The position numbers and the translations under genes were made by a program. A stretch of 64,000 nt of DNA from Adineta vaga (Eukaryota; Animalia; Rotifera). Location: assembly GCA_021613535.1 (NCBI GenBank), contig CP075496.1:1054001-1118000 (forward strand). Direction: 5' to 3'. A model generated the notes under the pieces. That model was given only the letters and a program-made list of their open reading frames with translations. It was not told the DNA's origin and did not search any database. This document shows, in pieces, positions 1 to 64,000 of the stretch. Each line of letters opens with the position of its first letter. The first letter of the stretch is position 1.

Positions 1-1
1 A

Positions 2-532
2 CATGAAATGTGTCATGCAGCAGTATCATTAATCGATGGTGTTATGAACGGAGGTCATGGTCGTTTATGGCGTAAATGGACTCATAAAGCTGAACGATGT
101 TATCCTTATTTACCTGCTATTTCAGTTAAACATACATATGATATAACATATAAATTCATCTATCGATGTACACGTTGTCAATATGAGTAAGTCATTCATA
201 GAAAATTGAATCATTAGTTTTGTTTTTATTATTAAAGAGTTCAACGTCATTCGAAATCGCTTGATATTGAAATTGATGTTTGTGGAAAATGTATGGGAAA
301 ATTTGAATTATTATTAAATAATACAAAAACAAATGATGTTCAAACACCAAAGAAAACTTTAACTCGTTATAATCTATTTATTAAAGAACATTTTCAAATA
401 ATGAAACAAGCACAACCTCATTTATCTTCACCACAATTAATGAAACATCTCAGTCAAGAATATAAGAAAACTATTCAACAAGAAAAACAAACGGAAATTG
501 ATTTACCTAATTTCGAACAATTAAAAATCTAA
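2..532 (+). CDS. GCNA: GCNA/ACRC-like SprT metalloprotease with C-terminal HMG box (3' part; 5' end outside window). Exons 2-186 and 238-532.
   Basis: HEMCHAA (HExxH) motif followed by GHGRLW. Zn-ribbon YRCTRC...RHSKSLD...CGKC is joined across a GT-AG intron at 187-237. An HMG-like tail follows (YNLFIKEHFQIMKQAQPHLSSPQLMKHLSQEYK). This is the SprT-ZnF-HMG order of GCNA/ACRC. Confidence 0.85.
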
Positions 533-757
533 TTTCGAAACTCATGTACTAGTTTTTTTTCTCTTTATTAAATCAATGAAATAAAATTCTTTACTATATT
601 CATATACGAAATCTTACAGTATCATTCTATAGATGTCAGTTGTGAAGAAAAGAAACGTGTTTGAGAAGTATCATTGTCTTGACAACGTGTAAAAGAATGT
701 CTTTTGTTTTCTTTTGATTATTATATTGTACATTTGATCTTGTTTTTGTTTTCAAAC

Positions 758-1700
758 ATGGCATTAGCAAGGAATCGACAAAGTCCTCCGCCCGAACAAT
801 TATGGAAATCTTGGGATCGTAAAGCACGTAAACAAGGTCTTCATGCAACTATCTATTCATCAGATGGATCACAATATAAAGGGGATTGGAAAAGTGATAA
901 AAGACACGGTGAGAAACGTCATTCTCTTACATGAATATGATGCTAGGTTTTCATTTCGCATAGAATAGGTAAAGGCGTTTATGTATGGAAATCAAGCGGA
1001 GATTTTTATGAAGGAGATTTTGCAAATGGAACACGTACTGGTTTCGGAACATTGACAGTTAAAACTCCGGAAGGCAAATTTGAACGACAATATGCAGGCG
1101 GTTGGAAAAATGATAAGAGACATGTTAGTAGACACTTTTCATATTGATTTAAACATTTATTTTACAATTATAGGGATATGGAAATCTATTTTTTAAAGAA
1201 AATGAACATTACGAAGGTGAATTTTATGCTGATAAACGAAATGGATGGGGAAGAATGTTTTATGCCGACGGATCTACCTATGAAGGACAGTGGGTGAATG
1301 ATAAACGACATGGAACAGGAATGTTACGTTTAGGTAATATAGTCGATGAAATTGTATGATGACCTACAATAGTTATTGTTTTGATTTTTAGCAAACGATA
1401 ACAGATATGAAGGTGAGTGGTGTGCAGACAAGAAACATGGGCAAGGTAAATTTTTTTATGTTACACGAGGACAACTTATGGAAGGTTTATGGGTTGATGA
1501 TATTTGTAAAGCAAGTGAAATGAAAGATTTTGGACGTGATCAAGCTATTTTACCAACACCTTATCCTATTCCCGATGTAAGTTTCTATTTTCTTCTATTT
1601 TCTCTAATAATATAAGGAATTTTTTATTTAGTTGTCTCTAGCAAATCCAGATCAAGTTTTGACCGAAGCGAAAGAAATATTTACAGAGACAGATGGATAA
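758..1700 (+). CDS. MORN3: MORN repeat-containing protein 3 (5 exons)
   Basis: N-terminus LWKSWDRKARKQGL, serial MORN repeats (YKGDWKSDKRHG, YEGEFYADKRNGWG, YEGQWVNDKRHGTG, YEGEWCADKKHGQG) and C-terminus DFGRDQAILPTPYPIP...VLTEAKEIF match MORN3 as I recall it. Short GT-AG introns restore the frame. Confidence 0.9.
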
Positions 1701-1914
1701 AAAATCTATATATATATGCGTATTCTATTGTATTTTGTATTTTGCGAGACTTTTATAAATTGAAAAAGAGTCATTTATTTTATCGAACAAAAACGATATC
1801 ATTATTTACGGAAGAATTTATAGAATGAATAGACGGATATGACAAAGTTGAGATTTTGTTTTCGTATATAGAAAAAGAGTTTTACTTTGAAAAGAGTACA
1901 TTCAAATGAAATAT

Positions 1915-2660
1915 ACATGTTTCTTGATATTACTGTTGATAATGAAGATTTACGTGTAAATGTGAATTTATCTCTCAATCCAGCTACGATATGTTATAAG
2001 TATATTCAATATGTCATCGATTTTAGCTAAACCATACATATTCTTATTGTCAATTGAAATCTTACTTAAATTCTAATAATGAAAAGCAACATATATCCTG
2101 TTTCACTGGTATGTCATCAAATGAGCGACTAGTTGTTATAAGAGTTCTTAATTGAATGAATTCGACCAAATGTACGTATAACAATACCTATCAATAATTG
2201 ACGCGAAGCATTATTTACATTAGATTAACAAAGGATAAATATGTAATTCTATAATACAAAAAAATTTCAATGAAATAACAGAATATAAATCCGAAGAAAG
2301 GTATTGTGATAAAGAGAATATGTCTAATGAAAAGGGATTATAAAAACAATTATTTTTTGTCTGATTTATGATAGCATTTATTTATATTGTTAAATTCTTA
2401 TTAATGATTTAATCTGTGAAGAAAAATCGCCTATTATTACTGCCAATACTAGAGCCTATTCTATTGAAAGAAGAATGAAGCTTATGAAGGGTAAGTAAAT
2501 CATCAATATTAGAATTGGATATTATGTATAATGATATAATTTGACAATCTGCGCATGTTCTTAATGAAATAATATTCTATCAACAATCTTTAATTATTAT
2601 TCAAACCGAAGATAATCATATTAATACTGATAATATAGTCAATTATTTACCATATTATTG
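1915..2660 (-). pseudogene. Decayed class A (rhodopsin-like) GPCR
   Basis: Minus-strand fragments occur in the expected order: TM1/ICL1 IISINMIIFGLNNN*RLLIEYYFIKNMRRLSNYII, TM2 ILMIYLPFISFILL, TM5 FITIPFFGFIFCY, TM6-like RQLLIGIVI, TM7/tail MYGL...LRDKFTFTRKSS. They are broken by stops and frameshifts, and TM3-4 is apparently deleted. Confidence 0.5.
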
Positions 2661-3351
2661 ATTGTCTTACAAAATCTATGAAAGTTTTCTGATTGAAAAA
2701 ACTTTGAATTTTGCTTCAAAATATTTCATATGATCAACAACAAATGACGAAACTGAATACTTGAATTCAATCTTCAAGTTTGACACTAATACACGACATC
2801 AAAAATTTCAAAAACCATACATGTCTTTTCTGATCAAAATGCAAAGTTAGATCGTCTATTTTCGCACGTAAAACACATGTCTATATAGATATAAGATTAA
2901 GTGCGATATAGAATAGTCTTTCATTTTTTTTTAAATAGTCATGTGTAAACAAAACAGCAATTTACTGTTTTATCCTTTGCATATTGAGTGTTGATAGACA
3001 GAACAATATACATATATATATATAGTTTTTCGATATACAACAAACTTTATTTTATGTTTTGAAGATCATTTGATGTTCTTATAATCGAAATGTTCCGATT
3101 AAAACCTGTTTCAATAAAGATAATTGATCCATCTTTGTTTACGCTAACTGATTTTTAGTTTATGCTATCGTAAAGAAGAGAGCACATTTATATTTCTTTA
3201 CAATTCTATATTTAGGGATAACCTGTCAATAAAAAACAAGATATTTCTGTAATAAATAACCGCGCATAATTCATACATATTCTTGACAAATCTTGTCCTC
3301 CTCTGTTCTCTTTGCGTTGGCAACACGATTAATTATCTCTGATAACAAATC

Positions 3352-3358
3352 TATATAA
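3352..3358 (+). promoter_or_regulatory. Putative TATA box (TATATAA) upstream of the 63-aa ORF
   Basis: TATATAA lies about 80 nt upstream of the ATG at 3438, followed by a pyrimidine-rich leader. Confidence 0.4.
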
Positions 3359-3437
3359 GTTGAAGTATTTCTTCTATTTTATCATCATTTCTCTCTTTGT
3401 ACTCCCTATACTATTCTCATAATATTCATCTAATAAA

Positions 3438-3629
3438 ATGCGTCCAGCTTATGCAGGTCCCGCATCATCTTCATCACGTTGGCGTGCAACACAAGATCCA
3501 GGTAAAACATCACCAACATCGAATGCTGCTGGTTATCGATCAACTGGTCTTGAACAAAATCCCGCATCATTAACTGCATCAAATCTTCCACAAGAACAAC
3601 AATCTGAAAATGACGAAAAAAAACAATAA
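3438..3629 (+). CDS. Small hydrophilic, probably disordered protein (63 aa) of unknown function
   Basis: AAAATG start context, higher GC than the flanks, coding-like codon usage, double stop, upstream TATA and a downstream AATAAA near 3695. No recognisable domain. Confidence 0.6.
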   Translation: MRPAYAGPASSSSRWRATQDPGKTSPTSNAAGYRSTGLEQNPASLTASNLPQEQQSENDEKKQ

Positions 3630-4047
3630 TAAATATATAATTTGATTTGTACGATGAAATTCTTCTTTTCTTAATCTTTCATTAAATTAATTTTAATAAA
3701 TTTTACAAAACAATATTTACTTCAGCAAATATACTTATTACATTCTTCTCTCTTCCTCAAATAAAACATTTCCTATCGATATTACATCAGGTATTATTCT
3801 CATAATTGTAAATAATCCACATATTCTGTACTCTATGAACTTTCTATCCAATGCTATTCTTATCGTCAGAAATACTCTCAGCAATATCATATGGTACAAC
3901 AATAGTTGATAGATGTCATAACTCTTGACCTTAAATTATAAGAAGAAACAGTTTTTCTATTGATTACTATGAAAGATAGACGTTGACTTCGTTCTATACT
4001 AATCTACTTGAAGCAATGATAAGAAGAAAATAATAAAATTGTTTCTT

Positions 4048-5275
4048 TTAAGATTTATGCCAGCTTGTCGAATTTGTTGTTAATTTAGCAGTAAGTCTAT
4101 TATGAAGTACAATAGGCCAATTATGCATCCATAGTCCAGATATAGTTGTATCAAAAGGATCATCTACTTGTCGTTCTTTAAGTTCTGGTATTTGATCTTT
4201 AATTGAATTTTGAACAACAGCTTCTTGTAGTTTCGTTCGATTAATTTGTGACCATTGATCCCAATTTGATTTGAAATTTTCATCGTTTTCCTTTGCCATT
4301 AAGATATTATCTTTCAGACCATAAAAACCATTTGGTTCAATTGGATTTTGCCTTTGAAAATAACAAGTTTTTTAATGAAACAAAATGTTATTCCTACCAT
4401 CGTATATTTTTATTAAAATTTTCCGTTGATTTATGTGAAATTAAATTATTAAGAAATAAAACTGAACCAAAAGGTACTTCACATGTAACAACAGTTTGAT
4501 TATTAACTGGAATATTCAATGTTCTTGTCATTTCTTCTTCATACCATGTACCACCAGTGCAACAATTATGTTTACAAGTACGACCTGGACGATGACCATC
4601 AGATAAAACTTGTAAGCATCCTTTGAAAAAAATTTTCTTTATTCAAATCTAAATATAATTCATAATATCATCAATATTAAGGTAAAGAATCTATTACAAA
4701 CAGTATCTTGATGCCAAGGAACTGTAACTTGTTCTTGATTTGGTACTTATTAGAAATAAATGAATAGAACATCGACAAGAATATAATGCATTTTGTACTT
4801 TTGTTCTTAAATTCCAAACAGGATGTCCAGCAATGTCAGAACCTAGTAATTGTTTTGCAACGCTAAGTAATGTTTCACTCGCCTATAATGATGCAATTTC
4901 AGGTGGTAAAACATCACGTTTATGAAGAAGAACAGCTGTATCGGGAAATTGTGATTCTATTGAAATTAATCGTTGATAAAAACCATACTTTTCATGTAAA
5001 TCTTGAATTTTACCCTTTAAAATTGAATAAAAACAAAAATTTATATTTTTTAAAAGAAAAAAAAATTACTTACCGCCTTATAGAGTTCTTGAGTTAATTC
5101 ATCAACTACTCGTTCTATACCATGAATAACTGGTTGTAATTGATTTTGTTCTACTAAATTACGTTTTATTACAAAACCATCCTCAAAAATTGATTAAATT
5201 CATCTTTTGTTAATGGATCTGATATATAATCACGTTGCCATGTAGCTACTTCTTTGGATCATACGAACTATCCAT
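4048..5275 (-). pseudogene. Phytanoyl-CoA dioxygenase (PhyH)-family pseudogene
   Basis: EDGFVIKRN, HPVWNLRTK, VPWHQD (HxD), GCLQVL, VPLGSVLFLNNLISHKS and IRW are present. Lesions: a premature TAG at 4883-4885 (L*A, likely from TGG), about 3 single-base deletions in exon 1, and apparent loss of the AWIPL and SxDLR segments. Confidence 0.75.
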
Positions 5276-5599
5276 CGCGACTTTTTTCTTTTGACGTTGA
5301 ATGCGTATCTTTACCTTTGATTCGATATAATATAAATTCTGCACCACACGTGGTAATAATATCGATATGAAACAAACATCCTCTTATTTACTCGTTCTAC
5401 ATGTTTATCATCAACATTGTTTCTGACCTAGCGAAATTCGCATAAATTGAATTATTATTTAAAAAATGTGATATTATCTATAGACGTGAATACAAAAGAA
5501 CATAGTCAAGTATCTTTCTTGATTTATTTCTGCTGATTTCGGAGTCAGCTATAATATATATATATATATGACATGAAAAACGGAAAAGAAACACAGATG

Positions 5600-8527
5600 T
5601 CATGTCATAATAGAGTCATTAAAAAATTCATTATCATAACGATATGTACTATTTATTGTTGAACGAATAGGTGAATAATTGAATGAATCATAATTACTAT
5701 TTAATATTGATGACATATTTGTTATACTTGGAAGATAAATACGATAAAAATATGACGGAACATTTCGTATATATGGCCAAGGAAGATTCATTAAACATTC
5801 ACCTAAACGACGATTTAATGTTCGAAGTTGAGAAACCAAAAAGATAATATCATAAAATTCAATTGGAATTTCTCCACTTGTACTTGATCGACGGGCTAAA
5901 GAGCGAAAGAAAACGTCGTTTTATTTTATCATAAGAATTGAGATATTTATTTACCTTGAGTATAATCACAAAATGCTTGAACACATTCATATTGACATTT
6001 TGGCCAAGATTTATTTTCATCATTTATTACATTGATATCTAAATGAGATAAGAAATCGAGAGTATTTATCATTGATTCTACGATTCTTTTCTTCTTACTA
6101 ATTCGAGTTATGATCATTAATAAGAGAAGAGAAAATTCTTTTTCATCTAAATGTAATTCACGAATTTTGGATTCAAATGAACGAAAATCATTTTCAACTT
6201 CAGTTAATTGTGAAACATGTGAATTGATTTCCATTGATAATGTTGTTTCAGCTTGCCAATAATTCCAAATGAATTGATTATCACCATATGAAGATTTCAT
6301 TGATATCATTTTTGGTAATAATGCCAACATAACAAGAGAATGAATACATGATGAAATCACTTCATATTTCTCATACATATGATCAAATCCTTAAAAGAAA
6401 ATAAGAATACATTATCAATTTCCAAAATATTCTCATGAAAAGAATATAAAACAAAACATTGATCTGTTCACTCTCACCGTATGAGTCGTGAGAGGGAAGA
6501 GATCTTTCTTTCAATTTAAAAAAATCACGTCACCGAACAGTACAAAACAAAAGAAAGATGATTATTTATATATAGATCTATATGTTACCAGGAATGGTTT
6601 TTTGACAGAAATTTATTACTAATTCGGCATAGATTGTCATTTGTGATGCCATTGTTGACCAAATTGTTTCACGAGGAATACATCGAGGTAAATCCTGGAT
6701 TCGCAGAAAAAGAAACAAAACGAAAATCGATGAAGCAAAAATAAAACGATTCTATTCAATTCAATCGAGTTATCTTTGCTTGATTAGGAAGAAAAGAAGA
6801 AGAAGAAGAAGAAAAAACGATCTATGAACACTACCTTCAAATGCATTACATATGCATTATGAACTTTTTCTATATACGATTTTGTTACTGGTGATAATTC
6901 AAGATCAATATCATTATTTGAAGCAAATACTAAACGGAGAGAAATAGAAAGGTGTACAATGATAAGAATTCGATGAATTACTTTGGATAGGTTTTGATTT
7001 TGTTTTGCGTCGTTTTGCCATTGAAGTAATTCGTGCTGAATCAGTCGCTGTTGCCATTGATGTTGAATCGTTATGCAATTGTCGAATGCTATTATATTTA
7101 CTATTAAAATCCGAAATATTTGCAGGTCGAAATGTTTTACCTTTGTTTGAAAAGATTTGATTGTCGACCAATACGAGAAGCTAAAAATCAAAGAAATATA
7201 TTATTGAGGTAGATACAAATCTTAACAAACCATCCATAGACATTCCAGCTTGAATACATTTTCGAAATCGACATGCTCGACAAGTAATCTTTGATGTTGA
7301 ACGTATTTCACAATTATTATTTTCAGCACATCGATATCTTTCAGGAGCATTTTCTTTAATTGATCGACGAAAAAAACCCTAAATAATTTATTTCTGATTA
7401 CAGCCAATTTCTTCTTTTCAATCTTACTTTACAAGCTTCACATGTTACAGCACCAAAATGAATTCCTGATGCTGATCCACTACATACCAAACATGGTAAT
7501 TTCTTATATAAATCTTCTGTTTTTGGTCCAATTGATTCTACAAATTCATAATTAAAATTCGAAATTATTCACAAAAACAAAAGTTACCATGAGGTTTCAT
7601 TCCAACAGTTAAACATTTCTGAAATCGACAATATTGACATTGAGTTCTTGATCGTTTTGTAATTGAACATGAAAAATCTCGTTGACATTTGTATTTTTTA
7701 TTTCCATCACCTGTAGAAATTGAACGAAGAAAAAACTTCTAGAAAAAAAAAGATCATAACAAATTTCTAATCTTTGATCTCATGGATCAATATTCACTTT
7801 GCATGCTTCACATGTTATTGCTCTAAAACAAATATTCATAGAAAAATAAAAGAAAATAAAAGATCTAAATCTACCCGCAATGCCAACCCGATGCTAAATC
7901 ACCACAAATTTGACAATGTTCATCTTCATTTAGATTTTGTGAAATCAAATGAGATGAAGATTTTGTTGTTAAATCTCGTTGTTTAATATGTTCATTATTG
8001 ATATAGGAATGTCGATAATCAAATACATAAAGTTGTTCGTTAAATGGAACTGATGAATAATCACTACAACCAACTGTTGACATTTGCGAAGAATCTAGAA
8101 AACATAACATATTCTCTGATGATATCTCTTTATTTAAATAGTCAATGTTGTTTTTGATTCATAACAATCTGTTTATTGTCAGCTCATCAATATAACATTT
8201 ATCTCTTCTATTCACAACTTGTCTCTCGCTCTCTCTCTCGATCATTCGTCATTTTAATGACATATATGTTTTCTAATGACGATGTTATTTTTCCCTCCAG
8301 GTTTGATTTATTTAAGTTAATTTCAACAGAAAGATGAAACAATTGTGTAATCCTTCGTCTCTGACATTTTAATGTTATGTTTTAACAAATAACATGTCTG
8401 TTCGATATCTATAGAAGAAAAGATATGTGAAATTATCATTTAATAAGAACTCTAAAACAAAAATAAATTTGATTTCCTAATAAAACTTACGTTGAAATTC
8501 TTTATTTTGTTGATGAATATTAATCAT
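5600..8527 (-). CDS. Nuclear receptor with two tandem DNA-binding domains (2DBD-NR) and a divergent ligand-binding domain; multi-exon
   Basis: DBD1 (~7598-7915): [14 protein letters not shown]|AITCEACK|KFFLRS...[17 protein letters not shown]2 (~7241-7493): [22 protein letters not shown]|GFFRRS...[17 protein letters not shown]-like helices follow ([26 protein letters not shown]). The proposed first exon 8491-8527 splices in frame. Confidence 0.9.
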
Positions 8528-9437
8528 TTTTGCGACATAAGAAAAGGAAATGATGAACTATTAGAGAAATATTTAGAAAAATGAGAAATAAAAATTAAGA
8601 TTTGTCTTTAAAAGGAACAATTATAACTGAAATGAAAAAAAAGTCGACTGAATAGGAAAAAAAGAAATGCAGTTAGTATGCAAATAAGAAGTAATTATTG
8701 AGATTTTATGATTGGATTTAATTGTTTTCTGTTTTTTTTTGGTAATAAAACAATATAGAAATTCATGTGAAAAATGTTAAGATATGATCTGTCAATCATA
8801 AGAAAATAAATGAAGAATCTTCCCTATAAATATAACTATTGAAGAATTGTGTCTAAGATTATTTGATTGTATCGTTTGTTAAACAAAGAAATTAAGAACT
8901 TAATTGATCTCTCTTCTTACTCTATTCTACACAATTCTTCTCTTCGTTCCATCAGATATTGTTAATTTATTGATTCCTATTCTTCAACTAGTCAATGAAA
9001 TAAAGAGATTAGATTACCTTATTTATTTCTATCACAATAAGACTTATAGATCGATGTAAAGTGATGTTCGTGCACAATGTCTGAGTATGCTTGATGAATC
9101 GTTGGTTATGACGCTGATAGTGTTATGTTTATGGTTTGCCTGTGACTTTCTTCGCATGCCCGCCGTATGCTTCTTTTCTTTCTTCTTCTATTCGTTTCTC
9201 TATTCGAAGTCGTCCGTCAACGAACATCATCATATTCCTATTCTTCATATATTCTACACGTGAGTTTGATCTTCTTTTCTCTTTTTCGTCGACGATAAAA
9301 ATCTTCTATTTTTATGTTTCTCTACTTATGTTGTATTTATGCTGATCTGTTATGCTTTTTTCTTTCTACGTATCGAACAAGAAATACTTTATTATAGAAA
9401 TCGATTCATTTAATGTTATTATATTATAATTTCATTC

Positions 9438-10553
9438 TCATAAAAATTTATTCTTAAATTTGAGAATAACATTTTCTGTATCTTGTAAAAAATGTTTCAT
9501 ATGTTGATTAACTTCTTGTTCATTTTGAAACCAAGTAGAACTATAAAATGTTGTATACATAGATGAATACATTATATCTAAATACCATTGAATATCTTTC
9601 ATATCGAATGTTTCATCGATTAGATCAACATAATTTTGTTCTTGAGAAAGAATTTTTATCTTTCGTTGATCATTCTCAAACCAAGAAGAACAAAATTCAA
9701 TATCATTATTATTAAAAGTCATTGCAGTTCGTTCCCAGTCGAGAATACCTAAGATCTGTCCATTTTTTTCATCAATTAGAATATTTGATGAATTTAAATC
9801 ATTATGAGTGAAATGAAATTGAACTTTTTCATTCAATAATTTCGTATCTATTTGAATATAATCGATCACTTTTTCTAGTGAGACAATCAAATGTGCTGCG
9901 AATTGAAATAAATCATTATCTGTTTTGATTCTTTCGATTGACCAATATAAATGTTTGATGATATATTCTTTTATAGTTTGAAATGGACCAAGAGTAGGAC
10001 CATCTTCAATTGTTCCGCTTAGTTTCATTTCTTCATTGTAAAATGAACCGATTTGATTCGGTAATTTGATTTGACGTAGTTGTTTAACATAATCACTTAA
10101 TTCTAAAGCGATTTTAGTTAATATTTCATCTGATAAATTATCAATTAAAGTTTCTAAGGTATTTCCAGAAATTTTCTCCATTAAAATATATTCACATGAT
10201 AAACTGTTTGTTAACGAATCATCTGAATAATCGATTATTTGAGGAATTGGAATTGTTGTATGTTTGAGTAGATATTTCATTGTAAAAACTTCATTTTTTG
10301 TACGAGAATTCTTCCAATAACGATGAGGATTTGAAATTTTTAATATTAATTCTTGATAAACAGATGAATTTATTCGAGTTTTTAAACTAAAAATTAAATT
10401 TATACGTCCCGATGTTTGTAAACGTTCAAATGAAAGACATTGAATATGAATTCGTTCGAAATGTTTATTCAAATTTTCGATTGTTATTCTCGATAGAATT
10501 GATTCGATATCTTGCAATTGTTCGAGATAAGATGGATGTGGAATAAATTCCAT
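9438..10553 (-). CDS. Aminoglycoside phosphotransferase/choline kinase-like (APH family) protein, intronless, 371 aa
   Basis: LILKI (ATP-binding Lys), NEVFTMKYL, IPIPQI, YILMEKISG, Brenner motif HNDLNSSNILID and GILDWE, all in a single uninterrupted ORF. Confidence 0.9.
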   Translation of the reverse strand: MEFIPHPSYLEQLQDIESILSRITIENLNKHFERIHIQCLSFERLQTSGRINLIFSLKTRINSSVYQELILKISNPHRYWKNSRTKNEVFTMKYLLKHTTIPIPQIIDYSDDSLTNSLSCEYILMEKISGNTLETLIDNLSDEILTKIALELSDYVKQLRQIKLPNQIGSFYNEEMKLSGTIEDGPTLGPFQTIKEYIIKHLYWSIERIKTDNDLFQFAAHLIVSLEKVIDYIQIDTKLLNEKVQFHFTHNDLNSSNILIDEKNGQILGILDWERTAMTFNNNDIEFCSSWFENDQRKIKILSQEQNYVDLIDETFDMKDIQWYLDIMYSSMYTTFYSSTWFQNEQEVNQHMKHFLQDTENVILKFKNKFL

Positions 10554-10968
10554 TTGCAAAAATGTTTATTTCCTGTAATTACACAATCAATGACTCAAAC
10601 TAACATACACAACTGTTTCATTCAAGTAAAAACTATGTAAATCTCGATATCTCGTTGTCAAATGATAACGTTGATATTCTTTGTTTTCTGTCTCTTCTTA
10701 TTGATAGGATTGTTTCTTCACCTTTGTCTTCATTGTATACATTTTTGTTTTCGTTCTTCCACCATTTTTATTCATTCTTCAGACAACTCGACACGTGAGT
10801 ATGAATCATTTTCTTTTCTTCTCTCAACGTTTCTGAGTATATCTTTCAATGCTTTCGTATGAAATTAACCAATTTGAAGATATTTCGTTACTCACATCTA
10901 AAAAAAGTGAGAAAAAACCCCTTGCGGGAAAGAATAAATTCATACTTTTCTTTTTCTTCTTGTTTCAG

Positions 10969-13900
10969 ATGGCTTCAAATCTTTCTCCAGATATTGAAAA
11001 TTTATGTTTTTCATTTGATAAACACGTTGATTTAACATCGAAGAATGATTCCGATCGTGGAGATTCTACAATGTAAGTTTCTCAACGAATTGTAACGAAA
11101 AACATTCATTTTCTTTAGTAATATTTCCACCCATCAACCATTAACTGTCTCAACACTTGCTCATTATTTCGGTTTACGATGTGATGAATATCTTCGTTTA
11201 TCTTTAAATTCTTCTTCAGAATCAACTAAATCTGAAACTTTAACAAATACTTTAGTAAAACAACGTGGAATAACATTCGAAGCTAATCTTAAATCTTATT
11301 ATTCATCTTCAATCTTAACAAATATATTCAATGATAAACAATTTCTATTGTATCTTCGTTCGATAATATCTAATCCAATTTCTGATCTTCAAATTGGTTA
11401 TAATATTAAATTTCCATGGACTTACGATAAACATCTTCGAAGTAGTTATAAGCCAGATTTTTTGTTAATACGACAATTAGATGGAAATGATAATCGAATT
11501 GAGATTACAATTGCCGATGCGAAATCATCCTTACGAGTTCGGATTGAACATTGTATTCAAGTTGCGCTCTATGCAATTGATTTACGAGTTTGGATTGAAC
11601 AAAATCAACTTGACGAATTTGTATTTATTAATCAATTTGGAGAAATTTGGTTACCGAACGATAATCAAACGCTTCCTTATGAGAGAAAAGTTTTTCCAAT
11701 GATTAAATTACAAGAAAAACTTCGAAATTTTCTTGAAAATGATTTAGAAAAGGTTCTAACAGGTAATGTTCATCATTCATTTTTTCTGACGAATATTTAA
11801 AAGAATCTTTTAGGATCAAAATGGATTATGTTACCACGGTGTTCACTTTGTTCATTTGCTTCTCGTTGTCGACAAAGAGCAAAACATGATGAGCCCGAAT
11901 CCATAAATAATTTATCGTATTTAACTCGAACAAATCATTCATTAATTCATTCATTTTTTCAATCAACATTACTTTCATCACTCGATTTAGATATTCTCTT
12001 TAACTCAGTAAATACGAATAATGATGAGATCTTTTCCGATGAAAAACTCAAACTTCAACGAATTCTATCAATTGATACAAAAGATCGGACAAGTGCAGTT
12101 ATAAAAGCTCTTCAAACTCATCAACCACAATTAAAACCTCAAACATCATTTTTAATTCCAAAAATCAACGACAATTTACTTCTTCTTTTTCTTTTTCTCA
12201 TACCAAATCCATCACAATTACATTCTGTTACACTTTTTGCTTGGAATATCTATGATATGTTTGATCAAACATGGTTTCATTCTTCACCATGCATTCAAAC
12301 TTATCCGTCACCAACTCAAATTATTTCTATGATCGCTCAAGCTTTAGATGAAGTTCGAATAAAATCGGGTCGTCCTTGTCAAATTATTCTTTTTGATGAA
12401 CAAGAAAAAACATTGTTATTAGAACAATTAACACTCGCATCAGACAATGAATCAATTAGTCAATGTCTTGTTCTATTAAATTCATCAGAAAATGCGATTT
12501 TACTTGATCATCCACCTGATATTATTCAAACGGATCGATTATTTCGTTCACATCCATTGTCCAATGTAAAAAAAGATCAAATTGAACAAGAATTAACTGA
12601 ACGTTATAGTTCATCGATTGATCATAGTCGAAAATCAACAAGGATTGAATTAACACAACAATTACGACAATTAAATGAACAAGAACAAGAAAAAGCAAGA
12701 AAAACTCTCATTGGTTTACCATGTCTCATATCTTTACATACAGGTTCAGTGAATTATAAGAGAAAGGAAAAGAATTTGATTGAATTTCTTTTTAGCTATT
12801 CGACAATCATTTGTTATACCAATGCCTGGTTATTTTGATTTAAATGATTTGAAATCTTCATTTCAAATTTCCTTATCATCAGTTAAATCGTCAGAAATAT
12901 TCGAAGCAATACTTACTTCTTCTTCACCTGTCGATGATCTTGTTCAACAGCATTTAAATGTTCTTGCTCGACTATATTGTATTATTCAAAAATGCTTATC
13001 CGAATCGAATCGTCTTCAATTCGATGCATTTCCATTACCGAATATTCAACCAATAAAAAGTTCTCATTTACATATTCGTCGTTTGATATTTTTACGTCAA
13101 TATGAAATGTTATTTTCTCTTCGTTCAATTCAACAAACACGTTTTGATATCAATGTACCACCTGTTCTTATTCGTATAATTAAAAAGATACCGATTGATA
13201 AATATAATAATCTATGGGAATGTCAAATTGAACGTGGCCATGAAATACTTTCGAAAAATTTTATTGAAAACGTAACAAATAATAATGAATTTCGTACATA
13301 TCCATATTTGATATCGAAAGATAATTTTTCTGTTCAAACATTTCCTGATGCTATTTATATGGATTCAGCTATTGACGGTATCCGTTCACGTATAAAACAT
13401 GATCGATATGGTTTAGCTCATGTTGAACAAAATGGAGAAAATGAAACAATATTCATTCGTGTAAAACTTTGTGGTCTTTCATTAGAAATCAATCAAGAAT
13501 ATTATTTAAGTGAACGTTATGTCGATTTTAATACAAAAAAAGCCATTCAAGCTTTAGAACAAGCAACTTCATTAACAATTCAAATACTTGATGATCCGCG
13601 CCAATTGAAAAAACCTGAAGCAATTCAAAAATGTTGCCAAAATTTCCAACAGGAAATTATCAATATGTTTTCAAAACGAGAACCATCAATAAAACCAGAA
13701 GGTTTACATTTGCTTAATAAAGGACAACAAATTGCGTGTGAAAAAGTTAAAAATGAACGTGTAACATTAATATGGGGACCACCAGGTAAAGAACTTTCTA
13801 AAAAAAAACGCCTTCGGAACTATTTGTTGTTTAGGTACTGGTAAAACTTATTGGTCTAGTGTAACTGTTTTTCAAATGTTAATGTTTTCTGTATCTCCAT

Positions 13901-15164
13901 TACGCATATTAATCACAGCTTGTACTCATACAGCAATAAATAATCTTCTGTCTTCAATTGAACAATTGAAAAAACTCTTTTCATCGTCATCACAATTTCC
14001 TCAATGGTATAAATTAGCAAATGAATTAAAAATAATGAAAATTGATTCAACTAATTATCGTGATATTTCTTCTTTGAAAGGAGATTATCCTTTTGTTATT
14101 GGATCAACTGGATGGACATTACAAAAACTCGATCGTTCTATTATTTTCGATGTGATTTTGGTTGATGAAGCAACTCAATTATTAACCAGTGATGCTGTTT
14201 TAGCATTGAATCGTTTAGCTAATCATGATGAATCACGATTAATTGTAGCTGGTGATCCGTTACAATTACCACCTGTAAAACGTTGTTTATATCCAGCTTT
14301 ACCTCATCCTATTCCTGATCTATTTTCATCTCTTTTTCATTGTTTATTACGTGATGTAAACAATAGTCCAATATCTTTACACACAGAAAAACCATTCGAG
14401 CAAATATCCCGTTGTCCATATTTATCTATTTTTGATGAAAATCATCGTAAATTGTTTTCTTCATATCGAATTTTCTTTCGTTTTCATTTCGTTTTCTTCT
14501 AGGAATGAATGAGCAATTATCTGATTTTACTCGTCTCTTATATGGTGAAAGTTATCGTCAAGGTCGTTCAAAACCTCTACTCTCTATTCGTTCCATTGAT
14601 AATTCAAAAAAGTATCTTCTTGGATCACTTCTTGAACGATATAGTTCACTCTATACATTACTGATTGATTCATCACCACCATCTTCATTTACAACTCGCA
14701 CTGATGATCTTACGCTTGAATCACGTCTTGTTTATTCTCTTATCGAAGAACTTATTTTACGGATAGCTCCTACATCAATATTTGTCATAACTCCACATCG
14801 AATGCAACGTTCTGCTATTCAACAAAAACTTTCGAAAAATCCATTTCCAACTGTTTCTATTACTTGTGATACCGTCGAAAGAATGCAAGGAAAAGAAGCT
14901 CAATGTGTAATACTTTGTATGTTATATCGACAAGCTGAAATACTTGAAAATGAATTAGATTTTATTTACAATCGACAGCGAATTAATGTTAGTATAACAC
15001 GTGCACAACAATTATGTATACTATTAACATCACATTTATTAGTTAATCAACCACCATTAGAAATATTTGTGGATGGAAATACAAGAAATGCTTATACTCT
15101 ATTGAGTAATTATGTGAATAAATCTACGATACAATATCTGGATAATGAAGGCAACATAAAATAA
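10969..15164 (+). CDS. PD-(D/E)XK (RecB/Cas4/Dna2-like, Fe-S) nuclease fused to SF1 DNA2/NAM7-type helicase. Exons 10969-11072, 11119-11762, 11814-12743, 12796-13785, 13835-14446, 14503-15164.
   Basis: Nuclease motifs RCDEYL, KPDFL, IADAKSS, QVALY, CSLCSFASRC. Helicase motifs GPPG|TGKT, TACTHTAINN, DEATQ, GDPLQLPP, ENH|RM, ITPHRMQ, TVERMQGKE, RINVSITRAQ. Five GT-AG introns join the ORF-track pieces in frame. Confidence 0.88.
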
Positions 15165-15691
15165 TTCAACTACTTTTAACATATAGAAAAATGTAATCCA
15201 ATTCATTTTAATCGTATTCGTGTTCAACTATTAGTTTTTTTGTATAAAATAAAATCTTAGATAATATCAGATTGTTTACAAACATTGTCATTCTATAACT
15301 ATCCTACTTTTAGTACAACGTATGATTTGATATGTACAGTTAATATCACAATTGTGTTTCTACATGATGATAATTATTATAGTATTATCGTAAATTGAAT
15401 TTGATAACAAAGGCAAACGTGTATCCCATAATACAAAACTATAACTGTGTACAATATCGTTCGAATACTTACATGATTGATTTCAAATAGTACACAACTA
15501 GCATGAAAGAAAATTGATATAGATAAGTAAATATGTTCCGTATTAATTTATTTATTTCGAACCAAAAATAAGATGTACTGATTAATAAAATTTAAAAGTG
15601 ACATTTATAATCAAAATTTTTTTCCGGTTTCCCAAAAAATATCTAGTACATCATCTAGCTAAACAAAGTCTTTTTCGTTCGTTAATAATAA

Positions 15692-18600
15692 TCATTTTCC
15701 ACTATTCGAAGTACTACCTGAACATACATTACAATTACATGATCGAATGCGTCGAATTTCCACAGTTTTTTGTACTGGTTCATTTTGTAAACCATCAACA
15801 AAACAATCAAAAATAACGGGTTGCAAGTATGTTTCTCCAACTGAACAGCAAGTACATTGATCATCGCTATCAGATTCACATTGGCCACTGCAACGTTCTC
15901 GAGGAATATTTTCACGTGATATACATTGATCTTTATTGATTCGTAATGGAGCACTGTCAAATTGATGAACTGAGCACTTATCATGACATACATTACAGCT
16001 GCATGACTTGATACGTTGAATCGTTATGACCTTCTCGACTGTTTGTGTTGTTGAACCATCGACGAAACAATCAAAGAGAACAGCTTGTGATTCAGTTTCT
16101 CCAATTCCACAACATTTACATTGATCGCTGCTATCAGATTCGCAATAACCACCACAACGTTCTCGTGGAAAACTGTTGCGAGATATACATTTGCCATTAT
16201 TCACCTTAATTGGGCCATTGTCATACTGTTGCATGGTACATTCGGTACTATTAGTTATCGGTGTTGTTGTTTGCATGGTGGTCGTTGTTACTAAACACTG
16301 ATTGTTAGATAATTTCAAACCGTCAGCTGTACAATATACGATATAACAACGATCTCGTGTACGAATTATTGTGCCCTGTTCCACAGTATCATTGATGTAA
16401 ACAATATTTTGGGACTCCGTAGTACCATTTACATAGGTATGAATGTAACCAATTTCTTCTACAAAAACAATGACATATAATTCCGGTGTCGCAACGACAT
16501 ATGAACTTACTATCGGAAGTTGGTTCTTTCTTGAAAACACGAATGTAAAATGCTTCATCAAGCAAACATTCACAACGACGATTTATACACGATTGATGCT
16601 CAAGTAACTGTTCGTTGCTACAACTAATCGATGAACTTCCGTTACGCGAACGTGTCTTGTATCCAATACCACATGTACGACTACATGGTGTCCATTCAGA
16701 CCATTCTGACAATGAACATGTTCTATCTGTTGTTGTCGTCTCCGTTACTAATGAAAACCGAAAGACTATAAAACTCACATATACACTTTCTATTCTTCTT
16801 ACCAAATGATGAACAAGCATAAACTTCAACATGAAGATTTTTCACCTCGCCATTCGGGCTGATACGAATCTTCGTTGCATTCAATGTTGTGGGTAATATT
16901 AGTTCATTGTTTGTCAATACAGATCCCTGAAATGAAACAAATTGAGAAAAATTCACACCTGAAGCTCTACATACATTATCAAAAGCGATCCACCGTGGAT
17001 AAATATCCGATGCCGATTGAAAATACAAACGCCACTCTTTCAAGTTAACACCATTCAGTCGAATACGACCGATCTACAAAGAAAATGAATATACATTTGC
17101 TTTCCCCTGTCATGAATATTCGTATCTTACCTCAACTCCATGGCGATAGTCGATGTTCAATGACGAGAAGGCCGATGATGGTGTCCATCCAGTACCATTC
17201 GCACGGATCACAAATCCTACAACAGTAGTTTCTCCTTTGGTTGTTTCCGTAATAGAATCTGCATTTAATAAGCCCAACTCTTCATCTAAAGAATCCTCTG
17301 TTTGACATCTATGTGGTACGCTTGGTGTAGTGGTAGTTTCATTTGCACTAATACTGGTTGCTCCACTTGTAACAAGAGTGGTAGTTCCTTGGCTTCCTGA
17401 ATGACCGGTTGCTGTTGTGAACTCAGTATTTGGTTTAGTTATGGTGGTGTCTGAAAATAGGTTTAAGGTTATAGATTATTACCATCATTATCAGACAAAA
17501 CGACGAATGACTAAGCCTAAAACTTACCAAATGTTGCCTCGACACATGCTTTGATGTCCAAAATAACACCTTTCGGTGATGGCCGTCGGTTGTTAGAATA
17601 ACAGTGATATAGACGCGTCCAATATCACTCGTCGATGGTACCTTGTTAGAGTCAACCGTTGCTGGTTTGCTCTTGTCATTGTTTCGACTAACACTCGATT
17701 CGATAGGTTTCTCATTGATCTTCTTTCCGTCGGGCGAATAGAATGTCACTTCAAACTGTTCGACATTGCCATTTGGTGTTTTGTCACGTGGAAGAGTGAC
17801 TGATTGTACTTCAGCTGGTTTATCAAATGTAACAATGATTGTTGGATTCATTTGAGCTGGAGGAAAGACACACCTATTACTGATGTCGGTTGAAATTCCA
17901 CATTCTTGCCTTCTGGAAGCTCACCGGGTGTAACTATAATCTTCTTACTCACAGCTTCATCAACAGCCTGCATTTCTTGACATTGTCTTGTCGTAGATCC
18001 GATTACTGGCGTAGTAGAAGCACCGAAAATAGTGGAGAGGAAGGTAACAACCGATGTACTTCCACTTCCACTGCTGACTACTGTTGATGATAGACTCGCA
18101 AAGTGCTCTGAGCCGCAACTGTTGTTTGTCCTGGTTGTGTTGTTTGACCAACAACCGTAGTTTGACCTGGTGCTAATGTTTGTCCTGGTTGTGTTGTTTG
18201 ACCTGGTGCTAATGTTTGTCCTGGTTGTGTTGTTTGACCAGCTACTGTAGTTTCACCTGGTGCTAATGTTTGTCCTGGTTGTGTAGTTTGACCTGGTGCT
18301 AATGTTTGACCTGGTTGTGTTGTTTGACCAGCTACTGTTGTTTCACCTGGTGCTAATGTTTGTCCTGGTTGTGTTGTTTGACCAGCTACTGTTGTCTCAC
18401 CTGGTGCTAATGTTTGGCCTGGTTGTGTGGTTTGACCGGGTTGTGTTGTTTGACTTGCTACTGTTGTCTCACCTGGTGCTAATGTTTGTCCTGGTTGTGT
18501 TGTTTGACCAGCTACTGTTGTCTCACCTGGTGCTAATGTTTGGCCTGGTTGTGTAGTTTGGCCAGCTACTGTAGTTTCACCTGGTGCTAATGTTTGTCCT

Positions 18601-21600
18601 GGTTGTGTGTAGTTTGACCTGGTGCTAATGTTTGTCCCGGTTGTGTAGTTTGACCAGCTACTGTAGTTTCACCTGGTGCTAATGTTTGTCCTGGTTGTGT
18701 AGTTTGACCAGCTACTGTAGTTTCACCTGGTGCTAATGTTTGTCCTGGTTGTGTAGTTTGGCCAGCTACTGTAGTTTCACCTGGTGCTAATGTTTGTCCT
18801 GGTTGTGTAGTTTGACCTGGTGCTAATGTTTGTCCCGGTTGTGTAGTTTGACCAGCTACTGTAGTTTCACCTGGTGCTAATGTTTGTCCTGGTTGTGTAG
18901 TTTGACCAGCTACTGTAGTTTCACCTGGTGCTAATGTTTGTCCTGGTTGTGTAGTTTGACCAGCTACTGTTGTTTCACCTGGTGCTAATGTTTGTCCTGG
19001 TTGTGTAGTTTGACCAGCTACTGTTGTTTGACCTGGTGCTAATGTTTGTCCTGGTTGTGCATCTACAACTTGCACAACTTCTTCGCATTTGTCCTGGTGC
19101 TAATGTTTGTCCTGGTTGTGTAGTTTGACCAGCTACTGTTGTTTCACCTGGTGCTAATGTTTGTCCTGGTTGTGTAGTTTGGCCTGCTACTGTAGTTTGT
19201 CCTGGTGCTAATGTTTGTCCTGGTTGTGTAGTTTGACCAACAACCTGTTGTTTCACCTGGTGCTAATGTTTGTCCTGGTTGTGTAGTTTGGCCTGCTACT
19301 GTAGTTTGTCCTGGTGCTAATGTTTGTCCTGGTTGTGTAGTTTGACCAGCTACTGTAGTTTGACCTGGTTGTGTTGTTTGGCCTGCTACTGTAGTTTGAC
19401 CTGGTTGTGTTGTTTGACCTGCTACTGTTGTTTGACCTGGTGCTGTTGTTTGTCCTGGTTGTGTTGTTTGACCAGCTACTGTTGTTTCACCTGGTGCTAA
19501 TGTTTGTCCTGGTTGTGTTGTTTGACCAGCTACTGTTGTTTCACCTGGTGCTAGTGTTTGGCCTGGTTGTGTTGTTTGACCAGCTACTGTTGTTTCACCT
19601 GGTGCTAGTGTTTGTCCTGGTTGTGTGGTTTGACCAGCTACTGTTGTCTCACCTGGTGCTAATGTTTGTCCTGGTTGTGTCGTTTGATCAGCTACTGTTG
19701 TTTGACCTGGTTGTGTTGTTTGACCAGCTACTGTTGTCGTCTCTGAAAAATATAATCGTCAGAATTGAAAATATTGTTCATGCTGATTTTCGAACTAGTG
19801 TACATACCTTTTGTTGATTCAACACAGGCTTTGATATCTAACACAATGCCTTTTGGTGATAGACTATCAGTTGTTTGAAGAACAGTGATTGCAATACGTG
19901 CAACTAGTTGATTAGCTGGTGTTTTGCTAGAATCAACTGTGGCCGGTTGAGTCTTGTCATTAGTTGGACTCAACGTTGACAGGATTGGTGCATTATTGAT
20001 CTGGTTGCCATCAGGTCCGTAGAATGTGACACTGAATTGTGCAATATTAGCATTGGCAATTGTGTCACGTGGGATGGTGACAGATGTAATCTCGGCTAGT
20101 TTCAAAACTGTGACAATGATGTCAGGATTGAGAAATGGTGCAGGGAAAGAAACACCAATCGTAGACGTTGGTTGAAATTTCAATTTATCAGCTTGTGAGA
20201 TGACACCTGGATTGGTAACAATGCGTTGACTGACAAGTGCATCCACAACTTGCACAACTTCTTCGCATCTTTTGGGTGTTGTTTGACCAGCTACTGTAGT
20301 TTCACCTGGTGCTAATGTTTGTCCTGGTTGTGTAGTTTGACCAGCTACTGTAGTTTGACCTGGTGCTAATGTTTGTCCTGGTTGTGTAGTTTGACCAGCT
20401 ACTGTTGTTTCACCTGGTGCTAATGTTTGTCCTGGTTGTGTAGTTTGACCAGCTACTGTTGTTTGACCTGGTGCTAATGTTTGTCCTGGTTGTGTAGTTT
20501 GGCCTGCTACTGTAGTTTGTCCTGGTGCTAATGTTTGTCCTGGTTGTGTAGTTTGACCAGCTACTGTTGTTTCACCTGGTGCTAATGTTTGTCCTGGTTG
20601 TGTAGTTTGACCAGCTACTGTAGTTTCACCTGGTGCTAATGTTTGTCCTGGTTGTGTCGTTTGACCAGCTACTGTTGTTTCACCTGGTGCTAATGTTTGT
20701 CCTGGTTGTGTCGTTTGACCAGCTACTGTAGTCTGACCTGGTGCTAATGTTTGTCCTGGTTGTGTAGTTTGACCAGCTACTGTAGTTTGACCTGGTTGTG
20801 TTGTTTGGCCTGCTACTGTAGTTTGACCTGGTTGTGTTGTTTGGCCTGCTACTGTAGTTTGACCTGGTGCTAATGTTTGTCCTGGTTGTGTAGTTTGGCC
20901 AGCTACTGTTGTTTCACCTGGTGCTAATGTTTGTCCTGGTTGTGTAGTTTGACCAGCTACTGTAGTTTCACCTGGTGCTAATGTTTGTCCTGGTTGTGTA
21001 GTTTGACCAGCTACTGTTGTTTCACCTGGTGCTAATGTTTGTCCTGGTTGTGTAGTTTGACCAGCTACTGTAGTTTCACCTGGTGCTAATGTTTGTCCTG
21101 GTTGTGTAGTTTGACCAGCTACTGTTGTTTCACCTGGTGCTAATGTTTGTCCTGGTTGTGTAGTTTGGCCTGCTACTGTAGTTTGTCCTGGTGCTAATGT
21201 TTGTCCTGGTTGTGTAGTTTGACCAGCTACTGTAGTTTGACCTGGTTGTGTTGTTTGGCCTGCTACTGTAGTTTGACCTGGTTGTGTTGTTTGGCCTGCT
21301 ACTGTAGTTTGACCTGGTGCTAATGTTTGTCCTGGTTGTGTAGTTTGACCAGCTACTGTTGTTTCACCTGGTGCTAATGTTTGTCCTGGTTGTGTAGTTT
21401 GACCAGCTACTGTAGTTTGACCTGGTGCTAATGTTTGTCCTGGTTGTGTAGTTTGACCAGCTACTGTAGTCTGACCTGGTGCTAATGTTTGTCCTGGTTG
21501 TGTCGTTTGATCAGCTACTGTTGTTTGACCTGGTTGTGTTGTTTGACCAGCTACTGTTGTCGTCTCTGAAAAATATAATCGTCAGAATTGAAAATATTGT

Positions 21601-24600
21601 TCATGCTGATTTTCGAACTAGTGTACATACCTTTTGTTGATTCAACACAGGCTTTGATATCTAACACAATGCCTTTTGGTGATAGACTATCAGTTGTTTG
21701 AAGAACAGTGATTGCAATACGTGCAACTAGTTGATTAGCTGGTGTTTTGCTAGAATCAACTGTGGCCGGTTGAGTCTTGTCATTAGTTGGACTCAACGTT
21801 GACAGGATTGGTGCATTATTGATCTGGTTGCCATCAGGTCCGTAGAATGTGACACTGAATTGTGCAATATTAGCATTGGCAATTGTGTCACGTGGGATGG
21901 TGACAGATGTAATCTCGGCTAGTTTCAAAACTGTGACAATGATGTCAGGATTGAGAAATGGTGCAGGGAAAGAAACACCAATCGTAGACGTTGGTTGAAA
22001 TTTCAATTTATCAGCTTGTGAGATGACACCTGGATTGGTAACAATGCGTTGACTGACAAGTGCATCTACAACTTGCACAACTTCTTCGCATCTTTTGGGT
22101 GTTGTCTGACCAGCTACTGTAGTTTGACCTGGTGCTAATGTTTGTCCTGGTTGTGTCGTTTGACCAGCTACTGTTGTTTCACCTGGTGCTAATGTTTGTC
22201 CTGGTTGTGTTGTTTGACCAGCTACTGTTGTTTGACCTGGTGCTAATGTTTGTCCTGGTTGTGTTGTTTGACCAGCTACTGTTGTTTGACCTGGTGCTAA
22301 TGTTTGTCCTGGTTGTGTTGTTTGACCAGCTACTGTTGTTTCACCTGGTGCTAATGTTTGTCCTGGTTGTGTGGTTTGACCAGCTACTGTTGTTTCACCT
22401 GGTGCTAATGTTTGTCCTGGTTGTGTTGTTTGACCAGCTACTGTAGTTTGACCTGGTGCTAATGTTTGTCCTGGTTGTGTAGTTTGACCAGCTACTGTTG
22501 TTTCACCTGGTGCTAATGTTTGTCCTGGTTGTGTAGTTTGACCAGCTACTGTTGTTTCACCTGGTGCTAATGTTTGTCCTGGTTGTGTTGTTTGACCAGC
22601 TACTGTTGTTTCACCTGGTGCTAATGTTTGTCCTGGTTGTGTCGTTTGACCAGCTACTGTTGTTTGACCTGGTGCTAATGTTTGTCCTGGTTGTGTCGTT
22701 TGACCAGCTACTGTAGTTTGACCTGGTGCTAATGTTTGTCCTGGTTGTGTAGTTTGGCCAGCTACTGTTGTTTCACCTGGTGCTAATGTTTGTCCTGGTT
22801 GTGTCGTTTGACCAGCTACTGTAGTTTGACCTGGTGCTAATGTTTGTCCTGGTTGTGTAGTTTGGCCAGCTACTGTAGTTTCACCTGGTGCTAATGTTTG
22901 TCCTGGTTGTGTTGTTTGACCAGCTACTGTTGTTTCACCTGGTGCTAGTGTTTGGCCTGGTTGTGTGGTTTGACCAGCTACTGTTGTTTCACCTGGTGCT
23001 AATGTTTGTCCTGGTTGTGTTGTTTGACCAGCTACTGTTGTTTCACCTGGTGCTAGTGTTTGGCCTGGTTGTGTGGTTTGACCGGGTTGTGTTGTTTGAC
23101 CAGCTACTGTTGTTTCACCTGGTGCTAGTGTTTGGCCTGGTTGTGTGGTTTGACCGGGTTGTGTTGTTTGACCAGCTACTGTTGTTTCACCTGGTGCTAG
23201 TGTTTGGCCTGGTTTTGGCCTGGTTGTGTTGTTTGACCCTGGTTGTGTTGTTTGACCAGCTACTGTTGTCTCTGACCACCCTGCTAATGTTTGTCCTGGT
23301 TGTGTTGTTTGACCAGCTACTGTTGTTTCACCTGGTGCTGTTGCCTGGTTGTTGACCAGCTACTGTTGTTTGACCTGGTTGTGTTGTTTGACCAGCTACT
23401 GTTGTTTGACCTGGTGCTGTTGTTTGACCTGGTTGTGTTGTTTGACCAGCTACTGTTGTTTGACCTGGTTGTGTTGTTTGACCAGCTACTGTTGTTTCAC
23501 CTGGTGCTAATGTTTTGTCCTGGTTGTGTCGTTTGACCAGCTACTGTGTTTGACCTGGTGGCTAATGTTTGTCCTGGTTGTGTCGTTTGACCAGCTACTG
23601 TGTTTGACCTGGTGCTAATGTTTGTCCTGGTTGTGTAGTTTGACCAGCTACTGTAGTTTGACCTGGTGCTAATGTTTGTCCTGGTTGTGTTGTTTGACCA
23701 GCTACTGTTGTTTCACCTGGTGCTAGTGTTTGACCTGGTGCTAATGTTTGTCCGGGTTGTGTTGTTTGACCAGCTACTGTTGTTTCACCTGGTGCTAGTG
23801 TTTGTCCTGGTTGTGTGGTTTGACCAGCTACTGTTGTTTCACCTGGTGCTAGTGTTTGTCCTGGTTGTGTAGTTTGGCCAGCTACTGTTGTTTCACCTGG
23901 TGCTAATGTTTGTCCTGGTTGTGTCGTTTGACCAGCTACTGTAGTTTGACCTGGTGCTAATGTTTGTCCTGGTTGTGTCGTTTGACCAGCTACTGTAGTT
24001 TGACCTGGTGCTAATGTTTGTCCTGGTTGTGTGGTTTGACCAGCTACTGTTGTTTCACCTGGTGCTAATGTTTGTCCTGGTTGTGTGGTTTGACCAGCTA
24101 CTGTTGTTTCACCTGGTGCTAGTGTTTGTCCTGGTTGTGTGGTTTGACCAGCTACTGTTGTTTCACCTGGTGCTAATGTTTGTCCTGGTTGTGTTGTTTG
24201 ACCAGCTACTGTTGTTTCACCTGGTGCTAATGTTTGTCCTGGTTGTGTGGTTTGACCAGCTACTGTAGTTTGACCTGGTGCTAATGTTTGTCCTGGTTGT
24301 GTTGTTTGACCAGCTACTGTTGTTTCACCTGGTGCTAATGTTTGTCCTGGTTGTGTTGTTTGACCAGCTACTGTAGTTTGACCTGGTGCTAATGTTTGTC
24401 CTGGTTGTGTGGTTTGACCAGCTACTGTTGTTTCACCTGGTGCTAATGTTTGTCCTGGTTGTGTTGTTTGACCAGCTACTGTTGTTTGACCTGGTGCTAA
24501 TGTTTGTCCTGGTTGTGTCGTTTGACCAGCTACTGTAGTTTGACCTGGTGCTAATGTTTGTCCTGGTTGTGTAGTTTGGCCAGCTACTGTTGTTTCACCT

Positions 24601-27600
24601 GGTGCTAATGTTTGTCCTGGTTGTGTCGTTTGACCAGCTACTGTAGTTTGACCTGGTGCTAATGTTTGTCCTGGTTGTGTCGTTTGACCAGCTACTGTAG
24701 TTTGACCTGGTGCTAATGTTTGTCCTGGTTGTGTAGTTTGGCCAGCTACTGTTGTTTCACCTGGTGCTAATGTTTGTCCTGGTTGTGTAGTTTGACCAGC
24801 TACTGTAGTTTGACCTGGTGCTAATGTTTGTCCTGGTTGTGTTGTTTGACCAGCTACTGTTGTTTCACCTGGTGCTAGTGGTTTGACTGTGTTGTTTGAC
24901 CAGCTACTGTTGTTCTACCTGCGCTAATAGTGTTTGGTCCCTGGTTGTGTTAGGTTTGACTAGCTACCTGTTGTTTCACCTGGTGCCAGTGTTTGTCCTG
25001 CTGTGTGGTTAAACCATTCTAGTGTGTACCAGCTACCGCTGTCTCGCACCGGGTGCCACAATGTTTGTCCTGGTTGTGTTGTTTGACCAGCTACCTGATT
25101 GCTTGTTGTTGATCACCTGGTTGTGTTGTTTGGCCTCCATTAGTTGGTTGTGCCATGGACCACAATGTTGTTTCACCTGGTGCGCTCGTTTGGCCTGGTT
25201 GTGTGGTTTGACCGGGTTGTGTTGTTTGACCAGCTACTGTTGTTTCACCTGGTGCTAGTGTTTGGCCTGGTTGTGTGGTTTGACCGGCTTGTGTTGTTTG
25301 ATTATTGGTGCAGGAAAGAAGCACTGATATTAGACGTTGGTTCGAAATTTCAATTGTCAAACTGATGACACCTGGATTGGTAACAATAAATTTGACTACC
25401 AGCTACTGTAGTTTCACCTGGTGCTAATGTTTGTCCTGGTTGTGTGTTTGACCAGCTACTGTAGTTTGACCTGGTGCTAATGTTTGTCCTGGTTGTTGTT
25501 TGACCAGCTACTGTTGTTTCACCTGGTGCTAATGTTTGTCCTGGTTGTGTGTTTGACCAGCTACTGTTGTTTGACCTGGTGCTAATGTTTGTCCTGGTTG
25601 TGTTGTTTGACCAGCTACTGTAGTTTGTCCTGGTGCTAATGTTTGTCCTGGTTGTGTAGTTTGACCAGCTACTGTTGTTTCACCTGGTGCTAATGTTTGT
25701 CCTGGTTGTGTAGTTTGACCAGCTACTGTAGTTTCACCTGGTGCTAATGTTTGTCCTGGTTGTGTCGTTTGACCAGCTACTGTAGTTTGACCTGGTGCTA
25801 ATGTTTGTCCTGGTTGTGTAGTTTGGCCAGCTACTGTTGTTTCACCTGGTGCTAATGTTTGTCCTGGTTGTGTCGTTTGACCAGCTACTGTAGTTTGACC
25901 TGGTGCTAATGTTTGTCCTGGTTGTGTAGTTTGGCCAGCTACTGTAGTTTCACCTGGTGCTAATGTTTGTCCTGGTTGTGTAGTTTGGCCAGCTACTGTT
26001 GTTTCACCTGGTGCTAATGTTTGTCCTGGTTGTGTAGTTTGACCAGCTACTGTTGTTTCACCTGGTGCTAATGTTTGTCCTGGTTGTGTTGTTTGACCAG
26101 CTACTGTTGTTTCACCTGGTGCTAATGTTTGTCCTGGTTGTGTAGTTTGACCAGCTACTGTAGTTTGACCTGGTGCTAATGTTTGTCCTGGTTGTGTAGT
26201 TTGGCCAGCTACTGTTGTTTCACCTGGTGCTAATGTTTGTCCTGGTTGTGTCGTTTGACCAGCTACTGTAGTTTGACCTGGTGCTAATGTTTGTCCTGGT
26301 TGTGTAGTTTGGCCAGCTACTGTAGTTTCACCTGGTGCTAATGTTTGTCCTGGTTGTGTAGTTTGGCCAGCTACTGTTGTTTCACCTGGTGCTAATGTTT
26401 GTCCTGGTTGTGTAGTTTGACCAGCTACTGTAGTTTGACCTGGTGCTAATGTTTGTCCTGGTTGTGTTGTTTGACCAGCTACTGTTGTTTCACCTGGTGC
26501 TAATGTTTGTCCTGGTTGTGTTGTTTGACCAGCTACTGTTGTTTCACCTGGTGCTAGTGTTTGGCCTGGTTGTGTGGTTTGACCAGCTACTGTTGTTTGA
26601 CCTGGTGCTAATGTTTGTCCTGGTTGTGTTGTTTGACCAGCTACTGTTGTTTCACCTGGTGCTAATGTTTGTCCTGGTTGTGTGGTTTGAGCTACCGTTG
26701 TCTCACCAGAATTGCTATATTGTTGGTTGACCAGTACTGTTGTTGTCCTGGTGCTACAGTTTGGTTGTTGTTGTTTGATAACAGTTTGTAGGTTTGACCT
26801 GGTGTTTGCTGTTGTTTGTTGTGGTTGACCAACTACCGTTGTTTGGTGCTCTTGTTTGTTGTCCTTGTGTGGTTTGACCAGTTACCGTTGTCTCACCGGG
26901 TGCTAATGTTTGTCCACCTGTGTTGTTTGATAGTGGCCAGCTGTTGTTTCACCTGGTGCTAATGTTTGTCCTGGTTGTGTAGTTTGACCAGCTACTGTAG
27001 TTTGACCTGGTGCTAATGTTTGTCCTGGTTGTGTAGTTTGACCAGCTACTGTTGTTTCACCTGGTGCTAATGTTTGTCCTGGTTGTGTAGTTTGACCAGC
27101 TACTGTTGTTTGACCTGGTGCTAATGTTTGTCCTGGTTGTGTAGTTTGGCCTGCTACTGTAGTTTGTCCTGGTGCTAATGTTTGTCCTGGTTGTGTAGTT
27201 TGACCAGCTACTGTTGTTTCACCTGGTGCTAATGTTTGTCCTGGTTGTGTTGTTTGACCAGCTACTGTAGTTTGACCTGGTGCTAATGTTTGTCCTGGTT
27301 GTGTTGTTTGACCAGCTACTGTTGTTTGACCTGGTGCTGTTGTTTGGCCTGGTTGTGTGGTTTGACCTGGTTGTGTTGTTTGACCAGCTACTGTTGTTTC
27401 ACCTGGTGCTAATGTTTGTCCTGGTTGTGTTGTTTGACCAGCTACTGTTGTTTGACCTGGTGCTAATGTTTGTCCTGGTTGTGTTGTTTGACCAGCTACT
27501 GTTGTTTGACCTGGTTGTGTTGTTTGACCAGCTACTGTTGTTTCACCTGGTGCTAATGTTTGACCTGGTTGTGTTGTTTGACCAACTACTGTAGTTTGAC

Positions 27601-30600
27601 CTGGTGCTAATGTTTGTCCTGGTTGTGTTGTTTGACCAACTACTGTTGTTTCACCTGGTTGTGTGGTTTGACCAGCTACCGTTGTCTTCTGGTACCTGGT
27701 TGTGTGTGATTTTGACCTGGTGTTGTTTGACCTGGTTGTGTTGTTTGACGTTGTTTCCTGGCTGGTGCTATCATGTTTGACCTGGTTGTGTTTGCAACTG
27801 TTGTTAGTGTTGTGACCTTCACCTGGTGTGGTTAGTGTTTGACTCAACTGACTTGTGTTGTGGTTGACCATCACTGTGACCTGGTTGTAGATGGTTGTGT
27901 CACTGGTGGTGCAATGTTTGTTGTTTCACCTGGTGCTAGTGTTTGTCCTGGTTGTGACCTGATGTTTGTGTCCTGGTGTGTTGTTCCGGTGAAAATTGTT
28001 TGTGGTGGGTGTTGTGTTGTTGACCAGCTACTGTAGTTTGACCTGGTGCTAATGTTTGTCCTGGTTGTGTCGTTTGACCAGCTACTGTTGTTTCACCTGG
28101 TGCTAATGTTTGTCCTGGTTGTGTAGTTTGACCAGCTACTGTAGTTTGACCTGGTGCTAATGTTTGTCCTGGTTGTGTAGTTTGGCCAGCTACTGTAGTT
28201 TCACCTGGTGCTAATGTTTGTCCTGGTTGTGTAGTTTGGCCAGCTACTGTTGTTTCACCTGGTGCTAATGTTTGTCCTGGTTGTGTAGTTTGACCAGCTA
28301 CTGTAGTTTGACCTGGTGCTAATGTTTGTCCTGGTTGTGTAGTTTGACCAGCTACTGTTGTTTCACCTGGTGCTAATGTTTGTCCTGGTTGTGTAGTTTG
28401 ACCAGCTACTGTAGTTTGACCTGGTGCTAATGTTTGTCCTGGTTGTGTAGTTTGGCCAGCTACTGTTGTTTCACCTGGTGCTAATGTTTGTCCTGGTTGT
28501 GTAGTTTGGCCAGCTACTGTTGTTTCACCTGGTGCTAATGTTTGTCCTGGTTGTGTAGTTTGGCCAGCTACTGTTGTTTCACCTGGTGCTAATGTTTGTC
28601 CTGGTTGTGTAGTTTGACCAGCTACTGTAGTTTGACCTGGTGCTAATGTTTGTTCTGGTTGTGTAGTTTGACCTGCTACTGTAGTTTGTCCTGGTGCTAA
28701 TGTTTGTCCTGGTTGTGTAGTTTGACCAGCTACTGTAGTTTGACCTGGTTGTGTTGTTTGGCCTGCTACTGTAGTTTGACCTGGTTGTGTTGTTTGGCCT
28801 GCTACTGTTGTTTGTCCTGGTGCTAATGTTTGTCCTGGTTGTGTAGTTTGACCAGCTACTGTAGTTTGACCTGGTTGTGTTGTTTGGCCTGCTACTGTAG
28901 TTTGACCTGGTTGTGTTGTTTGGCCTGCTACTGTAGTTTGACCTGGTTGTGTTGTTTGGCCTGCTACTGTTGTTTGACCTGGTGCTAATGTTTGTCCTGG
29001 TTGTGTTGTTTGACCAGCTACTGTAGTTTGACCTGGTTGTGTTGTTTGACCTGCTACTGTTGTTTGTCCTGGTGCTAATGTTTGTCCTGGTTGTGTAGTT
29101 TGACCAGCTACTGTAGTTTGACCTGGTTGTGTTGTTTGGCCTAGTTGTGTAGTTTGACCAGCTACTGTTGTTTCACCTGGTGCTAATGTTTGTCCTGGTT
29201 GTGTAGTTTGACCAGCTACTGTAGTTTCACCTGGTGCTAATGTTTGTCCTGGTTGTGTAGTTTGACCAGCTACTGTAGTTTCACCTGGTGCTAATGTTTG
29301 TCCTGGTTGTGTAGTTTCACCTGGTGCTAATGTTTGTCCTGGTTGTGTCGTTTGATCAGCTACTGTTGTTTGACCTGGTTGTGTTGTTTGACCAGCTACT
29401 GTTGTCGTCTCTGAAAAATATAATCGTCAGAATTGAAAATATTGTTCATGCTGATTTTCGAACTAGTGTACATACCTTTTGTTGATTCAACACAGGCTTT
29501 GATATCTAACACAATGCCTTTTGGTGATATACTATCAGTTGTTTGAAGAACAGTGATTGCAATACGTGCAACTAGTTGATTAGCTGGTGTTTTGCTAGAA
29601 TCAACTGTGGCCGGTTGAGTCTTGTCATTAGTTGGACTCAACGTTGACAGGATTGGTGCATTATTGATCTGGTTGCCATCAGGTCCGTAGAATGTGACAC
29701 TGAATTGTGCAATATTAGCATTGGCAATTGTGTCACGTGGGATGGTGACAGATGTAATCTCGGCTAGTTTCAAAACTGTGACAATGATGTCAGGATTGAG
29801 AAATGGTGCAGGGAAAGAAACACCAATCGTAGACGTTGGTTGAAATTTCAATTTATCAGCTTGTGAGATGACACCTGGATTGGTAACAATGCGTTGACTG
29901 ACAAGTGCATCTACAACTTGCACAACTTCTTCGCATCTTTTGGGTGTTGTTTGACCAGCTACTGTAGTTTGACCTGGTGCTAATGTTTGTCCTGGTTGTG
30001 TCGTTTGACCAGCTACTGTTGTTTCACCTGGTGCTAATGTTTGTCCTGGTTGTGTAGTTTGACCAGCTACTGTAGTTTGACCTGGTGCTAATGTTTGTCC
30101 TGGTTGTGTAGTTTGGCCAGCTACTGTAGTTTGACCTGGTGCTAATGTTTGTCCTGGTTGTGTAGTTTGGCCAGCTACTGTTGTTTCACCTGGTGCTAAT
30201 GTTTGTCCTGGTTGTGTAGTTTGACCAGCTACTGTAGTTTGACCTGGTGCTAATGTTTGTTCTGGTTGTGTAGTTTGACCAGCTACTGTTGTTTCACCTG
30301 GTGCTAATGTTTGTCCTGGTTGTGTAGTTTGGCCTGCTACTGTAGTTTGACCTGGTGCTAATGTTTGTTCTGGTTGTGTAGTTTGACCTGCTACTGTTGT
30401 TTCACCTGGTGCTAATGTTTGTCCTGGTTGTGTAGTTTGACCAGCTACTGTAGTTTGACCTGGTGCTAATGTTTGTCCTGGTTGTGTAGTTTGGCCAGCT
30501 ACTGTTGTTTCACCTGGTGCTAATGTTTGTCCTGGTTGTGTAGTTTGGCCAGCTACTGTTGTTTCACCTGGTGCTAATGTTTGTCCTGGTTGTGTAGTTT

Positions 30601-33600
30601 GGCCAGCTACTGTTGTTTCACCTGGTGCTAATGTTTGTCCTGGTTGTGTAGTTTGACCAGCTACTGTAGTTTGACCTGGTGCTAATGTTTGTTCTGGTTG
30701 TGTAGTTTGACCTGCTACTGTAGTTTGTCCTGGTGCTAATGTTTGTCCTGGTTGTGTAGTTTGACCAGCTACTGTAGTTTGACCTGGTTGTGTTGTTTGG
30801 CCTGCTACTGTAGTTTGACCTGGTTGTGTTGTTTGGCCTGCTACTGTTGTTTGTCCTGGTGCTAATGTTTGTCCTGGTTGTGTAGTTTGACCAGCTACTG
30901 TAGTTTGACCTGGTTGTGTTGTTTGGCCTGCTACTGTAGTTTGACCTGGTTGTGTTGTTTGGCCTGCTACTGTAGTTTCTAAAGAAGTTAATGCGCATGT
31001 TTAAGATAAAATGTAAATAGGTTGAATATGTGAGAAGTGGTACATACCGGTGGATTGCTCAACGCAAGCTTTGATATCCAAAACTACACCTTTCGGTGAT
31101 TCACCATCGGTTGTTCGAATAACAGTGATGTTAACTCGCGTAATGTCACTTGTCGATGGTATCTTGCTCGACTCTACTGTTGCTGGTTTGCTCTTGTCGT
31201 CTTTTGGACTAGCAGTGGACTCGATCGGTTTCTCATTGATCTTCTTTCCGTCGGGAGAATAAAATGTCACTTCAAATTGTTCCACATTAGCGTTTGTTGT
31301 TTTGTCGCGTGGAAGAGTGACCGATTGCACATCAGCTGGTTTCTCGAATGTCACAATGATTGTTGGATTCTTTTGAGTTGGAGGGAAAGAGACACCATTT
31401 GGTGATGTTGGTTGAAAGTCAACATTCGTGCCTTTTGGAAGTTCACCGGATGGGACTGTGATCTTCTTGCTCACTGCTTCATCAACAGCTTGCATTTCTT
31501 GACATTGTTTAGTCGTTGTTCCAGCGTTTGATGTTGTACTTGAACCGAAGAGAGTTGATAACAAGGTGGCCGGCGACGTAGTACCTGCTCCAGCACTTAC
31601 TGTTGATTGAGATCCAGTTGTAGCGGTGCCTTGGACAGCTACTGTAGTTTGACCTGGTTGTGTTGTTTGGCCTGGTTGTGTTGTTTGACCTGGTTGTGTT
31701 GTTTGACCTGGTTGTGTTGTTTGGCCTGCTACTGTAGTTTGACCTGTTTGTGTTGTTTGGCCTGGTTGTGTTGTTTGGCCTGCTACTGTAGTTTGACCTT
31801 GTTGTGTTGTTTGGCCTGCTACTGTAGTTTGACCTGTTTGTGTTGTTTGGCCTGGTTGTGTTGTTTGGCCTGCTACTGTAGTTTGACCTTGTTGTGTTGT
31901 TTGGCCTGCTACTGTAGTTTGACCTGGTTGTGTTGTTTGGCCTGGTTGTGTTGTTTGGCCTGGTTGTGTTGTTTGGCCTGGTTGTGTCGTTTGGCCTGTT
32001 ACTGTAGTTTGACCTGCTACTGTAGTCTGTCCTGGTGCTAATGTTTGACCTGGTTGTGTTGTTTGGCCTGGTTGTGTTGTTTGGCCTGCTACTGTAGTTT
32101 GTCCTGGCGCTAATGTTTGACCTGGTTGTGTTGTTTGGCCTGCTACTGTAGTTTGTCCTGGTGCTAATGTTTGGCCTGGTTGGGTTGTTTGGCCTGGTTG
32201 TGTTGTTTGGCCTGCTACTGTAGTTTGTCCTGGTGCTAATGTTTGACCTGGTTGTGTTGTTTGGCCTGCTACTGTAGTTTGTCCTGGTGCTAATGTTTGA
32301 CCAGGTTGTGTTGTTTGGCCTGCTACTGTAGTTTGTCCTGGTGCTAATGTTTGACCTGGTTGTGTTGTTTGGCCTGGTTGTGTTGTTTGGCCTGGTTGTG
32401 TTGTTTGGCCTGCTACTGTAGTTTGTCCTGGTGCTAATGTTTGACCTGGTTGTGTTGTTTGGCCTGCTACTGTAGTTTGTCCTGGTGCTAATGTTTGACC
32501 TGGTTGTGTTGTTTGGCCTGCTACTGTAGTTTGTCCTGGTGCTAATGTTTGACCTGGTTGTGTTGTTTGGCCTGCTACTGTAGTTTGTCCTGGTGCTAAT
32601 GTTTGACCAGGTTGTGTTGTTTGGCCTGCTACTGTAGTTTGTCCTGGTGCTAATGTTTGGCCTGGTTGGGTTGTTTGGCCTGCTACTGTAGTCTGTCCTG
32701 GTGCTAATGTTTGACCTGGTTGTGTTGTTTGGCCTGGTTGTGTTGTTTGGCCTGCTACTGTAGTTTGTCCTGGCGCTAATGTTTGACCTGGTTGTGTTGT
32801 TTGGCCTGCTACTGTAGTTTGTCCTGGTGCTAATGTTTGACCTGGTTGTGTTGTTTGGCCTGCTACTGTAGTTTGTCCTGGTGCTAATGTTTGACCTGGT
32901 TGTGTTGTTTGGCCTGCTACTGTAGTTTGTCCTGGTGCTAATGTTTGACCTGGTTGTGTTGTTTGGCCTGCTACTGTAGTTTGTCCTGGTGCTAATGTTT
33001 GACCTGGTTGTGTTGTTTGGCCTGCTACTGTAGTTTGTCCTGGTGCTAATGTTTGACCTGGTTGTGTTGTTTGGCCTGCTACTGTAGTTTGTCCTGGTGC
33101 TAATGTCTCGCCTGGTTGGGTTGTTTGGCCTGCTACTGTAGTCTGTCCTGGTGCTAATGTTTGACCTGGTTGTGTTGTTTGGCCTGGTTGTGTTGTTTGG
33201 CCTGCTACTGTAGTTTGTCCTGGCGCTAATGTTTGACCTGGTTGTGTTGTTTGGCCTGCTACTGTAGTTTGTCCTGGTGCTAATGTCTCGCCTGGTTGGG
33301 TTGTTTGGCCTGCTACTGTAGTCTGTCCTGGTGCTAATGTTTGACCTGGTTGTGTTGTTTGGCCTGCTACTGTAGTATGTCCTGGTGCTAATGTCTCGCC
33401 TGGTTGGGTTGTTTGGCCTGCTACTGTAGTCTGTCCTGGTGCTAATGTTTGACCTGGTTGTGTTGTTTGGCCTGCTACTGTAGTTTGTCCTGGTGCTAAT
33501 GTTTCGCCTGGTTGGGTTGTTTGGCCTGCTACTGTAGTCTGTCCTGGTGCTAATGTTTGACCTGGTTGTGTTGTTTGGCCTGCTACTGTAGTTTGACCTG

Positions 33601-36600
33601 GTTGTGTTGTTTGGGCTGCTACTGTAGTTTGACCTGGTTGTGTTGTTTGGCCTGCTACTGTAGTTTGTCCTGGTTGTGTTGTTTGGCCTGCTACTGTAGT
33701 TTGTCCTGGTGCTAATGTCTCGCCTGGTTGGGTTGTTTGGCCTGCTACTGTAGTCTGTCCTGGTGCTAATGTTTGACCTGGTTGTGTTGTTTGGCCTGCT
33801 ACTGTAGTTTGTCCTGGTGCTAATGTTTCGCCTGGTTGGGTTGTTTGGCCTGCTACTGTAGTCTGTCCTGGTGCTAATGTTTGACCTGGTTGTGTTGTTT
33901 GGCCTGCTACTGTAGTTTGTCCTGGTTGTGTTGTTTGGCCTGCTACTGTAGTTTGTCCTGGTGCTAATGTTTGACCTGGTTGTGTTGTTTGGCCTGCTAC
34001 TGTAGTTTCTAAAGAAGTTAATGCGCATGTTTAAGATAAAATGTGAATAGGTTAAATATGTGAGAAGTGGTACATACCGGTGGATTGCTCAACGCAAGCT
34101 TTGATATCTAAAACTACACCTTTCGGCGATTCACCATCGGTTGTTCGAATAACAGTGATGTTAACTCGCGTAATGTCACTTGTCGATGGTATCTTGCTCG
34201 ACTCTACTGTTGCTGGTTTGCTCTTGTCGTCTTTTGGACTAGCAGTGGACTCGATCGGTTTCTCATTGATCTTCTTTCCGTCGGGAGAATAAAATGTCAC
34301 TTCAAATTGTTCCACATTAGCGTTTGTTGTTTTGTCGCGTGGAAGAGTGACCGATTGCACATCAGCTGGTTTCTCGAATGTCACAATGATTGTTGGATTC
34401 TTTTGAGTTGGAGGGAAAGAGACACCATTTGGTGATGTTGGTTGAAAGTCAACATTCGTGCCTTTTGGAAGTTCACCGGATGGGACTGTGATCTTCTTGC
34501 TCACTGCTTCATCAACAGCTTGCATTTCTTGACATTGTTTAGTCGTTGTTCCAGCGTTTGATGTTGTACTTGAACCGAAGATAGTTGATAACAGAATGGT
34601 GGGCGAGGTAGTTCCTGTTCCAGCACTTACTGACGATTGCGATCCAGTTGTAGCGTGCTTTGGCCTACTACTGTAGTTTGTCCTGGTGCTAACGTTTGGC
34701 CTGGTTGTGTAGTTTGGCCTGCTACTGTTGTTTGACCTGGTTGTGTAGTTTGGCCTGCTACTGTAGTTTGACCTGGTTGTGTTGTTTGGCCTGCTACTGT
34801 AGTTTGACCTGGTTGTGTTGTTTGGCTTGCTACTATTGTAGTGCCTGAAAAAATGTAAATATTACAATTGAGTATACTAGAAACGTCACTGCTTCTTTGA
34901 GTCGTGTGCTTACCTCCAATTGCTTCATTACAAGCTTTGATGTCTAACACAATTCCCTTTGGTGGTAGACCATCAGTTGTTCGAAGAATACTGATAGAAA
35001 TCCTTGCTACTTGTTGATTAGCTGGTGTTTTGCTAGAATCAACTGTGGCCGGTTGTGTCTTGTCATTAGCTGGACTCAACGTTGATAGAATTGGTTCATT
35101 GTTGATCTTGTTGGCATCGGCTCCGTAGAATGTAACGCTGAATTGAGCTACATTTGCATTGGTAATTGTGTCACGTGGAATGGTGACTGACTGTATCTCG
35201 GCTAGTTTCAAAACTGTAACACTGATGTCAGGATTGAGAAATGGTGCGGGGAAAGAAACACCAATCGTCGAAGTCGGTTGGAATTTCAGTTTATCATTTT
35301 GACTTATGATACCGGGATTAGTAACAATGCGTTGGCTGACAGGTGCATCCACTACTTGCACAACTTCTTCACATCTTTTGGGTGTTGTTGGGATTATTAC
35401 AGTTGATGATGTCGTTTGACCGGCTACTGTAGTTTGACCTGGTTGTGTTGTTTGGCCTGCTACTGTAGTTTGACCTGGTTGTGTTGTTTGGCCTGCTACT
35501 GTAGTTTGACCTGGTTGTGTTGTTTGGCCTGCTACTGTAGTTTGACCTGGTTGTGTTGTTTGGCCTGCTACTGTAGTTTGACCTGGTTGTGTTGTTTGGC
35601 CTGCTACTGTAGTTTGACCTGGTTGTGTTGTTTGGCCTGCTACTGTAGTTTGACCTGGTTGTGTTGTTTGGCCTGCTACTGTAGTTTGACCTGGTTGTGT
35701 TGTTTGGCCTGCTACTGTAGTTTGACCTGGTTGTGTTGTTTGGCCTGCTACTGTAGTTTGACCTGGTTGTGTTGTTTGGCTTGCTACTATTGTAGTGCCT
35801 GAAAAAATGTAAATATTACAATTGAGTATACTAGAAACGTCACTGCTTCTTTGAGTCGTGTGCTTACCTCCAATTGCTTCATTACAAGCTTTGATGTCTA
35901 ACACAATTCCCTTTGGTGGTAGACCATCAGTTGTTCGAAGAATACTGATAGAAATCCTTGCTACTTGTTGATTAGCTGGTGTTTTGCTAGAATCAACTGT
36001 GGCCGGTTGTGTCTTGTCATTAGCTGGACTCAACGTTGATAGAATTGGTTCATTGTTGATCTTGTTGGCATCGGCTCCGTAGAATGTAACGCTGAATTGA
36101 GCTACATTTGCATTGGTAATTGTGTCACGTGGAATGGTGACTGACTGTATCTCGGCTAGTTTCAAAACTGTAACACTGATGTCAGGATTGAGAAATGGTG
36201 CGGGGAAAGAAACACCAATCGTCGAAGTCGGTTGGAATTTCAGTTTATCATTTTGACTTATGATACCGGGATTAGTAACAATGCGTTGGCTGACAGGTGC
36301 ATCCACTACTTGCACAACTTCTTCACATCTTTTGGGTGTTGTTGGGATTATTACAGTTGATGATGTCGTTTGACCGGCTACTGTAGTTTGACCTGGTTGT
36401 GTTGTTTGGCCTGCTACTGTAGTTTGACCTGGTTGTGTTGTTTGGCCTGCTACTGTAGTTTGACCTGGTTGTGTTGTTTGGCCTGCTACTGTAGTTTGAC
36501 CTGGTTGTGTTGTTTGGATTATTACAGTTGATGATGTCGTTTGACCGGCTACTGTAGTTTGTCCTGGTTGTGTTGTTTGGCCTGCTACTGTAGTTTGACC

Positions 36601-39600
36601 TGGTTGTGTTGTTTGGCCTGCTACTGTAGTTTGTCCTGGTGCTATTGTTTGACCTGGTTGTGTTGTTTGGCCTGCTACTGTAGTTTGTCCTGGTTGTGTT
36701 GTTTGGCCTGCTACTGTAGTTTGACCTGGTTGTGTTGTTTGGCCTGCTACTGTAGTTTGTCCTGGTTGTGTTGTTTGGCCTGCTACTGTAGTTTGACCTG
36801 GTTGTGTTGTTTGGCCTGCTACTGTAGTTTGACCTGGTTGTGTTGTTTGGCCTGCTACTGTAGTTTGTCCTGGTTGTGTTGTTTGGCCTGCTACTGTAGT
36901 TTGACCTGGTTGTGTTGTTTGGCCTGCTACTGTAGTTTGTCCTGGTTGTGTTGTTTGGCCTGCTACTGTAGTTTGACCTGGTTGTGTTGTTTGGCCTGCT
37001 ACTGTAGTTTGACCTGGTTGTGTTGTTTGGCCTGCTACTGTAGTTTGTCCTGGTGCTAATGTTTGACCTGGTTGTGTTGTTTGGCCTGCTACTGTAGTTT
37101 GTCCTGGTTGTGTTGTTTGGCCTGCTACTGTAGTTTGACCTGGTTGTGTTGTTTGGCCTGCTACTGTAGTTTGACCTGGTTGTGTTGTTTGGCCTGCTAC
37201 TGTAGTTTGACCTGGTTGTGTTGTTTGGCCTGCTACTGTAGTTTGACCTGGTTGTGTTGTTTGGCCTGCTACTGTAGTTTGTCCTGGTTGTGTTGTTTGG
37301 CCTGCTACTGTAGTTTGACCTGGTTGTGTTGTTTGGCCTGCTACTGTAGTTTGACCTGGTTGTGTTGTTTGGCCTGCTACTGTAGTTTGTCCTGGTTGTG
37401 TTGTTTGGCCTGCTACTGTAGTTTGACCTGGTTGTGTTGTTTGGCCTGCTACTGTAGTTTGACCTGGTTGTGTTGTTTGGCCTGCTACTGTAGTTTGACC
37501 TGGTTGTGTTGTTTGGCCTGCTACTGTAGTTTGACCTGGTTGTGTTGTTTGGCCTGGTTGTGTTGTTTGTCCTGCTACTGTAGTTTGACCTGGTTGTGTT
37601 GTTTGGCCTGCTACTGTAGTTTGACCTGGTTGTGTTGTTTGGCCTGCTACTGTAGTTTGACCTGGTTGTGTTGTTTGGCCTGCTACTGTAGTTTGACCTG
37701 GTTGTGTTGTTTGGCCTGCTACTGTAGTTTGACCTGGTTGTGTTGTTTGGCTTGCTACTGTTGTAGTGCCTGAAAAAATGTAAATATTACAATTGAGTAT
37801 ACTAGAAACGTCACTGCTTCTTTGAGTCGTGTGCTTACCTCCAATTGCTTCATTACAAGCTTTGATGTCTAACACAATTCCCTTTGGTGGTAGACCATCA
37901 GTTGTTCGAAGAATACTGATAGAAATCCTTGCTACTTGTTGATTAGCTGGTGTTTTGCTAGAATCAACTGTGGCCGGTTGTGTCTTGTCATTAGCTGGAC
38001 TCAACGTTGATAGAATTGGTTCATTGTTGATCTTGTTGGCATCGGCTCCGTAGAATGTAACGCTGAATTGAGCTACATTTGCATTGGTAATTGTGTCACG
38101 TGGAATGGTGACTGACTGTATCTCGGCTAGTTTCAAAACTGTAACACTGATGTCAGGATTGAGAAATGGTGCGGGGAAAGAAACACCAATCGTCGAAGTC
38201 GGTTGGAATTTCAGTTTATCATTTTGACTTATGATACCGGGATTAGTAACAATGCGTTGGCTGACAGGTGCATCCACTACTTGCACAACTTCTTCACATC
38301 TTTTGGGTGTTGTTGGGATTATTACAGTTGATGATGTCGTTTGACCGGCTACTGTAGTTTGACCTGGTTGTGTTGTTTGGCCTGCTACTGTAGTTTGTCC
38401 TGGTGCTAATGTTTGACCTGGTTGTGTTGTTTGGCCTGCTACTGTAGTTTGTCCTGGTTGTGTTGTTTGGCCTGCTACTGTAGTTTGACCTGGTTGTGTT
38501 GTTTGGCCTGCTACTGTAGTTTGACCTGGTTGTGTTGTTTGGCCTGCTACTGTAGTTTGACCTGGTTGTGTTGTTTGGCCTGCTACTGTAGTTTGTCCTG
38601 GTGCTGTTGTTTGACCTGGTTGTGTTGTTTGGCCTGCTACTGTAGTTTGACCTGGTTGTGTTGTTTGGCCTGCTACTGTAGTTTGACCTGGTTGTGTTGT
38701 TTGGCCTGCTACTGTAGTTTGACCTGGTTGTGTTGTTTGGCCTGCTACTGTAGTTTGACCTGGTTGTGTTGTTTGGCCTGCTACTGTAGTTTGACCTGGT
38801 TGTGTTGTTTGGCCTGCTACTGTAGTTTGTCCTGGTTGTGTTGTTTGGCCTGCTACTGTAGTTTGTCCTGGTGCTATTGTTTGACCTGGTTGTGTTGTTT
38901 GGCCTGCTACTGTAGTTTGACCTGGTTGTGTTGTTTGGCCTGCTACTGTAGTTTGACCTGGTTGTGTTGTTTGGCCTGCTACTGTAGTTTGACCTGGTTG
39001 TGTTGTTTGGCCTGCTACTGTAGTTTGACCTGGTTGTGTTGTTTGGCCTGCTACTGTAGTTTGACCTTGTTGTGTTGTTTGGCCTGCTACTGTAGTTTGA
39101 CCTGGTTGTGTTGTTTGGCCTGCTACTGTTGTTTGACCTGGTTGTGTTGTTTGGCTTGCTACTGTTGTAGTGCCTGAAAAAATGTAAATATTACAATTGA
39201 GTATACTAGAAACGTCACTGCTTCTTTGAGTCGTGTGCTTACCTCCAATTGCTTCATTACAAGCTTTGATGTCTAACACAATTCCCTTTGGTGGTAGACC
39301 ATCAGTTGTTCGAAGAATACTGATAGAAATCCTTGCTACTTGTTGATTAGCTGGTGTTTTGCTAGAATCAACTGTGGCCGGTTGTGTCTTGTCATTAGCT
39401 GGACTCAACGTTGATAGAATTGGTTCATTGTTGATCTTGTTGGCATCGGCTCCGTAGAATGTAACGCTGAATTGAGCTACATTTGCATTGGTAATTGTGT
39501 CACGTGGAATGGTGACTGACTGTATCTCGGCTAGTTTCAAAACTGTAACACTGATGTCAGGATTGAGAAATGGTGCGGGGAAAGAAACACCAATCGTCGA

Positions 39601-42600
39601 AGTCGGTTGGAATTTCAGTTTATCATTTTGACTTATGATACCGGGATTAGTAACAATGCGTTGGCTGACAGGTGCATCCACTACTTGCACAACTTCTTCA
39701 CATCTTTTGGGTGTTGTTGGGATTATTACAGTTGATGATGTCGTTTGACCGGCTACTGTAGTTTGACCTGGTTGTGTTGTTTGGCCTGCTACTGTAGTTT
39801 GACCTGGTTGTGTTGTTTGGCCTGCTACTGTAGTTTGTCCTGGTGCTAATGTTTGACCTGGTTGTGTTGTTTGGCCTGCTACTGTAGTTTGTCCTGGTGC
39901 TAATGTTTGACCTGGTTGTGTTGTTTGGCCTGCTACTGTAGTTTGACCTGGTTGTGTTGTTTGGCCTGCTACTGTAGTTTGACCTGGTTGTGTTGTTTGG
40001 CCTGCTACTGTAGTTTGTCCTGGTGCTAATGTTTGACCTGGTTGTGTTGTTTGGCCTGCTACTGTAGTTTGTCCTGGTGCTAATGTTTGACCTGGTTGTG
40101 TTGTTTGGCCTGCTACTGTAGTTTGACCTGGTTGTGTTGTTTGGCCTGCTACTGTAGTTTGACCTGGTTGTGTTGTTTGGCCTGCTACTGTAGTTTGACC
40201 TGGTTGTGTTGTTTGGCCTGCTACTGTAGTTTGTCCTGGTGCTAATGTTTGACCTGGTTGTGTTGTTTGGCCTGCTACTGTAGTTTGACCTGGTTGTGTT
40301 GTTTGGCCTGCTACTGTAGTTTGACCTGGTTGTGTTGTTTGGCCTGCTACTGTAGTTTGTCCTGGTGCTAATGTTTCGCCTGGTTGGGTTGTTTGGCCTG
40401 CTACTGTAGTCTGTCCTGGTGCTAATGTTTGACCTGGTTGTGCTGTTTGGCCTGCTACTGTAGTTTCTAAAGAAGTTAATGCGCATGTTTAAGATAAAAT
40501 GTGAATAGGTTAAATATGTGAGAAGTGGTACATACCGGTGGATTGCTCAACGCAAGCTTTGATATCCAAAACTACACCTTTGGGCGATTCTCCATCTATG
40601 GTTCGAATAACAGTGATATTAACTCGGGTAATGTCACTTGTTGATGGGATCTTGCTCGAATCTACTGTTGCTGGTTTGCTCTTGTCGTCTTTTGGACTGG
40701 CACTGGACTCGATCGGCTTCTCATTGATCTTCTTTCCATCGGGAGAATAGAATGTCACTTCGAATTGTTCCACATTAGCGTTCGGTGTTTTGTCACGTGG
40801 AATAGTGACAGATTGCACTTCAGCGGGTTTATCGAATGTGACAATGATCGTTGGATTCTTTTGAGGTGGAGGGAAAGAGACACCTGTTGGTGATGTTGGT
40901 TGAAAGTCAACATTCGTGCCTTTTGGAAGCTCGCCGGATGGGACTGTGATCTTCTTGCTCACGGCTTCATCAACAGCCTGCATTTCTTGACATTGTTTAG
41001 TCGTTGTTCCAGTGTTTGCTGTTGTACTTGAGCCGAAGATAGTTGACAACAGAATGGTGGGCGAGGTAGTTCCTGTTCCAGCACTTACTGACGATTGCGA
41101 TCCAGTCGTAGCAGTGCTTTGGCCTACTACTGTAGTTTGTCCTGGTGCTAACGTTTGGCCTGGTTGTGTAGTTTGGCCTGCTACTGTTGTTTGACCTGGT
41201 TGTGTAGTTTGGCCTGCTACTGTAGTTTGACCTGGTTGTGTTGTTTGGCCTGCTACTGTAGTTTGACCTGGTTGTGTTGTTTGGCTTGCTACTATTGTAG
41301 TGCCTGAAAAAATGTAAATATTACAATTGAGTATACTAGAAACGTCACTGCTTCTTTGAGTCGTGTGCTTACCTCCAATTGCTTCATTACAAGCTTTGAT
41401 GTCTAACACAATTCCCTTTGGTGGTAGACCATCAGTTGTTCGAAGAATACTGATAGAAATCCTTGCTACTTGTTGATTAGCTGGTGTTTTGCTAGAATCA
41501 ACTGTGGCCGGTTGTGTCTTGTCATTAGCTGGACTCAACGTTGATAGAATTGGTTCATTGTTGATCTTGTTGGCATCGGCTCCGTAGAATGTAACGCTGA
41601 ATTGAGCTACATTTGCATTGGTAATTGTGTCACGTGGAATGGTGACTGACTGTATCTCGGCTAGTTTCAAAACTGTAACACTGATGTCAGGATTGAGAAA
41701 TGGTGCGGGGAAAGAAACACCAATCGTCGAAGTCGGTTGGAATTTCAGTTTATCATTTTGACTTATGATACCGGGATTAGTAACAATGCGTTGGCTGACA
41801 GGTGCATCGACTACTTGCACAACTTCTTCACATCTTTTGGGTGTTGTTGGGATTATTACAGTTGATGATGTCGTTTGACCGGCTACTGTAGTTTGACCTG
41901 GTTGTGTTGTTTGGCCTGCTACCGTGGTTTGACCTGGTTGTGTTGTTTGGCCTGCTACTGTAGTTTGACCTGGTTGTGTTGTTTGGCCTGCTACTGTAGT
42001 TTGACCTGGTTGTGTTGTTTGGCCTGCTACTGTAGTTTGTCCTGGTGCTAATGTTTGACCTGGTTGTGTTGTTTGGCCTGCTACTGTAGTTTGACCTGGT
42101 TGTGTTGTTTGGCCTGCTACTGTAGTTTGACCTGGTTGTGTTGTTTGGCCTGCTACTGTAGTTTGACCTGGTTGTGTTGTTTGGCCTGCTACTGTAGTTT
42201 GACCTGGTTGTGTTGTTTGGCCTGCTACTGTTGTAGTGCCTGAAAAAATGTAAATATTACAATTGAGTATACTAGAAACGTCACTGCTTCTTTGAGTCGT
42301 GTGCTTACCTCCAATTGCTTCATTACAAGCTTTGATGTCTAACACAATTCCCTTTGGTGGTAGACCATCAGTTGTTCGAAGAATACTGATAGAAATCCTT
42401 GCTACTTGTTGATTAGCTGGTGTTTTGCTAGAATCAACTGTGGCCGGTTGTGTCTTGTCATTAGCTGGACTCAACGTTGATAGAATTGGTTCATTGTTGA
42501 TCTTGTTGGCATCGGCTCCGTAGAATGTAACGCTGAATTGAGCTACATTTGCATTGGTAATTGTGTCACGTGGAATGGTGACTGACTGTATCTCGGCTAG

Positions 42601-45600
42601 TTTCAAAACTGTAACACTGATGTCAGGATTGAGAAATGGTGCGGGGAAAGAAACACCAATCGTCGAAGTCGGTTGGAATTTCAGTTTATCATTTTGACTT
42701 ATGATACCGGGATTAGTAACAATGCGTTGGCTGACAGGTGCATCCACTACTTGCACAACTTCTTCACATCTTTTGGGTGTTGTTGGGATTATTACAGTTG
42801 ATGATGTCGTTTGACCGGCTACTGTAGTTTGACCTGGTTGTGTTGTTTGGCCTGCTACTGTAGTTTGACCTGGTTGTGTTGTTTGGCCTGCTACTGTAGT
42901 TTGTCCTGGTGCTAATGTTTGACCTGGTTGTGTTGTTTGGCCTGCTACTGTAGTTTGTCCTGGTTGTGTTGTTTGGCCTGCTACTGTAGTTTGTCCCGGT
43001 GCTAATGTTTGACCTGGTTGTGTTGTTTGGCCTGCTGCTGTAGTTTGTCCTGGTGCTAATGTTTGACCTGGTTGTGTTGTTTGGCCTGCTACTGTAGTTT
43101 GACCTGGTTGTGTTGTTTGGCCTGCTACTGTAGTTTGACCTGGTTGTGTTGTTTGGCCTGCTACTGTAGTTTGTCCTGGTGCTAATGTTTGACCTGGTTG
43201 TGTTGTTTGGCCTGCTACTGTAGTTTGTCCTGGTGCTAATGTTTGACCTGGTTGTGTTGTTTGGCCTGCTACTGTAGTTTGACCTGGTTGTGTTGTTTGG
43301 CCTGCTACTGTAGTTTGACCTGGTTGTGTTGTTTGGCCTGCTACTGTAGTTTGACCTGGTTGTGTTGTTTGGCCTGCTACTGTAGTTTGACCTGGTTGTG
43401 TTGTTTGGCCTGCTACTGTAGTTTGACCTGGTTGTGTTGTTTGGCCTGCTACTGTAGTTTCTAAAGAAGTTAATGCGCATGTTTAAGATAAAATGTGAAT
43501 AGGTTAAATATGTGAGAAGTGGTACATACCGGTGGATTGCTCAACGCAAGCTTTGATATCCAAAACTACACCTTTCGGCGATTCACCATCGGTTGTTCGA
43601 ATAACAGTGATATTAACTCGGGTAATGTCACTTGTTGATGGGATCTGGCTCGAATCTACTGTTGCTGATTTGCTCTTGTCGTCTTTTGGACTAGCACTGG
43701 ACTCGATCGGATTCTCATTGATCTTCTTTCCGTCGGGAGAATAGAATGTCACTTCGAATTGTTCCACATTAGCGTTTGGTGTTTTGTCACGTGGAAGAGT
43801 GACTGATTGCACTTCAGCTGGTTTATCGAATGTGACAATGATCGTTGGATTCTTTTGAGGTGGAGGGAAAGAGACACCTGTTGGTGATGTTGGTTGAAAG
43901 TCAACATTCGTGCCTTTTGGAAGCTCACCGGATGGAACTGTGATCTTCTTGCTCACTGCTTCATCAACAGCCTGCATTTCTTGACATTGTTTTGTGGTGG
44001 TTCTTGCTGGTGACGTAGTTGTGGACTCTAACGTTGTTGACAGAAGGATTGTTGAAGATGTACTGCGGGGTACTGTCGGTGATATTGATGGAGTCAATGA
44101 ACTTGTATTGGTCTGTTGTCCGATAACTGTGGACTGTGCGGTTGGAAGTGTTGTAGCAATTGCTTCTACAGTAGGAATGTACTGTGTGGGCGTTGTATCT
44201 GTAATCAATGTTGTTTGTGCATTACTTTTGGTTGGGTCGTCTTCGATTTGTGCTTTTGTACCCACTGGTTTTGGATTGGCGCAGCCAATGATACTCAAAC
44301 GAGCGTTTTGCGGTACTCTTCCGTCGCTCGTTTTAGAAATTATAATAGTCAGTGGAATGACTTCTTCCATATATGGTATGTAAATAATGCTTGGACTGCT
44401 TGGATTCTTACTTAGGCGGGGTTGGTCGTCGAAATCAGTTAATGCACTGATCAATGTAATTTTTGAATCTACGGAATTGATTATAGATACATTTTGCAAT
44501 ATTACTTCCTAGAAAACGAGAAAAATTCATTCGATATGTTGACTTTTGGAAGAATGCTGAGTATCTACTATATTGAACAAGATTTCGATTGTTGTAGGTA
44601 TAGTTTGAAGTGCCAGTGGATTGGCTAGCGTATCTTTTGGTGCGTTTCGATTGTTGAGTTTTAGTTCGGCAAAAAGAGTTGGCCCGAGATCTGTGAGTTC
44701 GCGAGGATTTGTGCAAGCTATATTTATAGGAGAAATGTCTGAGTTTGTATGACTTGTTGGGATAATTCGCAGACTAACCTTTCGATGGTGCTACTGTTGT
44801 AGATTTTTCTGTTTGCTTTGTGGAGAATGGTGATGTTGAGGCTGAAAAGAAAATGAAATATAGTTGTTCTGAAATTCATGTTGTTCAAAGTATGATCACT
44901 AGGAACATGCTGTTTTTTATTAAAAGAAAGACTTATGATATTGGTATCTCATGGGGTACATTATTATAAGATAGGGCTCTTCTCCATTACTAAAGGAACA
45001 TCATTTGGGAAGGTATAGACATTATTTTTGGAGATTGTAACGTTTCTTCCATTAATAGGATTTAGTGTCGTATGTGATTTTGTTGATAAATAATAGCATA
45101 CATAGTAGTATTAAAGCACCATTAGTCCAATAGAACAAATGATCTTTTTATAGTAGTAGAAAATCGTTTGCTCGCTTAAAATTGAGAATAGACGACTTGA
45201 CTGGTGACGAGGGTGAAGTTTATACTGCTATGTTAAGTCAGAACGTTCATGCGAAGAAAAGTAATTTTTCGAATTATAGTCAATATTATTACAATAAGAA
45301 CTGAAATGATTGCTTCGGTATAATGATTGCAAATCTCATTGAGACGTTTTGAAAATGCTTCTTTGTCGGTAACTTTTTTAGAATAAGCGATTATCGTTGA
45401 TCTATATGACCGTATCGTCATATTCTTATATGAACACGCGGAAAGAGTGAGTTGTATATAAGAACTTTAAAGATTTGAAATATTAAACTACGTGAAGTTT
45501 AATGTTTTATTAAGTATTGTAGAGGTATATATGTCTTAACATCAATACCTCGACCCCGTCGAAAGCTAAACTTCATGATATCCCACGGGGTAATCAACGA

Positions 45601-48600
45601 ATGTTATTTCACTATCATTACATATATCTGACACAGGTGCAATGACTTTATTACACCAAAACTGAGCTAAGCACTCTAGACGTTGAGGAAAATGAGTTGA
45701 TTTGGGATATCCACTTCGCTATCCTCGCCAATTATAAGAATACCGGGCCAAATCATTTCAACGTGACGGTGTTTGGGGATCGAAATCAGAGGGTACACTC
45801 AAAGTTGAGGCCTACTCTTAGGGTAATACACCGACTCAGCTTAGATAATAGAATATGTTTTCGATGAGCGATATCCGCTTTGATACTCCACCGTTTATTC
45901 ATCGTGCTAGGATGGGAATAGCCTTCAGCCTGGATATCCCCGAGTAACTCGTTGAAAATATGTATACCCGGCGTAGTGAGATTATGAGATCCCTTTATAC
46001 GGGTGAAACTAAACACCTTTAATAACAAATATCTCTTAGAAGTAGATCGATGGAAATTATTTTCTTTTCTTATTTATTAATTTTTTTGTCACTATACGAA
46101 CTGATAATAATATTGTTTCGAGACTTGTTGATATTAATGGTGAGATGAAGAGAAGTTTAAGTTTTCGCAGCAGTTACACTATATCCTGTAACTCTCGATT
46201 AGACAATGTTCAGAAATCTAATAGTCAAAATAAGCACTCAATCACTTCGTTCCGACTGTTTTGTCACAAAATCATGTTGTCTTACAGAAGAACAGATCAA
46301 AAGAATAAATATCAGATACTATAATAATGGATGTTGAATTTGGCTCACATGTATACAGTTTGGATTTGGTACGTGCGACCGACTTGTTGGTTGTTGAATA
46401 AGAGAATCCCTTCTCACATTTGTATAGCATCGATCGACAATCCTTTTATACCCAACTCACAGTAATTAGGCATCAACAATATTTATTTTCACAACCACGG
46501 TTTTCGCATTAAACTATACATACTTCTTCATTCGATTGGTGATTGTGTAGACACAAATCTAGCGTCATCAGTTATCAGATGATTTTGTACACTGTAAAAT
46601 TTCAATAGCATTCAACAAATCGTGTAAATCGAAGTGAATAAAGGAATATTCAATTGTAAAAATTACACCAGAAAGATTGTTTGATAATGTTATAACAATA
46701 ATGGACATTAACTGTGGATAGATTTAGTATACGGGATAACATGAACTTAGGACGCAGTGAATCGAAGCACGATGAATAGAACGAAAAGTAAGATGATGAG
46801 ATGCGTGGAAACTCTACTAAATGGTCACAGCAACTCATATCAAAAGCATCGTCGAACAATCTCTGTATAAAAACTACTTTAATGAAATAATTAGCAGCAC
46901 AACTGCATCTTTTCAAATGCGAATGCATCGATTTTATTCTTCACAAAAGATGAAAAACATCTATAAAATTGAATAGACTCAAAAAATAGTGATTTTAAAA
47001 GTAAAATACTCTTCTTATCTATTCTTTTATGTTGGAAAATTTCGAAGTATGATCTTTTTCCGATGCTGAACGTTTTCTCGAAATAAAAGTAGAAACTAAT
47101 GGTTGTAAATTTATATTATTTTTTGTTAAAATAATTCGTGGGAGTCTGTTATTATGACTACGCGGCATAACACAAAACAGTATGTCGCAATAAAACTAAG
47201 AATAATTGCTATTCTCCAACTTGATTAATGAAAATATTCGTATATGTTTGTCAATTGTAGAAGATAAACTAGAAAACTTGCCTTGGGATAGTCTCTAATA
47301 CTTCAAAACATTTGGAAAGTAAATGCGAAAACCTCGGATTGAAATCCGAGTGTTATATGTACTGCAAAAAGTGAAGCTGATGACAGTTTGTTCTGATAAA
47401 AATCTAGAATAATCGACTGGTAAGATTCTTATTCATGACTTTTTCAAATTTTTCGGGAAGTAGGATATATGATACAACAGAGTTGAGCAAAGATCACACT
47501 TTTTTCAACCTAGTATACTTTCCGTCTACTTATCCGTCATGCTGTCCGGACAGGATATCTGGGAGCTTTTTTTAAATTTCTGCGTTTAAGTTAGTAGTAT
47601 ACTTTCCGTCTCACAGATGTCATAAGTATGTTCAAAATTATAATTAAACAGTTTAATTCAAAAGAAAACGATCGATGATCAGTTAATAATATATGTACTA
47701 TGAAATGAAAGCAACTATATATTTTGACTCAAGAGTAAAATCATCAAGTCTAAACAGGTTATAGCAGCATAGATTTATACTTATTCATTTTGAGAAAATA
47801 AATAATATTCGTAGAATAGACTTATTTATAAAAAATAATCAGCCGCCATCCAAATAGATAGACATATTTTCATATTGATCTGATCAATAAAATATTATCT
47901 AGTTGATAAAGGCTTCGATTGGTTTTTCTCCATCTCTTCTACTGACAGAAGGATTTTTTGTGTAATGAGTTTCTCTTCAAAGAATTGCCTCGTTTACAGT
48001 TCTACATTCCTAAACGAGTCCCTTGTTTCAGTTAAAATCACTACCATGAGCGATTTTAAAAGTGTTCTTTGTCATTGCTTTCCTATGCTTTTGAAAGACT
48101 TGCGCAAAAACATCATATCAAAAGGCAGAACAGGCTACACGTCCTGCCTTGTACTCACCTCTGATATACAAGACCTTGAATTCACCACTTTGACATCTAT
48201 GACATATTATCATTAAAATCTTTTGACAAGTTCTATCTGATCCAAAAACTAAAGTTAGTTTTATGGGAAATAAACACATATAATGCAGGCAAAGTGCCTG
48301 TATACATGAGTTTTTCATAGTTTTGAGAGACTGAATTATTGAGGAAATATTAACTTCAATATATTTATTATTACAATTTAGTATCATTTTGAAGCTCACG
48401 AGATTCTCTATCGAATGGTTACGAATAGTTTGTGGTTCCTATTGACTATAACAAAAATTTTGATTTGCCAAAGTTGAAATAGGCTAATACTTTCAAAGGA
48501 CATTATAGAAAACTAGTGGAGGTAATCGATATAACTCGAGTTAATTTTACAGTACATATTTGGCGTAAGAACAAAGGACATCCGTGTGGTCTTCTTCGAA

Positions 48601-51600
48601 TTTCTAATGCTCGACGTAAAAAAAGAGCGTGAATCATAATTCTTGTTCAGTTTTTCGGTTCTCACTATGTGGTTTATCTAAAAATTCTCTACCTGTTTCA
48701 GTTTTCTTTCTGTTTTATCAGTTTCCTTTTCTAAATAGAGACTTTTCAGTGTACGACCATTTTTACTGAACACCTACTTGATGTATAATGTTTTTTTTAT
48801 TATCTATTAGAAATAAAACTTACGAATGTTTCTTACGTTCCACCTTCAAACACGTCGCATAAAGCTGATGACGAAAAAGCAATGATGATCTATATCAATA
48901 CCAACAGTCTTGAATCATTGTATCTTAGCTTTATTGATGGATGAAGGAGAAATCTCATCTAATACTCGTTCTCCGACTCTCGTAAATGGTGCTAATCCTT
49001 TCCCGACTCTCGTCTATGCTTATGCCAGTACCATATAATGTTTAGTAGCTCTTGCTATCGAACGAAAGAACATTCAATTGGTTACAGGTGCCACCTATCG
49101 TATGTTTTTTCTCTTGTCCTATCTTATCCTCTCTCTCTCTCCACCTCAACATAGTTATTACTCTCATTTACCTCGACTATGTTTATGTAGTGATATCATC
49201 TCTTGTTCTATTAAATCTTTTCTTCCTTCATATATGTAATTTTACTCTTTGTGCTCTCGTCAGTGTGCGTTTGCGCGCGTATTTTCCATATGTATGAAAA
49301 ATGAAGATACAGATACATTCCAAAAGGAATAAACCTCTATTACAGTTAATTTTGTGTGTGGTTGAAACCTCATCCAATGGTCTTTCTCTTAATTACAGTA
49401 GTGTTAATCCCATCGACCTTTCCTCAAGTGAATACAAGTGTGGTTTAATGATGCTTTTACTGAACTCAATGCATCACGAAATAGTCATAGTATATATCAC
49501 ATGGTTCTTCCATATCCTCAATGAATTATTCTCATCTTCGAACTCGACTGAGATATTGAGGAGGCAAAACTGTATACAAAATTTCAAGACAATTGGACGA
49601 ACCTTTCAGTAACTATCACGTAGAACGACAGTCCAAAAGACACACTGACCAATTTGCAATACATAATAATTTATCCATCACAAGTACTTAAACACAAGAT
49701 TAGATATATCTAATCCAATCCTCCATTCTCATTGATATCGGCACAGCACACGCTACTATCATCGACACCACCTACTGAAATATATACTACATACACCATC
49801 TGGCGACCGGTTTAATCTTTAGTGAAGTCGAGAATTCTTCTTTCAGTTTTCTGTTCTAAAACGTATAAAAACTATTAAAATAGCGGTTTTACCTACGATA
49901 TTTCTTCATTCTTTCTACCCTATACATGTGTCTTTGCTTCTTGCACAGTCATGCTTCACAATTCCTCCAGATATGAATATCCCAACGTTGAACGATATGC
50001 GTTGATTTGTGTACGAGAAAGCGATAACGCTTTCTTTCTATCGTTAAACGGATACTGGCAAGTGAATTCGCTACTTTACTATATCGTATGTAACAACTGA
50101 AACATGCTAGATACGAACGAGAGCATAAAAGAAAACTAATTTTTCCCATCACAAAATCATCATCTATCTTTATAATTCTCTTTTTAAACTAAAACTGAAG
50201 TACACAAAACTAACATAATCCGCACTGAAAGCTTAGTTTTATTAGAAGGACGTCACATCCCACATAAACGTCAACGGCTTCGAAACTATTACTATTGACA
50301 AAGAAATCCTTCGCACAGATGCGAGAGACTTTCCATAGTACTTTACCAAACCTGACTAGGCAAAAATCCAAAATCGTTTCCATTCCCATTCCACATGAAA
50401 TTCCAAACATTAGAACCACCATGGTCAAGTCTAAATTAATCATCACTGAAAACTTGGATAAAATAGCCATCCAATCAATCAAACTACTACGTGTTCTATA
50501 CTAAAACCCGTTATCACAATATACTAACGTGATACTACATACGATTGCGGAATAGACAACAAATCATTAGCCCAAACGTCTCACAAGTTTCACAGCATGA
50601 AACAAACATCCTTCGCAAGAATATCAAGAACTTTGAATAGGACTCACCCATGCTTCCTTCAACACATGCTTTAATGTCGACGACAACACCTTTGGGTGAT
50701 TTACCATTGGTTGTTCGAATTAAAGTGATGTTCACGCGCGAAATATCACCCGCAGATGGTATCTTGTTTGAATCAACTGTTGCTGGTTTGCTCTTGTCAT
50801 CTATTGGGCTAACACTTGATTCGATCGGCTTCTCATTGATCTTCTTTCCATCCTGAGAATAGAATGTCACTTCAAATTGTTCCACATTACCATTTGGTGT
50901 TTTGTCACGTGGTAGAGTGACTGATTGCACTTCAGCTGGTTTCTCGAACTTGACAATGATTGATGGATTCTTCTGATCAGGAGGGAATGAGACGCCTGTT
51001 GGTGATGTTGGTTGAAAGTCAACATTCGTGCCTTTTGGAAGCTCACCGGATGGGACTGTGATCTTCTTGCTCACTGCTTCATCGATGGCTTGCATTTCTT
51101 GACATTGTCTAGCCGTTATTCCTGTAGTTACTGATTGACCAGGTTGTGTTGGTTGACCCGAAACTGTTGGTGGTGGTGTTTGGCCAGGTAGAGTGGTCTG
51201 ACCGGGTTGAGTTGACTGCCCTGGTGGTGTTGGCTGACCTGGAACTGTTGGTTTCGATGTTGACGCTATATCACTGGTCACGCCAACAGTTGTACCAGAC
51301 GACACCGGTGTTGTCACGGCGTTTGTTGTGCTTTGAATATTACTTCTAGTTGTCTCTTCCTCGATTTGGGCTTTTGTACCCAATGGTTTAGGATCCGCAC
51401 AACCGATGATACTCATTCGAACATTCGTTGGTGCTTTCCCATCACTTGTCTTAGAAATACCCACTGTTAATGGAATCACATCTTCCATATACGGAGAATA
51501 GTTAATCGCTGGACTCAATGGATTGTCACTGAATCGAGCTTCGTCATCGAAATCAGTCAATGCACTGATCTTTATGACCTTCGATTCTAGTGGATTCGTT

Positions 51601-54600
51601 ATTGACACATTTTGGACAATCACTTCCTACAATTATACACAACTTGAAAACGGGACGAGTTCATATTGAATAGCCTACCTTGACAAAGGTAATATCAATT
51701 GTTCCTGGCAGCTTAGCAAGCGAGATAGGAGCAGCTAGTGCATCTTTTGCGACTGTTTTGCCATTGAATTTAAGAGTGGCGAATAGTTGTGGTCCAAGGT
51801 TGGTAAGTTCAATAAGTTTTTCACAAACTAAAGAAGAAAACGTGTCGTGAATGAAGAAGAAGTTTTTATGGAAGGAAGACTGACCTTTTGTAGGAGTTTT
51901 TGGAGTTGTTTTGACCGAATGTGTGGTGAGTGAGGTAGATGGTAGAGCTAGATGGAAAAGATGAAAGTTAATTGAGGAAAATGATTTTGATTATCGTTGA
52001 GAGATAGTATGTTCACAAGGTGTTGCATGTGTTGTGATATGTGAGTACATTACAGTGATCGAATTGAAGGCCGGTTTAATTATAGCGGAAATTTAGTCAT
52101 AAATCAAAATAATGGTTATTTCCTGTTTTATACTCAGTGTAGAAGAAATTTGGGAGAGAATTATCGCGAATCGTACGAATTGTTATTATGTGAAACAATA
52201 GAACAGTGTTCTACTCGTTCTCAAAATTACAGGTGATCTTTTTTATGTCTGTTTGTTTCACAGCTGGAAAATAACACAATAACTTATTACTGACGAAATA
52301 CATTATTAACAGTGAATTGCAACTAAACTCTTTAAAACTTATTCGTTCGCGGATCTTTTAGTATATAAACTGCATAGATATGGAAGATTCTGTAAAAACC
52401 ATTGATCTGAAGTCCTTTACTTAATTGAATTTCTTTGGAACTGAGTGTTCTCAGGCTGATTCATTCGAAAATGTTAGAGAAATATTTAGAAAAGCTCCGC
52501 TATATCATTAGACAGAAACATTACAGACTAAAGCACCGCATGTTATTCTTTTGAATATTGGCTTCAAACGTTTTTTCTCGTGCGCCTTGAAGAAGCGTTT
52601 CAATTAGGTTCACTAACTGAGAAACCGTTGTTCGGCTTAACTGGAAAACATTTATCAAGTGTGAGAAGTGTCTATTACAGAGTTACATTCATCTCAACTC
52701 GCAAAATGAGTTGATTTTAGGGGCTCATCTCTCTTCTACGTCGCAGCACAGCTTTATCCAATGATACATAAAGCATTGTACTATGTTCGAAATAGACACA
52801 AAAACATTTTTGGTCGTACGTGGAGATAAAAATACAAATTACATCTGTATCGAAACTAATCTTATCGCTTTCTAGAAATAACAATTCCTCAGTTTAGCTA
52901 TGAGCTCTTATACTTGTGGTGGTCGAACTGATCTCAAGGTAAACTTACTTGTTGTTGTCTGGCCGGATTGAGTGGTTTGACCTGGGACTGTTGCTTGGCC
53001 AGGTTGAGTAGTTTGACCTGAAACTGTGGGTGGTGGTGTTTGGCCGGGTTGAGTGGTTTGACCTGGGACTGTTGCTTGGCCAGGTTGAGTAGTTTGACCT
53101 GAAACTGTGGGTGGTGGTGTTTGGCCGGGTTGAGTGGTTTGACCTGAAACTGTTGGCAGTGTTGTTAGACCAGGTTGAGTGCTTTGACCGGGTTGAGTTG
53201 ACTGGCCTGGAACTGTGGGTGGTGGTGTTTGGCCGGGTTGAGTGGTTTGACCTGGGACTGTTGCTTGGCCAGGTTGAGTAGTTTGACCTGAAACTGTGGG
53301 TGGTGGTGTTTGGCCGGGTTGAGTGGTTTGACCTGAAACTGTTGGCAGTGTTGTTTGACCAGGTTGAGTTGACTGACCTGGTGGTGTTGGCTGACCTGGA
53401 ACTGTGGGTGGTGGTGTTTGACCAGGTTGAGTTGACTGACCTGGAACTGTGGGTGGTGGTGTTTGACCCGGTTGAGTGCTTTGACCGGGTTGAGTTGACT
53501 GGCCTGGAACTGTGGCTGGTGGTGTTTGGCCGGGTTGAGTGGTTTGACCTGGGACTGTTGCTTGGCCAGGTTGAGTAGTTTGACCTGAAACTGTGGGTGG
53601 TGGTGTTTGACCAGGTTGAGTTGACTGACCTGGTGGTGTTGGCTGACCTGGAACTGTGGGTGGTGGTGTTTGACCAGGTTGAGTTGACTGACCTGGTGGT
53701 GTTGGCTGACCTGGAACTGTGGGTGGTGGTGTTTGACCAGGTTGAGTGCTTTGACCGGGTAGAGTTGACTGACCTGGTGGTGTTGGCTGACCTGGAACTG
53801 TGGGTGGTGGTGTTTGACCAGGTTGAGTTGACTGACCTGGTGGTGTTGGCTGACCTGGAACTGTGGGTGGTGGTGTTTGACCAGGTTGAGTGCTTTGACC
53901 GGGTAGAGTTGACTGACCTGGTGGTGTTGACTGACCTGGTGGTGTTGACTGACCTGGAACTGTGGGTGGTGGTGTTTGACCAGGTTGAGTGCTTTGACCG
54001 GGTAGAGTTGACTGACCTGGAGGTGTTGGCTGACCTCGAACTGTGGGTGGTGGTGTTTGACCAGGTTGAGTTGACTGGCCTGGTGGTGTTGGCTGACCTG
54101 GAACTGTGGGTGGTGGTGTTTGACCAGGTTGAGTGCTTTGACCGGGTAGAGTTGACTGACCTGGTGGTGTTGGCTGACCTGGAACTGTGGGTGGTGGTGT
54201 TTGACCAGGTTGAGTTGACTGACCTGGTGGTGTTGGCTGACCTGGAACTGTGGGTGGTGGTGTTTGACCAGGTTGAGTGCTTTGACCGGGTAGAGTTGAC
54301 TGACCTGGTGGTGTTGACTGACCTGGTGGTGTTGACTGACCTGGAACTGTGGGTGGTGGTGTTTGACCAGGTTGAGTGCTTTGACCGGGTAGAGTTGACT
54401 GACCTGGAGGTGTTGGCTGACCTCGAACTGTGGGTGGTGGTGTTTGACCAGGTTGAGTTGACTGGCCTGGTGGTGTTGGCTGACCTGGAACTGTGGGTGG
54501 TGGTGTTTGACCAGGTTGAGTGCTTTGACCGGGTAGAGTTGACTGACCTGGTGGTGTTGGCTGACCTGGAACAGTGGGTGGTGGTGTTTGACCAGGTTGA

Positions 54601-57600
54601 GTGGTTTGACCGGGTAGAGTTGACTGACCTGGAACTGTGGGTGGTGGTGTTTGACCCGGTTGAGTGCTTTGACCAGGTTGAGTTGACTGGCCTGGTGGTG
54701 TTGGCTGACCTGGAACAGTGGGTGGTGGTGTTTGACCAGGTTGAGTTGACTGACCTGGTGGTGTTGGCTGACCTGGAACTGTGGGTGGTGGTGTTTGACC
54801 AGGTTGAGTTGACTGACCTGGAACTGTGGGTGGTGGTGTTTGACCCGGTTGAGTGCTTTGACCGGGTTGAGTTGACTGGCCTGGAACTGTGGCTGGTGGT
54901 GTTTGGCCGGGTTGAGTGGTTTGACCTGGGACTGTTGCTTGGCCAGGTTGAGTAGTTTGACCTGAAACTGTGGGTGGTGGTGTTTGACCAGGTTGAGTTG
55001 ACTGACCTGGTGGTGTTGGCTGACCTGGAACTGTGGGTGGTGGTGTTTGACCAGGTTGAGTTGACTGACCTGGTGGTGTTGGCTGACCTGGAACTGTGGG
55101 TGGTGGTGTTTGACCAGGTTGAGTGCTTTGACCGGGTAGAGTTGACTGACCTGGAGGTGTTGGCTGACCTCGAACTGTGGGTGGTGGTGTTTGACCAGGT
55201 TGAGTTGACTGGCCTGGTGGTGTTGGCTGACCTGGAACTGTGGGTGGTGGTGTTTGACCAGGTTGAGTGGTTTGACCGGGTAGAGTTGACTGACCTGGAA
55301 CTGTGGGAACTGTGGTTTGACCAGGTTGAGTGGTTTGACCAGGTTGAGTTGACTGGCCTGGTGGTGTTGGCTGACCTGGAACAGTGGGTGGTGGTGTTTG
55401 ACCAGGTTGAGTTGACTGACCTGGTGGTGTTGGCTGACCTGGAACTGTGGGTGGTGGTGTTTGACCAGGTTGAGTTGACTGACCTGGAACTGTGGGCTGT
55501 GGTGTTTGACCCGGTTGAGTGCTTTGACCGGGTTGAGTTGACTGGCCTGGAACAGTGGTGGTGGTGTTTGGCCTGGTTGAGTGGTTTGACCTGGGACTGT
55601 TGCTTGGCCAGGTTGAGTAGTTTGACCTGAAACTGTGGGTGGTGGTGTTTGACCAGGTTGAGTTGACTGACCTGGTGGTGTTGGCTGACCTGGAACTGTG
55701 GGTGGTGGTGTTTGACCAGGTTGAGTTGACTGACCTGGTGGTGTTGGTTGACCTGGAACAGTTGGTGGTGGTGTTTGGCCTGGTTGAGTGGTTTGACCTT
55801 GTTGAGTTGACTGGCCTGGTGGTGTTGGTTGACCTGGAACAGTTGGTGGTGGTGTTTGACCAGGTTGAGTTGACTGGCCTGGTGGTGTTGGCTGACCTGG
55901 AACTGTGGGTGGTGGTGTTTGACCAGGTTGAGTGCTTTGACCGGGTAGAGTTGACTGACCTGGTGGTGTTGGCTGACCTGGAACAGTGGGTGGTGGTGTT
56001 TGACCAGGTTGAGTGGTTTGACCGGGTAGAGTTGACTGACCTGGAACTGTGGGTGGTGGTGTTTGACCCGGTTGAGTGCTTTGACCAGGTTGAGTTGACT
56101 GGCCTGGTGGTGTTGGCTGACCTGGAACAGTGGGTGGTGGTGTTTGACCAGGTTGAGTTGACTGACCTGGTGGTGTTGGCTGACCTGGAACTGTGGGTGG
56201 TGGTGTTTGACCAGGTTGAGTTGACTGACCTGGAACTGTGGCTGTATGTGCCGTGGTGGTGTTTGACCCTGGTTGAGTGGTTTGACCTTGAGTTGACTGG
56301 CCTGGAACTGTGGCTGGTGGTGTTTGGCCGGGTTGAGTGGTTTGACCTGGGACTGTTGCTTGGCCAGGTTGAGTAGTTTGACCTGAAACTGTGGGTGGTG
56401 GTGTTTGACCAGGTTGAGTTGACTGACCTGGTGGAGTTGGCTGACCTGGAACTGTGGGTGGTGGTGTTTGGCCAGGTTGAGTTTGACCGAGGTTGTGTTG
56501 GTTGACCTGGAACAGTGGGTGGTGGTGTTTGACCAGGTTGAGTGCTTTGACCGGGTAGAGTTGACTGACCTGGTGGTGTTGGCTGACCTGGAACTGTGGT
56601 GGTGGTGTTTGGCCTGCTTTGACCGGGTTGAGTTGACTGGCCTGGAACTGTGGCTGGTGGTGTTTGGCCAGGTTGAGTGGTTTGACCAGGTTGTGTTGGT
56701 TGACCTGGAACAGTTGGTGGTGGTGTTTGGCCTGGTTGAGTGTTTGACCAGGTTGAGTTGACTGGCCTGGAACTGTGGCTGGTGGTGTTTGGCCGGGTTG
56801 AGTGGTTTGACCTGGTACTGTTGCCTGGCCTGGTTGAGTGGGTTGACCTGAAAGAGTGGGTGGTGGTGTTTGACCGGGTTGAGTTGACTGACCTGGTGGT
56901 GTTGGCTGACCTGGAACTGTGGGTGGTGGTGTTTGACCAGGTTGAGTTGACTGACCTGGTGGTGTTGGCTGACCTGGAACTGTGGGTGGTGGTGTTTGAC
57001 CAGGTTGAGTGCTTTGACCGGGTTGTGTTGACTGGCCTGGTGGTGTTGGTTGACCTGGAACAGTTGGTGGTGGTGTTTGGCCAGGTTGAGTGGTTTGACC
57101 AGGTTGTGTTGGTTGACCTGGAACAGTGGGTGGTGGTGTTTGACCAGGTTGAGTGCTTTGACCGGGTAGAGTTGACTGACCTGGTGGTGTTGACTGACCT
57201 GGTGGTGTTGACTGACCTGGAACTGTTGCTTGACCAGGTTGAGTGGTTTGGCCAGGTTGAGTGGTTTGACCGGGTTGTGTTGGTTGACCTGGAACAGTTG
57301 GTGGTGGTGTTTGGCCAGGTTGAGTGGTTTGACCAGGTTGTGTTGGTTGACCTGGAACAGTTGGTGGTGGTGTTTGGCCAGGTTGAGTGGTTTGACCAGG
57401 TTGTGTAGGTTGACCTGGAACAGTTGGTGGTGGTGTTTGACCTGGTTGAGTGGTTTGACCTGGAACTGTTGGTTTCGATGTTGACGCTATATCACTGGTC
57501 ACGCCAACAGTGCTACCAGACGACACCGGTGTTGTCACGGCGTTTGTTGTGCTTTGAATATTACTTCTAGTTGTGTCTTCCTGGATTTGGGCTTTTGTAC

Positions 57601-60600
57601 CCAATGGTTTAGGATCCGCACAACCGATGATACTCATTCGAACATTCGTTGGTGCTTTGCCATCACTTGTCTTAGAAATACCCACTGTTAATGGAATCAC
57701 ATCTTCCATATACGGAGAATAGTTAATAGCTGGACTCAATGGATTGTCACTGAATCGAGCTTCGTCATCGAAATCAGTCAATGCACTGATCTTTATGACT
57801 TTCGATTCTAGTGGATTCGTTATCGACACATTTTGGACAATCACTTCCTACAATTATACACAACTTGAAAACGTGACGAGTTCATATTGAATAGCCTACC
57901 TTGACAAAGGTAATATCAATTGTTCCTGGCAGGTTAGCAAGTGAAAAAGGAGCAGCTAGTGCATCTTTTGCGACTGGTTTGCCATTGAATTTAAGAGTGG
58001 CGAATAGTTGTGGTCCAAGGTTGGTAAGTTCAATAAGTTTTTCACAAACTAAAGAAGAAAACGTGTCGTGAATGAAGAAGAAGTTTTTATGGAAGGAAGA
58101 CTGACCTTTTGTAGGAGTTTTTGGAGTTGTTTTGACCGAATGTGTGGTGAGTGAGGTAGATGGTAGAGCTAGATGGAAAAGATGAAAGTTAGTTGAGAGA
58201 GAACTGTACTATGTCGTTCAGAGATAGTATGTTCACAAGATATTGCATGTGTTGTGATGTGTGAGCAAATTAAAGTGATCAAATTGAACACCGATGTAAT
58301 TAGAGCGGGAAATTAGTCATAAATCAAAATAATGGTGAGTTCCTTATTTATATTCAATATGAAAGAGAATTGGATCTGAACTAGAGCAAGGATTCAAAAG
58401 TATGCTAGTGAGAAATTGTATAATAATGGTCTGTTCGATTACAATCGAATAGGATTGCATATAAATACTCTTCCTATTTATTCATGTAGATTGACACTCA
58501 GATTGCTTATGTTGATAGCCTTGTTCGGCCATTTTGAAGCAGAAAAATCGTGGAATTGTAAAAGACGAATCGATGAACTTATGGACTTACTTGTTGTTGA
58601 TTGACCTGTAACTGTTGATGTTGTTGTTCCTGCGCTAACAGTTGTAGTATTCACACTACCTGGTGTTATGTCTAAATAAATATTTAATGAAGTATATTCA
58701 CTAATAATTGGATTTTTCGGAAAAATAAATACCAGATTCTGTCTGAGCTTTGGTGTTGAGTACGGATGGTTTACCGCAACCACGAATGGAAAATTTAATT
58801 GATTTTGGATACTGAATATTTCCGTTCGCAGCTTTCAATGTGAAAGTAACACCATAATTGAATTCCAAGTCACTTTCATAATTAACTTGAAAACCTTGGT
58901 CAAGGGTACGAGTATCATCAGTATTATCAGTTTTCACAGTTACTTGAGCTATCTGAGCATCTTTCAGATTAATAAGACCAGCTGATCTAATCGTTGCCTT
59001 GAAAATAAAGAGAACGACAGAATAAATTTGATAGCTATAGAGAATCAATAGAAACATATATAAAACTTACCTCTTTAGTCGTTTGAAATTGAACTTTCAT
59101 CGTTGGTTTTGTCATATCGAATGATCTTGGAAATGGTGCTGAAAGAGATTTGCCATCAACCACGACTTTTGAGAGATACATTTCATCCGTATCTACCATT
59201 TCCACTGGTGTTAAACAAGCTAAGAAGACAAAAAAATAATGAGAAGAATATTCAAATTAATTACTATACGAATATTTACCGTTCGATTGTGTTACAGGTG
59301 GAATTGTAGTAGAAACAGATGTAGTTGTTTTAGAAGTTTCAGTAGCTAAAAGAAATTTAATGCAAATTCTTGTTTCTAAACCTAAATGGTTACTACCGGA
59401 TAAAGTTGTAGGTGCGGCAGTTGATGTAAGTAACATTATACTTACTAAAAAGATTTCAAAAAAATAATTCATTGTATTGTAAACGAAAAATCTTTTCTCT
59501 ACCTGGGCTATAACAACCAGTTACTTCTAATCGCACAGCTGAGGGCGGTAGTCCATTTGTCGTTTTTAATATTTTAACAATAACTTCTTTAATACCACAT
59601 CGCATTTGAGCTTCTGTTACTGATGGACTATTATCTGCTGATCGTAAAGTAAATGTACTTCCATTGACTGCTTTCACGTCAGTTCCATCGACTGTTTTAT
59701 AACTGACTTCGATTTGTGCAACGTTCGATGTTGGACGTTCACCAGCAGTGATTTGAGCAGACACATCCGATACACAAATATGACTTGTAAAACGTGCATT
59801 AATCGTATAATCTTTCGATTGTCGTAAATTTTCACCTTTCATATTTTTATAAGCATTAGTGAAATCAGTTTTGGCTGCTGGTGAAGAATATCTTTCCATA
59901 TATTCACGAACTAAAATATTTTTCTTGTCACACCAACCTAAACATAGTTTATGAGAAGAAAATGAAATCTTTGATTTTTCTAAGAAAATTCGTACTTGAT
60001 TCAGCAATGGTAGTACCAACACGATTTGAACTTGTTGTTGTTTCCTGATCTAAAATTTCGAATTGGATATTATCAAACGAAAAGAAAGAATTACCAGCTT
60101 CGACTTGTGCTTTAGTACCGATTGCAGTTTTTCCTGTAAAACAACCATGAATTTCTAATTTCAAATCTTTTGGTGGTAGTTTATCTATTGTATTTGTGAT
60201 AACAATTGATAAGTTTGGTACATATTCTAATGTTGATGGAAAGGTAACTTCATTCAATGCTGGTGCTGTACTTGATACAGCATCATCTAATGCATCTGAA
60301 TTCACTTTTAATCCTGTAATTTTTGCTTGATCACCATTGATTAAACGAACTCGTTCCAAATCGACCTGAATATTGAATTGAATATTATTCTATTACAAAC
60401 AAAAATCAATGACTTACATCTTTACTGAAACTAATATCAATTTGATAAGGTAATCTATCAATGACGAGTGGTGAAGGTACATCAGCAAGAGATATTCTTT
60501 TATTTTGAATTGTAACACTTGAAAAAAGTTCTTTACTTAATTTAGTTAATTCAGTTAAATTAGTACAACCTAAAACAAACAAAAAATATACAAACAATGA

Positions 60601-63600
60601 GATATCAGATGAAAGATAACAAACGTTTTTTCATTGTTGATGATGGTTCTGATGTTGACAAAGTTGGTGGTGATGTGAAGTATGTTATGCCAGCTAGAGA
60701 AGAAACATGATTTGAATGGTTAAAAGAAAGAGAAATTCGATGGACATCAACTTACCTTGTTTAGTACAACCTAATACTTTCAAACGAAAATATTTGGGTT
60801 TGCCTTCACTTGTTTCAAGAATAGTTAAATTAAGTCCTTTCAAATCAGGAATGATGTCATGATGTACCATTAAACTCGAATCACTTGTAAATGTTAATAC
60901 TTTTCCTGTTTTAGGATCAAGATATGGTGTTCCATCCCAATTCAAATAATATAAACTATATTTCACAATATTAGTTGTTAAATCGTTATACGTTGGTTGT
61001 AGAGCAACTGTTGAAATACTTGTTGCTGCTGTGAAATAGGCTCGAACTGTTGGATTTTGTGTGAGAAATGTAACGCCAGTGCGATTTTCATATGCTTTCG
61101 AAAGATCTGATCGAATATTTGGTGAAGAATATTCAAGCATATTATATGGTTGCAATATATTTGTTATTTGACACCAAGAAGCTACAAGAAGAAAAAAAGA
61201 AATATAATCAATTTCAAATCTTCCCAACGAACCTGCTTTCACTGTTGTAGGATCTGCTTCAGTCTGAGCTTTTGTAGATATTATTAATGGATTACAACCA
61301 TCGATATAAAGTCGAATATTTTTTGGTGCTAAACCATCCATTGTCGCTCTTATGTCAAATGTTACCCTATATGAACGTTCCATATCAACAGTATTGGTTT
61401 GGATTAATGTTCCAACACTACTTCTATATTCAGGATATTCATCCAATGTTGCAATGAATTCATTTACATTAGTTCCATCTGCTCCAGCTAAAATTCCCAC
61501 ACGATCAATTGTTAATGGAATACGTAAATTAACAACAATTGAATATGCATTTGCTTTCGTTGGAAATGTATACCCAGTTGTGCTACTATCTTGAAATGTT
61601 TGTTTATCAACAACTATGTTATTTGCTTTGATGGATGAAATATAGGTAGTTGGTGATGCAAAAACACTTTGAGGATTTGGACAATGACCTAAGAATTAAT
61701 AATAAAAATATGATCTTGTATCAAAAGAAAATTAACTTACGTGAATTCGTAAGTGTTGAGGGTGATATTGTTGTTAATGGTTGACCAAGAATATATGTTG
61801 TAAGTGATGAAGTACAACCTCGAACAGCAAATCGTACATGTCGTGGTGCAGCTTTGTCTGTTGTATCACACAAACGTAGATTGATAAATTTTACACCTTC
61901 ATACCATCCTTCAATAAGTGGAGTATCATTTGATGAAACTAATTCAGGTACAACAGTTCCATTTGGAAAAGTTAATTGTTTTGAATTATAATCATACAAA
62001 GTAACACAAATTTGTCGTACATTACTTGTATCATTATTGTACTCAGGTTGAGTATGCATTTTCGTAACAATAACATTACTTGGTACCAATTTAATCATCA
62101 CTGATGGATTTGTATTTGGAAATGTTATACCTTTTGTATTCTCATAGAATTTACTAAAATCTGATCTCATACCCTTCGAAGTGATTGATTCAACATTGTA
62201 ATATGTAAGAATATTTTTTTCTTCACACAGTGCTAAATAAATCGATAATAGTTAGAATTATATAGATAATTCAATAGAAAACTTACGTCGATTGGCAATT
62301 TTAGTAACAGCTAAATAAACAAAAGATTTATTTTATAAGAATGAATTTCGTTCGATGATTGTTTATTTACCTGAAGGAGTTGTTGAATCATCTTCAATTT
62401 GAGCTTTTGTTCGTAATTGTTCTTCGTTAAAACAACCATTAAGAACAAGTTTAACATTTCTTGGTGGTTGACCATCAATCGTTCCTTGACTGGTTGTAAT
62501 AAGAATGTGTTCAATCGATTCAACATTAACAGAAACAATTTGTCCAACATAACTACCATAGAATGTCGATTCACCGTCATAAGTATCATATAATATATAA
62601 GTGATTGGTCCAATTATATTTGGCGAATTAGTTAAACCAATACTTGTTACACCCTTAATATTTTTTGTTACAATTGACCATTGAAGTTTATTACCAGTTT
62701 TCGCTGTTAAACCAGAAGATGTTAGTGCAAGTGCAGCATAATCAGTTGAACGTTGTCCATTAAGTTCCATTGAAAGGATTTTATTGGTTGGAATTGCCAT
62801 TAAATCAGTTGGATTTGGACATGATTTTACTAGAAAATATAATTGGTCATCTTAAAGAAATCTTTCATTCAAACATACATGAAGTAGGTACAGTTGTACT
62901 TGGAGCAACAGTTGGTACAATATATGTGACTAAATTTGCTAAAGAAGAAAGAAAAAATTGAGAAATGAAAAAGAGAATAGTTTGATTTATCTAACCTTTT
63001 GTATGACATCCAGTAACTTTAAGCCGAAGTCTTTGAACATTATCGTTATTATCAGTTTTTAAAACTTTGACTAAAATTCCTCGAACATCTTGAAAATCTC
63101 CCCAAATAATCGGTTCATTCTCAGGTGAAATCCATGTTAATGGTTGACCGGTCACTTCATTCTGGATAATTTTATCATTCGAATCATAAAATTGTGCTTG
63201 AATTTGTCGAACATTTCCTGGATAGTTTTTATAATCACGCTGAACTTCAACTTTGGAAACATATGCATGTCCATATTCTTTAAATTTGATTAAAACTTCG
63301 GGATCGTTCAATTTACAATTTTCACCATTTCGATCTTCATATGCTTGTGTCATATCCGATTTGCATTTACGAGAGTGAAATTCAAATTTGTCAACGTTGT
63401 CTCTTGTTAAAATATTACTTTCATGGCATAATGCTAAAAGATACACATACAAAATTAATTCGTTTATTCTTTTCATAACTTACGTCTTCTACCACCTTGT
63501 CCCTCACAGATTCGAACGAAGACTTGTAATGTTACATTCGATGCTACAGTTGATGAAGAATCTGTTTGTAAGATTTCCACACGAATACCATAGAATGGAA

Positions 63601-63963
63601 TATTTGGACAGATTTTATCTAAAGCATTATTTTCTCGTCCGAAGTCACTAATATGATTGATTTGCCAATTTTGTAATGCGGGATTTTCAATTGTATGATT
63701 GTTTTCATCAAGATATGATAAACGTATTTGCTTGACATTACTTCGTGGTGTTACAACTTGTACAAGTCCAATATTAATTGGTCGTTTAAAATAAACACGA
63801 AAATATCGTGATCTTGTTGATGGATTGAATTGAAAACCGGTTTTATTATTTCGAATAATCATTTCACGTAATGTGCCAAGTTGTTCACTTGCTTCACTAA
63901 TTTCAATGCGTTGTACATATGTGGAATCTTGCATAACATCATAAATTGGTGAACAATTACATG
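15692..63963 (-). CDS. Giant mucin/adhesive-like multidomain protein (5'-partial): ~28 discoidin/F5-8C-like modules, Thr/Gln/Pro/Gly hexapeptide spacers, TSP1 and two C-terminal cystine knots
   Basis: A continuous minus-strand exon chain with GT-AG introns runs from 63963 to the stop at 15692. Repeated ~150-aa modules begin with Cys and end (L/V)x(I/V)x(G/A)C. TSP1 reads WSEWTPCSRTCGIG...RSR, and the knots read CxGxC...CxCC...CxCxxC twice. Some frameshifts inside repeats look like assembly error. Confidence 0.8.
15722..16240 (-). other. Two tandem C-terminal cystine-knot-like domains (15986-16240 and 15722-15976; 88-aa period)
   Basis: C...CISR..PRERC(G/S)G(Y/Q)CESD...QC(K/T)CC...FDC...I(K/R)SC(S/N)CNVC occurs twice. 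Confidence 0.8.
16572..16718 (-). other. Thrombospondin type-1 repeat
   Basis: CSLSEWSEWTPCSRTCGIGYKTRSR...C...C...C. Confidence 0.9.
18120..30978 (-). repeat. Coding minisatellite, mostly 54-nt units (QTTQPG-QTLAPG-[E/Q]TTVAG), interrupted by three type-B1 modules (~19823-20268, 21646-22091, 29491-29936)
   Basis: Directly visible tandem 18-nt primitives combined into 36- and 54-nt units. Confidence 0.95.
31630..43459 (-). repeat. Coding minisatellite, mostly 36- and 54-nt units (QTTQPG-QTTVAG, with or without QTLAPG), interleaved with type-A and type-B2 modules
   Basis: Tandem gacctggttgtgttgtttggcctgctactgtagttt units. Six near-identical B2 modules (~34929-35372, 35883-36327, 37854-38298, 39258-39702, 41388-41832, 42325-42769) and A modules (~34093-34536, 40552-40993). 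Confidence 0.95.
44842..50647 (-). other. ~5.8-kb intron of the giant gene
   Basis: Donor ATGG|GTGAGT at 50647 after ...KACVEGSM. Acceptor TTTTCAG at 44842 before ASTSPFSTK. No convincing exon in between. Confidence 0.7.
51230..52170 (-). repeat. Intragenic duplicate of ~57450-58390 (type-C module, its exons, two short introns and part of the upstream long intron)
   Basis: Colinear match at an offset of ~6220 nt, near-identical up to ~51970 and clearly diverged beyond. Confidence 0.9.
52949..57465 (-). repeat. Pro/Thr-rich coding minisatellite (QTPPPTVPG, QPTPPG, QSTQPG, QSTLPG units)
   Basis: About 4.5 kb tandem array inside one exon, with a few indels that shift the ORF-track frame. Confidence 0.95.
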
Positions 63964-64000
63964 CTGAAATATTTTAAATGATTTTTTGTTGAAAAAAACA

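Follow-up and report, generated by a model that had tools for sequence, protein, structure and literature searches.

A 49-kb bdelloid rotifer locus that may encode a secreted, mucin-like polymer of discoidin-fold beads and two cystine knots

The window analysed here is a 64,000-nucleotide stretch of Adineta vaga contig CP075496.1, on whose minus strand a coding locus spans positions 15,692-64,000 and runs ~640 bases past the window end, to a likely start codon just outside the window at window-equivalent position 64,643. The locus measures roughly 49 kb, part of which is demonstrably transcribed, and is laid out as ~28 modules of predicted discoidin fold (beads) on Thr-rich repeats, followed by a thrombospondin type 1 repeat (TSP1) and then two cystine knots (Table 1). 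If this is a single gene, the summed exon lengths come to ~13,000 codons and the product to as many as about 13,000 residues, of which ~9,000 lie in spacer repeats. The sequence-only reading of this DNA had estimated "12,000+" codons, in agreement with this sum, and the beads-on-a-string anatomy that it described was recovered, with Cys-bracketed modules of ~150 aa and long T/Q/P/G spacers, as were the TSP1 and two cystine knots at the C-terminus, where the TSP1 and the last knot score above the Pfam cut-offs. On balance, we lean towards reading the locus as one bdelloid rotifer gene for a secreted, mucin-like polymer of ~13,000 residues. Its product would be an uncommon version of a familiar type of protein.

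Table 1. Features of the locus, ordered from its 5' to its 3' end, in window positions.
Feature	Position	Strand	Basis or remark
Signal-peptide exons and bead M1	64,643-64,031 (window-equivalent, outside window)	-	sequence
Bead M1	64,044-64,445 (window-equivalent)	-	bracketed module upstream of window
M2, first in-window bead, C...C, 150 aa	63,506-63,955	-	profile match, E 2.7e-37
N-terminal bead block M3-M11	57,620-63,428	-	profile and sequence-inferred introns
M3, M4, M5	63,006-63,428, 62,432-62,821, 61,814-62,227	-	N-terminal block
M6, M7, M8	61,294-61,683, 60,766-61,173, 60,141-60,567	-	N-terminal block
M9, M10, M11	59,513-59,932, 58,776-59,217, 57,620-58,046	-	N-terminal block
Spacer array 2, PGQTPPPTVPGQ-type repeats, ~1,500 codons	52,950-57,500	-	repeat analysis
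Putative 1,121-nt intron	51,828-52,948	-	GTAAGT donor and TTTAG acceptor, each phase 1, read from sequence alone
M12 (class B), short spacer, M13 (class A)	50,648-51,827	-	ends at donor G/GTGAGT, phase 1
M12, M13	51,399-51,825, 50,664-51,104	-	profile
AT-rich 5.9-kb stretch, long intron or intergenic	44,718-50,647	-	dispersed-repeat fragments
Intact core: M14, M15-M25, hexapeptide arrays	28,100-44,717	-	stop-free through 7 introns
M14, class B	44,281-44,715	-	intact core
M15-M25, eleven class-A beads	within 28,100-44,717	-	intact core
Core introns 1-4	44,509-44,568, 43,461-43,529, 40,467-40,535, 34,569-34,630	-	GT-AG, sequence
Core introns 5-7	34,009-34,077, 30,979-31,047, 29,411-29,475	-	GT-AG, sequence
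Spacer array 1 continued, M26, M27, bead remnants	18,119-28,099	-	~25 frame switches as assembled
M26, M27	21,644-22,075, 19,821-20,252	-	spacer array 1
Truncated bead remnants	near 25,370 and 19,080	-	spacer array 1
M28, last class-A bead	17,529-17,988	-	frame restored by RNA bases
Region with five RNA-confirmed introns	16,459-17,528	-	spliced RNA contigs
RNA-confirmed introns	17,451-17,527 (variant 17,452-17,529), 17,074-17,130, 16,926-16,973	-	RNA joints
RNA-confirmed introns	16,748-16,802, 16,459-16,510	-	RNA joints
Terminal Cys-bracketed module (CQTEDS...EVYAC), three exons	16,813-17,307	-	exons from RNA joints
Thrombospondin type 1 repeat	16,572-16,718	-	Pfam
Cystine knot 1, 11 Cys, CGGYC and CSC motifs	15,986-16,240	-	conserved Cys; Pfam below cut-off
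Cystine knot 2, 11 Cys, CSGQC and CNC motifs	15,722-15,976	-	Pfam
Stop codon (15,692-15,694) and 3' UTR	15,536-15,694	-	3' ends of RNA contigs at 15,536-15,538 in three runs

RNA contigs from two studies (X1, X2, X7), all from whole animals, splice five GT-AG introns at the 3' end of the locus, and the splice joints (CT..AC ends) are absent in the DNA run X5. The last 712 codons are transcribed, spliced and in open frame. Contig depth at this end was 47-83, compared with 0-13 for the adjoining gene, a weak measure. Towards the 5' end, 61-66% of the sampled words of 58,000-63,990 were contained in runs X7-X9, of which X7 was verified as RNA and X8 and X9 were assumed to be RNA, being of the same sample and study.

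The 712 codons read open to the stop once three bases are restored, the assembly being without one base after each of positions 17,579, 17,862 and 18,098. Every RNA contig that covers these sites has the bases missing from M28, and the one at 17,862 is found in the DNA contig of X5 as well. The assembled frame switches ~30 times in the repeat arrays, with ~25 switches in 18,119-28,099 and five in array 2; three of the ~30 were checked against reads, and all three proved to be omissions of the assembly, not of the reads. Because the three restored bases open 712 codons to the stop, the many frame breaks in the repeats are probably assembly errors rather than decay. Most switches in 18,119-28,099 stem from units that deviate from the regular 18 nt, being 16, 17, 19 or 20 nt long, and are probably assembly indels, by extension from the RNA-checked 3' end. 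Ab initio exon chaining below 28 kb was uninformative, because GT...AG pairs inside the repeats can bridge any frame break.

The spacers are tandem arrays of TTVAGQ/TTQPGQ and PGQTPPPTVPGQ repeats. Array 1 (18.1-44 kb) consists of units of 18, 36 and 54 nt, and a clean stretch of it contains 33% T, 25% Q and 17% G; array 2 (52.9-57.5 kb), with units of 63 to 144 nt and a clean-stretch composition of 31% P, 22% Q, 21% T and 15% G, terminates at a consensus donor, A/GTAAGT (52,949/52,948). Thr ranges from 21 to 33% and Pro from 8 to 31% in the two arrays, with scarce Ser and unusually high Gln and Gly. The intact core (44,715-28,100) comprises 5,384 stop-free codons through seven GT-AG introns of 60-69 nt, and holds at least 413 hexapeptide units. 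The truncated bead remnants in array 1 are compatible with either decay or misassembly.

Cys-bracketed modules of 130-150 aa occur 27 times in the window (M2-M28) and once upstream of it (M1); a profile of the module scored 27 complete or partial copies in the window and found next to nothing elsewhere in the 100.8-Mb genome. Bead classes A and B alternate through M3-M11, where the linkers are short and S/T-rich, with a TKAQ linker after class-B beads, and M8, M10 and M11 each appear to be interrupted by a GT-AG intron of 52-73 nt at the same module position. The AF2 model of the bead (pLDDT 95.3) is an eight-stranded jelly-roll of the galactose-binding-domain-like superfamily, which VIA-align superimposed on neuropilin b1/b2, discoidin I/II, CASPR2 and factor VIII C domains at Z 11.6-13.1, over 135-139 of 147 residues, with rmsd about 3 Å and 7-14% identity; the Foldseek probability was 1.00. 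C1 and C147 are invariant in ten window beads, and C147 in all 51 sequences; the two residues lie at the extreme ends of the bead and coincide in the alignment with those of neuropilin b1. The closest Atlas neighbours of the bead were a Rotifera cluster, then F5_F8_type_C clusters. At the sequence level, the window beads did not match Pfam PF00754 (F5_F8_type_C), and the close homologues P0160 and P0161 passed just over its cut-off (29.8 and 29.3 vs 28.2). The bead profile reached PF00754-rich crinoid proteins at E 1e-11 to 1e-23; its best match among PDB sequences, at only E about 0.7, was a Bacteroides chitobiase domain. Because a model of pLDDT 95 matches discoidin/F5-8C domains at Z 12-13, every bead is, as modelled, a diverged discoidin fold. 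The sequence-only reading had rightly expected a galactose-binding/F5-8C jelly roll in the modules, but had called only the terminal module discoidin-like, whereas the fold was found in all beads.

That terminal module is Cys-bracketed and is conserved in A. ricciae (P0277), but its own discoidin likeness was borne out only weakly: the language-model neighbours of its Didymodactylos counterpart are F5_F8_type_C clusters (0.87-0.89, a lead only), and hhalign found no relation between the bead family and the terminal module of a relative. The module is possibly F5/8C-like. The adjoining TSP1 reads CSLSEWSEWTPCSRTCG, contains WSxW-like and CSxTCG motifs, and scores 31.5 bits for TSP_1 (PF00090; cut-off 21.6) and 28.5 for TSP1_CCN (cut-off 27). 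For Cys_knot, with a cut-off of 24, the last knot (15,695-15,970) reached 25.9 bits and the first 15.3. Both knots have CxGxC and CxC motifs and 11 Cys each, kept in rotifer homologues of 45-81% identity; the Cys of knot 1 are invariant in 13 homologues and those of knot 2 nearly so. The AF2 model of the last exon (14 sequences; pLDDT 57, low confidence) consists of paired long hairpins, and its Foldseek search gave no E below 0.001, with sclerostin, VWF CK, PDGF and VEGF as the best rows, a result we counted as weak support alone. The last exon had no match among PDB sequences.

The sequence-only reading had looked to an upstream exon for a signal peptide, and a good candidate, MFILLSILFISIPQTTA/QSS, was found there on the evidence of the sequence. 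It is encoded by three exons with GTAAGT and GTAATT donors and introns of 61 and 65 nt, in frame with bead M1. Pfam detected no VWD, C8 or TIL domain in the N-terminal exon ORFs or in the exon upstream of the window, and no other N-terminal multimerisation domain in the exons scanned.

We infer that the locus forms a single transcript; one signal-peptide candidate alone is present, at the 5' end, and the 3' end carries the sole knot cassette. It is rather unlikely that it comprises two adjacent genes of the same family separated by repeat-derived DNA, an upstream gene (~64.6-50.5 kb) with the signal peptide, 13 beads and spacer array 2, and a downstream gene (~44.8-15.7 kb) with beads, spacer array 1 and the TSP1-knot cassette. 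Such a division would suit the 5.9-kb stretch at 44,718-50,647, which is AT-rich, without coding signal, made of dispersed-repeat fragments (59 genome matches elsewhere, 69-91% identity) and far longer than the other introns; no ORF inside 44.8-50.5 kb had a Pfam match or a family. No RNA evidence spanned this stretch or 51,828-52,948, the halves differ in their spacer repeats and, without a donor at 50,648, the frame would continue 37 codons to a stop at 50,535-50,537. However, the exon at 44,717 opens at a splice acceptor without a start codon, in-frame Met or signal peptide, and the DNA preceding it shares homology with intron sequence of both other copies of this unit. At 50.6 kb, a consensus donor closes the bead at the place where the other class-A beads have theirs, and this donor (50,648) and the acceptor at 44,717 are both phase 1; indeed, both long junctions run phase 1 to phase 1, with compatible donor and acceptor phases. 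Divided in this way, the upstream half would lack a knot or any other domain at its end, and the downstream half a route into the ER. A repeat-filled intron of 5.9 kb would be unusual beside the introns of 43-138 nt elsewhere in the locus, and the 3' part of the putative intron at 51,828-52,948, with the following exon, duplicates 57.4-58.3 kb. It is very improbable that the locus is a pseudogene in decay, or that its assembly is an artefact, with collapsed and shuffled repeats and only the ends still gene-like: the ~30 frame switches, the two bead remnants, the repeat-derived DNA and the lack of a close second copy would fit it, but all three testable frame breaks are assembly omissions with the bases present in reads, the 3' exons are spliced and seem to be amply covered by RNA, the core keeps its 5,384 codons intact, and the C-terminal cassette is conserved with invariant Cys.

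The locus, which we favour as a single gene, belongs to a small family. The sequence-only reading did not recognise its architecture, but smaller members with a common logic, bead-PTS-bead-CTCK, exist in this genome and in other rotifers, among them Rotaria P0027, a paralogue on contig 6 and the metagenomic rotifer contig L010. The genome holds no close second copy (ohnologue) of the locus, just distant paralogues, and protein searches returned no sequence of the window's own species among the matches. Rotaria socialis A0A818FMK6 (P0027), Rotaria sordida A0A813XS63 and the contig 6 paralogue (4,991,566-5,000,263) have the same bead family. The bdelloid "CTCK domain-containing" proteins are true relatives; those of Rotaria and the contig 6 paralogue are ~10 times smaller, with 2-5 beads and one knot, lack the TSP1 and terminal module, and none is characterised. 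Orthologous C-terminal cassettes, which retain the two knots with every Cys and are 45-81% identical in the last exon, were found in Adineta ricciae P0277, the metagenomic rotifers P0278-P0289, L010 and L011, on fragmentary contigs where the spacers are shorter and the repeat sequence differs. In P0277 the terminal module is joined to TSP1 exactly as in the window's RNA contigs; in L010, apparently without TSP1, four bead-plus-spacer units lead into the cassette. The Didymodactylos relative P0055 has four TSP1 and a TIL domain, and its end, after a long Cys-rich stretch, is Cys-rich with no knot scored there by Pfam. The C-terminal cassette is conserved across rotifers, and the named relatives from Adineta ricciae, Rotaria and Didymodactylos fit the rotifer origin that the earlier reading had guessed.

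The architecture suggests secretion, glycosylation and disulfide polymerisation of the product, and ligand binding by its beads. The short signal peptide would lead the chain into the ER, where ~29 discoidin-fold beads would fold, each stapled by its first-to-last Cys pair, and the C-terminal cystine knots would form intermolecular disulfides, as in VWF and gel-forming mucins. The Thr-rich hexapeptide arrays, with one Thr in three residues, would be O-glycosylated into stiff, hydrated spacers; outside the cell, the many lectin-like beads and the knots could link the chains to one another in a gel or a sticky film.

Secretions of the foot glands serve bdelloids for attachment, which would accord with a pedal (foot) gland cement, a temporary adhesive like flatworm ap1/ap2 or sea-star Sfp1. 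This use is unlikely. In its favour, the protein is a very large, repeat-rich mosaic that looks secreted and carries lectin-like and TSP1 domains, comparable to Mlig-ap2 (PMC8621496), and it seems to be well represented in whole-animal RNA. The scanned exons lack the vWD-C8-TIL motif, which PMC8621496 describes as common to aquatic adhesive proteins, and Thr-rich bottle-brush spacers would serve a lubricating or protective gel equally well. Literature searches on rotifer adhesive proteins, mucins, mucus or secreted polymers yielded no relevant paper. It is distinctly improbable that the product is a polymer of the extracellular matrix or of defence, clotting, agglutinating or fibre-forming in the manner of hemocytin/hemolectin or SCO-spondin, rather than a mucus. 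The combination of discoidin, TSP1 and CTCK, which occurs also in SCO-spondin and insect hemocytin, speaks for this reading, as do the four TSP1 and TIL of P0055. However, SCO-spondin and hemocytin contain VWD, TIL and LDLa domains and are not known to carry long arrays rich in Thr, whereas spacer repeats here make up most of the chain (~9,000 of ~13,000 residues).

Quite unlikely as a whole, but worth stating, is an extracellular polymer built without a VWD domain from paired 11-Cys knots, ~29 multivalent beads and glycosylated tethers. If so, the tandem knots would let each chain bond two partners via its C-terminus alone, giving chains or networks; the discoidin beads would be multivalent glycan or surface binders, and the PGQ/AGQ-punctuated Thr-rich spacers glycosylated, possibly elastic tethers. 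The material could then be bdelloid foot cement or a protective gel of these desiccation-surviving animals. For rotifer biology, the gene and its small family offer concrete secreted-polymer candidates, expressed and conserved among bdelloids. For mucin evolution, they present a giant CTCK-ended, PTS-rich polymer with discoidin-fold domains in place of CysD and no VWD assembly found, which raises the question of how a VWD-less chain multimerises. No automatic gene model would come through intact at the single-base omissions that the assembly has in and beside the repeats; giant repeat genes like this one may therefore be missing from the annotation or split up in it.

The likeness to cystine-knot polymers proposed by the sequence-only reading holds. 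Like the gel-forming mucins and VWF (MUC2, MUC5AC, MUC5B, MUC6, VWF), the window protein is a giant secreted-type mosaic in which long Thr/Pro-rich tandem arrays are broken up by small disulfide-stapled globular domains, with a C-terminal 11-Cys cystine knot and symmetric phase-1 exons. It differs in having two tandem knots, discoidin folds instead of CysD as the interrupting domain, and spacers of T/Q/G/P hexapeptides with almost no Ser, atypical for mucin PTS. N-terminal VWD-C8-TIL assemblies were not detected, and it is therefore not a canonical gel-forming mucin. Discoidin/F5-8C domains (neuropilin b1/b2, discoidin I, CASPR2, factor V/VIII C domains, CBM32) have the same predicted fold as the beads, which nevertheless share only 7-14% identity with discoidin domains and, in the window, do not reach PF00754. 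Macrostomum Mlig-ap2 and sea-star Sfp1 contain the vWD-C8-TIL motif (PMC8621496), not found in the exons scanned here, but by description they are likewise secreted mosaics of very large size whose centre is taken up by huge repeats. In Mlig-ap2, two large repeat regions occupy the centre and TIL and TSP-1 domains the C-terminus (PMC8621496), the C-terminal TSP-1 being shared with the protein described here.

The beads of the giant minus-strand locus, Cys-to-Cys modules of 130-150 aa, were recovered 25 times in minus-strand ORFs by an iterated profile search; by position, 27 bracketed copies lie in the window and one just upstream, besides two truncated remnants. Searched genome-wide, an alignment of ten copies (A1) found 27 matches, 21 of them within the locus. 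Class A beads have starts like CQEMQAVDE or CEEVVQVVD (CxxxNIL in the N-terminal ones) and end in DIKAC, and class B beads have starts like CPNP, CTNL or CEKLIEL, are in most cases interrupted by a short intron, and have a TKAQ linker after them. A segment that takes in class-B bead exons with their small intron, ~300 nt of the intron upstream of them and the first part of spacer array 2 is duplicated within the locus, with few repeat units remaining in the second copy. Among 1.84 billion representative proteins, just 166 matched the bead profile at E < 0.001, and the named ones were bdelloid proteins and, weakly, two echinoderm groups and bacterial Ig-like proteins, the last probably not kin of the beads. 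The Pfam family F5_F8_type_C is abundant in the matched crinoid proteins, and two close metagenomic bead homologues exceeded its cut-off of 28.2 bits over the bead itself (29.8 and 29.3 bits). An AlphaFold2 model of the bead, built from 51 sequences, reached a pLDDT of 95.3 and a pTM of 0.90, and Foldseek assigned it to the galactose-binding-domain-like superfamily. VIA-align superimposed 135-139 of its 147 residues on discoidin domains (Z 11.6-13.1, rmsd ~3 Å), namely neuropilin b1/b2, Dictyostelium discoidin I/II, the discoidin domain of CASPR2 and the factor VIII C domains, and an Atlas search placed a Rotifera cluster on top (TM 0.88), followed by F5/8C clusters. Together, the Pfam matches of homologues, the predicted fold and the structural matches indicate that the beads are strongly diverged discoidin domains, and the model thus bears out the jelly-roll fold that the sequence-only reading had expected.

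Coordinates of the features discussed (window positions unless another sequence is named)
Feature	Position	Remark
ATG	64,643	upstream of the window; opens MFILLSILFISIPQT
Bead M1	64,044-64,445	just upstream of the window
N-terminal bead block	58,000-63,990	sampled range; 61-66% of sampled words present in runs X7-X9
Spacer array 2	52.9-57.5 kb	63-144-nt tandem units encoding PGQTPPPTVPGQPTQPGQ
Shorter non-coding stretch	51,828-52,948
Longer non-coding stretch	44,718-50,647	5.9 kb
Apparent transposable-element debris	44800-50500
Segmental duplication	57400-58300; 51200-52100	third, older copy at 44.3-44.9 kb
Spacer array 1	18.1-44 kb	18-, 36- and 54-nt tandem units encoding TTVAGQ, TTQPGQ and TLAPGQ
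G+C-rich regions	18-44 kb; 52-58 kb	44-55% G+C (~30% over the window)
Stop-free core	44,715-28,100	5,384 codons
Intron-like GKHTTQRSSDVSSILNCNIYIFSG	34930-42768	after A' beads
Read-through 'ORF'	34,630-40,488	1,953 codons
Truncated bead remnants	near 25,370; near 19,080
Frame changes as assembled	28-18 kb; within 52.9-57.5 kb	~30
Region compared with contigs	15,000-18,118	four public runs
Omitted single bases	after 17,579, 17,862 and 18,098	C, A and A on the plus strand
Restored 3' frame	18,118 to stop	712 codons
Two RNA contig variants	17528-17715	intron ends 17450/17528 vs 17451/17530, the latter with one extra G
Stop codon	15,692-15,694
RNA contig end	15,536-15,538	~155 nt past the stop codon
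Convergent plus-strand neighbour	15000-15212	ORFs to 15,164; RNA contig ends 15,152-15,212
Contig 6 paralogue (L007, L008)	contig 6, 4,991,566-5,000,263
Other distant paralogues	contig 4, 1,672,954-1,673,886; contig 6, 5,655,161-5,658,395
Stretch without long ORFs	L011, 3083-9489	~6.4 kb, related metagenomic rotifer contig

The spacers between the beads are rich in Thr (21-33%), Gln, Gly and Pro and low in Ser, and the minus strand carries all coding signal of the locus. The window covers positions 1,054,001-1,118,000 of contig 4 in a 100.8-Mb genome of six contigs. The core is stop-free through an exon chain with seven GT-AG introns, each 60-69 nt long, six of them after a class-A bead and one inside bead M14. 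It encodes twelve beads, eleven of the DIKAC type and one of class B, together with at least 413 hexapeptide units. The short, intron-like GKHTTQRSSDVSSILNCNIYIFSG that follows A' beads here is by chance in frame and stop-free, so the long 'ORF' overlapping this region probably reads through several introns. Most of the frame changes elsewhere in the arrays fall at repeat units of 16, 17, 19 or 20 nt instead of 18.

The 3' end is covered by transcript evidence. Among the contigs of four public runs, those of X1, X2 and X7 (three runs, two studies) splice out five short introns whose ends, CT..AC on the plus strand, read GT..AG on the minus strand, whereas the X5 contig is continuous across all five; we therefore consider X1, X2 and X7 to be RNA and X5 to be DNA. 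At three sites, coinciding with one-base frame slips within the last bead and immediately ahead of it, the assembly omits single bases that are present in all covering RNA contigs and, after 17,862, also in the independent DNA contig. Once the missing bases are put back and the five introns removed, a single open frame runs down to the stop codon. As all three testable breaks are thus assembly omissions, the remaining ones, by extension, probably reflect consensus errors where the repeats were poorly polished. The assembly seems to retain uncorrected deletions of 1 nt within repeats and next to them, and these would break gene models. Two RNA contig variants of equal depth (~25 each in X1), with 5 and 9 differences from the reference, probably represent two alleles, with the reference identical to neither. 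The convergent plus-strand neighbour is transcribed too, its 3' end lying ~320 nt from that of the giant locus.

The restored frame comprises the spacer end, the last bead, a Thr-rich linker, a Cys-bracketed module in three exons, a TSP1 domain, a Cys-containing stretch and two cystine knots. Pfam TSP_1 matched at 31.5 bits (cut-off 21.6) and Cys_knot matched the last knot at 25.9 bits (cut-off 24), with the first knot below the cut-off at 15.3. Every Cys of knot 1 is kept in 13 of 13 homologues of the last exon (45-81% identity), and nearly every Cys of knot 2 in the 12 that extend that far. The joint between the terminal module and TSP1 in the RNA contigs is the same as in the Adineta ricciae gene model P0277. 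The architecture proposed earlier, with Cys-bracketed beads, Thr-rich spacers and a C-terminus of TSP1 and two cystine knots, is right.

At the 5' end, the ATG exon has a GTAAGT donor and is separated by an intron of 61 nt from an exon of 23 nt; this has a GTAATT donor, and beyond an intron of 65 nt bead M1 follows in frame. The joined exons read MFILLSILFISIPQTTAQSSSTPICQCNQ, which, judged by its sequence, resembles a signal peptide cleaved after TTA. The N-terminal bead block, too, is very probably transcribed, given its words in run X7, which is RNA by its splicing, and in X8 and X9, taken as RNA on shared sample and study. A Pfam scan found no match to VWD, C8, TIL or any other family in the 5'-end exons.

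Whether all this belongs to one transcript turns on two long non-coding stretches. The shorter is preceded by a consensus donor at the extreme end of spacer array 2 and followed by the duplicated class-B exon copy with its upstream intron sequence. The longer consists of dispersed-repeat fragments and gives 59 matches in other parts of the genome at 69-91% identity, many of them close to contig ends; no coding signal was found within it, and it looks like decayed transposable-element debris. The bead before it ends in G|GTGAGT, positioned as in other beads of class A, the next exon opens at an acceptor, with neither start codon nor leader, and the phase is 1 on both sides, so that the frame continues across. 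Moreover, a leader occurs only at the 5' end of the locus and knots only at the 3' end. The size of the stretch, the fact that no read spans it and the different spacer types on its two sides speak for two separate genes, a division we consider rather unlikely. We lean towards one gene spanning the locus and consider the single-gene claim of the sequence-only reading plausible but unproven. In the related metagenomic contig L011, the last bead and the TSP1 exon lie on either side of a stretch that has no long ORFs, suggesting that long non-coding stretches within genes of this family may not be peculiar to the A. vaga genome.

The closest named relatives of the locus proteins come from Adineta ricciae (≤81% identity), A. 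steineri, Rotaria species and Didymodactylos carnosus, which marks the source as a bdelloid rotifer. Searching the genome for a close second copy of the giant gene turned up only distant paralogues. One of these, on contig 6, has a PTS exon of 2,452 codons, built on a different repeat, between two beads, and then a knot; it resembles the Rotaria protein P0027, which follows the same logic on a smaller scale with five beads, PTS and CTCK. The metagenomic rotifer contig L010 carries four bead-spacer units running into the orthologous C-terminal cassette. P0001, a 3,014-aa open frame on a 12,156-nt contig from an ENA metagenome, contains 15 practically identical units of bead plus Thr-rich spacer and shows this architecture in an extreme form, amplified recently. 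None of these smaller bead-PTS relatives has a database name, and a literature search found no paper on them.

Beyond the protein anatomy, predicted bead fold, expression and conservation demonstrated here, a mode of action can be proposed by analogy. In VWF and gel-forming mucins, disulfides formed in the ER join CTCK domains into dimers, and Thr-rich arrays acquire O-glycans so densely that they form brushes; discoidin domains typically serve to bind sugars, lipids or proteins. By this analogy, the product would be secreted as a glycosylated polymer held together by disulfides, in which the beads would supply many weak binding sites, giving a gel or a sticky film. The glue role put forward in the sequence-only reading is a hypothesis. 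The tandem knots, conserved in twelve relatives, might provide a second linkage for the chains without VWD. The locus is real and expressed and is not categorically new. Gel-forming mucins are defined by VWD, which the Pfam scan did not find here, and aquatic adhesives are reported to carry a vWD-C8-TIL motif (PMC8621496) that is likewise absent from the giant rotifer protein, which we therefore place as a variant of the CTCK-polymer/mucin kind, in neither the gel-forming mucin nor the aquatic adhesive family.
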